Shown piece after piece: positions 1 to 64,000 of a stretch of DNA of 64,000 bases; position 1 is the first letter of the stretch; every line of letters starts with the position of its first letter. The stretch lies in assembly GCA_963781585.1 (NCBI GenBank), contig CAWAGQ010000006.1:224001-288000 (forward strand), given 5' to 3'. The position numbers and the translations under genes were made by a program. The notes below the pieces were generated by a model. The model was given only the letters and a program-made list of their open reading frames with translations. It did not search any database and was not told where the DNA came from. The DNA comes from an uncultured Gemmatimonadaceae bacterium (GTDB taxonomy: Bacteria; Gemmatimonadota; Gemmatimonadetes; Gemmatimonadales; Gemmatimonadaceae).

Positions 1-1
1 A

Positions 2-919
2 CTGGAAGCGTGCGCGACCGGCACGCCGAGAGCCCCGTCCCCAGCCCCCTCGCCGGTAGCGACTGCCGAGTACCGTTCGTTCGACGTGCGACGCAGGGGA
101 TGGGTGGGGCTCGATGGCGTGGCCACGGCGGCGGACACCGCCCAGGTGGTCTTCTTCGGCGAGGAACACGACGATCCCGCGACGCACAGGGTCGAGCTGG
201 CGCTCCTCAGGTCGCTCGGCGAGCGCCACAGTCATATCGTCCTCTCGCTGGAAATGTTCGAGCGGGACGTTCAGCCGGTGGTAGATCAGTATCTCGCTGG
301 CGCAATCAGCCACGAGGATTTTCTCGCGCGCTCGCGTCCCTGGTCCGCCTACATGACGGACTATCACCCGCTCGTGGAACTGGCGAAATCGCACGGCTGG
401 CCGGTGGTCGCGGCCAACGTCCCCCGCCCGCTGGCGTCGGCGGTGGGACGCGTTGGCCTGGCCGCGCTCGACAGCCTGTCGCCGGCCGAGCGCGCGTACG
501 CGGCGCGGGAAATCGTCTGTCCCGACGATGCCTATCGCGCGCGCTTCATGGACGAGATGCGCACGCACAGCGCGGGCAGTGGCGCGGCGCCGTCGCCTGA
601 CGACTCGCTGCCGACCGCGGTCGCGGCGCGGTTCTATCTGGCTCAGTGCGTGAAGGACGAGACGATGGCCGAATCGATCGCGAATGCATTGGCGAAGGCC
701 GGGCCCGACGCGCTGATCTTCCATGTGACCGGATCGTTCCACAGCGCCTACGGCCAGGGGACGGTGGAGCGATTCGTCCGCCGGGTGCCGCAGGCGCGGA
801 TCGTCACCGTCACCGCGGTGCCGGTGGCCGATCCGGCGAAGGGGTCGGCGGACGCGTATGCGAAACGGGCGGACTTCATCATCCTCACACGGCGCGCGAC
901 CGGGCCGCCGCCCAGCGGA
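2..919 (+). CDS. ChaN-family lipoprotein (5'-partial; no in-frame stop at the expected end)
   Basis: Frame open from the window start with lipobox-like LEAC; motifs VVFFGEEHDD, LSLEMFERDVQ, VVAANVPR, AQCVKDETMAESI, GSFHS. The frame continues antisense through the amidase to 2632. Confidence 0.8.
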
Positions 920-2674
920 TCAGACCAGCGTCGTCAGGTACTCAGGCGCCCGCCGAGCCCTGGTCGTCTGTTCGAACGCATACGCGAGCCTGAGCAGCGC
1001 CCCCTCGCTCCACGCCGGCCCGATGAACGAGAGCCCGCTCGGCAGGCCGTGGACGAGCCCCATCGGCACCGTGATGCTCGGATAGCCGGCCACCGCCGCG
1101 AAGGTCGTGTCGCCCCCCTTGAAGTGGTCGCCGTTGAGATAGTCGGTCGGCCACGCCGGCTGATTCGACGGCAAGACGATCGCATGAAGCCGGTTCTTCG
1201 CCAGTGCCGCATCGATGCCCTGAGCGCGCGACATGCGGACGCACTTCGCGCGCGCGGCCCTGTAGCGGGCGTCGGTGAGCGGCCCCTTTACCTGCGCCTG
1301 CTGGAACAGTTCCTGCCCGAACCACGGCATCTCGCGATCCTTCTCGCGCTCGTTCCACGCGATCAGCTCGGCGAGCGTCTTCACCGGCGCCGTGGCGCCG
1401 AGCGACGCGAGATACGCGTTCAGGCCGTCCTTGAATTCGTACAGCAGCACCTGCAGCTCATCGTCGTCGAACCGGTGCGCGCCGGCGAGGTTCGCGGGAT
1501 CGACCACCTCGGCGCCGGCGCCCTTCATCGCTGCTATTGCCTCGTCGAGCAGGTGGTCAACGTCGGGGTTGAAACCCGCCAGGTTGCGCGACACGCCGAT
1601 GCGCGCGCCCTTGAGGCCCGCGGGGTCGAGGAATCGCGTGTAGTCGGATTCCGTGTGGCCGGTGCTCGCGTTAGTGGCCGCGTCGCGCGGATCGGTGCCA
1701 ACCAGCGCGCCGAGCAGCGCGGCGACATCCGCGACCGAGCGGCACATCGGACCCGCCGTGTCCTGGGATGCGGAGATCGGGATGATCCCCGAGCGGCTCC
1801 AGAGACCCACGGTGGGTTTGAGTCCCACCAGCCCACACATCGACGACGGGCAGATGACAGACCCGTCGGTCTCGGTGCCGATTCCGATCGCAGCGAAATC
1901 GGCAGCGATCGCGGCAGCCGTTCCCGAGCTCGACCCGCACGGGTTGCGATCGAGGATGTATGGATTGTGGGTCTGCCCGCCGCGCCCGCTCCATCCGCTG
2001 GTGGAACGGGTGGAGCGGAAGTTCGCCCACTCGCTGAGATTCGTCTTTCCGAGCAGCACGGCGCCGGCGGCGCGCAGGCGGTCAACGATGAATGCGTCGT
2101 TCGGCGGCGTACTCGTCGCGAGCGCCAAGGATCCGGCCGAGGTGCGCATCTTGTCGGCCGAGTCGATGTTGTCCTTGATGAGGATGGGGATGCCGTGCAG
2201 CGGGCCGCGCACACGTCCGGCTTTGCGCTCGGCGTCGAGGGCGTCGGCGATGGTCCGCGCGTCGGGGTTGAGTTCGATCACTGCATTGACCGCGGGTCCG
2301 CGCTTGTCCATCGCGTCGATGCGGGTCAGGTAGCGATCGACGAGTGCGCGCGAGGTGAGCGAGCCCCGCTCCATGGCGGCGCGCAGGTCGGCGACGGATT
2401 GCTCGAAGAGGGCGTCGCGTTCAGGTACTCCGGCGGCGGGCGTCGGGCCGCGTCGCGACGCCGTGTCGCTGGCCCTGGTGGAGTCGCCTGTATCGCGCGC
2501 GAGCGTGGTGCAGGCGGTGCCGGTGCCGAGGACTATGGTGGCGCCGGCAGCGATGGAGCGGCCGACGAATGTACGGCGGTCCACGGGCGCCTGGCCCGGT
2601 TGGTGGTGGTCACTCTGGGAGCCGACCGCTGAGCGCTGAGTGCTGTTGGCTGCATGTCGGGGAGCGTCAGGCAT
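920..2674 (-). CDS. Amidase-signature family amidase with Tat signal/lipoprotein Cys
   Basis: DRRTFV Tat motif, GTAC, LHGIPILIKDN (Lys), GSSSG, GTETDGSVICPS. The ATG at 2674 is conserved in all three head copies. Confidence 0.93.
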   Translation of the reverse strand: MPDAPRHAANSTQRSAVGSQSDHHQPGQAPVDRRTFVGRSIAAGATIVLGTGTACTTLARDTGDSTRASDTASRRGPTPAAGVPERDALFEQSVADLRAAMERGSLTSRALVDRYLTRIDAMDKRGPAVNAVIELNPDARTIADALDAERKAGRVRGPLHGIPILIKDNIDSADKMRTSAGSLALATSTPPNDAFIVDRLRAAGAVLLGKTNLSEWANFRSTRSTSGWSGRGGQTHNPYILDRNPCGSSSGTAAAIAADFAAIGIGTETDGSVICPSSMCGLVGLKPTVGLWSRSGIIPISASQDTAGPMCRSVADVAALLGALVGTDPRDAATNASTGHTESDYTRFLDPAGLKGARIGVSRNLAGFNPDVDHLLDEAIAAMKGAGAEVVDPANLAGAHRFDDDELQVLLYEFKDGLNAYLASLGATAPVKTLAELIAWNEREKDREMPWFGQELFQQAQVKGPLTDARYRAARAKCVRMSRAQGIDAALAKNRLHAIVLPSNQPAWPTDYLNGDHFKGGDTTFAAVAGYPSITVPMGLVHGLPSGLSFIGPAWSEGALLRLAYAFEQTTRARRAPEYLTTLV

Positions 2675-3088
2675 CGGCGGATTGTGCGAAGGGTTGGACA
2701 AATGGGACGCCGGTGGAGGTACGGCGCTCGCGGGCGGGGGGGGGCGCCGCGCGCCTCTGACCGATCAGCGAACCCCTTGCGGCGGGCGAACACCAAAGTC
2801 GTCCACGACGCGGCAGCACGCCACCCTCGCGCTCGGCTGAGACACGTCGTGAGGACACGGGTCCGGAGCGCGTTAGCGCTCCCTTTCGCGTCGGTTTATC
2901 CCGGGAATCCGCGGAAATGTTACGTCATGTATCAGCGTTGCCCATGGCGTGTCGGTTGTTGCGTGTCTCGCGCCCCAGACTGGAAGCGTCCAAACAGGTC
3001 GAGCGAGGGACGGGCCGCTTCATTAATGAGGCGACGTCGTCGTTCGACGGCCTCGGCAGTTGCCGCAGTGGGCGATGGGAAGGCTCTG

Positions 3089-3910
3089 ATGTCGCAGTCA
3101 ATCCAAACGGCCGGTGCGGGTCGGCCGAAGGTGCTCGTCTTCTGCACGTCGGCGCCGATGGAGCGTGTGATTCGCGAGTCGCTGGCCGGGCAGTTCACGA
3201 TTCGCTCGACCGACAAGTGGAGCGACGTCGAAGCCGAGGCGGCGGCGAGCGCGTGTGTGGTGGCGGTGGTGCCCAGGTTGCGGCCGCCTGACATCGGAGA
3301 ACACCTTGAAGCGGTCAGGACCCATGCGCCGGAGACGCTGATTGTCGTGGTGACGACGAGGACCGCCGAGAATGCGGAGGCGATCCTGCGCATTCCGGTC
3401 GACGCGGTGGTGTGGGAGACGGCCGTACGCGAGCAGCTCCTGCCGGCGGTGGTTCGGGTTCTGGAACACTCGTACCTCGCCGTCGTCGCCCGGAACGCGT
3501 TACGCGAGGGGACGTTCGCACACGAGGTACGCATCGCGATCGCGGCCGCGTGCCGGAGTCATGCTCCCCCGTACTCGGTCGAGCGTTCGGCGATGGCCTG
3601 CGGGGTGCCACGGAGCACGCTGAATGCCGCGTGGAGGAAGGCGGGAGCGCCGCGCCTCAGTCCGAAGCTGTACCTCCGGTGGATTCGCCTGCTGCAGGCG
3701 GTGGCGTGGAAGACGGCTCAGCGCAGCTGGGAGTCGATCGCCGCCGAGCTGCACGTGGACGTGGACACCTTGGCGCGCGATGCGACGAAGGTCGCGGGTC
3801 TTCACCTCCGGGACCTCAGCGTCGAGACAATTGGCCTCCTTCGCGAGAAATTCGAGGACTCTGTGCTTCGTCCGCTGGGTATTCCGGCACCGCCAGCGAA
3901 AATGCGGTAA
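3089..3910 (+). CDS. Pseudo-receiver + AraC-like double-HTH transcriptional regulator (copy 1)
   Basis: N-terminal receiver-like pattern (KVLVF...CVVAVV...LIVVVT...VDAVVW) lacking the acceptor Asp; C-terminal SVERSAMACGVPRSTLNAAW and SWESIAAELHVDVDTLAR helices. Confidence 0.8.
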   Translation: MSQSIQTAGAGRPKVLVFCTSAPMERVIRESLAGQFTIRSTDKWSDVEAEAAASACVVAVVPRLRPPDIGEHLEAVRTHAPETLIVVVTTRTAENAEAILRIPVDAVVWETAVREQLLPAVVRVLEHSYLAVVARNALREGTFAHEVRIAIAAACRSHAPPYSVERSAMACGVPRSTLNAAWRKAGAPRLSPKLYLRWIRLLQAVAWKTAQRSWESIAAELHVDVDTLARDATKVAGLHLRDLSVETIGLLREKFEDSVLRPLGIPAPPAKMR

Positions 3911-3955
3911 AGCTGGCCAGTTTGCGGTTGACGGGTTGAGCCGGAATGCACGATG
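3903..3955 (+). promoter_or_regulatory. Putative AraC-type operator/promoter: TGCGGT-N14-TGCGGT, then TTGACG...CACGAT
   Basis: Direct repeat with 20-bp period overlapping the regulator stop codon; recurs at 9201, 15700 and 20110. Confidence 0.55.
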
Positions 3956-4181
3956 TTGGTGCTCGTTCGGGGACCCGCAGCCACGGATCATCTCGCTCAC
4001 CTGGCGAAAAGAAGAACCGTCTGCGGCACGTGCGGCCGGCCGGACCGAGCGTGGTACGATCGGGAGCGTCGCCGCGATTCTCCTATGAGAACGCGGAGCG
4101 CACCGATCGAAGTCGGCTAAAATCACCCACTCATTTCCCCGAAGAACCAGAAAGATTTCCCCTCCACCCAGGGAGAACCGG

Positions 4182-4478
4182 ATGCACTCCTTCAAGACCC
4201 CCTTCAAAATCGCATTGCTTGCGGCTGCACTCGTGGCGTCTCTGGCGATGTCGGGCACTCGCGTTCCGGCGCTACACGAAGAGAACGGGCTTCCAACCAA
4301 CGTGGACCAAGTCTGTCCGAAGCACGTGCCGGGCGCTTTGCCTCTGGCAAAGTGTGAGGATCCATGTCACTGTGTTGAGGACCGCTACCTCACTACATGT
4401 GCCACGCCGGACTTCAAGTGCGTCTGTGACGTGCAATCCGACGTGCAAGCCAAAGAGAACAAGAGCGCGCGGCACTAG
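4182..4478 (+). CDS. Small secreted Cys-rich protein/peptide precursor (98 aa, 7 Cys)
   Basis: GGAG RBS, hydrophobic signal peptide (KIALLAAALVASLA), Cys pattern C-x12-C-x3-C-x-C-x8-C-x6-C-x-C. Confidence 0.7.
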   Translation: MHSFKTPFKIALLAAALVASLAMSGTRVPALHEENGLPTNVDQVCPKHVPGALPLAKCEDPCHCVEDRYLTTCATPDFKCVCDVQSDVQAKENKSARH

Positions 4479-4628
4479 GGGCCAATAGCATGCAGTGAGG
4501 GTGCGGAGTTTCCCCTGCATTTTGGCCGCGCGAGAGGGTGCTCTCCGGGCCACATGGCCGCAGCAACATCTTTCCGCGCCCAGTACTTCCACGATTTGGC
4601 GTAACGACAGCGTAGGCAGGCAAAGACG

Positions 4629-5804
4629 ATGTATGCACGTCTGTTGCGATGGATTGGCGGCGCGACTTGTGTCGTTGTGGTTGCTTCCGACGGGCTTTCT
4701 CTGCATCCTGCCCCGCAGCCACTCGATGCGTTGATCGCTCAACCAGAGCCTCTGTTGCAGGAGGCGACTTGGATCTTCTCGCGCCGCTCCGTGAAGGCGT
4801 TCGGTGGCGTTGGAGACTCTTCGTTCACGTTTGGGGTGATCGTCGGAGGTCAGATCATCGGCGACAGCACTATCGTCATTGCCGACGGGTCCAACGGATC
4901 CATTCACTACTTTTCCATGAACGGGGGGACTACGCGGAACTTCGGCCGTCTCGGCCCGGGACCGGGGGAATTCCAGGCGCTAACTGATGTGCATGAGTGC
5001 GAGCCCAGTACCTTGGCCACGTACGATGCCGCAACGGCCCGGATCACTAGGTTTGGTCCCGCCGGAGAGGTTCTCATCGAGAAGAGATCACCCGTCGGCT
5101 TTGTAATCTTGAGACCACTGACTTGTCTCGCCGACGGCTCGATTATCGCTGCCTTCGATCGCCGAGCGCCAATTCCCCAACAGTCGAGCGTTGTTCGCGC
5201 CACTGGACTGCTCGTCCGGATCTCCTCCGACCTTAGTGCCGTTGATACGCTGGCGACGTTTCCGGGAAACGAGCGCTACTTCGCAAACGAGGTTGGCGGA
5301 TATGGAGAACTTCCATTGGGGCGCTCTGGTGTCGTCGCCGCCGGCGCGCACTTCGCCGTGCTCGGTCAGACGGACTCAACTAGAATCCACATTCTACCCT
5401 TGGCAGGAGGGAGTGACCAACTCCTCGATCTTCCTCTCCGCCGTTATCCGGTAACCGCTGCGGCCTTTCGACGCGCCGTAGAACAGAGATTGGAGGACGA
5501 GCCAAGTCGACACACCCAAGACGTGCTGCGAGCCGTATACGCGCACGCGCCCCAACCAACCGGCAACAGGTTTCTTCGGGACCTCTTTGTGGACTCTGTT
5601 GACCGAATATGGGTGCAGACGCCTGCGCTGTCACGGCTCCGGGAGTCGATTTGGCGCGTCTTTGACGCAAGAGGACGTGACGTCGCGCGGGCACTGCTTC
5701 CCGAGACCGCGCGAGTACTCTTCGCCTCGGCTGATCATGTTCTCTTGAGAGTCACCGGCCCAGATGGCGATCAACACGTGGAACTTTTCCACATGCCTCC
5801 CTAG
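4629..5804 (+). CDS. Secreted 6-bladed beta-propeller protein (type A)
   Basis: FGRLGPGPGEF motif, LFVDSVDRIWV, C-terminal WRVFD..G...LP...DGDQHVELF; paralog of 18452-19582. Confidence 0.8.
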   Translation: MYARLLRWIGGATCVVVVASDGLSLHPAPQPLDALIAQPEPLLQEATWIFSRRSVKAFGGVGDSSFTFGVIVGGQIIGDSTIVIADGSNGSIHYFSMNGGTTRNFGRLGPGPGEFQALTDVHECEPSTLATYDAATARITRFGPAGEVLIEKRSPVGFVILRPLTCLADGSIIAAFDRRAPIPQQSSVVRATGLLVRISSDLSAVDTLATFPGNERYFANEVGGYGELPLGRSGVVAAGAHFAVLGQTDSTRIHILPLAGGSDQLLDLPLRRYPVTAAAFRRAVEQRLEDEPSRHTQDVLRAVYAHAPQPTGNRFLRDLFVDSVDRIWVQTPALSRLRESIWRVFDARGRDVARALLPETARVLFASADHVLLRVTGPDGDQHVELFHMPP

Positions 5805-5857
5805 CGAAATGTAGGAGGCCCCACCGGCTCTGCCGGGGATACTTACTGGCGTGTTTG

Positions 5858-5946
5858 TGCCGCCGGATACGCTTCTCATGCGCGTCGTGTCGGACCTGCT
5901 GACTGGGAAACGTCCGTTCGCCACGTCCCGCCAACCTCCGCCGTGA
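5858..5946 (+). pseudogene. 3' tip of a DsbA-like gene
   Basis: Near-identical to the end of the DsbA-like fragment at 24171-24259 (PPDTLLMRVVSDLL...QPPP*). Confidence 0.65.
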
Positions 5947-5977
5947 AAGGTCCGGGAGCCATGCTTCGATGTGATGT

Positions 5978-7168
5978 ATGGTAGGCGCAGCAGCCGCATG
6001 TATCGCACGGCTTGCGGCAGTAGGCCAGGCGCCTGATACCCGACTCGCGACGCGAACTCTCTGGTGGAGCGGACTGGCGACTCTGGTTGCGCCGGCCCTG
6101 TCACTGGCACAGCAGATCCCGCGCACGACGCTCGAACGCCGAGATGCCACGGTCGATTTTGCATTCAACCACATCGGTGGTTGCCGTGAACTAACGGACG
6201 GGCGCGTCCTGATCGGCGACGACTACGAGAGGACGCTCTATCTGATCGACTTTGCGGCCGGAAAGGCAACGGCTCTTGGTAGGTCCGGCTCGGGACCGGG
6301 AGAATTCGAATCGGTAAGCACGCTTCACTATATGGCGGACGATTCGACGCTTCTGGAAGACCGCCGACAAGGTCGCTGGCTGTACTTGCAGGGGCCCCGG
6401 GCGGTCGAAACGATCAACGCGATCACTCGTTTCGGGTACACGCCGACCCTTCACGGAGTGGACAGCATGGGGAGGTTCCTGGAGCTCCGACCTTCGCTGT
6501 ACGGCAAGTCTCCCGGCCTCCCCGCTTTGCGCATTCAATCGTCAGCAGAGTCGCTGCTGGTCATTGTCGGCCATCGGAGCGTTGCCTCCGCGGATACCTT
6601 GGGGCGGATCCGGGGTCAATTTCGAGGTGTCAGGGAGGTTATGAAACCGCTGGTCGCTGGTGGCCCGAGCGTTTCCAGAATAGTGGGCAACCCCTTGGCC
6701 GCGGAGGAACAGGCCATTCTGCTCCTGGATGGGTGGGCCGCGATCGTCTTCGCTGATCCATATCACGTCGAATGGATCACTCCGCGAAAGGTGAGGGTGC
6801 GCGGTCCGCCCCTTCCATTCCAACGAGTGCCGGTCGACGACGCGCAGAAACGGTATGCGGTAGAGATGAGCCGCGGTTACAGGGGTCTGTTTTCACCGGA
6901 CGAACTGCCCGCGTGGCCAGCCATCCTTCCTCCGTTTCTTAACGATGCAGTACTGGCCCTTCCAGATGGACGGATTGCCATTCGACGCACACCGGTGGCT
7001 GGTACGGGTGAGATCTTGTACGACATAGTGGACCGAAGGGGGCAGCTGACATCGCGAATCGCAGTATCGTCTGGTCAGAGATTAGTGGGATTCGGTAGAC
7101 ATGCCGCATATGTCGTGCATGAATCAGGTGACGACAGCGAACGCCTCGATCGCTATCACTGGCCGTAG
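5978..7168 (+). CDS. Secreted 6-bladed beta-propeller protein (type B, copy 1)
   Basis: RELTDGRVLIGD, LGRSGSGPGEF, PDGRIAIRRT, RLVGFGRHAAYVV..DDSERLDRY; exact start uncertain. Confidence 0.8.
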   Translation: MVGAAAACIARLAAVGQAPDTRLATRTLWWSGLATLVAPALSLAQQIPRTTLERRDATVDFAFNHIGGCRELTDGRVLIGDDYERTLYLIDFAAGKATALGRSGSGPGEFESVSTLHYMADDSTLLEDRRQGRWLYLQGPRAVETINAITRFGYTPTLHGVDSMGRFLELRPSLYGKSPGLPALRIQSSAESLLVIVGHRSVASADTLGRIRGQFRGVREVMKPLVAGGPSVSRIVGNPLAAEEQAILLLDGWAAIVFADPYHVEWITPRKVRVRGPPLPFQRVPVDDAQKRYAVEMSRGYRGLFSPDELPAWPAILPPFLNDAVLALPDGRIAIRRTPVAGTGEILYDIVDRRGQLTSRIAVSSGQRLVGFGRHAAYVVHESGDDSERLDRYHWP

Positions 7169-7362
7169 CCCGCAGGGTGATGGTGTTTGTCCCAACGGGC
7201 GTCGATGATCGGGTGGAATCCTGAATCCGATGTAAGAATGCCGAAATCTCATCCAGGCGTTGATCACCCGGGGCGTACGCCAAGTACGAAGAGGCAAGGA
7301 CAACCAGGCTCGAAGCGCGCGGCTCGCCCTGAGGGTGGTGGCAGCAAGGCAGCGACGGGTCA

Positions 7363-7970
7363 GCGGCGCGCAGGCGTTCGACGATAAACGCGTCCCTGGG
7401 CGGCGTGCTCGTCGCGAGCGCCAGCGATCCGGCCGAGGTGCGCATCCTGTCGGCCGAGTCGATGTTGTCCTTGATGAGGATGGGAATGCCGTGCAGCGGG
7501 CCGCGCACGTGTCCGGCTTTGCGCTCGGCGTCGAGGGCGTAGGCGATGGTACGCGCGTCGGGGTTGAGTTCGATCACTGCGTTGACCGCGGGGCCGCGCT
7601 TGTCCATGGCGTCGATGCGGGTCAGGTAGCGATCAACCAGCGCGCGCGAAGTGAGCGCACCGCGCTCCATGGCGGCGCGGAGGTTGGCGACGGATTGCTC
7701 GAACAGCGCGTCGCGCGCGGGAACGCCTGACGCCGGAACGGGGCCAGGTCGCGACGCCGTGTCGCTGGCCCTGGTGGAGTCGCCGGTATCGCGCGCGGGT
7801 GTGGTGCAGGCAGTGCCGGTGCCGAGGATAATGGTGGCGCCGGCAGCGATGGAGCGGCCGACGAAGGTGCGGCGGTCGACGGGAGCCTGGCCTGCGTGGT
7901 GGTCGTCACTCTGGGAGCTGACCGCTGATCGCTGATGGCTGTTGGCTGCATGTCGGGGAGCGTGAGGCAT
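7363..7970 (-). pseudogene. Amidase 5' fragment (copy 2), truncated after ...IVERLRAA
   Basis: Homologous to 2067-2674; keeps the Tat motif and IKDN, lacks the catalytic serines. Confidence 0.92.
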
Positions 7971-8386
7971 TGGCGTGTTGCGCGAAGGGTTGGACAACCA
8001 GGACGCCGGTGGCCGTGCGTGTTCCTGCGGGCGGGGGGGCGCCGCGCGCCTCTGACCGATCAGCCGAACCCCTTGCTGCGGGCGACACCAAACGTCGTCG
8101 ACGACGCGGCAGCACGCCACCCTCGTGCTCGCCTGAGACGCGAGGTGAGCACGCGGGTCCGGAGCGTCAGCGTTCCCTTTCGCGTCGGGTGATCCCGGAA
8201 CACCCGCGGAAATGTTACGTGGTGTATCGGCGTTGCCCATTGCGTGTCGGCTGTTGCTTGCCGAGCGCCCCAGACTGGAACGGTCCAATCAGGTCGCGTC
8301 GATGGGCGGGCGCCTTTCATTAGTGAGGCGACCGTCGTCCGTCGACGGCCTCGGCAGTGGCAGACTTGGGCGATGTGAAGGCGCAG

Positions 8387-9208
8387 ATGTCGCAGTCAAT
8401 CCAAAGCTCAGGTGCGGGTCGGCCGAAGGTGCTCGTCTTCTGCGCCTCCGCGCCGATGGCCGGTGCGATTCGCGAGGCGCTGGCCGGGCACTTCACGATT
8501 CGTGCGACCGACCAGTGGAGCGACGTCGAAGTCGAGGCGGCGGCGAGCGCGTGTGTGGTGGCGGTGGCGCCCAGGTTGCGGCTGCCTGACATCGGAGAAC
8601 ACCTTGAAACGGTCAGGACCCATGCGCCGGAGACGCTGATTGTCGTGGTGACGACGAGGACCGCCGAGAATGCGGAGGCGATCCCGAGCATTCCGGTCGA
8701 CGCGGTGGTCTGGGAGACGGCCGTACGCGAGCAGCTCCTGCCCGCGGTGGTTCGTGTAGTGGAACACTCGTACCTCGCCGTCGTCGCCCGGAACGCATTG
8801 CGCGAGGGGACGCTCGCACACGAGGTACGCATCGCGATCGCGGCCGCGTGCCGGAGTCATGCTCCACCGTACTCCGTCGAGCGTTTGGCGATGGCCTGCG
8901 GGGTGCCACGGAGCACGCTGAATGCCGCGTGGCGCAAGGCGGGAGCGCCGCGCCTCACGCCGAAGCTGTTCCTCCGGTGGATTCGCCTGCTGCATGCGGT
9001 GGCGGGGAAGACCGCTCAGCGCAGCTGGGAGTCGATCGCCGCCGAGCTCCACGCTGACGTGGACACCTTGGCGCGCGATGCGACGCGGGTCGCGGATCTT
9101 CATCTGAGGGACCTGAGTGTGGAGACGATCGACCTCGTTCGCGAGAAATTCGAGGACTCTGTGCTTCGGCCGCTGGGTATTCCGGCACCGCCAGCGAGAA
9201 TGCGGTAA
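8387..9208 (+). CDS. Pseudo-receiver + AraC-like regulator (copy 2)
   Basis: Paralog of 3089-3910, same length. Confidence 0.8.
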   Translation: MSQSIQSSGAGRPKVLVFCASAPMAGAIREALAGHFTIRATDQWSDVEVEAAASACVVAVAPRLRLPDIGEHLETVRTHAPETLIVVVTTRTAENAEAIPSIPVDAVVWETAVREQLLPAVVRVVEHSYLAVVARNALREGTLAHEVRIAIAAACRSHAPPYSVERLAMACGVPRSTLNAAWRKAGAPRLTPKLFLRWIRLLHAVAGKTAQRSWESIAAELHADVDTLARDATRVADLHLRDLSVETIDLVREKFEDSVLRPLGIPAPPARMR

Positions 9209-9512
9209 AGCTGGCCAGTTTGCGGTTGACGGGTTGAGCCGGAATGCGCGATCTTGGCCCTCGCGTTCGATGCCGACGGATGGGGTGCCCTGATACGCGC
9301 GAGAGTTGTACCGCTGGCAGAGGAGCTGGGCCTTCGAACATCTCCAACCATAGTTCTTGACAGCGCGCAGCTGCCCGACCTCCCGCGAGGGGCCTGGTTT
9401 GGAAACGGCCGTCGGAGGTGGCAAGTAGACCGAGGCAGGGAGGTCCAGACCACCTGCGTACAAACCACCTGCGGACATCGTCGGTGCCAGTCTTCCATTT
9501 CAGAGGCGAAAC

Positions 9513-10436
9513 ATGAGACAACTGACCTACCGCGCGGCTGCAATGCCCTTCGTAGCGCTGCTAGCCGTAACGACGGGGTCGTGCTCAGATTCTGTATCAC
9601 GGTCAGTTAGCGAGCCATCACGGGTGTCGCTGCTCCAGAGTTCCGTCGTTGGAAATGCGGCGCGATCTGTCTCTGTGAATGGCAGCTTCCCTGTCGTATC
9701 TACGCAACTGAGTAGTCGGCCGGAAATCTCTGCGGAGCACGCTGCTTCCATTGCTGCCCTGTGGCTCAAGAGATTCAACGCGGCAGTGATCAAGCCGTTC
9801 GAACGGGATCGTGGAAGCCCCATCGCCATCAAGTCCCTACGAGCCTGCGGGCGGTACTTCTATGAGAATTCGGCTTACGAGCCGCCGTCGCCGGCGACGC
9901 CAGAATGGGTGCGGCGGGTGGCAGGAGCGCATTGGCTCATTCCGTTCTGCGCTGGGGCGGACCAGCAAATGTCTGTATCCGTCTCAGTTTACGCAGATGA
10001 CTCGTTCCGGCCCAGCGCGTCGGACGATCCGGACCCGCACGGGGTTGACTTCTTTGCTGTGGCCGTCCCAACGGGATTCGGAGCTCCTGCAGCGCCCGAG
10101 AACGTCACGATCTTCGTCGCCGCAAGAACAGGTCGGCGTATCCGCGAAATCCCCGAACTGGTATCGCGAGGTTATGGATCGGCGCCTCAGTTCGCCGTTT
10201 GGAGGGTCGTTCTTGATACCTCCGTAACCGTACGCGGGAACTCTACCGGCACCGATTACACGACGTCCGAGTTGTATGTTCGTATCGTTGACGGCTGGTC
10301 CCTAGCAATGTTCGCCGAGCGTCCGAGCGCTCAGCCTAACGAGACAGAGTATTTGCACTTGCATCCCTCCGTCATGCTGGTGCGCCGAGACCACGGCGCG
10401 CGCAACCTTGAGAGGGTGACAGTGGGGGAACAGTGA
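9513..10436 (+). CDS. Hypothetical lipoprotein
   Basis: GAGG RBS; signal MPFVALLAVTTGSC; lower-GC cargo composition. Confidence 0.7.
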   Translation: MRQLTYRAAAMPFVALLAVTTGSCSDSVSRSVSEPSRVSLLQSSVVGNAARSVSVNGSFPVVSTQLSSRPEISAEHAASIAALWLKRFNAAVIKPFERDRGSPIAIKSLRACGRYFYENSAYEPPSPATPEWVRRVAGAHWLIPFCAGADQQMSVSVSVYADDSFRPSASDDPDPHGVDFFAVAVPTGFGAPAAPENVTIFVAARTGRRIREIPELVSRGYGSAPQFAVWRVVLDTSVTVRGNSTGTDYTTSELYVRIVDGWSLAMFAERPSAQPNETEYLHLHPSVMLVRRDHGARNLERVTVGEQ

Positions 10437-12023
10437 CAATGCGTACCAGGGCGAGGACGGCTTGGCCTGAAAGAAGGTTGGTTGGACTTGTGACGCTCGT
10501 GATGTCTTCGATATCGCCGTTCGCCTGCGGTGGTGGCGGTGGAGGGCAGCATACGGCGTCGTGCGAGGCGGTCTCGGAAAATGCAGGCTGGGATTCGGTT
10601 CACACTGAATGGTTCGCGGCACCGCCGCGGTCGAGCACGTTCCGGAGCTTGTGATTCCAGCAGCGTTGCTCGGCGCTCTGGGGATAGACGCTGGCCAGCG
10701 CACCCCAGATGCCGAGATGCCCGTCCGCGATCGTGAGCCTCGGCGCCCGCAGGCCGCGGCGCTTCAGGTCGCGCAGCACGCCGGCCCAGCTCTCGGTGGA
10801 CTCCCGCTGCCCGCTGGTGACGGCCAGCACGTGCTTCTGCCCGTCTGCGTCGGCGCCGATCAGCACGAGCAGGGCCGCCTTGCCGCCCTCGAGGCCGGCC
10901 TGCACGTACACGCCGTCGGCCCAGAGGTACACGAGCTTCACCTCGGACAGATCCCGCTGCTGCCACGCGGCGTACTGCGCCTGCCAGGTCGCCTTGAGGC
11001 GCACGAGCGCGCTGGCCGAGAGCGGCGCCGCATCCCCCAGCAGGCCCCGCAGCGCCAGTTCGAAATCCCCCAACGCCAGGCCGTGCAGGTAGAGCTCGGG
11101 CAGCAGCGCGGCGACTTCCGGGGTGATGTCCGTATCTCGTTAAGGCAGTTGGCGATACGGTACCGATGGTATTCGTCATCGACGCAGACGGTATTAAGGA
11201 TTCATATACTCCCTATGTGGGCCTCGGGTATGAGATTCACGTGACGGTTCGCGATGAGCGTGGCGGAAGCTACTACAAGGTCAACACGTACTTTGTTTGG
11301 AGCGAGCACTCTCCGACCGCTGGGAAGGAACGGGCGATCTTCGTATTCGCTGTAAACGGAGCGGAACGCGTGGGCGGCGGCCCAAGCTCGGCGGACGAAG
11401 ACGACATCGAGTTCAATTTCTTCAATCCGAATCAGCTTAACGGCTACGCGCATGCACACTGGACTTGGAGTTCCGAGGTCAATCCCAGCGGTCAGGCCGA
11501 TGTGCTGGGCGCTTCAACTGTATACGTGGGTAACACAATTGAACTGAGATCATATCCCTATTGGGACACCACCGGCTATTTCTACCAATGGGGAGTCGAC
11601 GCTCAGGATGTCCCGAATGCAACTTCATCCGTCTTCTCGACGCATTTCAGCACCCAAGGGATTCGCGCGATTCGGGTCATCCACACACTCGCGGATGGTA
11701 CCACCGATACGGCCACTAAGTCGGTGACAGTTACTCTACCGCCGTTGTTGGTGGAGATACACGGTTCAAGCGAGGTCCCACCCAACATTCAGTCATGCTA
11801 CTTCTACGCATCAATCACCGGAGGTAACGGCGACTACACCTACGAATGGAAGAAGGATAACCAGTCCGTTGGCCAAAATTCACCCGATCTTTTCATTCCG
11901 ACGGGGACAACGGATTTTGCGCTATCTATTACGGTCTACGAGACCGGGTTTAGCAACGGCCAGGCTTCGCGGACAATCACGGTTTCGAGCGCGGCACCAA
12001 GCGAATCCTGTGCCCAGTCGTAG
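10433..12023 (+). pseudogene. Lipoprotein with PKD/Ig-like C-terminal domains, split by an IS256 fragment
   Basis: N-part 10433-10628 has a lipobox (PFAC). C-part 11125-12023 has Ig/PKD-like YQWGVD, ATKSVTV, GGNGDYTYEW segments. Confidence 0.65.
10629..11124 (-). mobile_element. Internal fragment of an IS256-family transposase (no termini)
   Basis: PELYLHGL, YLWADGVY, GQRESTESW, IADGHLGIW, QRCWNHKLRNVL; abrupt GC shift; no IRs seen. Confidence 0.88.
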
Positions 12024-12201
12024 CGCTACGGACGCTGAATGTGGTTCCGTCGTATTGTCGTCGCCGCAGGGCACCGAGTGGCAGACGGGGCTAACGTTCG
12101 GAGAAGAACAGCTACAACTGGAGGATCCTCGAGGTATTCGGAAATCGCCAGGTTCGAAGGCTTTTTGCAGGTGGAGCCGATCGTGGGCCGCCATTGCGGC
12201 A

Positions 12202-13044
12202 GTGGCTGGGAGAGACTGCGTCGTCGCACTTCTATGGATGGTCATCGTTCCAACCGCGTGCCGTGACCTCCTGAGCCCCACGTTTCCGGCGGAGAGTGTG
12301 GCGTTTGCCGCGCTTCCGAAATACGGTGTGTGGTGGATGCTCGTGGAAGAATGCTCTGGAACCTCGCGTGACCTGTCAGCGGTGCGCTGGTACACCGTAC
12401 CGGCTGGACGCCCGCTCTCCGTAGACGGCCGGGACGTCGACGGCATCTGGTTCAGGCAAGGCAATCGCGTAGTGCTCCACGAAGACGTCGTCGAGTCCGG
12501 GGCGTTCATTCGTCATGAGATGCTCCATGCTGTCTTGCACAGAGAGGACCATCCGAGGGACTACTTTCAGGTCCGCTGCGGCGATGTTGTGACTTGCGGG
12601 CGGGTCTGTAGCGACAATGGGCCTTATTCGGGGCCGGAGCTTCCGGGAGCCGTCGCCGTGACGCCCGACCATCTGCTTCTCACGGCGCGCCTCACACCTT
12701 CTTCTCCCAGTTTGACGGAGTTCGGCGGCCACTTCAGCGTCAGTGTTTCGGTCCAGAATCCCGATGTCACCCCTGGTCGCGTGCGACTCTGGACGCCCGA
12801 CGGTCTTTCCGCGTGCTCGTTCGGGTTTATCCTCCAACCGCGCGACGGTAGTAGCGGATACGCGTCGCAGTGCGCCATCCTCAATGACTCGGTCTTGGTC
12901 CTGGGGCCCCATGAGGACCGCACGTATGTCTTCGAAGCCGACTTCATCAACGCGGCAAGTCCATTTTCCACGGGAGAGTTTGGTCTGTCCGCGAAGTTTC
13001 TGTCGCAACAGAAGTCCGTGGATGTGGTGCAGATTCGTCCCTAA
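12202..13044 (+). CDS. Lipoprotein with zincin-like HEMLH motif
   Basis: Signal ending PTAC from the GTG at 12202 (start inferred); IRHEMLHAVL...DHP..YF...C. Confidence 0.65.
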   Translation: MAGRDCVVALLWMVIVPTACRDLLSPTFPAESVAFAALPKYGVWWMLVEECSGTSRDLSAVRWYTVPAGRPLSVDGRDVDGIWFRQGNRVVLHEDVVESGAFIRHEMLHAVLHREDHPRDYFQVRCGDVVTCGRVCSDNGPYSGPELPGAVAVTPDHLLLTARLTPSSPSLTEFGGHFSVSVSVQNPDVTPGRVRLWTPDGLSACSFGFILQPRDGSSGYASQCAILNDSVLVLGPHEDRTYVFEADFINAASPFSTGEFGLSAKFLSQQKSVDVVQIRP

Positions 13045-13198
13045 CACGTCGCCAGCGTGCCATCGACATGTATGCCGTTGCCCCACCGGTTGGCGAACTG
13101 AGGCGGATGATTGAACCGGCGCGTGCCCACCGTGGAGCCGAACGTTGACGCGTTGAGCCGGGTTCCCGGAGCGTCATCATACCTTCGATGGTGATGCC

Positions 13199-13748
13199 AT
13201 GAGCCTCATGAGACGAGGGACTTACCTCGTGTGCCTCGCGTTGGCTCTGAGTAGTCCGCTTGCCGCGGGACACGCGCAGCGTGGCAGCATTTTCCTGAGC
13301 GTCGCTGTGCGCGATGCCAGCACCGGCGAACCGCTGACCGGTGCGGAAGTCACGATCCGAGACGCCAAGCTGCAAGGTCGCACTGATTCGCTCGGCCGCG
13401 TGCTGTTCTCCAACGTGGCCGCTGTTCATCACCGAAAAGGAGATCCGGTCCGCACATTGGAGCCGGCTGTCTGATCTCATTCTGACGAAAATCCCGGGCC
13501 TGCGCGTTCGCGACATTCAGGGAGGAGGCGCGATCGCTTATAGCACTCGAGGACCCCGGTCCATTTATGGCGACCTGTGTACTATTGCGGTCTATCAGGA
13601 TGGCGTGCGGGTATCCACCGGTGAGGTGGACGTGCTCCCACTGAGCCTTCTTGCTGGCGTGGAGTACTACTCGCCCGGCTTTGTTCCAGTCCAGTATCGC
13701 ACGCTGGGAGCGGAATGCGGGGTGATGCTCCTCTGGACTATCCATTGA
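13199..13748 (+). pseudogene. Carboxypeptidase-regulatory-like + plug-like protein with an internal ~200 bp deletion/frameshift
   Basis: Two ORFs match the N- and C-parts of 25694-26494; junction near 13416. Confidence 0.8.
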
Positions 13749-13822
13749 GTCGCGGGTGAGTCGCAAACCCCCCGACGCCGCCAGGCGCTCTTCTCCCTCA
13801 AGCGGCAACATACAGGTTTCGT

Positions 13823-14469
13823 GCGGAAGTCGCCCACTCGCTCAGATTCGTCTTCCCGAGCAGAACGGCACCGGCGGCGCGCAGGCGGTCAACGATGAAC
13901 GCGTCCTTGGACGGAGTACTCGTCGCCAGCGCGAGCGAGCCCGCCGAGGTGCGCATCTTGTCGGCCGAGTCGATGTTGTCCTTGATGAGGATGGGGATGC
14001 CGTGGAGCGGGCCGCGCACGTGTCCGGCCTTGCGCTCGGCGTCGAGCGCGTCGGCGATGGTGCGCGCGTCGGGATTGAGCTCGATGACGGCGTTGACCGC
14101 GGGCCCGCGCTTATCCATCGCGTCGATGCGGGTGAGGTAGCGATCGACCAGCGCGCGTGAAGTGAGGGAGCCCCGCTCCATGGCGGTGCGGAGGTCGGCG
14201 ACGGATTGCTCGAAGAGCGTATCGCGAGCGGGGACGCCGGGTGCGGGCGCCGGTCCTGGCCGCACCGTGTCGGCGGAGTTCGCCGCGCGGCCGGTGTCGC
14301 CCGCGCGTGTGGAGCAGGCGGTGCCGGTGAGGGCGATAGCGGCGCCGGCGGCGAGGGACCGGCCGACGAAGGTGCGGCGGTCGACGGGCGCCTGGTCCGT
14401 CTGGTTGTCGTCACTCTGGGAGCTGACCGCTGATCGTCTATTGGCTGGATTTCTGGGAGCGTCAGGCAT
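13823..14469 (-). pseudogene. Amidase 5' fragment (copy 3), truncated after KTNLSEWA
   Basis: Homologous to 2015-2674; more diverged N-terminus. Confidence 0.92.
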
Positions 14470-14885
14470 TGGCGGGTTGCGCGAAGGGTTGGACACCTGG
14501 GACGCCGGTAGGCCGTGCGTCTGCTCGTGGGCGGGGGGGCGCCGCGCGCCTGTGAGCGATCGCCGAATCCCTGGCTTCAGGCGACACCAAACGTCGTCGA
14601 CGACGCGGCAGCACGCCACCCTCGTGCTCGCCTGAGACGCGAGGTGAGCACGCGGGTCCGGAGCGTCAGCGTTCCCTTTCGCGTCGGGTGATCCCGGAAC
14701 ACCCGCGGACATGTTACGTGGTGTATCGGCGTTGCCCATTGCGTGTCGGCTGTTGCTTGCCGAGCGCCCCAGACTGGAACGGTCCAATCAGGTCGCGTCG
14801 ATGGGCGGGCGCCTTTCATTAGTAAGGCGACCGTCGCCCTTCGACGGCCTCGGCAGTGGCAGACTTGGGCGATGTGAAGGCGCAG

Positions 14886-15707
14886 ATGTCGCAGTCAATC
14901 CAAAGCTCAGGTGCGGGTCGGCCGAAGGTGCTCGTCTTCTGCGCCTCCGCGCCGATGGCCGGTGCGATTCGCGAGGCGCTGGCCGGGCACTTCACGATTC
15001 GTGCGACCGACCAGTGGAGCGACGTCGAAGTCGAGGCGTCGGCAAGCGCGTGTATTGTGGTCGTCGTGCCCGGCCTGCGGCATCCCGACGTCAGGTATCA
15101 CCTTGAATCGGTCAGGACCAGCGCGCCCGACACCCCGATGGTGGTGGTGACGACGAAGGACGCTGAGAATGCGCAGGCGATCGCGGGCATGCCGGTGGAC
15201 GAGGTTGTGTGGGAGACGACTATCCGAGACCAGCTCCGGCCCGCGGTGCTTCGCGTTCTGGAGCAGTCGTACCTCGCCGTCGTCGCACGCAACGTGTTAC
15301 GCCAGGTCTCGCTCGGGCGCGACGTACGGCTTGCGATCGCGGCCGCGTGCAGGAGTCATCCTCCCCTGCAGTCCGTCGACCGGTTGGCGATGGTTTGCGG
15401 CGTGCCACGGAGCACGCTGAATGCCGCGTGGAGCAAGGCGGCACCGCCGACCCTCACTCCGAAGCTGTTCCTTCGGTGGGTTCGACTGCTGCGTGCGGTG
15501 GCGGGGAAGACCGCTCACCGCAGCTGGGAGTCGATCGCCGCCGAGCTCCAAGTCGACGTGGACACGTTGGCGCGCGATGCGACGCATGTCGCGGGTCTAC
15601 ATCTGCGGGACCTGAGCGTGGCGACGATCGACCTCCTTCGCGAGATATTCGAGGACTCTGTCCTTCGGCCGCTGGGTATTCCGGCACCGCCAGCCAAAAT
15701 GCGGTAA
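14886..15707 (+). CDS. Pseudo-receiver + AraC-like regulator (copy 3)
   Basis: Paralog of copies 1 and 2; N-terminus identical to copy 2, remainder more diverged. Confidence 0.8.
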   Translation: MSQSIQSSGAGRPKVLVFCASAPMAGAIREALAGHFTIRATDQWSDVEVEASASACIVVVVPGLRHPDVRYHLESVRTSAPDTPMVVVTTKDAENAQAIAGMPVDEVVWETTIRDQLRPAVLRVLEQSYLAVVARNVLRQVSLGRDVRLAIAAACRSHPPLQSVDRLAMVCGVPRSTLNAAWSKAAPPTLTPKLFLRWVRLLRAVAGKTAHRSWESIAAELQVDVDTLARDATHVAGLHLRDLSVATIDLLREIFEDSVLRPLGIPAPPAKMR

Positions 15708-15784
15708 AGCTGGCCAGTTTGCGGTTGACGGGTTGAGCAGGTGTGCACGATGTTGGTGCTCGCGCTCGGATTATGGTTGATGGG

Positions 15785-16347
15785 CGTCGATGCGCCGGTT
15801 TGTCGGCATCGAGCTCGCCGAAGAGATCGTCCCAGATGAGAGCACCATTCTGCGATTTCGACGGCTGTTGGAGAGGCACGACCTGGCCCAAGCGATGTTC
15901 GGCGAGAGCGGGGCGCTCCTGACGCAGCGCGGGTGCGCGTGGCGACGGGGAAGATTGTCGACGCGACGATCATCGCCGCGACGATCATCGCCGCGCCCAG
16001 CTCGACGAAGAACGCGACCGAGACGCGGGACGCGGAGATGTGGCAGACGAAAAGGGGGAAGCAGTGGTACTTCGAGATGAAGTTCCACTCCGGGACCGAT
16101 CTCAACGGGCTCGTGCATCACGCGATCGCCATCGACGCCGCGACGGCCGACATATTCTCAGTTGCCCGATATTGAGGGACGTGAGTGCGATCCCTGTGGG
16201 GACCACGCGTACCGGAAGGCGGATCATCGCGTACACTGGCAGCTGGCGGGTGGGCGCTACCGAGTGAATCGCCGTGGCACGAAGGCGAAGCCACTGGCGG
16301 ACCACCAGAAAGCGATCAACTGGTCACGCTCGCGGCGGCAGGCCTAG
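15785..16347 (+). mobile_element. Degenerate internal fragment of an IS5-family transposase
   Basis: MRRFVGIEL..VPDESTILRFRRLLE, IVDATII.APSSTKN, QTKRGKQWYFEMK, GDHAY; frameshifts and a 15-bp tandem duplication at 15963-15992. Confidence 0.85.
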
Positions 16348-16394
16348 ATGACCCACCACATTCACGGTCCCATCCTGAGCCACTTGAGGAACCA

Positions 16395-17636
16395 GTGAAA
16401 TACTCGAGTTTCATGCTCCTATCGACGATGGCCGTGATTGCGTGTTCCGACGACGCCCACCAAGCTACCGCCCCGGTGGGCCGCACAGTGATCTCGGCTC
16501 GCGAAAACATTGTTCCACCCGGGTATGTTGCGACGCCAGTTGGCCTTCTGCACAGCTCTTGCGTCCATGCGCTTGCGGCCACGGACCGCCTCGACCGAAC
16601 GGGCAACGTAGTCCACCGTGACGGTTCAGTAACGCCGACGCCCCCCTGTCTCTACCAGCCCATCAGCTCGATCGTCTCCGGTCCCGATGGCATCGTCAGC
16701 CCACGCCAAATCACCGGCCAGGGCGTCAGTCCCCAGCTGGATGGCTGGTTGGAGTTCAGCGTGGCGCTCGCCAATACCGGGCGGACCTTCCACTCCCTCG
16801 CCGCAGCCTGGACTGTACCCCAGTATCCAGTGCAAGGCTACGATAACCCGAATAAGGTGTACTTCACTTTCCCGGGCTTGGCGAACGGCTACTACATCAT
16901 CCAGCCTGTACTGTTCTACGGGAATACCGGCGAGATGGGCGGCGCTTTCTGGAGCATCGCCAGTTGGATGTGTCATACTGCCGCAGACCATTGCTGGCAT
17001 AGTCCCCCATTCGCCGTCAACGTCGGTGACCAGATTCAGGGGTCGGTGGCAGGCGACTGCGCCGGTGGATACTGCAGCTGGACAATCACCACGCACGATG
17101 AGACTAGGCAAAGAACGACCACCTTCTACGGTTGGGACTCGGACGACTATACGTGGTCAACGTCCGGCGCTGTGGAGGTGTACGCGCTGACAACCTGCGG
17201 TAACTTCCCGGCGAACGGTGTCTTCTACACGGACGTCGACATTGCTGACGACCTCGGCCAAGGGGTCCTGAGCTGGGGCCGACAGCTTCCAACAAACCCA
17301 GACCCGTCATGCGCCTTCAACGTAACGACGACCGGTTCGACGGCGAATCTCTATCACAATCCGAACCCGCCGCCCCCGCCACTGCAGGTGTCGATCGTGG
17401 GACCGAGCGAGGTTCCAGCAGATGAAGGCGGAACGTGGTCGGCCTACTTCAGCATTACTGGCACGCCGCCGTATACGTATGAGTGGTCAGGAATTCTGTC
17501 GGGTACCGAACCATCAATCACAGGGACGCCGACTACGAGTGATGACCTGATCCTGACGGTCCATGATGCTGCGGGAAACGTCGCCACGGCGTGGCAGTAT
17601 GTGACCGTGTGCCCGTCAGGACAGCGCGGCTGCTGA
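16395..17636 (+). CDS. Lipoprotein with G1 (glutamic peptidase)-like domain and C-terminal PKD/Ig domain
   Basis: GAGGA RBS + GTG; lipobox VIAC; WTVP...FPGL...IIQPVL...VNVGDQIQG...GAVEVY; Pro linker; GTPPYTYEWSG. Confidence 0.65.
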   Translation: MKYSSFMLLSTMAVIACSDDAHQATAPVGRTVISARENIVPPGYVATPVGLLHSSCVHALAATDRLDRTGNVVHRDGSVTPTPPCLYQPISSIVSGPDGIVSPRQITGQGVSPQLDGWLEFSVALANTGRTFHSLAAAWTVPQYPVQGYDNPNKVYFTFPGLANGYYIIQPVLFYGNTGEMGGAFWSIASWMCHTAADHCWHSPPFAVNVGDQIQGSVAGDCAGGYCSWTITTHDETRQRTTTFYGWDSDDYTWSTSGAVEVYALTTCGNFPANGVFYTDVDIADDLGQGVLSWGRQLPTNPDPSCAFNVTTTGSTANLYHNPNPPPPPLQVSIVGPSEVPADEGGTWSAYFSITGTPPYTYEWSGILSGTEPSITGTPTTSDDLILTVHDAAGNVATAWQYVTVCPSGQRGC

Positions 17637-17734
17637 CCCCGGCGAGTCGCTGTCCCGTCTCACCGACCGACTTCATGCCGAACTCGTTCGACAAGGGTCA
17701 CGGGCAACCACATTACTTTCAGGTGTGAGGTGCA

Positions 17735-18202
17735 ATGCGACGAAGATATCTCTCAAGTCTGGTCACGCTAGCCGTGACCTTCTCCGCCGGCGCTCCGTCA
17801 CCAGCCCTTGCACAGTATGCGGTTGCCTCGGCGGTGCCGTATTCCCTTCGTCCGCGTGTGCAGCATGATCCGTCCAGCATTAGAGCTTTTCCGGTGGCGC
17901 GTGTCCGGGGCAGCGGCCCGTCGCACCGACGGGCCATGATAATCGGGGGAATTATCGGTGGGGCCCTCGGCGGCCTTGGGGGCGCAGCCTTAAGCCGGAG
18001 TCGAGGTCGCATCGTCTGTGTGCCCAGTGGCCCGCCGTGCGTGCGCGAATCGTCTCACCCAGCCGCGTACACCGTCTGCGGGATAGCGCTCGGCGCCGGA
18101 GCCGGCGCTTGGGTCGGGTACCTTCTGACATCCACGGTCATGCCAAAGACCACTCGCCATTGGCGCCGTCCTGTACCTTTCGGCCTCCCGCCTAACTCAT
18201 GA
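17735..18202 (+). CDS. Secreted glycine-zipper-type small membrane protein
   Basis: Signal peptide; IIGGIIGGALGGLGG and GIALGAGAGAWVG segments around a Cys pair. Confidence 0.6.
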   Translation: MRRRYLSSLVTLAVTFSAGAPSPALAQYAVASAVPYSLRPRVQHDPSSIRAFPVARVRGSGPSHRRAMIIGGIIGGALGGLGGAALSRSRGRIVCVPSGPPCVRESSHPAAYTVCGIALGAGAGAWVGYLLTSTVMPKTTRHWRRPVPFGLPPNS

Positions 18203-18451
18203 AGCGCCGAGCAGTGTGGCGTGGCTCGCCAGGCGAACTCTGCAAGCACCTGCGACTGGATTGCCCCTCATTCCGGTCTCGCGGCGATTCCGCGTGCCCG
18301 CGTACAAGCGCCGCGTCCGCGGATGCCGCGCGTGTTACGACGAGTAGAGAGGCGATCTGCTCGGAAGACCTCGACCTGCGGCATGAGAGGGCAGGTCCAC
18401 GCGGCGGGGAATGTCGGGGTACTTCGCTGCCACCAAGAAAAGGCGCGATGG

Positions 18452-19582
18452 ATGCTCATGTTGTTGAGGACACACAGGCAACTTGCAACCAGTCTGCTGT
18501 GCTCGGCGCTCGGCCCAGGTCATCAAGAGCAACGGATTCCGCAATGGACGATAGTGGAACCCGCTGTCCAGCTCTTGGGCCGCGCGCCGCAAGACACGAG
18601 CCAGCAGTTCGGCGTTGTTACGGGAGGGTTTCTGGGCGCGGATGGCATGATCGCGATCGGAGACGGGGCGACAGGAAGCATTCGGTTCTTTCGCTCGCCA
18701 GGACGTCTGATTCGTAGTGTTGGCCGAACCGGAAGTGGACCGGGGGAATTCCGCGAACTGAGTTGGGTTGGTGAGTGCGGGCCGAGAGCGTTTGCCGCAT
18801 TCGACGCGCCCGCCTTGCAACTCACACGTTTCGATTCGAGTGGTCAGGTGGCGCTCGTACGCAGAGCGCCCACCCCTTTTGTGGTACTGCGACCACTCAC
18901 GTGCCGCGCCAATGGCGGTATTATCGCGGTCTTCGATTCGCCAGGAACCCTGCCTGAGCAGTCAGGAATATTTCGAACACCCGGTCTCCTGATCTCGATC
19001 GATCGAGACTTCCTCACGTCGGATACGATCGCCGTGTTCCCAGGAAGTGAACGCTACGTCTCACGAGAGGTCGGTGGCTACGGTGAGCTACCGCTGGGGC
19101 TCACCAGCTTTGCGGCCGCCGGTCCCCACGTTGCTGTCGTGGCAAGAAACGATTCGCCATGGATCAGCATCTATCAGGTGCTCTCACGGGACACGAGTCG
19201 CGTCCACGTGCCACTGACACCTCATCAGGTGACCCAGACCGAGTTTGCAGCCGCGGTGGCCGCGCGGGTTGCAGATGAGTCCACGCCGCGCGTTCGCCAG
19301 CTGCTCACTCGCGTGTATGCTTCGGCTCCGGTACCGCGAGGTGTTCGGTACCTGCGTCAGCTGGCGGTGGACGAACTCGATCAAGTCTGGATAGAGACCT
19401 GGGAAGGAACGTCGACAGATATGACCGTCTGGCTTGTTGTCGACATGCGTGGCAAGGTGCTTGGTCGAATCAAACTTCCAGCGGCGGCACGCATCCTGTA
19501 CGCAGATGGTCATGATCTTCTGTTGCGCTTGCCAGCCGCAGATGGTCCGGAGACGGTCGCGCTCTATCGCCTGCGCAAATAG
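18452..19582 (+). CDS. Secreted 6-bladed beta-propeller protein (type A paralog)
   Basis: VGRTGSGPGEF; shares LRPLTC and EVGGYGELPLG with 4629-5804; start inferred. Confidence 0.8.
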   Translation: MLMLLRTHRQLATSLLCSALGPGHQEQRIPQWTIVEPAVQLLGRAPQDTSQQFGVVTGGFLGADGMIAIGDGATGSIRFFRSPGRLIRSVGRTGSGPGEFRELSWVGECGPRAFAAFDAPALQLTRFDSSGQVALVRRAPTPFVVLRPLTCRANGGIIAVFDSPGTLPEQSGIFRTPGLLISIDRDFLTSDTIAVFPGSERYVSREVGGYGELPLGLTSFAAAGPHVAVVARNDSPWISIYQVLSRDTSRVHVPLTPHQVTQTEFAAAVAARVADESTPRVRQLLTRVYASAPVPRGVRYLRQLAVDELDQVWIETWEGTSTDMTVWLVVDMRGKVLGRIKLPAAARILYADGHDLLLRLPAADGPETVALYRLRK

Positions 19583-20117
19583 CGGCCCAGGCCCCGACTG
19601 TCCTCGCGGGCGCGGTGGTCTGGATGACGGCGATTCCGGAGCAGCTCTACCGTGCAGTGGTCCGCGCCCTCAAGCAGTCATGCCTGGAGGCCGTGGCCGG
19701 CAACGCGTTGCGCGCGGGTTCGCTCCCGCGGGACGTGCGGATCGCGATCGCCGCCGCGTGCAGGAGTCATGCTCCGGTGAACTCTGTGGAGCGCCTGGCG
19801 AAGGACTGCGGATTGTCCCCGGATACCTGTCCGGCGTCTGGAGAAGATCGGTATCGGGGAGCATCACTCCGAAGGCGTTCCTGCGGTGGATTCGATTGCT
19901 TCGCGCGGTGGCCCGGAAGACCCCGCAGCGAAGCTGGGAGTCCATCGCCGCGGAATTCGAGGTGGACGTGGACACGCTGTGGCGGGATGCGACGCAGGTG
20001 GCCGGGTTTCGGCTTCGTGACGTGAGCCTGGGAACGATCGAGGCGCTTCGCGACCGATTCCAGGATACGGTGCTCTATCTCCTGGGAATTGCTTCACCCC
20101 CGGCAAGAATGCGGTAA
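19583..20117 (+). pseudogene. AraC-like regulator copy 4 (5'-truncated, frameshift near 19820)
   Basis: AVVW...IAIAAACRSHAP...; TPKAFLRWIRLL...SWESIAAE...PPARMR*. Confidence 0.85.
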
Positions 20118-20499
20118 ACTCGCCGTCTTTGCGGTTCCGGAAGGATCGGGAAGGTACGATCGTGGTTCGCGCTTTGACGGGCGGGTGAGATCACGTCAGG
20201 TAATGCACGCCGGCGTTGAACCGTTGGTGGCGGACAGTCAGCGGCGGGAGGCAGGGACGAGCAACGATAGAATGTGCACTCACGACGATCAGGCCTGGCA
20301 CCTGCGTTGGCGCTATGGCACCTCGTACCTCCTGGATACCTCCACCTGGTGGGAGACCTCGAGGTCTGTGTAGTACGTGTAGTCTGGCGCCGTGAGGAGT
20401 GCACCATACGGGTCCGCCCAGTAGGCCGTGTACCTCCCGCATGGCAGTTGGACCCCGTCAATTGCCTGGCTCGTTATCTGGAAGGGCGCCGATGGCGGC

Positions 20500-20688
20500 G
20501 ACACGCAAACGTTAGTCAATGTGCAGACAGGGAAGCGAACGTCGGTCGTCCTGCCCTCTTCCTCGCGGGTTGTTGGATTCGGGGGAGGAACAGTCTATGT
20601 TGCTGAGGCAGACAGCAACGGTTTCGAATGGCTGCGACGGGTCCCGCTTCCGGCTTTGGGTGGTACAGCCGGTGGTGCACAGAGGTGA
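20500..20688 (+). pseudogene. C-terminal remnant of a 6-bladed beta-propeller gene
   Basis: VVLPSSSRVVGFGGGTVYVAEADSNGFEWLRR resembles the propeller B C-terminus. Confidence 0.55.
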
Positions 20689-21023
20689 GGAGACCCACTC
20701 TGGATAGGCCAAGCGAAATCATGATTAAGTGCATCTTGATACTCCCGGCGTGCGCTCTCGAACTTGCCGTTATCGGTAGCCATGGCGTGGTCGCGCCTCA
20801 AGTGCGTATTTCGCCACATCTCGTTCACCGATTTCGCTCCAAGCCGTTCACCCATTTCGGTCCAAGCCGTTCAGTCGTTTCGCTCCAAGCCGTTCGCTCA
20901 TTTCGGCCCATGCCGGTCACCCGTGCCGGTCCAAGGCGATCGGGCGTGATGCGATGAGTTGAGGGCCGCGGGATCCCGTCCACTGCCAGCGATCCTTCCG
21001 GGAACTCTTTCCGGAGCGACGCC

Positions 21024-22685
21024 GTGGCAGCTGTGAGGGTATCCATGCGGAAGGTCCTTGACGTCGTGCGGCTCCGCTTCGAGGCGGGCCGCAGCCAGCA
21101 TGAGATCGGGCTCGCCCTGGGGCTGGCGCAGAGCACCGTCGGCGAGTACCTGCGCCGCTTTCAGGCGAGCGGGCTCGCGTGGCCGCTCGCCGCGGACCTC
21201 GACGAGGCGGTGCTCGAGGCGCGGCTCTTTGCTCGTCCCGCTGCGCCGGCGGCCGAGGCGAGACCGCTCCCCGACTGGCCGACTGTTCACCGCGAGCTCC
21301 GGCGCAAGGGGGTGACGCTCCAGCTCCTGTGGCACGAGTACAAACAGGGCGAAGCGGACGGCGCGGCGTGCTATCAGTACACTCAGTTCTGCCGCCACTA
21401 CCACGCGTGGGCCGCCCAGCTCGATCCGGTGCTCCGGCAGCAGCACACAGCGGGCGAGCGCACCTTCGTGGACTATGCGGGCCAGACCATCGACGTCGTC
21501 GACACGACGACGGGCGAGGTCCGCGCGGCGCAGCTCTTCCTCGGCGTGCTCGGCGCAAGCAACTACTTCTTCGCGGAGGCAACGTGGACGCAGACGCTGC
21601 CGGACTGGATCGCGTCGCATGTGCGCATGGTCGAGTATTTCGGGGGCGTCAGCGCCTTGATCGTGCCCGACAATTTGCGGAGCGGCGTGACGCACGCCTC
21701 GTTCTACGAGCCGACCGTCAACGCGACCTATCAAGACTTCGCCACCCATTACGGCACGGCGATTCTACCCACGCGGGCCGCGCGGCCCCGCGACAAGGCG
21801 AAAGCGGAGTCGGGCGTGCTGGTCGCCGAGCGCTGGCTCCTGGCCCCCCTGCGCCATCACACCTTTACGTCGCTCGCGGAGCTCAATGGCGCGATTGCGC
21901 AGTTGCGGGAGGTTGCGAACGACCGGCCGTTCCAGAAGCTCGCCGGCTCGCGCCGCTCGCTCTTCGAGACGCTCGACCAACCGGCGCTCCGCCCGCTGCC
22001 CGCCACGCGCTACGAGCTGGCGGAATGGCGCACGGCGAAGGTGAACATCGATTATCACATCGCGGTCGACGGCCACTTCTATAGTGTGCCGTATGCCCTG
22101 GTGCGCGCGGCGGTCCGTGTCCGCCTCACCGCGTCGATGATCGAGGTGCTGCATGAGGGCAAGCGGGTGGCGACCCATGCGCGGAGCGCGCAGCGCGGGT
22201 GCTTCACGACCGAGCCCGCGCATCGGCCCAAGTCGCATCAGGCGCACCTCGAGTGGACGCCCTCCCGTCTGGTCCACTGGGGCGCCAGCATTGGCCCGTC
22301 GACCGGGGCGCTCGTGACGAGGATCCTCGAGCGCTGGCCGCATCCCGAGCAGGGGTACCGCGCGTGTCTCGGCCTCTTGTCCCTGCGCAAACGCTACCCC
22401 GACGCGCGGCTGGAAGCCGCGTGTGTCCGCGCGCTCACCACCGGCGCGACGAGTTACAAGTCGGTGAAGTCGATCCTCGCCGCCGGGCTCGATCAGGTCG
22501 CCCCGGAGGAGCCACCACCCCTGCGGCTGCCGGCGACGCACGCCCACATCCGCGGCGCCGACTACTACGCCGACTCCCCGGCTCCGGAGTCCGCGCTGGA
22601 ACTCCCCCGGTCGTCTTCGGCCTCCTTGTCCTCCTCCTCCTCCTCCTCCTCCTCCTCCTCTACGTCTGGAGACCGCTCATGCTGA
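21024..22685 (+). CDS. istA: IS21 transposase IstA
   Basis: HTH N-terminus, FVDYAG, VPDNLRSGV, PRDKAKAE; poly-Ser (TCC)n tail. Confidence 0.95.
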   Translation: MAAVRVSMRKVLDVVRLRFEAGRSQHEIGLALGLAQSTVGEYLRRFQASGLAWPLAADLDEAVLEARLFARPAAPAAEARPLPDWPTVHRELRRKGVTLQLLWHEYKQGEADGAACYQYTQFCRHYHAWAAQLDPVLRQQHTAGERTFVDYAGQTIDVVDTTTGEVRAAQLFLGVLGASNYFFAEATWTQTLPDWIASHVRMVEYFGGVSALIVPDNLRSGVTHASFYEPTVNATYQDFATHYGTAILPTRAARPRDKAKAESGVLVAERWLLAPLRHHTFTSLAELNGAIAQLREVANDRPFQKLAGSRRSLFETLDQPALRPLPATRYELAEWRTAKVNIDYHIAVDGHFYSVPYALVRAAVRVRLTASMIEVLHEGKRVATHARSAQRGCFTTEPAHRPKSHQAHLEWTPSRLVHWGASIGPSTGALVTRILERWPHPEQGYRACLGLLSLRKRYPDARLEAACVRALTTGATSYKSVKSILAAGLDQVAPEEPPPLRLPATHAHIRGADYYADSPAPESALELPRSSSASLSSSSSSSSSSSTSGDRSC

Positions 22686-23434
22686 TGCAACAAACGCTCG
22701 ACCTCCTGCACACGCTGCGGCTCCCCGGAATGGCCCAAGCGCTCGAAGAACAGCAGGGTGTGCCGGATCTCGCGAGTCTCGCTTTTGAAGACCGCCTCGC
22801 GCTCCTCCTTGAACGGGAGCGCCTCGGCCGCGACGATCGGCGACTCACGCGGCTGCTCCAGATCGCACGCTTTCGCGAGGCGGCCTGTCTGGAGGACGTG
22901 AACTTCCGCGTGAAGCGCGGCCTCGACCGGAACATCTTCCTCCGGCTCGGTACCGGCGACTGGATCCGGCACCATGACGTGATTCTCATGGTCGGTCCCA
23001 CTGGAACGGGGAAGACCTGGCTGGCCTGTGCGCTCGGCCACAGTGCGTGCCGCCAAGGGCACGTGGTCCGCTACGTCCGTCTGCCGCGACTCCTCAGCGA
23101 GCTGGCGATTGCGCGCGGTGATGGATCGTACGGACGGCTCCTGCAACAACTCGCCAAGACCGACCTGCTCATCCTGGATGACTGGGGGCTCGCCCCGCTC
23201 GGCGATCGCGAACGCCGCGATCTCCTCGAAGTGATCGAAGATCGATCCGGTCGGCGCTCGACTCTCGTAACCAGCCAAGTGCCCGTGGACCACTGGCACG
23301 AACTCGTCGGCGACGCCACGTTTGGCGACGCCATCCTCGATCGCCTCGTCCATCACGCGCACCGCATCACGCTGACCGGAGGCTCGCTCCGGAAACTCAA
23401 ACCGGCCCAGGCCGTGTCCCCTACCACCGAATAA
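22679..23434 (+). CDS. istB: IS21 helper ATPase IstB
   Basis: GPTGTGKT, LLILDDWG, AILDRLVH. Confidence 0.96.
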   Translation: MLMQQTLDLLHTLRLPGMAQALEEQQGVPDLASLAFEDRLALLLERERLGRDDRRLTRLLQIARFREAACLEDVNFRVKRGLDRNIFLRLGTGDWIRHHDVILMVGPTGTGKTWLACALGHSACRQGHVVRYVRLPRLLSELAIARGDGSYGRLLQQLAKTDLLILDDWGLAPLGDRERRDLLEVIEDRSGRRSTLVTSQVPVDHWHELVGDATFGDAILDRLVHHAHRITLTGGSLRKLKPAQAVSPTTE

Positions 23435-24010
23435 CCGTGACTCCACCGATCCCGTGTCTCTCCGCTCGTCGCTGAACGCGATCGTCCGAACCCCGTGAAC
23501 GCTTTGGAGCGAAACGGCTGACCGGCTTCACGCGAAACGCGTGACCGACTTGAGCGAAATACGCATCAAGGTGGCGGCGCATGGTTTGAGCTCACAGGGC
23601 GCGGTCCAGTCACTGTAGAAGTGGACACGAGCTGGCTGCCGATTGACAGTGTGGGAGTGCGGTTTCAGATGAGAGTCACCTACAGGGACCGCAGCTTGTT
23701 CCGCACTTCGTCGAGGGCGGACACGGGGTCAGTAGGGATACGTCCCTTGGCGAGGAGTACCGTACAGCGGATTAGTGAGCACTATGTCGACTGCGGCCAC
23801 CAGCGAATCCGACTGGTGCGACTGGTTGAGGTCGATTCCGCGGGCAGTGCCGTAGTTGAGCGGGCAGGAGCCGTCGACCGCTGGGAACCGTTCGGGGCCT
23901 TCTTCGGATCTATCGCGACCCCTTCCTTCTGTATGCGCTAGAGTTCGCGCGAGGTAGCTATCTCATGATCTGGGCTTGACCTGATGTTGCCTTGACAACG
24001 TGGATGCCCA

Positions 24011-24259
24011 GTTGCCGTCGAGGCCGGCATCTCGGACATCGTGGCGTTTCAGCGCTGTGCCGCGGACTCCGTGTCGGTTCCTCGCATTGAGGCCGGCGTT
24101 GCAGCGGCCAACAGGCTCGGAATAACGTCCACACCGACAGTGATTGTTAACGGGTGGCGCTTCATGACGATGCCGCCGGATACGCTTCTCATGCGCGTTG
24201 TGTCGGATTTGCTGATTGGGAAACGTCCGTTCGCCACGTCCGGCCAACCTCCGCCGTGA
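24011..24259 (+). pseudogene. DsbA-family C-terminal fragment (CxxC part missing)
   Basis: AGISDIVAFQRC...LGITSTPTVIVNG. Confidence 0.75.
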
Positions 24260-24290
24260 AGGGTCCGGGAGCCATGCTTCGATGTGATGT

Positions 24291-25481
24291 ATGGTAGGCG
24301 CAACAGCCGCATGTGGCGAACGGCTTGCGGCAGTAGGCCCGTCGCCTGATACCCGGCGCGCGATGCGACCTCTCTTGTGGAGCGCATTCGCGACTCTCGC
24401 TGCGCCGGCGCTGTCACTGGCACAGCAGATCCCGCGCACGACGCTCGAACGCCGAGATGCCACGGTCGATTTTGCATTCAACCACATCCATGGTTGCCGT
24501 GAACTATCGGACGGGCGTGTCCTGATCGGCGACGACTACGAGAGGACGCTCTATCTGATCGACTTTGCGGCCGGAAGGGCAACGGCTCTTGGCAGGTCCG
24601 GCTCGGGACCGGGAGAATTCGAATCGGTAAGCGCGCTTCACCTTATGGCAGGCGATTCGACGCTTCTGGAAGACCGCCGGCAAGGTCGCTGGCTGTACTT
24701 GCAGGGGCCCCGGGCGGTCGAAACGATCAACGCGATCACTCGTTTCGGGTACACCCCGACCCTTCACGGAGTGGACAGCATGGGGAGGTTCCTGGAGCTC
24801 CGACCTTCGCTGTATGGCAAGTCTCCCGGCCTCCCCGCTTTGCGCATTCAATCGTCAGCAGAGTCGCTGCTGGTCATTGTCGGCCATCGGAGCGGAGCCT
24901 CCGCGGATACCTTGGGGCGGATACGGGGTCAATTTCGAGGTGTCAGGGAGGTCATGAAACCGCTGGTCGCTGGTGGCCCGAGCGTTTCCAGAATAGTGGG
25001 CAACCCCTTGGCCGAGGAGGAACAGGCCATTCTGCTCCTGGATGGGTGGGCCGCGATCATCTTCGCTGATCCATATCACGTCGAATGGATCACTCCGCGA
25101 AAGGTGAGGGTGCGCGGTCCCCCCCTTCCATTCCAACGAGTGCTGGTCGACGACGCGCAGAAGCGGTACGCGGTAGAGATGAGCCGCGGTTACCGGGGTC
25201 AGTTTTCACCGCACGAACTGCCCGGGTGGCCAGCCATCCTTCCTCCGTTCCTGAACGATGCAGTTCTTGCCCTTCCGGATGGACGAATTGCCATTCGGCG
25301 CACACCGGTGGCTGGTGCGGGTGAGATATTGTATGACATAGTGGACCGCAGCGGGCGGCTGACGTCCCGAATTGCTGTGTCGCCTCGTCAGCGAATAGTG
25401 GGATTCGGTCCGCGTGCAGCATATGTCGTGAGTGAATCAGGTGACGACAGCGAACGCCTCGATCGTTATCAGTGGCCGTAG
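24291..25481 (+). CDS. Secreted 6-bladed beta-propeller protein (type B, copy 2)
   Basis: Near-duplicate of 5978-7168; alternative start at ATG 24363. Confidence 0.8.
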   Translation: MVGATAACGERLAAVGPSPDTRRAMRPLLWSAFATLAAPALSLAQQIPRTTLERRDATVDFAFNHIHGCRELSDGRVLIGDDYERTLYLIDFAAGRATALGRSGSGPGEFESVSALHLMAGDSTLLEDRRQGRWLYLQGPRAVETINAITRFGYTPTLHGVDSMGRFLELRPSLYGKSPGLPALRIQSSAESLLVIVGHRSGASADTLGRIRGQFRGVREVMKPLVAGGPSVSRIVGNPLAEEEQAILLLDGWAAIIFADPYHVEWITPRKVRVRGPPLPFQRVLVDDAQKRYAVEMSRGYRGQFSPHELPGWPAILPPFLNDAVLALPDGRIAIRRTPVAGAGEILYDIVDRSGRLTSRIAVSPRQRIVGFGPRAAYVVSESGDDSERLDRYQWP

Positions 25482-25693
25482 CCCGGAGGTGGCGGTGTAT
25501 GTCCCGAAGTTGGTTGATAATCGGGTGGGTGCCTGGCTAACGAATGCTGCGCAGTGTTGTCGCCGGCCGGTGCACCCCAAGGGATCTTGCCCGGCCCACC
25601 GGCGACCGCCAGTTTGAACAAGATACGGTTCCTCTGGGACGCGGAATGTCGACGGCGCAGGCGCGCATTCGTCCGTTACGAGGCGGAGTGCCG

Positions 25694-26494
25694 ATGCCGT
25701 GGACCCTCGGGAAACAGGTGGTTGGCGCGCTATGCCTGGCGGCGTCAATCTGCGCGCTCTCCTCCACCGCCAAGGCTCAGCGCAGCGGGATCGTCCTGAG
25801 CGTCGTGGTTCGGGATGCCGACACCGGTGAACCCGTGGCAGGCGCAGAAGTGACAGTGCGAGATGCAAACCTGCAGTCGCGCACTGACTCACTCGGCCGC
25901 GTGGTCTTCTCGAACGTCCCGACACCCTCGGGTTCCATCGACGTGCGGCGCCTTGGGTACGCGTCGCTCGAGACCACGTTTCGCTCAGCCGAACGTGATA
26001 CGGTGCGGCTGATGGTCCGGCTGGAACCGGTCGCGCAGGCCCTGCCGCGTGCATCCGTCGTTGATACCGAAGGTCTGTCGCGGCTTCCCGAATTCGAGTC
26101 GAGACACGGAAAGCGGTTTGGCCGGTTCATCACCGAGAAGGAGATCCGTGCCGCTCTCGGTAGTACGCTGTCTGACCTGGTCATGACGAAGATCCCTGGC
26201 CTGCGCATCAGCTACGTTCCCGGATTTGGCGCGAAGGCATATAGCACTCGTGGACCTCGGTCGATCCATGTGGATCTATGCCAGGTGGCGGTCTACCTGG
26301 ATGGCGTCCGGGTGTCTAATGGAGTCGTCGATCTGGTCGCGCTCAGCCTACTGGCTGGCGTGGAGTACTACCCGCCCGGGTTCGTGCCCGTCCAGTACAA
26401 AGTTCTGGGTGCAGCGCCCGGCATGGGGCGCATCCCTTCGGAGGAAGGCGGGAGCGCGGAGTGCGGGGTGCTGCTGCTCTGGACGATCCGCTGA
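25694..26494 (+). CDS. Carboxypeptidase-regulatory-like + TonB-plug-like protein without barrel
   Basis: VRDADTGEPVAGAEV, TDSLGR, VRRLGY; CQVAVYLDG...LAGVEYY...CGVLLLWT. Confidence 0.75.
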   Translation: MPWTLGKQVVGALCLAASICALSSTAKAQRSGIVLSVVVRDADTGEPVAGAEVTVRDANLQSRTDSLGRVVFSNVPTPSGSIDVRRLGYASLETTFRSAERDTVRLMVRLEPVAQALPRASVVDTEGLSRLPEFESRHGKRFGRFITEKEIRAALGSTLSDLVMTKIPGLRISYVPGFGAKAYSTRGPRSIHVDLCQVAVYLDGVRVSNGVVDLVALSLLAGVEYYPPGFVPVQYKVLGAAPGMGRIPSEEGGSAECGVLLLWTIR

Positions 26495-26562
26495 GGGGCG
26501 AGAATCGCGACAAACTCGCCGATACTGAATGACGCCGGTGGGGGAGGCCCCGCCGAGTGCCG

Positions 26563-26991
26563 CTAGGGCGCGTCAAGCGCGGGCAGCGCCGTCACACGCT
26601 TCCGCACGAGTTGAGCGGCCTGTATCACGTCCTTCAATAGCCGATCATCCATGTCGAGCGTGCCTTCGTATTCCGACAGGTTCCTTCGTTCATGCGCCTT
26701 GGCGAGAACGCGCCACGTTGCCGGTGGCAAACGCAGCGTGTGTGCCAGGGTCTGGAAGACGACGTAGCGATTCTCAGGGCGGTAGCCGTAATACCGGAGT
26801 GCCGCCAGTGCGAGCGCGTGGGCAGCGTTGTAGGCGAGATCGAACCGACCATCCATGGACAGGCCGACGTTGGTCGCATCCGCAAGGCGCGCTGTTCCGG
26901 ACTGGACGAGGTTGTCGAGTTCGCGCTGCGAAGGAGCCTCTCGCTTGAGGTGGCCGAGGCGGACGAGATTCTCGAGCTCAGGCGAGGTCAT
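26563..26991 (-). CDS. HEPN-like protein (putative toxin)
   Basis: FDLAYNAAH, RRNLSEY (R-x4-Y variant); overlaps the MNT gene. Confidence 0.7.
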   Translation of the reverse strand: MTSPELENLVRLGHLKREAPSQRELDNLVQSGTARLADATNVGLSMDGRFDLAYNAAHALALAALRYYGYRPENRYVVFQTLAHTLRLPPATWRVLAKAHERRNLSEYEGTLDMDDRLLKDVIQAAQLVRKRVTALPALDAP

Positions 26992-27583
26992 CGTCGGAGC
27001 CGATCAGGAAGTGGCGAGGCTGGCGGGCGATGCGGGATGCGAACGAGCCGGCCAGGTCGCGTTTGGCCTTCCATTCGGCGCGCGTCATGACATTCGGGTT
27101 GACGGGCCGCGCGAGCAGTCGCTCCGCTCCTTGAAATGCCATGAACAGATCCGGGTAGCTCACGCTGTCGCTGATCACCAGGACGTCGATGTCGCTCCTG
27201 ACTGTGTCGCGGCCCCGGGCCACCGATCCGTACACGAACGCGGCGGCGATCCGCTTCGCAAAGGGTGCGAGGGCGCGCCGCAGCGGGCTGACAACCCCCA
27301 CGGTCTTGACCACCAGCCGGTGCAGCTCGCCGAAGATCGGGCTGTCGCGATTCGCCTGGTAGTGCTTCTGGTTCCCGGAACGGGTCACGGTGATGATCCC
27401 GGCGTCCGCGAGCCGCGTCAGCAACCGGTGCACCGCCCCGGTGCCGCTTCCCGCGAGACGAATCAATTCCGCGCTCTGGAAACGCCGTCGCGGCTGTCCG
27501 AACAGCAGGGCGAGGACGCGCTGCTGCACGGGGGTGAAGAGGACGTCGGCCAAGCCACGAGGTGGTCGGGAGATCGTTCCCAT
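26978..27583 (-). CDS. HTH + minimal nucleotidyltransferase (MNT, putative antitoxin)
   Basis: FVYGSVARG...SDIDVLVI; N-terminal winged HTH; start at ATG 27583 or 27598. Confidence 0.85.
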   Translation of the reverse strand: MGTISRPPRGLADVLFTPVQQRVLALLFGQPRRRFQSAELIRLAGSGTGAVHRLLTRLADAGIITVTRSGNQKHYQANRDSPIFGELHRLVVKTVGVVSPLRRALAPFAKRIAAAFVYGSVARGRDTVRSDIDVLVISDSVSYPDLFMAFQGAERLLARPVNPNVMTRAEWKAKRDLAGSFASRIARQPRHFLIGSDDDLA

Positions 27584-27614
27584 ATTGGGTATGATCATAC
27601 CCAATATGGGAACG
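27575..27614. promoter_or_regulatory. Perfect 40-bp palindrome over the MNT start (putative autoregulatory operator)
   Basis: CGTTCCCATATTGGGTATGA|TCATACCCAATATGGGAACG. Confidence 0.75.
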
Positions 27615-27861
27615 CGCAGCAAGCCCCCGGCGACGCTTCGGACCTCCGATGCCGCCTGACGTCCGTGATTCCACCTCGCCCGCGCGCATCCGAACAGTGT
27701 AGGCCTCCACCCGACGAACTACGGGAACCAGCCTGATTTTTCCGGTCAAGCCGCACCCGCAATGATTGTCGTGATTCCAACGCTCCACGCACGCCGTTGA
27801 CGTCGAATCCTGCGCCGCCATCGCGCCGTCGCGGGTAAGGCCACGTCGATCGCGCTGGTGC

Positions 27862-29091
27862 GTGGCGCTGATGCTCCAGCCCGGCTTGAGTGTGAGCACA
27901 CTGGCAGAGGTGAACGTTGGCTCAACCCAGCTCGCAAGCCTGGGGAAAGTGATCTTCACAGACAACGACCTGTCACGCGAGAGGAACCAGTCGTGCGCCG
28001 CGTGCCATAGTCCGGAATGGAGATGGACCGGACCGATTCCCACGATCAACGCCGCAGGTGCCGTATACGAGGGCTCGATCGCCGGCCGGTTTGGTAACCG
28101 GAAACCGCCATCGTCGGCGTATGCCACCATCAGCCCGGTTTTCCACCGTGAGCGTTCTGGACTTTTTGTGGGTGGCAACTTCTGGGACGGACGAGCGACG
28201 GGATTCAAGCTTGGCAACCCTGCCGCCGATCAGGCGCAGAGTCCTTTCCTGAACGCCCTGGAAATGGCGCTGCCAGACGCCGCCTGCGTAGTGTACCGCG
28301 TCTCGGTGTCGGCCTATGCCGGGCTGTACGCCGCCGTGTGGGGCGGCAACCTCGCGTCGATCGTTTTCCCTGGCACGACCGATGCCAGCTGTGCGGCGGG
28401 TACCCCAATCGCACTCGACGCGACGAACCGCGCCAAGGTGAACGACGAAATCGACAACATTGCCCGCTCGATCGCCGCGTTCGAAGGCTCACCGGAATCG
28501 AATCAGTATTCCTCCAGGTTCGACGCGTGGAAGGCCGGACTTGCATCCCTGACTAAGGAGGAGGTAAAGGGGTGGTCGCTATTCCAGGGCAAGGGAGGGT
28601 GCCAGGGCTGCCACGTATCGCGCGGACCACGCCCGGCATTCACCGACTTCACGTTTGACAACATCGGCGTCCCGAAGAACCCTGCGAATCCGGTGTACAA
28701 CGGCACCCCGGGCTTCATCGACTACGGACTCGGGGGCTTCCTGGCGTCGATGCCCTCGCTGGGCAATCCGGTGCCCGAAATGGGAAAACAGAAGGTGCCA
28801 ACCCTGCGGAACGTGGACCGCCGTCCGTTCCCGCTGGCAGCGAAGGCCTACATGCACAACGGGGTGTTCAAGAGCCTCGAAGAGGTCGTGCACTTCTACA
28901 ACACGCGGGACGTCCTCCCACGCTGCGCGTCGACGCCTTCTCCGGTATTCGGCGTGAACTGCTGGCCCGAGCCGGAAGTGCTGCAGAACATGAACACCGA
29001 CGAACTCGGCAATCTGGGCCTGAGCGCAGCCGAGGAGAGTGCGCTGGTCGCGTTCCTGCGTACGCTGTCCGACGGATTCTTCAACCGCTAG
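27862..29091 (+). CDS. Diheme cytochrome c peroxidase/MauG-family protein (5' end uncertain)
   Basis: CAACH, FWDGRA, CQGCH, KVPTLRNV, YMHNG. Confidence 0.88.
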   Translation: MALMLQPGLSVSTLAEVNVGSTQLASLGKVIFTDNDLSRERNQSCAACHSPEWRWTGPIPTINAAGAVYEGSIAGRFGNRKPPSSAYATISPVFHRERSGLFVGGNFWDGRATGFKLGNPAADQAQSPFLNALEMALPDAACVVYRVSVSAYAGLYAAVWGGNLASIVFPGTTDASCAAGTPIALDATNRAKVNDEIDNIARSIAAFEGSPESNQYSSRFDAWKAGLASLTKEEVKGWSLFQGKGGCQGCHVSRGPRPAFTDFTFDNIGVPKNPANPVYNGTPGFIDYGLGGFLASMPSLGNPVPEMGKQKVPTLRNVDRRPFPLAAKAYMHNGVFKSLEEVVHFYNTRDVLPRCASTPSPVFGVNCWPEPEVLQNMNTDELGNLGLSAAEESALVAFLRTLSDGFFNR

Positions 29092-29170
29092 GCAAGGGCG
29101 ATCCGACTCGTCAGGGGCCTGCTTCTCCAGGATGACGCGCGGCCACCAGGAACCGCGAGGAAACGACGGA

Positions 29171-30685
29171 CTACGTCCCCGTGTCTGTCCCGCGCCGCCG
29201 CCGTAGCGCCGGGTACGCCGCGCGAAATCGTGCGTACGCATCCAGGTAGGCCGCGCGCGCTGCGGGATCGGGCTGGAGGGGTGCGCTGCGCGTGAGCGTC
29301 GCGCGGCACGCGGCGGCCAGATCGGGGAACGCTCCCACGCCCACCGCGGCCAGCAGCGCCGCGCCATATGCCGGTCCCTCCTCGCGGTTCACCGTGCCAA
29401 CCGGCACTCCATAGACGTCGGCCTGGAGCTGCCGCACGAACGCGCTCCTCGCACCGCCGCCGGTGAGCAGGAGCTGTTCCGGTGCCAGTCCAAGCTCGCG
29501 AATGATCGCGACCGAATCGGCGAGCGCGAACGTGATCCCCTCGAACACTGCTCGGGCTAGATGCGCGCGGGTGTGGCGGGCGCTCAGTCCGAGGAACGCG
29601 CCCCGCGCCGACGCATCGCGGTGTGGCGTCCGCTCCCCGTGGAGATACGGCAGAAAGGTCGCGCCCCCGGCGCCCGGCGGAACCGTCGCCGCTTCTTCGC
29701 CTAACGACAAACTCGCGGTGGCGGGTTCCAGGTCACGTGCAAACTGATCGCGGAACCAGGCGAAGGCGCCGCCCGCGGAGAGCACCACGCCCATCACATA
29801 CCACGTGCCGGGCACCACGTGGCAGAACGTGTGGACCCGGAGTCCGGGATCGACGACCGGCCTGGGCGTCGGCGCGAGCACGGTGCCCGATGTCCCCCAG
29901 CTGCACACCGCGTCGCCGGGAGCGACGGCGCCGACTCCGGCGGCGCCGCAGGCGTTGTCCGCACCGCCACCCACCACCGGCGTCCCCGCCGTGAGTCCGG
30001 TGAGGGCAGCGGCCTCGGTCGTAACGCGACCCAGAACGTCCGCCGAGCCGCCGACGTCCGGCAGGAGCGATGCCGGCTGACGTCCACCGCGCGCAGCATC
30101 TCGTCGCTCCACCGCACGTGCGCCGGGTCGAACATGAGAGTCCCCGAGGCATCGGACGGCTCGGTCGCCAGAACACTCGTCAGGCGGAAGCGCACGTAGT
30201 CCTTGGCCAGCAGCACAGTCGCCACGCGCGCGAAGGCGTCGGGCTCCTGGTCGCGGAGCCAGAGGACCTTGGGGAGCGTGAAGCCCTCCAGCGCGGGGTT
30301 GCAGACCCACTCCCGCAGCCGATCCTCACCCCCAGCCAGCAGTGTGATCTCCGCGCACTGGCGTGTGGTGCGTCCGTCGCACCAGAGGAGGGCCGGGCGC
30401 ACCACATCGCCCGCGCGATCGAGAAATACCGACGAGTGCATCTGGCCCGAGATCCCGATCGCGGCGATGGACGCGCTGTCGCGGCCGGCGAGAAGCGACC
30501 GGACCGCCGCGATACAACCGGTCCACCACTCGTCAGGCGACTGCTCCGCCCAGCCCGCGATGCGGAGTGCTGAGCGAAAGCGGCGTCGACGAGTGAGCGA
30601 CCACGTTGCCTGTCGCGTCGATCAACAGGCCTTTGACGGCGCTGGTGCCGATGTCGAGGCCGAGGAACCGCGTGTCGGCCTTCAT
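29171..30685 (-). pseudogene. xylB: Xylulokinase with two frameshifts (~30560, ~30072); real or sequencing error
   Basis: LGLDIGTS, GQMHS, LLWCDGR, GGGADNACG, LPYLHGERTP, GGGARS spread over three frames. Confidence 0.85.
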
Positions 30686-31743
30686 CCGGCCGCGTCCGGC
30701 GTCTCCCACTGACCGCTCTTCTCAGACCGGAACAGGGCATCGATCACGGCCATGTTGGCGATGCTGTCTTCCAGGGAAACGGGCACGCTCACGCGTCCAC
30801 GAATTGCTTCAGAGAATCGATCCGCCTGGAGCGCGTACTGGTCCACGAGCGGGAATTCGAACACCTCGGCCCCGGAACCGCGCAGGTCGCGTCCGTCATC
30901 GACGATGATCCGGCAGGGCCGGTCATTCGGCGCGTTGAACGGAATCTCCACCTCGATGCGACCCCCGGTGCCGAAGACGTGCATCCGTTGATACGCCACC
31001 AGCGCGCCGCCGCAGGTGAAGCTTGCCCGACCCGCGGGGAATCGCAGCACGCCGCTCGTCAGGTCGTCCACTCCGGTCGCCGCGTCGTGATGGATGTCCG
31101 CCAACACCTCCGTCGGCTCGCTGTCGAACAGCCATCGCGAGAGCATGATCGGATAGCAGCCGATGTCGTACAGCACCCCGCCGCCATAGTCCGCGCGATT
31201 GCGGATGTTGTCGGCGGCGTGCAGCCGGTAGCTGAAGTGGCCGGTGACCAGGTGGAGCGTTCCGATGCGTCCGGACCGCACGAGATCCCGCGTCTTCAAC
31301 CACTGCGGATGCACGCGCACCATGAACGCCTCGGCGATCAGCACGCGGTTCCGGTCCCGCACGGACTTCAGATGCTGGGCCGCGGCCGCCGAGAGCGCGA
31401 TGGGCTTTTCGCAGAGCACGTGCTTCCCGGCGTCGGCGGCGCGGACGGACCAGGGGACGTGCAGGTGATTGGGCAGCGGAATGTAGACGGCTTCGACCTC
31501 CGGGTCGGCGAGCAGAGCGTCGTATGATCCGTGGGCGCGCTCTATCCCCATCGCTTCGGCTGCCGAGCGTGCCCTGGATTCGTCGCGCGAGGCGATGGCG
31601 ACCACCCGCGACCAGCGACTCCGCTGCATGGCGGGGATGACTGCCTTGCGGGCGATGTTGGCGACGCCGAGCACGCCCCACCGGACCGGAGCGATCTCCG
31701 TGGCTGGAGCTGTCACGACTCCTGCCGGCGGGGAAGCGCGCAA
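30682..31743 (-). CDS. Gfo/Idh/MocA oxidoreductase
   Basis: WGVLGVANIA, GKHVLCEKP, GGGVLYDIGCY. Confidence 0.92.
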   Translation of the reverse strand: MRASPPAGVVTAPATEIAPVRWGVLGVANIARKAVIPAMQRSRWSRVVAIASRDESRARSAAEAMGIERAHGSYDALLADPEVEAVYIPLPNHLHVPWSVRAADAGKHVLCEKPIALSAAAAQHLKSVRDRNRVLIAEAFMVRVHPQWLKTRDLVRSGRIGTLHLVTGHFSYRLHAADNIRNRADYGGGVLYDIGCYPIMLSRWLFDSEPTEVLADIHHDAATGVDDLTSGVLRFPAGRASFTCGGALVAYQRMHVFGTGGRIEVEIPFNAPNDRPCRIIVDDGRDLRGSGAEVFEFPLVDQYALQADRFSEAIRGRVSVPVSLEDSIANMAVIDALFRSEKSGQWETPDAAG

Positions 31744-31870
31744 CCAGCGGAAGCGGCACCGTTGGCGTCAGGTGGAGGGGCTGCTTCATCGACACGCTGC
31801 CGCGCGATTCCCGCCACGTGCATGACGGGACTGATGCCGACGGCGGCCGCGACACGGTGGGATGGTGGAC

Positions 31871-34258
31871 TCACGGAGCGCGGACGTGGATGATCCTGTC
31901 GAGCCGGATGTCGCCCGAGGAGGATCCGATCTCAAGGCGAAGCGGCTCGGGCTCCACCCGCCAGTCGTGCGCCGTACTGTCCCAGTACGCGAGCGACTTC
32001 GAGGCCAACGCCAGCTCCACGGTTCGTGTCTCGTCAGGCGCCAATGTCACGCGCCGGAATCCGCGCAGGTCCTGTCGAGGTCGCGGCACGGCCGAGCCGA
32101 GGTGCTGCACGTACAGCTGAACCACCTCATCACCGGTCCGCGTGCCGGTGTTGGTAACCCGGACGCGCACGGTGATGGTGTCGGTCGCGGCGAGCGTATC
32201 GGCGCTGGTCGCCAGACTGTCGTACGCGAAAGTGGTGTAGCTCAGGCCATGCCCGAACGGATAGAGTGGCGGGCCGTCGAAGAACCGGTAGGTGCGGCCG
32301 GCCATGTCGTAGTCGTCGAAGGGTGGAAGGTCATCGACGCTCCGGTAGAATGTCACCGGCAACCGGCCGCCGGGGTTGTAGTCACCGAACAGCACGTCGG
32401 CGATGGCGGTGCCAGCGGCCTGTCCCGGATACCAGGCCTCGACGATCGCCGGGACGTGTTCCTGCGCCCAGTTCACGGCGAGCCCGCTTCCTGTGAGCAG
32501 CACGAGCACGGTGGGCTTGCCGACGGCCACGATCCGTTCGAGAAGGCGCTCCTGCGGCGCCGGGAGGTCGAGGGTCGTGCGGTCGCCACCGTTGAATCCG
32601 TCGATCTGAACCCGCATCTCTTCGCCTTCCAGACGACTCGTCAGGCCCAGGAAGAGGATGACCGCGTCGGACTGCTCGGCGGCGTGCACGGCTTCGGCCA
32701 GGAGCGAGTCCGCGATCGCCGCCTGCAGGGAGGGTTGGGAGGCGGCTTGAGGTACGGCACGCGCCTGGCCGGCGCGTCCCTGCGCTGCGTTCGCCTGGCC
32801 TGGCGGCGCCGTCGACGGACGTCCAGTCGGCGACGCGCGACCAGCCGGCGACGCTCCCGGCGGGGGCGGTGCGCCAGGCGGTGGCACGGTATCCACACCG
32901 CTCATCCCCGGCGCGAGATCGGAGCCACGGGCGTAGAGCACGCGCGTCGCACTGCTCACTGCCTCGCGGATCCCTCCCAGCGGTGTGACAGGATCCGCCG
33001 GCATACCATTATAGTTGCCCAGCAGCATCTGCCACTGGTCGGCGTTGGGCCCGATCACGGCCAACGTACCGAGATCCTTATGGAGCGGCAGCAATCCGCC
33101 CTGGTTCTTGAGGAGCACGATCGACTCCCGCGCAACCTGTCGCGCGAGCGCGCGGTGTGCGGGCCGGTCGAGCACGCTGTAGGGGATCTGCGCCCAGCGG
33201 ACCCGGTCGGGGGGATCGAACATGCCGAGTCGGAAGCGCGCGAGAAAGAGCCGGGTGACCGAGGTATCGATCTCTGCTTCGGTGATCAGACCCTGGTGCA
33301 CCGCGTCGGCGAGATTGTTGAAGACACGCCCGCAATTGAGATCGGTGCCCGACATCACGGCGAGTGCGGCCGCCTGGGCGGCGGAGTCGACGACCTGATG
33401 GCGCTGGTAGATGTCGGCGATCGCGCCGCAGTCGGAGACCACGTAGCCCCGGAATCCCCACTCGCCGCGCAGGATGTCGCGGAGCAGCAGGTCGCTCCCG
33501 CACGCGGGCTTTCCGTATACCCGGTTGTACGCGCACATGAGCGACTGCGCGCCGCCTTCGCGAATGCCGGCCTCGAAGTGCGGGAGATAGCTCTCGCGGA
33601 GGTCGCGCTCGCTCACCACCGCGTCGAACGTGTGGCGCTCGGGTTCGGGACCGCTGTGGACGGCGAAGTGCTTGACCGTGGAGACGGTCTTGAGGTATGT
33701 GGGATCGTCACCCTGCATCCCGCGGATGAACTGCACCGCCATGCGTCCAGTGAGAAACGGATCCTCGCCGTACGTTTCCTGGCCGCGCCCCCAGCGCGGA
33801 TCGCGAAAGAGGTTGATGTTGGGCGACCAGAAGGTGAGCCCGCCGTATCGCGGACTGCGGCCGTTGCGGACGTTCTCCTGATACTTGGCGCGCGCCTCGT
33901 CGGAGACGACCGTCGCCATCCGGAACATCAGGGAGTCGTCGAACGTGGCGGCGAGGCCGATGGCCTGTGGAAACACCGTCGCTAGTCCGGAGCGTGCCAC
34001 GCCGTGCAGCGCTTCGTTCCACCAGTTGTACGCCGGCACGCCGAGTCGGTCGATCGCCGGCGCCACGTCCTTCATCTGCGAGACCTTTTCCTCGAGGGTC
34101 ATGCGCGAGACGAGGTCCTTTGCGCGCTGCTCGAAGGGAAGATCGGGGTTGCGGAAGTCGGGCGCCTGCGCGTGCGCCGTCAAGGTGGCGATGCCGGAGA
34201 GAACCGATATGGCGATCGCGCGGACCGCGGAGGGCAAAGGCACGGGCAGGAACGGCAC
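31871..34258 (-). CDS. GH3 beta-xylosidase/glucosidase, secreted
   Basis: WWNEALHG, WSPNIN, KHFAVH, VVSDCGA, AWYPGQ, C-terminal Fn3-like domain. Confidence 0.95.
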   Translation of the reverse strand: MPFLPVPLPSAVRAIAISVLSGIATLTAHAQAPDFRNPDLPFEQRAKDLVSRMTLEEKVSQMKDVAPAIDRLGVPAYNWWNEALHGVARSGLATVFPQAIGLAATFDDSLMFRMATVVSDEARAKYQENVRNGRSPRYGGLTFWSPNINLFRDPRWGRGQETYGEDPFLTGRMAVQFIRGMQGDDPTYLKTVSTVKHFAVHSGPEPERHTFDAVVSERDLRESYLPHFEAGIREGGAQSLMCAYNRVYGKPACGSDLLLRDILRGEWGFRGYVVSDCGAIADIYQRHQVVDSAAQAAALAVMSGTDLNCGRVFNNLADAVHQGLITEAEIDTSVTRLFLARFRLGMFDPPDRVRWAQIPYSVLDRPAHRALARQVARESIVLLKNQGGLLPLHKDLGTLAVIGPNADQWQMLLGNYNGMPADPVTPLGGIREAVSSATRVLYARGSDLAPGMSGVDTVPPPGAPPPPGASPAGRASPTGRPSTAPPGQANAAQGRAGQARAVPQAASQPSLQAAIADSLLAEAVHAAEQSDAVILFLGLTSRLEGEEMRVQIDGFNGGDRTTLDLPAPQERLLERIVAVGKPTVLVLLTGSGLAVNWAQEHVPAIVEAWYPGQAAGTAIADVLFGDYNPGGRLPVTFYRSVDDLPPFDDYDMAGRTYRFFDGPPLYPFGHGLSYTTFAYDSLATSADTLAATDTITVRVRVTNTGTRTGDEVVQLYVQHLGSAVPRPRQDLRGFRRVTLAPDETRTVELALASKSLAYWDSTAHDWRVEPEPLRLEIGSSSGDIRLDRIIHVRAP

Positions 34259-34465
34259 AGCTCAACCATGTCGCGGCGTGCCCAGGACGGCAACCATGTC
34301 GCCGTGGCGAGTCCGACTCTCGGCTCGCGGAGGGCGGCGGGACCGAGCGGATTGGCGATGCCTTCCCCCTCGGGTCTCCCGAGGTGGTGCCGGCCGCCAT
34401 GTCCACACCCCTTACCACATTCAGGTCAGCGTTCCACCAACGCGCCACAACTCGTCCTGCCCTTG

Positions 34466-35773
34466 CTACTGGAGCCCGGGCGTGATCCGCAGCCGCACCA
34501 CTCCTGGCAGATCCTCTTCATCCCGGGTGATCGCCCAGAGAAGGTCGCCGTCTGCTTCGACGAGCGTGGTGCGCGGCGGGAGCATCACGCGTCCCAGGAA
34601 GCGGCCGTTGTCGGAAAAGACCTCCCACACGCCCGAGGATCGGTAGTGCCGGAGCGGCGGACCGTTCGGGCGGGAGGGAGGGAGCTGGTCGTCGGGGATG
34701 CGCTCCGACGGCGTCGCCGCCAGCGCCCAGATCCGGCCGTCCCGGGCGATGAACAGATTCGACATTGGAGCCTTGACTTCGGGGAGCGCGGGCCCCTGCC
34801 AGGTCCACGAGGGATTGGTGCGACGCATGACGGAGTAGATCCGCGCCTCTTCGTCCTTGCGGTCCTCCTCGGCCACCGGAATGCGCGGGTAGTCACGCTT
34901 GATCACCACCGGCCTGCCCTGCGTTCGCGCCAGGACGATCTCGTATTTCCCGCCGTGCGCGGCCACGAAGTACCCGTCCGGGTGCCATGCCCAATGGAAG
35001 TTCGGCGCGTACTGTGCCCCCGTTCCCGTCGATGCGCGTCCGTCGGGACTGGTCGAGACGTACGACGAGCGGGGAACATCGATCTCCGGAGGCAGGAGCG
35101 AGTCGCCTAACGGGATCGCCTCCGATGCCCGAATCGGGGCAGTGGTGGATTCGTCCGTCCGGAGTTTGACCAGCCCCAGGCGGCCGATCACTTCGCCCGC
35201 GCGGCGCATCCTGATCGGGCGCCGGAGGAAGAGAGCGCCGGAGCGGTCCGTCACCAGGCCGTGAGTGGTGCCGAAACCGGCCGGCGTGCGCCAGCTGGTG
35301 CGAAAATCGCCGCTCGCCGCAAACGACGAGACGCGCGCATTCTGCGGGTCCCAGATGGCGAGGCCCGTGTCGCTCGTCGCGACCATCCCGCCGTCGCCGT
35401 TGAATTCCCCCGGCCCTCCGCCTTTTCGTCCAATCGTCTTCAGCAGTTTGCCATCGGCCGCAAACAGAAAGAGCCGATTGGTCGGCGTATCGTAGACCCA
35501 CATCCTTCCCGCGCGATCCACGATGAAGTCGTAGACTTGCGTGAAGAGTAAGGTGTCGTCGACCCCCGGGGCGATCCGCAACTCCTCGGTCACGTGACGC
35601 ACGGCGCCGGCCGGAACGTCCCCCGCCACGTGGGCAATGATGGAATCACCGGTGGTGTCGAAGACGGTCACCAGGCCGGAGGGATCTGCGCCGCCCTTGG
35701 CGTCGGTGCCGGCGGAACACGCGCCAGCGAGCACGCACGCGGAAACGACTGCCAGCCGTAGCATCGATGGCAC
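34466..35773 (-). CDS. 6-bladed beta-propeller lipoprotein
   Basis: LAGAC lipobox, IGRKGGGPGEF, RDGRIW, RDEEDLPGVVR. Confidence 0.8.
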   Translation of the reverse strand: MPSMLRLAVVSACVLAGACSAGTDAKGGADPSGLVTVFDTTGDSIIAHVAGDVPAGAVRHVTEELRIAPGVDDTLLFTQVYDFIVDRAGRMWVYDTPTNRLFLFAADGKLLKTIGRKGGGPGEFNGDGGMVATSDTGLAIWDPQNARVSSFAASGDFRTSWRTPAGFGTTHGLVTDRSGALFLRRPIRMRRAGEVIGRLGLVKLRTDESTTAPIRASEAIPLGDSLLPPEIDVPRSSYVSTSPDGRASTGTGAQYAPNFHWAWHPDGYFVAAHGGKYEIVLARTQGRPVVIKRDYPRIPVAEEDRKDEEARIYSVMRRTNPSWTWQGPALPEVKAPMSNLFIARDGRIWALAATPSERIPDDQLPPSRPNGPPLRHYRSSGVWEVFSDNGRFLGRVMLPPRTTLVEADGDLLWAITRDEEDLPGVVRLRITPGLQ

Positions 35774-35791
35774 CGTGGTTCTCTCCCGGAG

Positions 35792-35886
35792 AATTGGGGT
35801 CAGACTCGAATTTCTGGGAAATTCGAGTCTGACCCCATTTTCAAAGGAAATTCGAGTCTGACCCCATTTTCGCGGACCCCATTTTC
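35792..35886. repeat. REP-like cluster GGGGTCAGACTCGAATTTC (inverted pair + extra copies)
   Basis: Perfect inverted pair separated by TGG, a third copy and a partial fourth; same unit at 40204-40257. Confidence 0.8.
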
Positions 35887-35890
35887 GCGC

Positions 35891-36187
35891 CTACCGCGTC
35901 GTTCCCGCCAGCTCTGTCAGATCGGTGAAGGTGGGACCTGCGTCGCACCGCGGATAGAGCACCTCGACGAACGCCTTCGTGTACGCCGATCCGCGATGTC
36001 GCTCTTCCGACGCGCTGTCGGGAAACTCCATGAGGTGCACGAAGGAGACGCCGTTTGGTGCACGGAAGGTTCTGTATTCGCTGTCCGGCTCGTGCTCCGC
36101 GACCGCGCTGACGAACTCGGCGATTGCCGCCTCCACCGTCGGCACTTCCGCTTTGCGCACCCGGTAGCGCACGAGCTTCACGATCAT
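35891..36187 (-). CDS. ABM/dimeric alpha-beta barrel small protein
   Basis: MIVKLVRYRVR...HEP...FVHLMEF...H..S.YTKAF. Confidence 0.65.
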   Translation of the reverse strand: MIVKLVRYRVRKAEVPTVEAAIAEFVSAVAEHEPDSEYRTFRAPNGVSFVHLMEFPDSASEERHRGSAYTKAFVEVLYPRCDAGPTFTDLTELAGTTR

Positions 36188-36401
36188 GGGATGGCTCCGA
36201 TTGGGCCGGCCTCGCAGACTACTGCGTCCGGTCGCCCGGCGCCACTTCTTCTGGTGAGCCAGCGCACTGCCGGACTGTGATGAACGACACCTGATGGGCC
36301 GGCGGGACGCCTCGCGCGGCACAACCCGCCGGGCCTCGCGCGCCCGAAGCCAGCAGTTTCCGGAGTGGTGACAAATACTGTGGACAAACGTCCTCAGTAT
36401 T

Positions 36402-38249
36402 GTGAGCACGTCTCTGCACTTGTCGGAAATCACGTACTCGGGACGCGAGACGACCCGCGAGCACGCCGTGCTGAGCGGGACGTTCGCGGCATCCATGGAG
36501 CGGCTTGTCCGCATCGCCGCGAGCACGCTCTCGGTGCCCTCCACGCTCCTGGCATTGCTGGGGAGCGATCGGCGCTGCTTTGCCGCCGGGCGCTACTGGC
36601 ACGACTGGTACTCGCACGACACCGGCGCGTTGTTGCGTTCGGGCCTGCTGCAGCGGACGGTCGAGCAGGGTGGGACGCTGGCGGTGCGCGACGCCCGCAT
36701 CGCCGAGGGCGACCTGGTACTTCGTTCCGCCGCGCGCGAGCTCGACATCGTCAGCGTCGCCACGGTGACCCTGGCGCAGGCTGACGGGACGATGCTCGGG
36801 TTGCTCTGCGCCTTCGACGACAAACCCCGCGACTGGGTTCCGCGTGAGATCGCTCTGCTGGGTGAGTTCGCGCAGATGGCGTCGACCGAGCTGCATCTGC
36901 GCCGGGTCCTCACCGAGCGTGACGCGCGAGAGCAGCAACTGCAGCACGATTCGATGCACGATCCCCTGACCCGCCTCCCGAACCGCACGTTCTTCATGAA
37001 GCGGCTCGCCGACGCGACGAACCGGGCGCGGCGTGGCGATGACGGCATTTTCGCCGTGTTGTTCCTCGATCTCGATGACTTCAAGCTGGTGAACGATTCG
37101 ATGGGTCACCACGTGGGCGATCAGGTGCTGATCACGGTGGCGCGGCGGCTGGAGGAGTGCGTGCGGGGAGGTGACATCGTCGCCCGGCTGGGCGGCGACG
37201 AGTTCGCGATTCTGCTCGAGCGCGTGACCGACGTGCGTGACAGCGCGATGGTGGCGGATCGCGTGCAGCAGTCGCTGAACCAGCCCATGAACATCGGCGG
37301 CTATGAGCACGTGACCACCGCGAGTGTGGGTGTTGCCCTCAGTACGTCGGCTGCCGATCAGCCGGAGTACCTGCTGCGCAGCGCCGACATGGCGATGTAC
37401 CGGGCGAAGAACACCGGCCGGGCGCGCTTCGAGATGTTCGACCGGGCCATGCACGCCGAGGCGCTGACCCGACTCCAGCTCGAGACCGATCTCCGGCACG
37501 CAATCGAACGGGACGAGTTCTTCCTCCACTTTCAGCCGATCATCTCGCTCAAGGACGGCGGGATTACGGGGATCGAGGCGCTCGTTCGCTGGCGCCATCA
37601 CGACCGCGGTATCGTCTCTCCGGGCGTGTTCGTGCCGGTGGCCGAGGACACCGGGCTCATCGTGCCGCTGGGCCGTTGGGTCCTGCGTGAGGCCTGCCGG
37701 CAGGCGCGCGCTTGGCAGGAGCGCTACGAGGACGAAACACCGCTGACGGTGTCGGTGAATCTCTCGGTGCGCGAGTTCGCGCAGCCCGATCTCGTTCCCC
37801 AGGTGGCGGCGATCCTGAAGGAGACAGGGATGCCGGCCAACCGCCTGCAGCTCGAAATCACCGAGAGCGCCATCATCGGGCAGCAGCATCCGGCCATCTC
37901 GACTATTCAGGAGCTGCGTGCCCTTGGCCTGGCGATCCACCTGGACGACTTCGGCACGGGCTACTCGGCCCTCAGCTACCTGCACCGTCTGCCGCTCGAC
38001 GCGGTGAAGGTGGATCGCGCGTTCACGAGTTCGATCGATACGGAAGAGCGACCGCTGCACGTGGTTCGGGCGATCATCTCACTCGCCCACGCCATCGGGC
38101 TGGAAGTGATCGCGGAAGGCGTCGCGACCCCGCATCAGCTCGCGCTCCTGCGGTCGATGGAATGCGATCGGGGCCAGGGGTTCCTCTTCGCCCGCCCGGG
38201 ATCGCCGACGGACATGGAAGCTCTGCTTCGGAGCAAGCCGCGCTGGTAG
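36402..38249 (+). CDS. GAF-GGDEF-EAL c-di-GMP enzyme
   Basis: GTLC-like LLCAFDDKPR, RLGGDEF, EALVRW, DDFGTGYS. Confidence 0.95.
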   Translation: MSTSLHLSEITYSGRETTREHAVLSGTFAASMERLVRIAASTLSVPSTLLALLGSDRRCFAAGRYWHDWYSHDTGALLRSGLLQRTVEQGGTLAVRDARIAEGDLVLRSAARELDIVSVATVTLAQADGTMLGLLCAFDDKPRDWVPREIALLGEFAQMASTELHLRRVLTERDAREQQLQHDSMHDPLTRLPNRTFFMKRLADATNRARRGDDGIFAVLFLDLDDFKLVNDSMGHHVGDQVLITVARRLEECVRGGDIVARLGGDEFAILLERVTDVRDSAMVADRVQQSLNQPMNIGGYEHVTTASVGVALSTSAADQPEYLLRSADMAMYRAKNTGRARFEMFDRAMHAEALTRLQLETDLRHAIERDEFFLHFQPIISLKDGGITGIEALVRWRHHDRGIVSPGVFVPVAEDTGLIVPLGRWVLREACRQARAWQERYEDETPLTVSVNLSVREFAQPDLVPQVAAILKETGMPANRLQLEITESAIIGQQHPAISTIQELRALGLAIHLDDFGTGYSALSYLHRLPLDAVKVDRAFTSSIDTEERPLHVVRAIISLAHAIGLEVIAEGVATPHQLALLRSMECDRGQGFLFARPGSPTDMEALLRSKPRW

Positions 38250-38375
38250 GGCAACCGGGTGTCACCCGTGGCCTTAACTACCAGGTCGCGCACGTCGTCT
38301 CAAAGCGGCTCGGGGCCTTCTCTCGCTCTCATCCCTCCAGGGGACGGCCAGCGGATGCGGGGAACGGCGCGTACT

Positions 38376-38470
38376 GACGGCAGCGATCAGCTGTCCGCTA
38401 TCAGCGGTCAGGAATGAGCGGACAGACGGCGGCTGTCCGCTATCAGCGGGGAGCCGTCGGCGGTCAGACA
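38376..38470. repeat. Degenerate short tandem repeats (TCAGC-type)
   Basis: GCTGTCCGCTATCAGCGG twice plus related 7-mers. Confidence 0.55.
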
Positions 38471-38477
38471 GGAATGC

Positions 38478-40178
38478 ATGACCAAACGTGACGAACGGCG
38501 AGGAGCAACCGACGTACCCGCACCGCCCGTAGGGCGGCGCGAGTTTCTGCATTCGGCGGCGGCGCTCAGTGCCGCTTTCGCGGTGGGGTCGCGCTTTTCG
38601 CCAGTCTCCGGTCGCGCTTCCTCGATCCTCACCGGTCCTGGCCGACGACTTCCCGAAAGAAGCGCCGCGGAGCTCGGCTTGATCGAGATCACCATCGACC
38701 AGCTGCAGGAAGGGATGCGGTCGGGTCGCTTCACGGCCCGGTCGGTGACCGAGGCGTATCTCGGACGGATCGCGGACCTCGACCGCGCCGGTCCCAAGCT
38801 GCGGGCGGTGATCGAAACGAATCCCGACGCGCTCAGGATCGCCGATCAGATGGACGCGGAGCGAAAGGCGCGCGGGCCGCGGGGGCCCCTGCACGGGGTG
38901 CCGGTCCTGATCAAGGACGCGATGGATACGGCCGACCACATGCGCTCAACGGCCGGGTCGCTGGCGCTCGCCAACTCGTTCGCCCCTCGCGACGCCTTCA
39001 TCGTGCAGCGACTGCGGGCGGCGGGCGCGGTGATCCTGGGCAAGACCAATTTGAGCGAGTGGTCGAACTTCCGGTCCACGCATTCCGCGGCCGGTTGGAG
39101 CGCGCGAGGCGGCCTGACGAGAAATCCCTACGTCCTCGATCGCAGCGCCTGTGGGTCGAGCTCGGGAAGCGGGGCCGCGATTGCGGCCAACCTGGGCGCG
39201 ATCGGGATCGGGACCGAGACTGACGGCTCCATTGTCTGTCCGGCAAGCGCGAACGGGCTGGTTGCGGTCAAGCCGACGGTGGGTCTGTGGAGCCGGACCG
39301 GCCTTATTCCCGTGTCGTACTCGCAGGATACCGCGGGTCCGATGTGTCGGACAGTGCGGGACGCGGCGATCCTGCTCGGCGCGCTGGCCGGTGTGGATCC
39401 GGCCGACGCAGCGACATCGGGCGCCGCCGCACACGCGCAGACGGACTTCACGGCCACGCTCGATCGTGATGGTCTGCACGGGGTGAGACTGGGCCTGTTG
39501 CGCCAGAGCCTTCCTGACGAGTCGACGCTGGTGCACGTGATGGATCAGAGCATCGCGGCGTTGAGGGCCGCCGGCGCGGTGGTGATCGATCCGATCGACG
39601 CAGGCGCTGTGGAAGACATCGACCTGCCGGAACTCCAGGTGCTGCTGTACGAGTTCAAGGCGAGCATCAAGGAATACCTGGCGGCGCGCGGGCCCGGTGA
39701 ACGAAACAAGAGCCTGGCCGACCTGATCCGGTTCAACGTGGATCACCGAGATGTCGAGATGAAGTACTTCGGACAGGAGTGGTTCGAGATGGCGGAGCAG
39801 ACGACGGGGCTGTCGTCATCGGAGTACCTGACCGCCCTCGCGGACTGTCGCCGCCTGTCGCGTGCCGAGGGGCTCGACCGGATCCTGCAGAGGCACCAGG
39901 TCGATGCGATCGTGAGCCTCACCAGTGGTCCGGCATGGAGCTCGGACCTTGTGGATGGCGACCACAACACCATTGGGAGCTCCAGCCTGGCGGCGGTGTC
40001 GGGATACCCGTCGGTGACCGTGCCCGCCGGGTTCGTCTACGGGTTGCCGGTGGGGGTGTCGTTCATTGGCGGCGCGTGGAGCGAACAGAACCTCCTGCGC
40101 TACGCCTACGCCTTCGAGCGGGCGACCAAGGTCCGTCAGACGCCGCGGTTCCTGCCCACGATCAACCTGGACGGTTGA
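38478..40178 (+). CDS. Amidase (second paralog) with Tat signal
   Basis: GRREFL, LIKD, GSSSGS, GTETDGSIVCP. Confidence 0.93.
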   Translation: MTKRDERRGATDVPAPPVGRREFLHSAAALSAAFAVGSRFSPVSGRASSILTGPGRRLPERSAAELGLIEITIDQLQEGMRSGRFTARSVTEAYLGRIADLDRAGPKLRAVIETNPDALRIADQMDAERKARGPRGPLHGVPVLIKDAMDTADHMRSTAGSLALANSFAPRDAFIVQRLRAAGAVILGKTNLSEWSNFRSTHSAAGWSARGGLTRNPYVLDRSACGSSSGSGAAIAANLGAIGIGTETDGSIVCPASANGLVAVKPTVGLWSRTGLIPVSYSQDTAGPMCRTVRDAAILLGALAGVDPADAATSGAAAHAQTDFTATLDRDGLHGVRLGLLRQSLPDESTLVHVMDQSIAALRAAGAVVIDPIDAGAVEDIDLPELQVLLYEFKASIKEYLAARGPGERNKSLADLIRFNVDHRDVEMKYFGQEWFEMAEQTTGLSSSEYLTALADCRRLSRAEGLDRILQRHQVDAIVSLTSGPAWSSDLVDGDHNTIGSSSLAAVSGYPSVTVPAGFVYGLPVGVSFIGGAWSEQNLLRYAYAFERATKVRQTPRFLPTINLDG

Positions 40179-40203
40179 CGGCCGGGCGGCCGGAGTTCCC
40201 GGC

Positions 40204-40257
40204 AATTGGGGTCAGACTCGAATTTCCGGTAATTGGGATCAGACTCGAATTTCCGGT
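40204..40257. repeat. Two tandem 27-bp REP-like units
   Basis: AATTGGG(G/A)TCAGACTCGAATTTCCGGT x2. Confidence 0.8.
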
Positions 40258-40426
40258 AGCAGGCGTCACACTCCAGTGACCGGGAGCCGCTGGACGCGCT
40301 GACCACGGATTTCGAACCCCTGAAGCGGTCCCGTCGCAGGTCCTGCGAGGTGCGGCAAGTCACGAGGCGTCATCGGGTTCCGAAGCGTGACGGTGGCCGG
40401 GTTGCGCCAGTCACTTACCAGAACCA

Positions 40427-42301
40427 ATGACCTCTCGCGAAGACGCACTGACCGACCCGTCGCCGCTCCTCGCCTACGGCGAGAAGCCGCGCATCTCTGC
40501 GTGGTCCAACCCCTACCTCGTGTCCCGGTCGGCGGCGGGGATCGCGGTCATGGTTGGCATCCTGGTGCTCATCGGGTGGGTGGCGGGCGTGCCCGAGCTG
40601 CGGGCACTTGGGCCGGACCCGCGCGACGTCGTGAACCCCATGACGGCGGTGTGCTTCGTCGCCCTGGGCTCGTCGATGTGGCTGCTGTCGATCGAGGAGT
40701 ACCCGCGCGGCCGTGAGATCGCGCGTGCGCTGGCGCTGTTCGTGATGGTGGTGGGTGTGGCGCGCATGTACGGCCTGCTGTTCGGCGACTCGCCAGGCGT
40801 GGATCAGCTCCTGTTCGGCGACACGATGACCGCGTTGCACAATGGCGACCTGAGTCGCATGCCGCCTAACGCGGCGTTTGATCTCGCGCTCCTGGGCACC
40901 GGCCTCCTGTTTCAGGTCAGGTCATCGCGCGCGGGCAGCGTGCTGGCGCAATTGTTCGCGGTGATCGTGCTGTTCACGGCGCAGGCCGCGCTGATCGCGC
41001 ACGCCTACCGGAGCGGGTGGTTCGAAGGCATCGGCAGCTTCAACCGGATGGCGCTGCCCACCGCGATCGCATTCGGCGTGATGTCGGTCGGGGTGATGAC
41101 GTTGAGCAGCGAGGATGGGCTCATCGCCATCATTCTCAGCGACGGGCCGGGCGGATCGACGGCCCGGACGCTGCTGCCGGCGGGCTTCCTGGTGCCCGCG
41201 ATTCTCGGCTGGATGGTGATCTTCGGCCGGCGGGGCCAGGTGATCGACGCCGACCTGGCGGACACCCTCTTCGTGCTGGCGACGATTCTCGTGTTCGTCG
41301 GCATGGTGGCGTGGATCGCGACCCAATTGCACGAGAGTCACCTGGATCGGACGAAGACCGAGGAAGCACTGCGCGAGAGCGAAGTGCGCTTCCGCCTGAT
41401 CGCCGAGAACGGCAGCGACGTGGTGAGTCTGCACGACACGTCGGGCCGGGCGATCTACCTCAGTCCCTCCTGCGAGCGGGTGCTGGGATTCCTGCCGGAA
41501 GAACTGATGCGCATGGCGCCGTTCGCGATCGTGCATCCCGATGACACTGACAAGCTGCAGCGCCATTTCTCGCAGCTCACCCGTGCCGAGCCGGTGACGT
41601 CCATCCAGTGCCGGATGCTGCACAAGACGGGGAAGCACATCTGGCTGGACATGATGTGGCGCGCCGTGTTCAACCGGGAAGGGAAGGTGGTGCGTCTCCA
41701 GGCGTCATCGCGCGACATCACCGAGCGCAAGGAATACGAGAAGCGGCTCGAGGAGACACAGCGGAAGCTGAAGGCGCGGACGGACCAGCTGGAGGAGGCG
41801 AAGATCCAGCTCGAGGCGCTGGCGGCGCTGGACGGCCTGACCGGTCTCAAGAACCGCCGCGCCTTCCAGGACCGGCTGCAGGAGGAGATCTCGCGGTCGC
41901 GGCGTCACGGGCATCCGCTGTCGCTCATCCTGCTCGACATCGACCATTTCAAGTCGTACAACGACACCTTCGGCCATCCCAAGGGCGACGAGGTGCTGCG
42001 CGCGGTCGGCAAACTGCTGTCGCGCACGATGCGCGACACGGATTTCGCGGCGCGATACGGCGGTGAGGAGTTTGCGATCATCCTGCCGAACACCGACCGC
42101 GAGGGTGCGCAGCAGGTGGCCGAGCGGTTGCGGTCGGCGATCGCGGCGGCGGAGTGGGACGACCGCGCGATCACCGCGAGCGTGGGAACGGCATCGTTCT
42201 CGAGCGATGTGAACAACGTGGATGCGCTGTTGGAGCACGCGGACCGGGCCCTCTACCGGTCGAAGGAAGCGGGGCGGAATCGGGTAACGGTGGCGGCATA
42301 G
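40427..42301 (+). CDS. Membrane-bound PAS-GGDEF diguanylate cyclase
   Basis: Multiple TM helices, PAS (YLSPS, VHPDD, RDITERK), RxxD + GGEEF. Confidence 0.94.
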   Translation: MTSREDALTDPSPLLAYGEKPRISAWSNPYLVSRSAAGIAVMVGILVLIGWVAGVPELRALGPDPRDVVNPMTAVCFVALGSSMWLLSIEEYPRGREIARALALFVMVVGVARMYGLLFGDSPGVDQLLFGDTMTALHNGDLSRMPPNAAFDLALLGTGLLFQVRSSRAGSVLAQLFAVIVLFTAQAALIAHAYRSGWFEGIGSFNRMALPTAIAFGVMSVGVMTLSSEDGLIAIILSDGPGGSTARTLLPAGFLVPAILGWMVIFGRRGQVIDADLADTLFVLATILVFVGMVAWIATQLHESHLDRTKTEEALRESEVRFRLIAENGSDVVSLHDTSGRAIYLSPSCERVLGFLPEELMRMAPFAIVHPDDTDKLQRHFSQLTRAEPVTSIQCRMLHKTGKHIWLDMMWRAVFNREGKVVRLQASSRDITERKEYEKRLEETQRKLKARTDQLEEAKIQLEALAALDGLTGLKNRRAFQDRLQEEISRSRRHGHPLSLILLDIDHFKSYNDTFGHPKGDEVLRAVGKLLSRTMRDTDFAARYGGEEFAIILPNTDREGAQQVAERLRSAIAAAEWDDRAITASVGTASFSSDVNNVDALLEHADRALYRSKEAGRNRVTVAA

Positions 42302-42403
42302 GGGCGGGTAGGAGTCCAGAGTCCAGAGGTCGAAGGCGCTGACGCGTGTGCCTGCGCATCATTCGCACCTCCGACCTCCGGCGCTATCGGCTGTGGGCTT
42401 CTG

Positions 42404-45196
42404 TCACGGCACCGGCACCGCCGCCTTCGGCGGATGGTTCGCGAAATCGCCGGCCCGCACCACCGTGATCCTGTTCGGATCGAGGTACTTCTTCAGCGCC
42501 GCGTTCACATCGGCAACGCTGAGATCGGCCACCCACTTCTCGAGCTGCGTGTTGTAGGCCATGGTGCGCCTGGTCATCACCTGATTCGAGAAAAGACTCA
42601 CCAGATACCCATCCTGCGAGCGGTTCTGGAGCTGTTGCTGCAGCCACCCCTGCTTGGCCTTCTCCAGCTCTTCCGCCGTGAATCCGCTCTTCAACACCTT
42701 GTCCAGTTCCTCGCCGAACGCGGACTGCAGCCGCACCACGTTCTCGGGATTGTAGATCGCGTAGGTCTGGAAGGTCGCCACGCTGTCGAGCGACTGGGCG
42801 GAGAAGCTCGAGCCGACGCCGTAGCTGAGGCCGTCCTTCTGACGGATGCGGGTGGCCAGGCGCGAATTGAGGAACCCGCCGCCCAGCATGTAATTCCCGA
42901 GCGTCATCGCCGCGTAGTCCTTGCTGTCGTCGCGCAGCCTGATGTTCTCCCCCGCGTAGAAGAACGCATTCGCCTTGTCGGGCGTCTCGATCTTCTCGTT
43001 GGACTGGGGCACGTCGAAGTATGTGCGGGCCAGATGCGCGAACGGCGTGGGACTCTTCCACGATCCGAACAGCTCGCGCACCGCGGCGGCAACCGAATCC
43101 TTCGCAAAGTCGCCGGCGACCGCCACGTCGGCGTACGAGGCGCCGACCAGATCGGCATACACCTTCTTCACGTCATCGACGGTGAGCTTCTGGTACTCGG
43201 CGATCTGCGCGTCGATGGGGAGCGTGGCGAGCGGATGCGAATCCGGATAGGGCGACAGCTTCCGGGAAATCGCGATGCTGGCGAGCAGCCCCGGCTCGGA
43301 CTTCTGCTGCTCCAGGGATGCGAGCCGCGCCGTCTTCAGCTTGTCGAACTCCCCGGGATCGAACGCGGGCTCCTTGAGGATGCTGGCGACCAGCCGGAGC
43401 GCGGGAATCAGGTTGCCGTGGGTGGTCTCGATGCTGGCGATGGTCGAGTTGCCCGATCCCGAGATGAGGACATCGGCCTTGAGCTTGTCGAAGGCGTCCG
43501 AGATCTGCTGCCGCGTCATGGTGCGGCTCCCCTTGTCGAACATGCTGCTGATCGTCCGGGACGCGAGCGCGCGTCCGGTGAGCGACTGCTCCGTGCCGTA
43601 GCGGAGCGTGACCCGGGCCTCGACCACGTTCCCGCGCGTCTCCTTGGGAAGCAGCGTGACCTTCATCCCGTTAGGCAGCGTGGATCGGGTGGTGCGGACG
43701 TCGATGTTCGATGGCGACGGATCGAATACCTCGCCGGTGGCCAGCACTTCCGTGCTCCGGTAGCTGGCCGCCAGGGAGTCGATCGCCGCGTCGGCGATCA
43801 CCGGAATCGTCGCCCGGTCGGGCTTGTCGGTGGGAATGAACAGCCCGAGGGTCCGGTTCGACGGCTTGAGGTAGGCGGCCGCGACGCGCTGCACGTCCGC
43901 CGGCGTCACCTGCTTCAGCCGGTCGCGATAGATGAAAATGAGCCGCCAATCACCCGACGCCGCCCATTCGGTGAGATCGAGGCCGACGTATTCGGAGTTG
44001 GTCAGTTCGAGGTCGAGATACTTGAGCAGGGTGGCCTTGGAGCGCTCGACTTCCTCGCTGGTCGGGGGCGACGCCGCAACGCCCTCGATGGTGGAGAGCA
44101 GCGTCTGTCTGGCGTCATCGAGCGACTGCTCCTTCCGCACCGAGGCCTGTCCGATCAGCACGCCGGGCTGACGCAACAGGTAACTGTAGGAGGCGGAGGA
44201 GGCGGCCTTCTTCGTCTCCACCAGCGCCTTGTAGAGCCGACCGCCGGGCTGCGAGCCGAGCACCTCCGCCAGCACCGCCACGGGCGCATAGTCGGGATGG
44301 ACCCCGGCCGGCACATGGTACGCGGCCATCACCGCCTGCACATCCCCCACCCGACGGAGCGTCACCTCGCGCTCACCGTCCTGGGTGGGTTCTTCCGTAT
44401 ACGTCGGGAACAGCATGTTGCCCTTGTCCAGCGCGCGCACCGGCCTGGGAATCGACCCGAACTTGTCTGCCACGAGCTTCAGGACCTTGTCCTCATCGAT
44501 CTTGCCGGCCACCACCAGAATCGAGTTGTCGGGCTGGTAGTACTTGTGATAGAACGCCTGCAGCCGCTCGATCGGGACGTTCTCGATGTCGCTGCGGGCA
44601 CCGATGGTGCTCTTCCCGTAGTTGTGCCACAGGAACGCCGTGCTCATCGTCCGTTCGGTCAGCACGTTCAGCGGGGAGTTCTCGCCCGCCTCATACTCGT
44701 TGCGCACCACCGAGAATTCGCTCTCGAGATCCTTCCTGGCGATGTAGCTGTGCACCATCCGGTCCGCCTCGAGATCGAGCGCCCAGGCGATGTTCTCGTC
44801 GGTGGCCGGGACGGTCTCGAAATAGTTGGTGCGATCGTACCAGGTGGTGCCGTTGGGCCGCGCTCCGTGCTCGGTGAGTTCCTGCGGGATGTTCGGGTGA
44901 TTCGGCGTCCCCTTGAACACCATGTGCTCGAGCAGATGTGCCATTCCCGTCTCGCCGTATCCCTCGAACCGCGACCCGACGAGATAGGTGATGTTGATCG
45001 TCGCGGTCGGCTTGCTGGCGTCGGGGAAGATCAGTACCCGCAAACCGTTGTCGAGCGCGTACTCGGTGATCCCCTCCACCGACGCGCGCTTCTGTACGCC
45101 TGCCGGCAACTGCGCGGCGAGCGGCGCCGCCAGCGCCGTCAGGAGCAATGACGCGGCAAGACCCCTCAGACGACGCGGCGTGACGGAACTCAACAT
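42404..45196 (-). CDS. M16 (pitrilysin-type) zinc peptidase, secreted
   Basis: AHLLEHMVFKG, SRLATRIRQKDGLSY; GGAGG RBS before the ATG at 45196. Confidence 0.95.
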   Translation of the reverse strand: MLSSVTPRRLRGLAASLLLTALAAPLAAQLPAGVQKRASVEGITEYALDNGLRVLIFPDASKPTATINITYLVGSRFEGYGETGMAHLLEHMVFKGTPNHPNIPQELTEHGARPNGTTWYDRTNYFETVPATDENIAWALDLEADRMVHSYIARKDLESEFSVVRNEYEAGENSPLNVLTERTMSTAFLWHNYGKSTIGARSDIENVPIERLQAFYHKYYQPDNSILVVAGKIDEDKVLKLVADKFGSIPRPVRALDKGNMLFPTYTEEPTQDGEREVTLRRVGDVQAVMAAYHVPAGVHPDYAPVAVLAEVLGSQPGGRLYKALVETKKAASSASYSYLLRQPGVLIGQASVRKEQSLDDARQTLLSTIEGVAASPPTSEEVERSKATLLKYLDLELTNSEYVGLDLTEWAASGDWRLIFIYRDRLKQVTPADVQRVAAAYLKPSNRTLGLFIPTDKPDRATIPVIADAAIDSLAASYRSTEVLATGEVFDPSPSNIDVRTTRSTLPNGMKVTLLPKETRGNVVEARVTLRYGTEQSLTGRALASRTISSMFDKGSRTMTRQQISDAFDKLKADVLISGSGNSTIASIETTHGNLIPALRLVASILKEPAFDPGEFDKLKTARLASLEQQKSEPGLLASIAISRKLSPYPDSHPLATLPIDAQIAEYQKLTVDDVKKVYADLVGASYADVAVAGDFAKDSVAAAVRELFGSWKSPTPFAHLARTYFDVPQSNEKIETPDKANAFFYAGENIRLRDDSKDYAAMTLGNYMLGGGFLNSRLATRIRQKDGLSYGVGSSFSAQSLDSVATFQTYAIYNPENVVRLQSAFGEELDKVLKSGFTAEELEKAKQGWLQQQLQNRSQDGYLVSLFSNQVMTRRTMAYNTQLEKWVADLSVADVNAALKKYLDPNRITVVRAGDFANHPPKAAVPVP

Positions 45197-45381
45197 GATG
45201 CCTCCCGGTTCGGTGCCTGGACAACGCTCCCGCCAAGGGACCCGGAGCGCAACCCTCACTTTGACACCGGCCCGGCGGCCCCGGTTACCTGCTCTCGCGT
45301 ATTTTCAAGGACTGGCAGCGCGCGCGGGATGTCCCGGTCACTACGCTCCCTCGAAATGACACGGAGCGTGCGAGACGCCCG

Positions 45382-46704
45382 CTACCCCGGCTCGTCGAGC
45401 AGGCCTTCGATCAGCCGCGCCAGGGGCTCCTCGAGGAGCGGATCCCAGTCGAACGCGACGTAGCGGACCAGGCCGCTCTTGTCCACGATCACGAAGGTCG
45501 CGAAGGGATAATGGCCCTCCTGTGCCGTCGGATCGTCCGCCCGGCGCCCATCGGGCAGCCACGAGAACTTCGTCTCAGCCACCGCCAGCATTCCGGGGAC
45601 GTGCAGCTCGCCGCGGAAATACACGCTGTCGTATCGCGCTTCCTGCCCGGGCGATACCGGGGCGGTATCGACGTAGAACCCGTAGGTCCGTGTCACGTTG
45701 ATCAGGTCGAGACCACGCGCCCCGAATCGGGATTGGTAGCGCGCCATCGCTTCGTAGCGTCCGCGACAGCTCATCCCGCAGTAGTGTGAAACGCCGCTGA
45801 TGATCGACACGTGACCGCGCGCGGGGCGGGGCGTGCTGTCGCCGCCGGTGTTGAACCAGAAACGCGCCTCGACCGGAGCAGCCGGCTTCCCCAGCACGCC
45901 GTACATCGTTCGTGTGGTCGCCACGTACCAGTTGCCGTCGGTGCCCGGCGGAATGAACGTGTTCGCCGAGTCGATTACCGCCCGGGCCGAGTCGATCCCC
46001 ACCGTGCGCAGCTCCACCTCCGCCAGCATGAGATACGTCTGGGCCACCGGCAGCGTCAGGCTCCGACGCCCCGAGTCCGGAACCTGTTTCCACAGCTCGA
46101 TCGCGCGCTCGGACTCCGCTCGTGCCGCCGAGTCGTCCCACGCACGCAGCGCCGCCTGCGCGAGGGATTGATGGGCCAGGATCTGTGCCCTGGTTGCGCC
46201 TGCGCGCGCCACGGAGTCCACCGGGCCGCCGGCCGACGCCAGCGAGTCGAGTGCCGTGACCGCGCGTCGCGCGCGCGCCAGCCGCGGCGGTCGGGCAGCG
46301 AGATTGTCACTGGCGATGAGATAGAGCGCCCAGGCGCGCTCGCGTGCCGGCGCATCCGCGAGGTGTTCGAGATAGCGACGCTGCAGCGATGCTGCGACGG
46401 AGTCTGCGCCCGCGGCGAGCTTGACGCGCGCCAGGTTCAGAAGCTGGCGCTCGTCGCTGGTCAGGCCACCGTACGCTCCATCGCACGCAAGAGTCGCGTC
46501 GATGGTCGCGCGACGCAGCGTGTCCGACGCGGGCGTGAATGCCGCCGAGTCCCGTTCCTGTCGCGCCGCGAACTGCTCGGCGAGACCCGGCACCATCGCG
46601 CATCGCGAGGGCGTGAAGAACTGGTAGGGCATGCCGACGCGCTGCCCGAACGCGACGGCAGGCGGGCAGAGGAGAAACGCGGCCCCGAACAGGCTACACC
46701 GCAT
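45382..46704 (-). CDS. Secreted hypothetical protein with C-terminal thioredoxin/TlpA-like domain
   Basis: GKPAAPVEARFW, CGMSC, FVIVDKSGLVRY. Confidence 0.6.
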   Translation of the reverse strand: MRCSLFGAAFLLCPPAVAFGQRVGMPYQFFTPSRCAMVPGLAEQFAARQERDSAAFTPASDTLRRATIDATLACDGAYGGLTSDERQLLNLARVKLAAGADSVAASLQRRYLEHLADAPARERAWALYLIASDNLAARPPRLARARRAVTALDSLASAGGPVDSVARAGATRAQILAHQSLAQAALRAWDDSAARAESERAIELWKQVPDSGRRSLTLPVAQTYLMLAEVELRTVGIDSARAVIDSANTFIPPGTDGNWYVATTRTMYGVLGKPAAPVEARFWFNTGGDSTPRPARGHVSIISGVSHYCGMSCRGRYEAMARYQSRFGARGLDLINVTRTYGFYVDTAPVSPGQEARYDSVYFRGELHVPGMLAVAETKFSWLPDGRRADDPTAQEGHYPFATFVIVDKSGLVRYVAFDWDPLLEEPLARLIEGLLDEPG

Positions 46705-48142
46705 CGGCCAGACTCGTCAGGCTGAAGTCGCGGATGAGAGCCGGAGGCGCCACGGCCGGCATCCGCTGCAGCACGCGGATCGGTGTGCCAAGCGCCTGCA
46801 GGTTGTTGAACGCGAACAGCGGGGACTCGCGGAACCGGAAATTCTTCACCGGCGTCACGATCTTCCCGCGCTCGATGAGCCAGACACCGTCGGCGGTGGT
46901 TCCACTGCACAGCAGGCTCGTGCCCTCTACCACCCGGATGTTCACCAGCCGCGTGATGAGCAGCCCCCGCACGGTGTCGGCGATCATCTCCTCCTTCGAC
47001 ACCGGTCCACCGCTCACGCGAAACGCGGAGCTGTTGTTGAGGGGATCTGATCGATTGAGCTCGCGGAGCGCGTAGTACCTGTCGTACGACAGCTCCTTGA
47101 GCACACCAGCGTCGATCCACTTGACGGCGCGATAGGGCGACCCATCCACCCAGAACGGAACGAAGGGAGCGCCGGGATCGGCAGGGTCGGCGCTGATGGT
47201 GATTCGCTCGTCCAGAACCTTCTGCCCGATCCGGGAGCGCGGCCGCGGCAGTGGAATCGCGCCTGGCGAGAGCGCGACGCCCGGGGCCGCAAGCGTCCCG
47301 GTGGGCTCCGCGGTGGCCGGCCGGTCGGCCCACGGCCCCATGCCCATTTCGGCGCCCTGGCGGTCGAGTGAACGCACGAGGGGAAGCATCAGATCGGCGA
47401 CCGCCTGCGGCTCGAGGATCACCGTGTACCGCCCCGGTTCGATGGCGACGGGATTGGCCGATCGCCGGCACTTGTCGAGCGCGATGGCGGACAGACCGGC
47501 GGCGTCGATCGCCTGCCAGTCCCGGTTGTCCACGCCGGCCCACCCCGACGCCGTTCCCTCGGCATTGCGCACCGTGACACTGTATTCGGCGCGCGTCTGC
47601 GGCGCGTACGCGAACATGCCCGCGGAATTGAGCATGCCGGTCGCGGCCGCCGAGACCTCGAGGTAGCCGGCGGAGAGCAGTCCGGCGGCCATCGCGGGCT
47701 CGACGAGCTGCCGTTGCTGCGCGGCGCGCGCCCCGGCGTCGAGCGCGTACGTGGTGTCGCTCCACAGATCGGTTCGCGGATACACCTCGCCGGTGCGGAG
47801 CGGCGTGGCGTCGAGATCGAACTGCGCGTAACGCAACTGCTGCTCGGCGCGACGCACGCACGCCTCGAGCGCATCGTCGTCCGCGCGGTTGGTCGTGGCC
47901 GCTCCACCGGCGCCCCGGATGCGGCGATCGATGATGATGCGATGGTCGGTGGTGTCGCCGGATGTGGTGATCTGGTTGCCGGCCCACCGGACGTTTCCGA
48001 TCCACGCGCTGCGGATCCACAGCGACACATCGCCGCCTCCCGCGCTCATCCGCACCACGCGATCGAGGATGTCGCGGCATGCTTCCCTGGACAGGAAGCG
48101 GTCGTCCGCCAGCAGCGAGTGCGGGCGCCCCCGTGACCGCAT
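46694..48142 (-). CDS. TldD/PmbA-family protein (TldE-like subunit)
   Basis: AEGTASGWA, IEPGRYTVILEPQAV, LIERGKI..PVKNFRFRESP. Confidence 0.9.
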   Translation of the reverse strand: MRSRGRPHSLLADDRFLSREACRDILDRVVRMSAGGGDVSLWIRSAWIGNVRWAGNQITTSGDTTDHRIIIDRRIRGAGGAATTNRADDDALEACVRRAEQQLRYAQFDLDATPLRTGEVYPRTDLWSDTTYALDAGARAAQQRQLVEPAMAAGLLSAGYLEVSAAATGMLNSAGMFAYAPQTRAEYSVTVRNAEGTASGWAGVDNRDWQAIDAAGLSAIALDKCRRSANPVAIEPGRYTVILEPQAVADLMLPLVRSLDRQGAEMGMGPWADRPATAEPTGTLAAPGVALSPGAIPLPRPRSRIGQKVLDERITISADPADPGAPFVPFWVDGSPYRAVKWIDAGVLKELSYDRYYALRELNRSDPLNNSSAFRVSGGPVSKEEMIADTVRGLLITRLVNIRVVEGTSLLCSGTTADGVWLIERGKIVTPVKNFRFRESPLFAFNNLQALGTPIRVLQRMPAVAPPALIRDFSLTSLADAV

Positions 48143-49785
48143 CAGGCCTTCCTCAGCGCATCGGTCACGGCCACCCGCCGAAAGAGCGCCGGCGCCGCCG
48201 TGACGCTGAACGCGAGTTGCTGCGCGGGCTGTCCCTTGCGCGCGATCCAGGCGCTGGTGAGCTGCGACCGCCGGCCACCGACTGCGGCGAGACTCTTCCA
48301 CAGCTCCGGCGCGCGGAAGAGGCACTGCGAGTTCCGCACGCACCCGATTCGTTTTCCGCCGCGCACTTCGTACACCATGTTGCCGTTGATCTCGCCGTTG
48401 AGCTGCTGGCGATCCACGGTCACGCCGCCGCCGAACCCCGGCGATCCCTCGACACCGCGCACTACGAGGCCATGTCCGAGCTCCGCGGCCAGATCGTCGA
48501 GCAGGACGTCCGCGCGCCCCGGAGCCAGTGTGAGGTTCGGCGTCTGGACGGTGGGAAAACGCAGGGCGTCCTCGCTCGCCGCGCACCCGTGCGACCGCGC
48601 CGCGCGTCCCGACCGCGCGTACCACGTCGCGAGCACCGGAGCGAGTTCGCGGGTCGTCTGGTAGTCCACCACCACGCCGTCCTTCACCAGCTGGTAGTCC
48701 TCGGGGGCAACGCCGTCGTCGTCCCACCGCACGGTGGCCAGGCCACCGGGACGGGAGCGGTCGGCCGTGACGTTGAGGAGCGCGGGACCTAACGAGAGAT
48801 ACCCCAGGATCCGGTCCGGCGGTGCCAGGTAGGTGGTGCCGCCGGCGTTCGCCTCAAAACCGAGCACCCGATCGAGTTCGGCGGCCACGCCGATCGTCTG
48901 CGCGAGAATCTGGGCGGTGACCACGGCATCGAGGACCACGTCGTACCGATCGGGCGACACCGTCCGCGCCCGCAGCATCTGCACGGCGTCGTCGAGCAGC
49001 CCGGGAACGTCGTCGGCGATCGGCGCCTCGGCCAGCACTTCCCACCCGCCGGCCGCCGGTTGCGGCCGGTCGCCCTTGCGTTCGACCGCCGCGCCACCGG
49101 CCCCCGCGCGAATGCTGTAGGCCGGATGCGACGTGTAGAGGGACTGCGAGACGAACGTGCCGTCGGTGGAGGCGAACGTCTTCTGCTGACGACGGTGCTC
49201 GACGCTGATCGACGCCTGCACCGGCACGTCCAGGTCGGCGCGCGTGGGAATCTCGTTGAACGCCAGCAGCGTTTCGACTTTCTCGGGGAGCGATACGGTG
49301 AAGGGATCGCGGCGGATCGGCGTCGCATACTCACCGGTCGCCGCCGGCACACGATCGCCGAGCTCCACCCGCCGCCGGCGACCGCGCGCGTTATGGCCGG
49401 CCTGGATCGCCGCGTCCCGGCCCAGCCGCGCCACTTCGTCCGTCGTCCAGACCGGACTCGCCGCGAACCCCCACGCGCCGTCGGCCAGCGCACGCACGCC
49501 CACCAGACCGCTCTCGGCATCGTCCGACACGAACCACAGGAATCCTTCGGCGCCGACACTCTCGACGCGGGTCAAGGTGAAGCGAACGTCCGCGTAACTG
49601 GCGCCCGCGGCAGTGGCCGCTTCGAGGGCAGCCGCGGCCAGTTCGCGGAGCTGCGGATCGCCAACCTGAGGAAACCGATCGAACCCACTCAGCAAGGCGG
49701 GCAGGTGCGGGCCACCGCGCGCGGTCGCCACCACCGCGGCCGCGCCTGCCATCTCCTTCAGGAATCCGCGTCGTGTCGAACTCAT
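48142..49785 (-). CDS. TldD-family protein with Tat signal and degenerate metal site
   Basis: TRRGFLK; GASYADVR, ELDRVLGFEANAGGT, KGQP; the HExxxH position reads AQTIGV. Confidence 0.88.
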   Translation of the reverse strand: MSSTRRGFLKEMAGAAAVVATARGGPHLPALLSGFDRFPQVGDPQLRELAAAALEAATAAGASYADVRFTLTRVESVGAEGFLWFVSDDAESGLVGVRALADGAWGFAASPVWTTDEVARLGRDAAIQAGHNARGRRRRVELGDRVPAATGEYATPIRRDPFTVSLPEKVETLLAFNEIPTRADLDVPVQASISVEHRRQQKTFASTDGTFVSQSLYTSHPAYSIRAGAGGAAVERKGDRPQPAAGGWEVLAEAPIADDVPGLLDDAVQMLRARTVSPDRYDVVLDAVVTAQILAQTIGVAAELDRVLGFEANAGGTTYLAPPDRILGYLSLGPALLNVTADRSRPGGLATVRWDDDGVAPEDYQLVKDGVVVDYQTTRELAPVLATWYARSGRAARSHGCAASEDALRFPTVQTPNLTLAPGRADVLLDDLAAELGHGLVVRGVEGSPGFGGGVTVDRQQLNGEINGNMVYEVRGGKRIGCVRNSQCLFRAPELWKSLAAVGGRRSQLTSAWIARKGQPAQQLAFSVTAAPALFRRVAVTDALRKA

Positions 49786-49855
49786 GAATCCATCACCTCA
49801 CGCCGCGCCACGGTTTGCGCTGCGCTCGAATGCAGGAGCTGATCCCATCGCGGAC

Positions 49856-51278
49856 TCACGCCGCACCCCTGAGCCGTCGCGACGCCCATTCGAATATGAG
49901 CGCCATCACGAACAGGGCATACAGCCAACCTGGCGGAAGATAAAAGCCAGTTCCAGTTCGAGAGACGCCACCTGACGACGGTCCCAGCTTTTCGACGAGA
50001 TGGGCGAGTGGCGCCTCCTCGGTTTCGGCCGGGCGCGCCAACGGACGTTCGATGCGCGAAGGCCACGCGCGCGACCAGTGAGGCCCACCACTCGCGGTGG
50101 TTCGCCACCGCGTTCTCGCCACCGCCCATTCGCCATCGCCACGTGTCTTCATATCCGATCGCGATCACGCGGCCGTGCTCCACGCGGCGCGCCGCCACGG
50201 CTACCGCAGCCGCGCGCTCCTCGAGGGCTACGGCATCGTCCTCGAGGGCGATGGGCGTGAGCGCCAGGTCGCGGCGCGGATCGCCGGGATGTGGCGCAAA
50301 GGGCTCGACCGCCGGGACCCCGACGAGCGACTCGCCCACTCGCAGCGTCTCCATGACCCGGGCCGCCAGCACCGTGACGGATGCGACCAGCCCTCCGCCG
50401 CTGCGCACGTACGCGACGATGTCGCGTGCGCGCGCAAGCGCGGAGGTGTCGAGCGCGACGACCGCGGCGTAGGTCGCGGTGTCGATGCGGATCGGGAGGC
50501 GGCACCGGCCGGCCGACGCGCAGGAAGAATCCTGGACTACGTCTCCCCTGGGAGAGAGCGCCAGCCGAGCATCCACGCGCCACCCTCGCTCCTCCAGCGC
50601 GGCGAGGACGAACTTGCTCTCCCACCCGACGCGCGCCAGCAACAGCAGACGGCCGAGCGACAGCGCGCTCCCGGTCGCGGACCGTGCCGTCATTGGCTCT
50701 CCGCGCACGAACACCTCGTCAGGCGCCGACCGCGCGAGAAAGCGCCCGCCCGCGCCGGCGGCGGTGATCGAATCCAGCGGGCCGTATCGATCCATCAGAT
50801 GGAGGGGCGTACCCGCGGGGGCGGCCACCCACACGCCCGTTCCGCCGGCCGGATCCGCGAGCGGCTCTGCCGCGGCAGCCAGTGGGATCAGGCCGCGTCC
50901 GTCCCAGGCGACCGCAGTCCCGGTCGCGGTCAGTGCCGACAGCCAGTCGAGCCGCGACGCCTGCACCTCGCCCGTCACGCGAACGTGCACTCGCGCCGGT
51001 GCGAGTGAGGTGCTCCAGCGGCGCAGCGCGACACCCAGCGAGTCGCTGCCGGCGATCTCCGTGCGCTCCACCGCGCGCGGCCGGCCGGTCTGGACCAGCA
51101 GCCAGGCGAGGACCATCAACGCGACCCCGCGAGCGGCACGCTCCACCATGCGGCGCAGGTTGCGCGCCGCCGGGCCGACCCCCGCCTGACGAGCAGACGG
51201 CTCTGTCGCGCCGCCCCCTGCCTGACGAGCAGACCGCTCCGTCGCGCCGCCCGGTTCCCGATCAGCGGGTGAGCGCAT
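49856..51278 (-). CDS. Membrane protein of the MoxR operon (probable frameshift near 50040)
   Basis: WESKFV..ALEE.GW, DTWRWRM; the typical tail LIFEWASRRLRG lies in another frame ending at 49856; 36-bp tandem repeat at 51184-51252. Confidence 0.65.
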
Positions 51279-51873
51279 AGACCACGATGTTGACCGCGAA
51301 CTTCGTCACGTCCTGCTCCATGAAGCGCTTGGTCTCCGGGTGCAGGTTCCACTCGGAGCTGTAGTCCTTGCTGCTGTACAGCACGTCGATGCGATCGCCG
51401 TGCATGATGCCCTGCAGGTGCTCATGGACGAGGTTGTCGCCCCATCCGTTGAGCTCGTGGCTGGTGGCCGGCGGGCCGTCGCGGAAGGTGAAGAAGCAGC
51501 GGTACAGGGGATGATCGTTCGGCACGTCGCGCAGCGCACCGAACAGCCGGGCGAGCTCGCCGGTCATGGTCTTGTGATATTCCCCATCGATGTCGTGATT
51601 GTGGTCATCGACGAAGAGGAATCCGCCCCGCGCCACGAAGCGCGACAGATGCTCCCGTTCGGCCGCGGTGAAGAAGACCGGGAGGTGACCGGTGAGGAAG
51701 ACGAACGGGTACTCGAACAGGTCGTCCGAATCGAGCCGCACGTTCACGCCCGCGGGCGACAGATCGAGCGTGGTGTACCGCGCCAGGGTGTCGATCACGC
51801 TTGCCGGGAGCAGCGCCGCGCTCTCCCAGTCGCCTGACGAGTAGATGCCGGTGGCGAACGTGAAGCGGGTCAC
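51262..51873 (-). CDS. DUF4159-family protein
   Basis: YSSGDW, GGFLFVDDHNHDIDG, HELNGWGD, KDYSSEW, FAVNIVVYALT. Confidence 0.88.
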   Translation of the reverse strand: MTRFTFATGIYSSGDWESAALLPASVIDTLARYTTLDLSPAGVNVRLDSDDLFEYPFVFLTGHLPVFFTAAEREHLSRFVARGGFLFVDDHNHDIDGEYHKTMTGELARLFGALRDVPNDHPLYRCFFTFRDGPPATSHELNGWGDNLVHEHLQGIMHGDRIDVLYSSKDYSSEWNLHPETKRFMEQDVTKFAVNIVVYALTR

Positions 51874-53816
51874 GGAATCCCCCCACCCTGCCACGGGCCC
51901 AGCGCCGGTGTCGCCACGGTGGATCGTTCCAGACGGCGGCGCGCAATGCCCAGTGGCGCACCGGGATCGGCGTGGCGGCGGGCAGCATCGATGGCGCGCG
52001 CCAGCGGATCCGCGACATCGGGCGCCGCGGTGAGCGCATCCACCCGGAGCACAGTGAGCGAGTCGACCAGGGCCTGCCCGGCGAGTCCGGCCAGGCCATC
52101 GAGTCGGGCAAGGAGCGCGCGTCGCGGGTCGGCGAGCCGGTCGCGCGGCCGCCGCAGCGCCACGGTCGCCGAGTCGGTGCCCTGGAGCCGGACGGCCGGG
52201 AGATCCACCGTCTCGGGCGGCAGGACGCCGCGCAGATACAGGCGACGTGCCTGACGAGCCTGCTCGAGGAATCGCAGCGCGCGTCGCATTGGCGGCAGCG
52301 CCGTTTCCACATGCGCGATCCGGAGCTCGGTCTCGGCGTCGCGCATGGCGTCCGACGCCTGGTGCAACAGGGTCGAAATCTCCGTGCGCCCGACGAACCC
52401 CACGGTCTGGATGTTCTCGAGGTCGGAGATGACCGACTCCACCCGGGTGCGGAGCGCCGCCTGCCTGCCACCGAGCTGCACCGACTGCCGCGTGAAGGAG
52501 TCGGCGACGAGCCGCGGCTTCCGCGTGAGCAGCGTCTCGGCGCGCACGATCAGCATCCGCTGACTGAGTGCGGTGGTGTCGAGCGGAGCCGCCTGTGAGG
52601 GATTGATGCGGATGGTATCGCGCGCGCCCGGGTCGTCGATCCTGAGAGTGCGGGTGTCGGACCATCCCGTGTCGGGGCCGGTGACGTCGTTCGCGTCCAT
52701 CGCCATCGCCCGCACGTGCACCACGTCGCCCGGGCCGAGCCGCAGCGTGTCGAGCCGCACGGTCACGCGGATGGCGGCCGAGCGGGCGTTCCCTGGTGAT
52801 GTCGCGGCGACGATCCAGCGGCGGGTGGTGAATCGCTCGCCGCCGCCTGACGAGTGGCGGAACTCAAACCAGGCGGCGGCCAGTCCGATGTCGTCCTCGG
52901 CCTTCGCCTGGAACACGACCTGGCCACGCGGCAAGCGATACGTCGAATCTCGCGCCGGGACTTCCAGCGTGACTCGCGGCGCGAGGTCGGCGCCGGGCTC
53001 CAGCGCGAGCAGGCGGTCGAATCCGCGATCCGCGAGTCTCACGATGGCCGGGCGGGACGGCATCGTCACGTCCACCCGCCAGGTGTCGCCGACCGCGGTG
53101 ACGGGCAGCGTGTCTCCACCCATGCCGGCCGACACCCGCGGAAGTGAATCGCCCGCCCCACGCCCCAGAATCTCGACGCGACTCCCCGGCAGCGCGGAAA
53201 CCGAGATGGGATCGTCCAGCGCGAACGAACTCTGGTGCGCGTACGCGGGCGGGTTCACCCGCGCGACAATCGGGACGAGACGGCTCGCGCGCACCGGACG
53301 GGCGCCGGGGCGCGCGAGTACATCGCCGGCGCGCGGGTTCAGCACGCGCTGTCGTGTGGCGGCCGGGACGGTGAACATCGCGAGCACGAGCGTCAGAAAC
53401 ACGCCGGCCGCCAGGCTCAATGCGCGGCGCACGGGCGCGCGCAGAACACCCTCGGGGTACCGCTGCGCCACGACCCGATCGAGCGCGGCCTGTCGGGACG
53501 GCGTTTCGGCGTCGATCGCGGTGGCGAGCGCGAACTGCAGCGCCGGCGCGCGTTCCTCGATGAAGAGGGCCACGCGGGGCAGGGCACGCGCGCGCCGTCC
53601 GCGCCAGACCACCGCGACTGCCGCCGCGAGAGCCACGGTCACCGCGAGAGGTGTAACGAACTGCCGCACGCCCAGCGGCAAGCCGACCACGAGATCGGCG
53701 GCGGACGCGAACAGCGCAACGAGGTGGTAGCCGGCTCCGGCCCACAGCACCGCCGCCACCGCGATGGTGACGAGCAGTATCACGCGCGCCCGGCGCACCC
53801 GCTCCAGCGCGGTCAT
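51870..53816 (-). CDS. DUF4175-like membrane-anchored protein
   Basis: PPAYA, AEDDIGL, LGPGDVVHVRAMAMD.N, SQRMLI. Confidence 0.7.
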   Translation of the reverse strand: MTALERVRRARVILLVTIAVAAVLWAGAGYHLVALFASAADLVVGLPLGVRQFVTPLAVTVALAAAVAVVWRGRRARALPRVALFIEERAPALQFALATAIDAETPSRQAALDRVVAQRYPEGVLRAPVRRALSLAAGVFLTLVLAMFTVPAATRQRVLNPRAGDVLARPGARPVRASRLVPIVARVNPPAYAHQSSFALDDPISVSALPGSRVEILGRGAGDSLPRVSAGMGGDTLPVTAVGDTWRVDVTMPSRPAIVRLADRGFDRLLALEPGADLAPRVTLEVPARDSTYRLPRGQVVFQAKAEDDIGLAAAWFEFRHSSGGGERFTTRRWIVAATSPGNARSAAIRVTVRLDTLRLGPGDVVHVRAMAMDANDVTGPDTGWSDTRTLRIDDPGARDTIRINPSQAAPLDTTALSQRMLIVRAETLLTRKPRLVADSFTRQSVQLGGRQAALRTRVESVISDLENIQTVGFVGRTEISTLLHQASDAMRDAETELRIAHVETALPPMRRALRFLEQARQARRLYLRGVLPPETVDLPAVRLQGTDSATVALRRPRDRLADPRRALLARLDGLAGLAGQALVDSLTVLRVDALTAAPDVADPLARAIDAARRHADPGAPLGIARRRLERSTVATPALGPWQGGGIP

Positions 53817-55204
53817 CCGCCGGGCCCGCGCCTGACGCGCCGGCGTACGAGCCACTCGCCAAGCGCGAACAGCACCGCCAGGGCCAGGAACCATTTCGCA
53901 AGCGGCGACGACGTGGTCCGGGTGGGGACAATGTCGGCCGCGGCAACCGGGTATCCGTGGGGCTGGCCGGTAAGCGAGGCCACCTGTGCTTCGTCGATTG
54001 GCGTGAAGTCGGGCGTGTCGCGGCAGGGCGCCAGCAACGCCTCGACCAGTCGCGCGAAGCGCGGCTGGAGCACCAGGTCTCCTCTCGCGGTAACGGGGAT
54101 GGTCACCGTCCTGATGCAGCCCGCGCCGATGGTGTCATCGACCGCGGCGGGGGTTCCGTCCACCCAGCGTGCCACCACGTGTTGATTCGCCGATTCCTGC
54201 GCATCGCGAAGGGCCAGCCGGCGGACGAACGGAGCGACGACCACGGCGTCGCCGGCCACCACCGCGCCGGTCGTGTCGGGCACGGGGCGCGGGGCCCACG
54301 CGCCCGACACGACCGGCGCCGAACCGGCCTGCGCCGGCCAGTACACGAGCAGCCGCCCGCCCGACCGCACCCACGCGGAATCGGCTGCGCCTAACGAACC
54401 ACGCACCAGCCGGATCGTGCCGCCCGATTCCGCGCCGGTCGGCCCGGGCGGCACCCGACCGGCGGGGCGCGCGCCGGCGGCCGCACCCAGCGGCGCCGCG
54501 ACCTCCGGGATACGCGCCGGCAGCGCCATCCGCAGCGGATCGTCGGTGTCGGCGTCGACCACCGGGGCGGCTGCGGCCGGTGCGGGCGTGCGGCCGGACA
54601 CCCGCACCAGCCGCAGCCGCCCCGGCCACAGCGCGCGAATGGAGTCGGTGGCCCGATCCAGCTCTTCGGCCGCCAGCGGCGAGACCAGGGCGATCTCCAC
54701 CGAGTCGGCGGCGTTCCGCAGGGACGAGGCCACGCGGAGCGACGCGATCAGCGCGGCCGACAGCCGCCCCCGGCGCGGCCCGACCGCGAAGCCGCCTAAC
54801 GACGACTGGTCGGCGGGCACCACCGTCGCCGAGGAGTCGAACAACACCAGGCCGTCGCCCGAACCAAGCAGCGCGCGGGCGGAGTCCACCACCTCCCCGG
54901 CCCGACCCACCGCCCGCGACCGGTCGAGCACCAGCACCCGCGCCATCGCGCGGCGCGGCGGACGAACCACGGGACCGGCGAGCGCCACACCCACCGCCGC
55001 CACCAACCCCACCCGCAGGAACAGCAGCAGCAGGTCCTCCAGCCTGAGCGCCCGCGCCCTCGCCAGCGGCGGCCGATCAGGGGCGAATCGCGCCGTGGGA
55101 AACGGCAGCGCCCGCGGATCGCGCGTGACGATGAAGTGCAGCGCGACGACCACGACCGCACCGGCTGCCGCGCCCAGCAGGTACAACGGGGCCAGAAAGG
55201 TCAT
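53813..55204 (-). CDS. BatA-domain protein
   Basis: MTFLAPLYL...LH...FPTARF...LLLLFLR, LDRSRA, C-terminal TM + EW. Confidence 0.85.
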   Translation of the reverse strand: MTFLAPLYLLGAAAGAVVVVALHFIVTRDPRALPFPTARFAPDRPPLARARALRLEDLLLLFLRVGLVAAVGVALAGPVVRPPRRAMARVLVLDRSRAVGRAGEVVDSARALLGSGDGLVLFDSSATVVPADQSSLGGFAVGPRRGRLSAALIASLRVASSLRNAADSVEIALVSPLAAEELDRATDSIRALWPGRLRLVRVSGRTPAPAAAAPVVDADTDDPLRMALPARIPEVAAPLGAAAGARPAGRVPPGPTGAESGGTIRLVRGSLGAADSAWVRSGGRLLVYWPAQAGSAPVVSGAWAPRPVPDTTGAVVAGDAVVVAPFVRRLALRDAQESANQHVVARWVDGTPAAVDDTIGAGCIRTVTIPVTARGDLVLQPRFARLVEALLAPCRDTPDFTPIDEAQVASLTGQPHGYPVAAADIVPTRTTSSPLAKWFLALAVLFALGEWLVRRRVRRGPGG

Positions 55205-55225
55205 GCCGGAAACGCAGGATGGAGT

Positions 55226-56107
55226 TCAGAGGGCATGGATCGGAGGTCGGCGGTCCGGCCCGGCCACGATGCGCCGTACGGCCCGGTGCGCGGGTTCTCC
55301 CGTCGTCACCAGGTGATACGACGCCCCGGCCCCGCGCCACTGCGAGGCCAGCGACTCCCGCCATGCAGCAAACGCGACTCGATAGGCATCGAGATCCGGT
55401 GCGGCGAGCGGCCGCCGGACCGAGGGATTCTCGGGATCGACAACCATCCCCATCGGCACCGGATCCAGCTCCTCGGCGGCCACCACGTGCACCGCGTACA
55501 CCTCGCGTTCCGCGGCGGCGAGCTCACGCACCTGCGCAACGAGCGCCTCGGCATCCCCCAGAAAGTCGCTCACGATCGCGATGCGCCGGCTCGATCGCAT
55601 TGTCGCCACCAGCGGCGCCAGTGGCGCGACGCCGGCTGGCGTGGTCTCCACCAGGAGTCGCAGCGCGGCCGCCAACGTGCCGCGACGGGTCCGCGGCGGG
55701 AGGGCGCGCCCGTCCGGCTCGCCGGCGATCGCCAGTCCCACCGGGTCGCCGTCACCCAGAGCAACTGCACACAGGCCGAGCGAGAGCGCGGCCGCGGTCT
55801 CCCACTTGGCGCGCGTATTCCCGGGAAACGCCATCGACGCGCTGGCATCCGCAACCACCGTGGTGCGTACCGTCGAGTCGTCGTGCGCCAGCCTGATCGC
55901 CACCCGCTCGCTGCGCGCGAACAGGCGCCAGTCGATCTTGGCCGGATCGTCGCCCTGCTGATACGCGCGGTAGTCCATGAATTCCGGCGACGCCCCGGCG
56001 CGCCGGGAGCGATGGGCGCCGTGCTGCGCACTGCTCGTCAGGCGGCGTGATGGCCAGTGCACCCCGCGAACGGCGTCGAGCAGGGCGCCGCTGGTCAACG
56101 CCTGCAC
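55226..56107 (-). CDS. DUF58 (VWA-associated) protein
   Basis: GASPEFMDYRAYQQGDD..IDWR, DASASM, VSDFL. Confidence 0.92.
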   Translation of the reverse strand: MQALTSGALLDAVRGVHWPSRRLTSSAQHGAHRSRRAGASPEFMDYRAYQQGDDPAKIDWRLFARSERVAIRLAHDDSTVRTTVVADASASMAFPGNTRAKWETAAALSLGLCAVALGDGDPVGLAIAGEPDGRALPPRTRRGTLAAALRLLVETTPAGVAPLAPLVATMRSSRRIAIVSDFLGDAEALVAQVRELAAAEREVYAVHVVAAEELDPVPMGMVVDPENPSVRRPLAAPDLDAYRVAFAAWRESLASQWRGAGASYHLVTTGEPAHRAVRRIVAGPDRRPPIHAL

Positions 56108-56109
56108 CG

Positions 56110-57153
<1,044 letters not shown>

Positions 57154-57218
57154 GGCTGCTCCACGGATTTCCAGGCTCAAATCCCCCTGAAAGTTGCGAA
57201 GGGGTCTGGGGAAACTAC

Positions 57219-57445
57219 AGGCCAAAGGCCAAAGGTCACAGGTCAAAGGCCGAAGGCCACAGGTCAAAGGCCGAAGGCCACAGGTCAAAGGCCACAGGTC
57301 AAAGGCCGGAGCCGTTTGATCTGCGATGTTCGCGGTCGTAGGTTCGAGGTCAGTGATCAGCGAGCAGTGGTCAGCGAGTTATCACCATCAGCGGTCAGCT
57401 CTCAGGCATCGGCGGTCAGCCATGGGCTGTGAGCTATCAGCTATG
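57219..57445. repeat. Heptamer tandem repeats (13x AGGYCRN at 57219-57309, then TCAGC-type 7-mers)
   Basis: aggccaa/aggtcac/aggtcaa/aggccga... in the intergenic region between divergent genes. Confidence 0.85.
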
Positions 57446-57489
57446 GACCATGACGCACTCGCCATGAGTTCTTCTCTCGGAGCCGAGCA

Positions 57490-59562
57490 GTGACTACTTC
57501 CAATCCCGTTCGCCGTTCCCGTCGGTTCCTTTCCGCGACCGCCCTGGTTGCGCTGAGCGCCCACGGCGCCCTCGCCCAGCGGTCGAGCGCCGCGAGTCCG
57601 GCCACGCCGGCGCCGGCGAAGCGCGCTCTCAAGGTCGACGACATGTTCCAGCTGCGAGCGGTGCGGGACATCCACTTCTCGCCCGACGGCGACTGGGTGG
57701 CGTATGTGGTCTCGGCGCCCGACTCGACGCGCGACCGCGGCAACTCCGACATCTATATGACGCGGTGGGACGGCACCAGGACCATGCAGCTCACCTACAC
57801 GCCTCAGGGCGAGAGCGCGCCGCGGTTCAGTCCCGACGGGAAGTTCCTCTCGTTCGTTGCCTCACGCGGCGACGCACGCTCGAGCTCACAGGTCTGGCTG
57901 CTCGATCGGGCCGGCGGCGAGGCGCAGAAGCTGACCGATCTCAAGGGCGGCGTGTCGAGCTACGAGTGGTCGCCTGACAGCAAGCGCATCCTGATCGTGT
58001 CGCAGGATCCCGACACGTCCGAGTCGGACCAGGCGGCGGATTCGTCGAAGAAGAAGACGCCCGCTCCGATCGTACTCGATCGCTACCACTTCAAGCAGGA
58101 TGTTCAGGGATACCTCGGCAATCGTCGCGCTCATCTGTACCTGTTCGACGTCGCGGCGAAGGCGACCGAGCAGCTCACCAGGGGCCGGTTCGACGAGTCG
58201 AACCCCGCGTGGTCGCCCGACGGAAAGATGATCGCCTTCGTCAGCGAGCGCGGTGCCGATCCCGACCGGACGAACGACTCCAACATCTATGTGATGGAAG
58301 CGCGGGCGGGAGCGCCCGCCAAGGCGCTCACCACCTGGACCGGCCCCGACGGCGGCCGGCCGGCATGGTCCCCCGACGGGAAGTGGATCGCGTACACCCA
58401 GGGGAGCGAGCCGAAGTACTGGCAGTACAGCCAGGAGAAGCTCGCGGTGGTGTCGGTGGACGGTGGCGAGCCCAGGGTCCTGACCGCCTCGCTGGACCGC
58501 TCGGTCAGCGATCCGACCTGGACGAAGGACGGGACCGCGATTCTCTGTCTGGTCTCCGACGATCGGAGTGTCTATCTGGCCCGCGTGAACGTAGCCGACG
58601 GCGTGGTGACCCGGCTGCTCACGGGGAAGCGGGTCGTCTCGGACCTGGCGGTCTCGGCCAACGAGCGGATGGCGGTGGTCAGCGGGACGGACGAGAAGCC
58701 TAACGAGGTGTACGCGCTGGAGCGGGGCTCCCTCCGCGCCCTCACCCACGAGAACGACGGCTGGCTGGCCGACGTGAACCTGGGGGCGGTCGAGGAATTC
58801 AGCGCGAAGACGAAGGACGGCACCGAGGTCCACGGGCTGCTGGAGAAGCCTGCGACCTGGAAGGCGGGCACCCGCTATCCGACGCTGCTGCGCATTCACG
58901 GCGGACCCGGCAGCCAGGACCAGCACGCGTTCAACTTCGAGCGCGAGTTGTTCGCCGCCAATGGCTACGCGGTGCTGAACGTGAACTATCGCGGCAGCGA
59001 GGGCCGGGGCGCCGACTACCAGAAGGCCATCTTCGCCGACTGGGGCAACAAGGAGGTGGAGGACCTGCTCACGGCCGTGGACTACGCGGTCTCGTCCGGC
59101 GTGGCGGACTCGACGCGGCTCGGCGTCGGTGGATGGAGCTACGGCGGCATTCTCACCGACTATCTCATCGCGTCTACCACGCGCTTTCGCGCCGCCACCA
59201 GTGGAGCCGGCGTGGGGAACGTCGCCTCCCTGTACGGCGTGGACGAATACGTCTTCCAGTACGACAACGAGCTCGGTCCACCCTGGAAGAACCAGGATGT
59301 GTACCTGAAACTGGCCTACCCGTTCTGGCACGCCGACCGCATCAGGACGCCGACCCTCTTCCTGGGTGGCGAGAAGGACTTCAACGTGCCACTGGTGGGC
59401 GGGGAGCAGATGTATCAGGCGCTGAAGAGCCTCGGGGTCGACACGGAGCTCATCGTCTATCCGAACTCGTTCCACGGAATCACGACGCCGAGCTACGTGA
59501 AGGATCGCTACGAGCGCTACCTGGCCTGGTACGCGAAGCACCTGCGTCCGGTCCAGCCGTAG
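57490..59562 (+). CDS. S9 family (acylaminoacyl/dipeptidyl) peptidase, secreted
   Basis: SPDG propeller repeats, IHGGP, GWSYGG, EKD, FHG. Confidence 0.95.
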   Translation: MTTSNPVRRSRRFLSATALVALSAHGALAQRSSAASPATPAPAKRALKVDDMFQLRAVRDIHFSPDGDWVAYVVSAPDSTRDRGNSDIYMTRWDGTRTMQLTYTPQGESAPRFSPDGKFLSFVASRGDARSSSQVWLLDRAGGEAQKLTDLKGGVSSYEWSPDSKRILIVSQDPDTSESDQAADSSKKKTPAPIVLDRYHFKQDVQGYLGNRRAHLYLFDVAAKATEQLTRGRFDESNPAWSPDGKMIAFVSERGADPDRTNDSNIYVMEARAGAPAKALTTWTGPDGGRPAWSPDGKWIAYTQGSEPKYWQYSQEKLAVVSVDGGEPRVLTASLDRSVSDPTWTKDGTAILCLVSDDRSVYLARVNVADGVVTRLLTGKRVVSDLAVSANERMAVVSGTDEKPNEVYALERGSLRALTHENDGWLADVNLGAVEEFSAKTKDGTEVHGLLEKPATWKAGTRYPTLLRIHGGPGSQDQHAFNFERELFAANGYAVLNVNYRGSEGRGADYQKAIFADWGNKEVEDLLTAVDYAVSSGVADSTRLGVGGWSYGGILTDYLIASTTRFRAATSGAGVGNVASLYGVDEYVFQYDNELGPPWKNQDVYLKLAYPFWHADRIRTPTLFLGGEKDFNVPLVGGEQMYQALKSLGVDTELIVYPNSFHGITTPSYVKDRYERYLAWYAKHLRPVQP

Positions 59563-59572
59563 GGCACGCTGC

Positions 59573-60670
59573 CTATCGCGGCATCGGGCAGGTGATCAGG
59601 CGTATCGGCTCGCTGCCTCCCTCGCTCGTGAGGAGCAGTCTGCCTGACGAGTCCAGCCAGGTGACTCCCTCGCCCTGCCGCTCGTGCAGCCGGGCAATGT
59701 TGCACCTGCTCGCGACCGGGGTGCGAAGGATTCGTCCGGTGGCCGAATCGACCGGATAGACGAAGACCTGGCCATATGTCCGGACCGCGAGGGCGTGCGC
59801 GTCAGGCGACAGCGCCGCGTCGGTGACGTAGCGCAGCGGCGCCGACCCGGGAACCAGGGGGAGGGAATCGACCAGCGTGGCCAACGTTACCGTGCCCGGC
59901 GTGTCCCAGGCTTCCGGCGCGATCCGGAAGACCAGCGCGGGACGGAGGTGGCCGGAGGGATCGAAGCGCGGCCGCTTGGTGATGAGCCAGATCGCGCCGT
60001 CAGGCGTGACGTACATCGCTTCCACGTCGTGCGGGCCGTCGGTGTAGTGCAATCCGATGCGCTCCGCGGTCAGCGCGCCCAGGTAGCCGGATTGCTCCGC
60101 CAACGGCTCTCTCACGCGGTACAGGGATGGCTGGTCGCGAATCTCGGAGTTGTCGCCGGTATCGCCGATGTACACGCAGTGGGGCGGTGGTGGCACCGCC
60201 GGCCGCGGCGCACCACCCGTAGACCCGGCCGGGTCGCGGGCCGGAGGCGGTGGGGCCGGGGTCTCACCGGAACACGGTCCGAGCGACGCGTTCTCCCAAT
60301 CGTTGTTCACCGCATTGGTCACGCGCCAGGCGCCACGGCCCGCGCCCGTCGTGTCGAACGCGTAGAGGATCGGCTCGTTCCCGGAATCGTTGATCGTGAA
60401 GATGACGCCGGGCTGGGTGGCGCTGGCGGCTGCCGCCGAATTCTCGGTGAGATCGCGCGACGCGTGCAGAGGGACGATCGACACGGCACCCGGTTCGACT
60501 TCTGTCGCGTCGGTCGCAGCCGCCCCGGATCGACCGTCACCTCCGCCGTTCAGGTCGCAGGCGGCCAGCCACGTCAGCGCCACGACGGTCACCACGTCGC
60601 GCAGGAGTCGTGGCAGTCGCGCCCGGTGCGGGGTGGGGCCGTCACCGCGAATGGATCGGCGTGAAGTCAC
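59573..60670 (-). CDS. Hypothetical lipoprotein (beta-propeller, NDSG/DWE/DTGDN family)
   Basis: LAAC lipobox; ENSA, INDSG, DWE, GDTGDN, DVEA, TDAA, QGEGV. Confidence 0.65.
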   Translation of the reverse strand: MTSRRSIRGDGPTPHRARLPRLLRDVVTVVALTWLAACDLNGGGDGRSGAAATDATEVEPGAVSIVPLHASRDLTENSAAAASATQPGVIFTINDSGNEPILYAFDTTGAGRGAWRVTNAVNNDWENASLGPCSGETPAPPPPARDPAGSTGGAPRPAVPPPPHCVYIGDTGDNSEIRDQPSLYRVREPLAEQSGYLGALTAERIGLHYTDGPHDVEAMYVTPDGAIWLITKRPRFDPSGHLRPALVFRIAPEAWDTPGTVTLATLVDSLPLVPGSAPLRYVTDAALSPDAHALAVRTYGQVFVYPVDSATGRILRTPVASRCNIARLHERQGEGVTWLDSSGRLLLTSEGGSEPIRLITCPMPR

Positions 60671-61232
60671 AGGCTCAATACACCGGTGGTCCGGTCGCGA
60701 TGAGGCGTCGAGACGTCATGTCGACGTCACCCGGGCGACAGGGCCGCGTTCGTCCCGCCCCAGGAGACTGAACGGTAGTCACCAGGCGCTTGCGCTCGCC
60801 AGCGGATGTTCACCCGAACGCGCTCAGGCTCCCACGACAGCTGCGGTCGCCGCCGGGTGCAGGTCGTGCCGGCGTGTCCCGGGTATTGTCGTCGCGGCCG
60901 GTTGCCGTCGGGCGTCAGGGCCGGCGGCATCGACCTGCGGTCGAGTCCGCCTAACGCCCGCCATGGCTGAGCGCGCCTAACGAACAATCAGCCGCCGAGC
61001 TGTGATCTGGACGGAACTGTCGCGCGCGCACGCCGGGTATACAACGAATCGGAGCTCGCGCTCAGGCCAGCCGCTCGCGCGGCGCACAGACCGGCCACGC
61101 ACCGTCAGCAGACGGCGACACCGTGAAGGCGAACGTGGCACCAATCCAGTGGGGGAATCCAGTCGGTCTCACGCTCCGACTGACGCCTGTGAGAACGACC
61201 CGGATACGTCGTCAAGGTGGAGGATGCAACTC

Positions 61233-62303
61233 ATGACTTTCAGCGGCTCACATCGCTGGTTCGTGATCTGTGCCACCGCGGGCATCGCCGCGATGGCCGC
61301 GCCCCTGCGCGCCCAGGTCCCGACCCCGGCCAAACCGGATTCGACCCGTCCGCGCACCACGTCGGACCGTCGCATCCCCGTTCAGAAACGCTCGTCAGGC
61401 GGCGAGGTCGCGTTGCCGACCCGCGCCGAGCAGGCGAGGCTCGATTCGATCGCCCGCGCCGATTCGCTGCGACGGATCGAGCAGACGCGCACGGATTCGA
61501 TCGAGCGCGTGGAACGTGCGCGCCAGGACTCGCTGGCCGCGGTCGCCCGCGCCAGGCAGGACTCGCTCGAGGCCATGGAACACGCGCGCGAGGATTCCAT
61601 CGCCGCGGTCGAGAAAGTCCGCGCCGACTCCATCTCACGCGCGGATTCCATCGCCCAGGCCGAACAGATGCGGCGGGCGCAAATGAGAAGCCGGCGGCTC
61701 GGAGGCGGTTGGTACATCGGCCTGGCCGGCGGACCGAACGCGCCAACCGGCGATCTCAAGACCATCGGCTACACCACCGGCTACCAGGTCGGGGTCCCTG
61801 TCGGCTGGCAGAGTCAGAACAAGGTGCTCGGCGCCCGGGTGGATCTGGGCTTCAGTCAGTTCAACGGCGGCTCGTACGCCGTCGTGCCGACGGCGGGCTC
61901 GCCAGCGGTGCTCGTGAACGAAGATCCGAGAATCTACTCCGCGGTGCTGAACGCAACGCTGCGGTTCCCGCTCAACCAGAGCCACTCGACCGGGTTCTAC
62001 CTGCTCGGTGGTGGCGGGGTCTACAATTTCCGTAACTTCGGCATGGGCTCGGCGCTGTCCGGCTATCTCGGCAACGACGTCACGAATCCGCTGACCGCCG
62101 ACAACAAGAGCTCGATCACCAAGTGGGGCGTCGACGGTGGCGCCGGTCTCGACTTCGGCATCGGTGCAGCGTCCCTGTATATCGAGTCGCGGCTCGTGAA
62201 CGTCTACGCGAACCGCAACAACCCGACTGCCGACGCCCTGCTCGGAACCACCAACGATCAGCTTCGCTGGGTTCCGATCGTGCTGGGCGTCAAGTTCCGG
62301 TAA
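61233..62303 (+). CDS. Outer-membrane beta-barrel protein with helical DS-repeat stalk
   Basis: GGAGG RBS; signal peptide; R.DS[IL] repeats; YLLGGGGVY; C-terminal VPIVLGVKF. Confidence 0.75.
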   Translation: MTFSGSHRWFVICATAGIAAMAAPLRAQVPTPAKPDSTRPRTTSDRRIPVQKRSSGGEVALPTRAEQARLDSIARADSLRRIEQTRTDSIERVERARQDSLAAVARARQDSLEAMEHAREDSIAAVEKVRADSISRADSIAQAEQMRRAQMRSRRLGGGWYIGLAGGPNAPTGDLKTIGYTTGYQVGVPVGWQSQNKVLGARVDLGFSQFNGGSYAVVPTAGSPAVLVNEDPRIYSAVLNATLRFPLNQSHSTGFYLLGGGGVYNFRNFGMGSALSGYLGNDVTNPLTADNKSSITKWGVDGGAGLDFGIGAASLYIESRLVNVYANRNNPTADALLGTTNDQLRWVPIVLGVKFR

Positions 62304-62370
62304 CCGAGCGAGTCGATGCGCGGCCGGCGCTGCGTTGTGCGGCGCCGGCCACGCATTGGCCGTCACACGC

Positions 62371-63195
62371 ATGACCGCCGCGCGACTGACTGCCTGTCTC
62401 GCGTTGCTGGTGGCGCCGGCGTCGGCCCGCGCCGCGGCGGGGCAGCCGAATGGCCCGGGCGGCCCACCGGATTCCCGGGCGAGACGGTCGGCCGCGGTTG
62501 GCGCCGCTTCCGATACTGCGCGGCAGTTGCCATTCCGTTCCGCCGGGGACAGTGCTGATTGGGCCCGGTGGCGGTCAGCGGCCACCGATTCACACGAGTT
62601 CCGAGTGGTTGTCTCGCTGTTCGATCGGGAGCTGTGGGTCATCAGCGGCGACGATACACTGCTCGACGTGCCCGCCGCCGTCGCCTCCGGGCTGACGCTC
62701 AATTACGCCGATCGCTCCTGGACCTTCCGCACCCCGCGCGGGCGGCACGAAGTGCTGCGGAAGATCGAGCATCCGCTGTGGACTCCTCCTGACTGGCTGT
62801 ACGCCGAGGTGGCCGAGGAGAACGGCCTCACCCTGGCTCGGCTGCGGCCGGGCGAGCGCGTCACCCTCGACGACGGCTCGCTGCTCACCGTGGTCGACGG
62901 CATGGCAGGACTGATTCAGCGCGGCACCGGCGAGTTCGTGCCGCTGCCTGACGACGAGCACATCGTGTTCGGGGACACCCTCTACATCCCGCCCTTCGGT
63001 ACGGACAACCGGAGAGTCCCCGGCGAGCTGGGGCAGTACGCGCTGGATCTCGGCGACGGGTACCTCATTCACGGCACGCCCGAGAAGGATTCCATCGGGC
63101 ATGCCGTCACCCACGGGTGCATCCGTCTGCGGGACGACGACATCGCCTGGGTCTACCGGTACGTGCCGGTGGGGACGCCGGTGTTCATCTACTGA
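62371..63195 (+). CDS. L,D-transpeptidase (YkuD)
   Basis: YLIHGT...IGHAVTHGCIRL...VPVGTPVFIY. Confidence 0.93.
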   Translation: MTAARLTACLALLVAPASARAAAGQPNGPGGPPDSRARRSAAVGAASDTARQLPFRSAGDSADWARWRSAATDSHEFRVVVSLFDRELWVISGDDTLLDVPAAVASGLTLNYADRSWTFRTPRGRHEVLRKIEHPLWTPPDWLYAEVAEENGLTLARLRPGERVTLDDGSLLTVVDGMAGLIQRGTGEFVPLPDDEHIVFGDTLYIPPFGTDNRRVPGELGQYALDLGDGYLIHGTPEKDSIGHAVTHGCIRLRDDDIAWVYRYVPVGTPVFIY

Positions 63196-63358
63196 CGGCT
63201 GCGTCAGCAGTCTTCACTTTTCAGCAATCAGTCCTCGGCGAGTAGTTGTCGGTTGACAGCCAGCCGCCCACAGTTGACCGTTGTCAGTCGCTGTTCAGGA
63301 GAACCTGTGGTGGTCGTGCGCTGATCACTGTCAACTCACTACTGTTAACTGATAGCTG

Positions 63359-63598
63359 ATGTCAGATAGCGACGCCCACTGGGAACTCCTCTGCACCGTC
63401 CACTCGGGCCTGGAGGCGGACCAGGTGCGTATCACGCTCGAGGAAGAGGACATTCCCGTCCTGATGAAAGGGATGCCGGTCGGGATCTTCGGCGGCGGGT
63501 TCCAGGGGACGATCCCGGGCGGCGTGGAGGTCTTCGTTCCGTCGCCGGAACTGGAGCGCGCGCGCGAGCTGATCGGCGAAGGCGAGCCTAACGACTGA
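63359..63598 (+). CDS. DUF2007-like small protein
   Basis: EADQVRITLEEEDIP...VEVFVP..ELERARELI. Confidence 0.75.
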   Translation: MSDSDAHWELLCTVHSGLEADQVRITLEEEDIPVLMKGMPVGIFGGGFQGTIPGGVEVFVPSPELERARELIGEGEPND

Positions 63599-64000
63599 AC
63601 TGCACCGCGGTCCCGGTCAGACTCCAGGTCGAGGCGTCGCCGCAGCCGCCCCCCGGGAAACCCTGGATCCGCAGCGTTGACGCGGTCACGACCTGCAAGA
63701 CGATGTGCAGGCTCGGCCACGACGACGACTGGTAGCAGTACAGGTTCCCGTCGGCGGTTACGAGCTTGAAGTCCAGGTTGACCCGGCCGCTCGATGCCGG
63801 TGTGAAACGGTACGTCCCCGTCGGCACGCTGGGCACCGACGTGCCCATCGAGAACACGCCCAAACCCGGCACGACGTTGTCGTGCACCAGGGCCAGGTGG
63901 TGGTCGTCGTTGGTCGTGGCGTCGTAGAACCAGCGACCCTGGCCAGTATTCGCCACGTCCTGCATCAGCTCCCCGCAGACCGGCGCCACCGAACGGCGCA
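63588..64000 (-). CDS. Hypothetical protein (3' part; continues beyond the window)
   Basis: Open frame with coding-like composition (GELMQDVANTGQGRWF...VTADGNLYCY). Confidence 0.55.
   Translation of the reverse strand, partial: RRSVAPVCGELMQDVANTGQGRWFYDATTNDDHHLALVHDNVVPGLGVFSMGTSVPSVPTGTYRFTPASSGRVNLDFKLVTADGNLYCYQSSSWPSLHIVLQVVTASTLRIQGFPGGGCGDASTWSLTGTAVQFSR

What the first reader, a model, noticed from the sequence alone, without database searches (positions are those of the whole stretch)
920..26494. Tandem cassette array anchored on an amidase gene, with no integrase visible: [amidase 5' - AraC-like regulator - promoter] head + interchangeable secreted-protein cargo
Seen: one full amidase is followed by cargo 1, a displaced amidase 5' fragment (7363), cargo 2, another 5' fragment (13823), cargo 3, a fourth partial regulator (19583) and cargo 4. 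All heads are direct repeats but diverged, so they look like alleles rather than fresh duplications. The two fragments break at different points (equivalent to 2067 and 2015), and no integrase, att core or IR is visible. Known: islands that integrate into a gene and supply a replacement end leave displaced gene fragments, and homology-facilitated illegitimate recombination joins a homologous anchor on one side to an arbitrary junction on the other. Inference: successive imports of this locus from relatives were added next to the intact amidase, newest first. This would build an integron-like array in which each cassette brings its own regulator and promoter.
Basis: partly seen in the sequence, partly recalled or inferred. 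Interest (0 to 1): 0.85.

Follow-up and report, generated by a model that had tools for sequence, protein, structure and literature searches.

The report
Stacked sister-species versions of one locus
Three versions of one variable gene slot, each taken from a closely related bacterium and each keeping its own regulator and secreted-protein cargo, sit head to tail behind an amidase gene; this looks like the scar of a known kind of imprecise recombination, though a sequence-assembly artefact is not yet excluded.

Summary
The array is in the contig. Three ~1.9-kb heads (amidase 5' part, divergent pseudo-receiver/HTH regulator, conserved downstream box) are 84-90% identical and precede unrelated secreted-protein cargo. 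The displaced amidase pieces break at positions equivalent to 2067 and 2015, share no att core, and differ from the intact gene like sister-species orthologues (dS 0.29-0.45; dN/dS 0.05-0.11 in the enzyme part; background 0.34 and 0.115). They are therefore foreign alleles, not decayed local duplicates. No recombinase gene was found on this contig. Corrections: the 'fourth head' is a permuted piece of a paralogous unit on contig C10; the cargo holds an intact IS21 and three IS remnants; 'newest first' is untested. A congener carries different cargo of the same kind in this slot, and similar displaced fragments occur at other loci of the bin. Best reading (0.5): additive capture of congeneric alleles by homologous anchor plus illegitimate junction, as proposed for Rhs/T6SS orphan arrays. 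Main rival (0.25): a long-read assembler concatenated haplotypes; the bin mixes two lineages at ~89% identity and no reads could be obtained. This scan has noted similar stacked alleles in several other genomes. New variant of a known kind.

The parts
86..902 (+). ChaN-family gene, left flank; its frame has no stop until 2632 and runs antisense into the amidase
   Evidence: PF04187; 89.5% to C2:238578-239473; stop search
920..2701 (-). Intact amidase (anchor), with N-terminal leader/linker
   Evidence: PF01425, NF006006 above cut-off; its 3' end is also the last ~37 bases of sister contig C2
3089..3910 (+). Regulator 1: receiver-fold domain without the usual acidic residues plus double helix-turn-helix
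   Evidence: model pLDDT 93; Foldseek top hits response regulators, best E 4.8e-4; HTH_AraC in 10 of 81 family members
3911..3965 (+). Conserved box closing each head, with a TTGACG hexamer; putative activator-dependent promoter (inferred)
   Evidence: 93-95% identical in H1-H3; not found by sigma-70 scan
3966..4076 (+). ISL3-like remnant
   Evidence: 72% to C7:325795-325904, the 5' part of an ISL3-type frame (family name from my reading of the translation)
4182..4478 (+). Cargo 1: small secreted-looking cysteine-rich protein (98 aa, 7 Cys)
   Evidence: 87% identical homologue P0159 in another assembly
4629..5804 (+). Cargo 1: propeller-type protein A (family label inferred)
   Evidence: no Pfam hit; 43% to 18221-19582, many paralogues in the bin
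5858..5947 (+). 3' remnant of a DsbA-like gene
   Evidence: start of the 93% repeat with 24171-25528; DsbA label from my reading of the translation
5978..7168 (+). Cargo 1: propeller-type protein B
   Evidence: 91% aa to 24291-25481; 1 of 36 homologues carries PF17170
7217..7362 (.). Junction 1 filler, 146 bp, origin unknown
   Evidence: no significant match in the bin or in 150 family genomes; not homologous to the amidase (p 0.33 and 1.0)
7363..7997 (-). Displaced amidase 5' allele 2, in frame to the break (equivalent to 2067)
   Evidence: dS 0.32, dN/dS 0.17 (0.11 in enzyme part) against the intact gene
8387..9208 (+). Regulator 2, intact
   Evidence: 89% aa to regulator 1
9513..10436 (+). 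Cargo 2: lipoprotein-like protein, no family
10600..11073 (-). IS256/Mutator transposase remnant
   Evidence: PF00872 E 7e-26, profile 131-263 of 379
11166..13044 (+). Cargo 2: two proteins of no family (11166-12023; ORF 11869-13044)
   Evidence: partial paralogues on C3 and just upstream of ChaN
13199..13748 (+). Cargo 2: carboxypeptidase-regulatory-like plus TonB-plug gene with internal deletion and frameshift
13749..13822 (.). Junction 2 filler, 74 bp; weak likeness to the spacer behind the cargo-4 plug gene
   Evidence: p 0.038 against random genome segments, one of five filler tests
13823..14496 (-). Displaced amidase 5' allele 3, in frame apart from a 1-base loss at the break (equivalent to 2015)
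   Evidence: dS 0.45, dN/dS 0.18 (0.05 in enzyme part)
14886..15707 (+). Regulator 3, intact
   Evidence: 75% aa to regulator 1
15786..16344 (+). IS5-type remnant directly behind head 3
   Evidence: PF05598; 67% nt to full copies on C7 and C11
16185..19582 (+). Cargo 3: possible peptidase-A4-like secreted protein (ORF 16185-17636), glycine-zipper protein (17735-18202), propeller-type protein A' (18221-19582)
   Evidence: atlas lead of 0.79 only for peptidase A4
19600..20274 (+). 3' part of a paralogous (C10-type) regulator, frameshifted, plus its downstream 157 bp
   Evidence: 85.5% to C10:276078-276753, 71% to heads 1-3; 79-83% aa to P0004
20278..20469 (-). 3' piece of the gene that opens the C10 unit, joined in permuted order
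   Evidence: 95.4% to C10:274445-274638
20803..23565 (+). Intact IS21 (istA, istB) with TCAAG target duplication
   Evidence: NF033546, PF01695; 99.96% to a copy on C8; ends
23990..26494 (+). Cargo 4: DsbA-like 3' remnant, propeller-type protein B' (24291-25481), carboxypeptidase-regulatory-like plus plug gene (ORF 25544-26494)
   Evidence: plug gene 75.5% nt to the gene at the same place in congener G001
26563..27622 (-). Nucleotidyltransferase antitoxin-like gene and partner, right flank
   Evidence: PF01909, weak NF047752; 91% to G001:C6:228036-228872

Best explanation
The slot between the amidase and the toxin-antitoxin-like pair is a variable island whose normal single form is amidase - regulator - secreted cargo - plug gene. 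At least twice, a version of this slot from a sister lineage was added instead of swapped in: incoming DNA paired with the conserved amidase body, and its far end was joined illegitimately to the resident amidase near codon 212-229, so that the incoming 5' end completed the amidase and the resident 5' end, regulator and cargo were pushed outwards. A circle of donor DNA rescued by one crossover gives the same product and cannot be told apart here. IS insertions, deletions and exchange between heads then eroded and mixed the units. Shown: layout, foreign-allele character of the heads, mosaicism, absence of a local recombinase and att core, variability of the slot in a congener. Inferred: that the junctions are real, the recombination route, the order of events, and expression of the cargos.
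For: Displaced amidase pieces diverged under purifying selection and to the depth of sister-lineage orthologues (dS 0.29-0.45, dN/dS 0.05-0.11 in the enzyme part; 186 orthologue pairs: median dS 0.34, dN/dS 0.115). Breaks differ and fillers share nothing. No recombinase match on C6. Sister contig C2 keeps ChaN ... amidase 3' end; congener G001 keeps plug gene - right flank with different cargo (cysteine-rich peptide, DsbA-like, propeller-type). Heads are mosaics: 133 runs among 345 informative sites against 211 in shuffles, none of 10000 as low; heads 2 and 3 match at 459 of 466 aligned bases in one tract. A fourth unit with an amidase 5' remnant (135 bp, 92.6% to head 3), regulator and peptide cargo lies on C10 as a 6.3-kb insertion at a site that is empty in G001; haplotype concatenation at the amidase locus cannot explain it. 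Displaced, diverged flank fragments occur at other loci: C5 (transporter 3' piece, 85%, fused to a regulator piece over a short GC-rich overlap, with sister C8 collinear on both sides), C11 (permease 3' piece, 86.8%, inside a 15-kb block absent from G001), C8 (decayed peptidase piece, 89%). Truncated IS pieces, an internal deletion and an IS21 target duplication show real history inside the units. ComEC is present. The same mechanism is proposed for T6SS immunity arrays and Rhs orphans (PMC5361080, passages).
Against: No read or second assembly spans either junction: no run listed, regulators 2 and 3 and the truncated amidase are single-member clusters from this contig, scans of metagenome, genome and viral collections found no related locus. 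The bin mixes two lineages and is indel-prone (0.05-0.31 frame-breaking indels per kb). Each unit spans almost the whole island, as concatenated haplotypes would. The two breaks lie only 52 bp apart (about 6% chance if uniform along the amidase), which 'arbitrary junction' does not predict. Thirteen breakpoints show no overall GC or hairpin enrichment (mean ranks 0.56 and 0.55). Donor ends are unknown, so microhomology at the two array junctions could not be tested. Only 3 of 53 lineage-specific gaps of 800 bp or more carry a flank copy at 85% or more (6 flagged in all). ComEC rings in 10 of 14 control genomes, so it is weak support.
Confidence: 0.5

Rival explanations
1. Assembly artefact: a long-read assembler concatenated the variable slot of several co-occurring strains or congeners into one contig.
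For: Bin has 7.19% contamination and ~0.6 Mb aligned twice at 87-90%; head divergence equals sister-lineage divergence; both sister-type contigs (C2, G001:C6) end inside this slot; concatenation of subpopulation-specific variable regions is a described error (bioRxiv 10.1101/2025.04.22.649783, passages); no reads available.
Against: It needs three further congeneric haplotypes besides the one seen in G001, whose cargo matches none of the four. It does not explain the C10 unit, the permuted C10 piece inside cargo 3/4, or the IS-filled and decayed displaced fragments at C11 and C8. The assembler kept 89%-identical lineages apart over 225 kb. The frameshift test was uninformative (P 0.56).
Confidence: 0.25
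2. IS- or HUH-assisted capture: transposases acting in trans cut out or circularise head-plus-cargo units, which re-enter by homologous recombination, as in ISCR1 complex integrons.
For: IS remnants sit directly behind heads 1 and 3 and inside cargo 2; intact IS21 in cargo 4; the permuted C10 piece looks like a circle or tandem junction; the C10 unit is ectopic; circle rescue builds repeated arrays in ISCR1 integrons (PMC7707992, passages); an earlier, unchecked note reports an IS91-type element in this genome (e1-7737010).
Against: No IS end or common terminal sequence at either junction; no transposase in any head; a hairpin overlaps the 2015 break (rank 0.08) but not breakpoints in general.
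Confidence: 0.1
3. Old tandem duplication in place, followed by cargo replacement and refreshing of the heads by homologous recombination with incoming alleles.
For: Would explain the closeness of the two breaks (one ancestral junction, later trimmed) and the near-identical tract of heads 2 and 3.
Against: Fragments show no neutral decay, and the two fillers are unrelated; both amidase pieces would have had to be fully overwritten recently.
Confidence: 0.09
4. Site-specific accretion of integrative elements that target the amidase 5' region and have lost their integrase (CIME-like).
For: Displaced gene fragments and integrase-less tandems are known from such elements (PMC4383910, PMC5704250, passages); breaks cluster within 52 bp.
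Against: No shared core at the breaks, no integrase or remnant in any unit or on C6; a 1.9-kb duplicated head including a second gene is far longer than att identity blocks (recalled); the units are versions of the resident locus.
Confidence: 0.06

Closest known systems
Orphan-module arrays at T6SS effector-immunity and Rhs/CDI loci, attributed to homology-facilitated illegitimate recombination (PMC5361080, passages seen)
   Same: Conserved upstream anchor, foreign module inserted next to it, older modules pushed downstream, members come from different strains rather than duplication, no integrase, integron analogy already drawn.
   Different: Here the anchor is a divergently transcribed metabolic gene, so each displaced unit keeps a whole regulator and putative promoter; units are 5-13 kb whole-island versions; the cargo is not a known toxin-immunity system; only one assembly shows it.
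Homology-facilitated illegitimate recombination in transformation (Acinetobacter, Streptococcus, Pseudomonas; seen through PMC2884548 passages; the primary papers were not held)
   Same: One homologous end, one non-homologous end, no dedicated enzyme.
   Different: Experiments mostly yield replacement or insertion-deletion (recalled); here the product is additive with a long diverged duplication, and microhomology could not be tested.
Replacement and additive flexible genomic islands (PMC4898812, PMC5644125, passages seen)
   Same: Same position, conserved flanks, different cargo of similar kind in congeners.
   Different: Several alternative versions are stacked; additive islands in those papers sit at tRNA genes or integrons.
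ISCR1 complex class 1 integrons (PMC7707992, passages seen)
   Same: Repeated partial copies of a flank with cargo between, built by circle rescue through homologous recombination.
   Different: No HUH transposase or ori end in the units.
Integrase-made islands with displaced target fragment, tandem accretion and CIMEs (PMC4383910, PMC5704250, passages seen)
   Same: Intact target gene plus displaced fragments marking unit ends.
   Different: No integrase, no fixed crossover core, protein gene with 0.6-0.7 kb displaced coding piece.
Transformation-induced merodiploids in S. pneumoniae (PMC3784515, abstract and section 9 seen)
   Same: Tandem copies arising from incoming DNA and unequal crossing-over.
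   Different: Those need pre-existing repeats and duplicate the cell's own allele; here copies are foreign alleles with different cargo.

Membership tests
Integron | Integron integrase next to the array | tested here: not met
   No PF00589 match on C6; only sister contig C2 has a short integrase C-terminal remnant after ChaN
Integron | attC site closing each cassette | tested here: not met
   Simple RYYYAAC-N35..140-GTTRRRY scan gave one self-complementary match inside a cargo gene, none at unit ends; no covariance model was run
Site-specific island / CIME | Shared att core at a fixed crossover | tested here: not met
   Breaks at 2015 and 2067, unrelated fillers
Site-specific island / CIME | Tyrosine or large serine recombinase in or near a unit | tested here: not met
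   PF00589 none on C6, PF07508 none in the bin; bin 93.5% complete; PF00239 not searched
HFIR-type displacement array | Conserved homologous anchor shared by donors and recipient | tested here: met
   Amidase at this place in C6 and sister contig C2; heads 84-90%
HFIR-type displacement array | Modules are foreign alleles, not local duplicates | tested here: met
   dS and dN/dS equal to sister-lineage orthologues; also expected under an assembly chimera
HFIR-type displacement array | Non-homologous junction, often with short GC-rich microhomology (feature recalled) | tested here: inconclusive
   Junctions are non-homologous; donor ends unknown; break 2067 lies in a 90% GC window, break 2015 does not
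HFIR-type displacement array | Junctions exist in single DNA molecules | not testable with these tools
   No sequencing run was listed
HFIR-type displacement array | DNA uptake route in the host | tested here: inconclusive
   ComEC present, but also in 10 of 14 controls; competence not shown
ISCR-type complex integron | HUH transposase and oriIS in each repeated unit | tested here: not met
   None among 29 ORFs scanned with Pfam; no common end at junctions
Replacement flexible genomic island | Same site, conserved flanks, different cargo in relatives | tested here: met
   G001:C6 right flank 89-92% with different cargo; one congener only, contig ends inside the slot
AraC/XylS family (regulator) | HTH_18/HTH_AraC domain above cut-off | tested here: not met
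   No Pfam hit for regulator 1; weak hits in 10-11 of 81 relatives; SoxS at E 0.097; fold has two HTH units behind a receiver-like domain

The most novel reading that the evidence does not exclude
This lineage routinely gains genes by integrase-free additive capture of whole loci from sister species, and the amidase slot is a selected, working stack in which three complete regulator-plus-secreted-cargo cassettes are expressed side by side and re-assorted with a mobile paralogous unit (C10), giving an integron-like collector whose cassettes bring their own switch.
Probability: 0.15. Interest if true: 0.75.

Novelty: new variant of a known kind. Interest (0 to 1): 0.42.

Why it matters
If reads confirm it, this is an unusually legible natural record of additive recombination between species about 89% identical: donors, breakpoints and selection history can all be read, in a soil phylum with almost no genetics. 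It extends displacement arrays from toxin-immunity loci to whole regulated cassettes, and it concerns a cargo class (cysteine-rich exported peptides, DsbA-like oxidases, propeller-type and plug-only proteins under a pseudo-receiver regulator) whose function is unknown. If reads refute it, it is a clear example of haplotype concatenation in a public long-read genome, and a warning for scans that read such contigs.

Tried and rejected
Read evidence: one run search, none was listed, so no reads could be laid; this is no evidence either way. Related loci: none with the regulator or its alignment in metagenome, genome or viral contigs, none with a promoter-box pattern. Family genomes: 8 of 250 matched regulator 1 at E<=1e-8, best 41% identity; 92 of 400 matched the family profile at E<=1e-15, at most 6 candidates scored per genome, and the only same-contig pair outside G000 closer than 10 kb was a weak one in G099; none of the 11 loci checked by tblastn had the amidase beside the regulator. 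Truncated amidase 3 as a query found no close relative outside this contig (best 73% over 59%). My early reading that the sister lineage lacks the amidase was wrong: C2 ends in the amidase 3' end. Shared breakpoint hidden in filler 1: rejected (p 0.33). Hairpin- or GC-directed breakage: no enrichment over 13 breakpoints. Frameshift density as a chimera test: uninformative. tRNA/tmRNA anchor: none in the window. The abundant octamer noted by earlier agents is rare in the array (1 seen, 6.5 expected) and does not mark junctions. Atlas searches on two cargo proteins gave no firm function. No tree was built: three alleles and no assembled sister amidase give no usable topology. Literature: 10 searches; none listed a paper on such an array in Gemmatimonadota, but most subscription papers are not held, and the two primary HFIR papers could not be read. 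No supplements were consulted.

Full report
Observation. Self-BLAST of the window gives three direct copies of a ~1.9-kb head: 2015/2053-3965, 7363-9269 and 13823-15768, 84-90% identical. Each holds the 5' part of the amidase (minus strand), the intergenic region, an intact regulator and a 55-bp conserved box; homology stops at the same point behind the box. The displaced pieces stop at positions equivalent to 2067 and 2015 and are preceded by unrelated fillers of 146 and 74 bp. The cargos are mostly secreted-looking proteins without Pfam or NCBIfam family, apart from carboxypeptidase-regulatory-like/plug genes. The regulator folds as a receiver-like domain plus two helix-turn-helix units (pLDDT 93); its alignment shows no acidic phospho-acceptor residues by my reading, and AraC profiles hit only 10-11 of 81 relatives weakly.

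Corrections. The piece at 19600-20274 is 71% identical to the three heads but 85% to a regulator on contig C10, and it is followed directly by 190 bp that lie 1.6 kb upstream of that regulator on C10, a permuted order typical of a circle or tandem junction. The cargo is full of IS material: an ISL3-like remnant behind head 1, an IS256 remnant in cargo 2, an IS5 remnant behind head 3 and an intact IS21 with a TCAAG target duplication. Cargos share a template: propeller-type genes of cargo 1 and 4 are 93% identical and both follow a DsbA-like remnant; cargos 2 and 4 both end in a plug gene.

Genomic setting. Names given to amidase homologues and atlas taxa and earlier notes point to Gemmatimonadota. 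The bin is 93.5% complete, 7.19% contaminated and holds two lineages: C2/C6, C5/C8 and C11/C17 align over about 0.6 Mb at 87-90%, with 0.05-0.31 frame-breaking indels per kb. Sister contig C2 runs ChaN, an integrase remnant, two cassette-like genes with attC-like spacers, an IS, and ends 37 bases into the amidase 3' end. The congener G001 shares the right flank (89-92%), preceded by a plug allele (75.5%) and different cargo: a cysteine-rich peptide, a DsbA-like gene and a propeller-type gene; its contig ends there. So the slot is a replacement-type variable island, and each unit of the array is close to one whole version of it.

The heads are foreign alleles. Against the intact amidase, the two displaced pieces have dS 0.32 and 0.45 and dN/dS 0.17-0.18 (0.11 and 0.05 in the enzyme part), with most changes at third codon positions; 186 orthologue pairs between the sister lineages have median dS 0.34 and dN/dS 0.115. 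Local duplicates decaying to this distance would approach dN/dS 1 and carry stops. The heads are also mosaics (133 runs among 345 informative sites against a mean of 211 in 10000 shuffles); heads 2 and 3 match at 459 of 466 bases over the promoter and regulator start, heads 1 and 2 at 94-97% over the regulator middle. This result separates import from local duplication, but not import from assembly chimera.

No site-specific system. PF00589 has 11 matches in the bin, none on C6; PF07508 has none. No tRNA or tmRNA lies in the window, no attC-like pattern at unit ends, and the only long inverted repeats found within 3 kb belong to IS21. Breakpoints across 13 junctions are not enriched for hairpins or GC.

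The pattern recurs in the bin. On C10 a 6.3-kb block carries a 135-bp amidase 5' remnant (92.6% to head 3), a diverged copy of the intergenic region, a paralogous regulator, three cysteine-rich peptides, a DsbA-like and a propeller-type gene; the site is empty in G001. On C5 a transporter 3' piece (85%, dN/dS 0.17 against the C8 gene) is fused to a regulator 5' piece over a short GC-rich overlap, while sister C8 is collinear on both sides without it. On C11 a permease 3' piece (86.8%, dN/dS 0.28) and a peptidase 3' piece (98.7%) flank an IS-rich stretch inside a 15-kb block missing from G001. On C8 a decayed peptidase piece (89%) follows an IS21. In a systematic count, 6 of 53 lineage-specific gaps of 800 bp or more matched their flanks, 3 of them at 85% or more. 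Two proteins of another assembly, a C10-type regulator (P0004) and a cargo-1-type peptide (P0159, 87%), are each recorded on a contig of 3416 bp; I infer one contig, which would show heads and cargos re-assorted, but could not see the DNA.

Mechanism. The simplest biological route is additive recombination: pairing in the conserved amidase body, then an illegitimate join of the donor's far end to the resident amidase, or rescue of a donor circle by one crossover. Either leaves an intact amidase with a foreign 5' end and pushes the previous head and cargo outward. This is the model proposed for Vibrio T6SS immunity arrays and Rhs orphans, with the same integron analogy (PMC5361080, passages; HFIR as summarised in PMC2884548, passages). 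What differs here is that the anchor is transcribed away from the cargo, so each displaced unit keeps its regulator and putative promoter. The order of events is not established: neither displaced piece shows decay, although cargo 3/4 is the most broken. The 52-bp closeness of the two breaks (about 6% by chance) is unexplained and could mean a hotspot, a common ancestral junction or an alignment artefact.

Main rival. Long-read assemblers are known to concatenate subpopulation-specific variable regions between conserved flanks (bioRxiv 10.1101/2025.04.22.649783, passages). The mixed bin, the matching divergence and the whole-island size of the units fit that. Against it: three extra haplotypes are needed, the assembler kept the 89% lineages apart elsewhere, and the C10, C11 and C8 cases are not of that form. 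No run was listed and no second assembly holds these heads, so this stays open at about 0.25.

Papers seen: passages of PMC5361080, PMC2884548, PMC13344027, PMC5704250, PMC5644125, PMC4898812, PMC4383910, PMC7707992 and the bioRxiv preprint; abstract, section 9 and passages of PMC3784515; abstract and outline of PMC2568036; no supplements. Labels 'DsbA-like', 'ISL3-like', 'propeller-type', 'EamA-type transporter', 'M61' and 'S9 peptidase' rest on my reading of translations and recall, except that 1 of 36 homologues of propeller B carries PF17170. Earlier notes of this scan describe the same cargo class elsewhere in this genome and stacked alleles in at least eight other genomes; they are unchecked and lowered my novelty estimate only through the paper they led me to.

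Verdict. Real in the contig, probably real in the organism (about 0.7), best read as a new and unusually complete variant of displacement arrays built by homology-assisted illegitimate recombination; interest 0.42.

Noticed in passing
G000 whole bin: C2~C6:1-225 kb, C5~C8, C11~C17: The bin mixes two lineages at 87-90% identity over about 0.6 Mb; G001 lacks orthologues of the C2/C6 and C5/C8 stretches tested. Paralogue claims in this genome need care.
   Followed up: partly
window 86-919: ChaN has no in-frame stop until 2632 and abuts the amidase end; the sister copy on C2 stops soon after this point. Real junction or indel error.
   Followed up: partly
G000:C2:239475-244240 (L002): Between ChaN and the amidase the sister lineage has an integron-integrase C-terminal remnant, two cassette-like genes with attC-like spacers and an IS whose copies in G001 are 100% identical.
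   Followed up: partly
G000:C10:274420-280720 (L003): 6.3-kb insertion with amidase 5' remnant, frameshifted regulator, three paralogous 8-Cys-type secreted peptides, DsbA-like and propeller-type genes; empty site in G001:C16 lies among short TGGCCTA-type repeats.
   Followed up: yes
G000:C7:212442-226366 against G001:C14 (L043): A 14-kb island with a distant regulator paralogue is 96.5% identical between the two genomes while its flanks are 81-91%: recent exchange between lineages or shared binning.
   Followed up: no
G000:C9:128000-155565 (L078, L079): Another tandem region of regulator, cysteine-rich peptide, propeller-type and plug genes with repeats at 76-91%.
   Followed up: partly
G000:C5:133899-142449 and C11:224368-239372: Further lineage-specific blocks with displaced, diverged 3' pieces of neighbouring genes.
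   Followed up: yes
window 27640-29190: The di-haem cytochrome c peroxidase gene (27862-29091) is absent at the same place in G001, where the flanks are about 150 bp apart.
   Followed up: no
window 29171-30740: The xylulokinase-like gene is frameshifted here but intact (508 aa) in G001, probably a consensus error.
   Followed up: no
window 38679-40178: A second amidase paralogue (66% nt, inverted) lies 12 kb beyond the array; it is conserved in G001 and is not a head.
   Followed up: partly
window 35788-35875 and 40200-40256: A short dispersed repeat with many copies in G001 and an inverted copy in the window.
   Followed up: no
G000 whole bin: The octamer reported by earlier agents occurs 1442 times (2.5 per 10 kb) but once in the 25.6-kb array, consistent with foreign or fast-turnover DNA.
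   Followed up: partly
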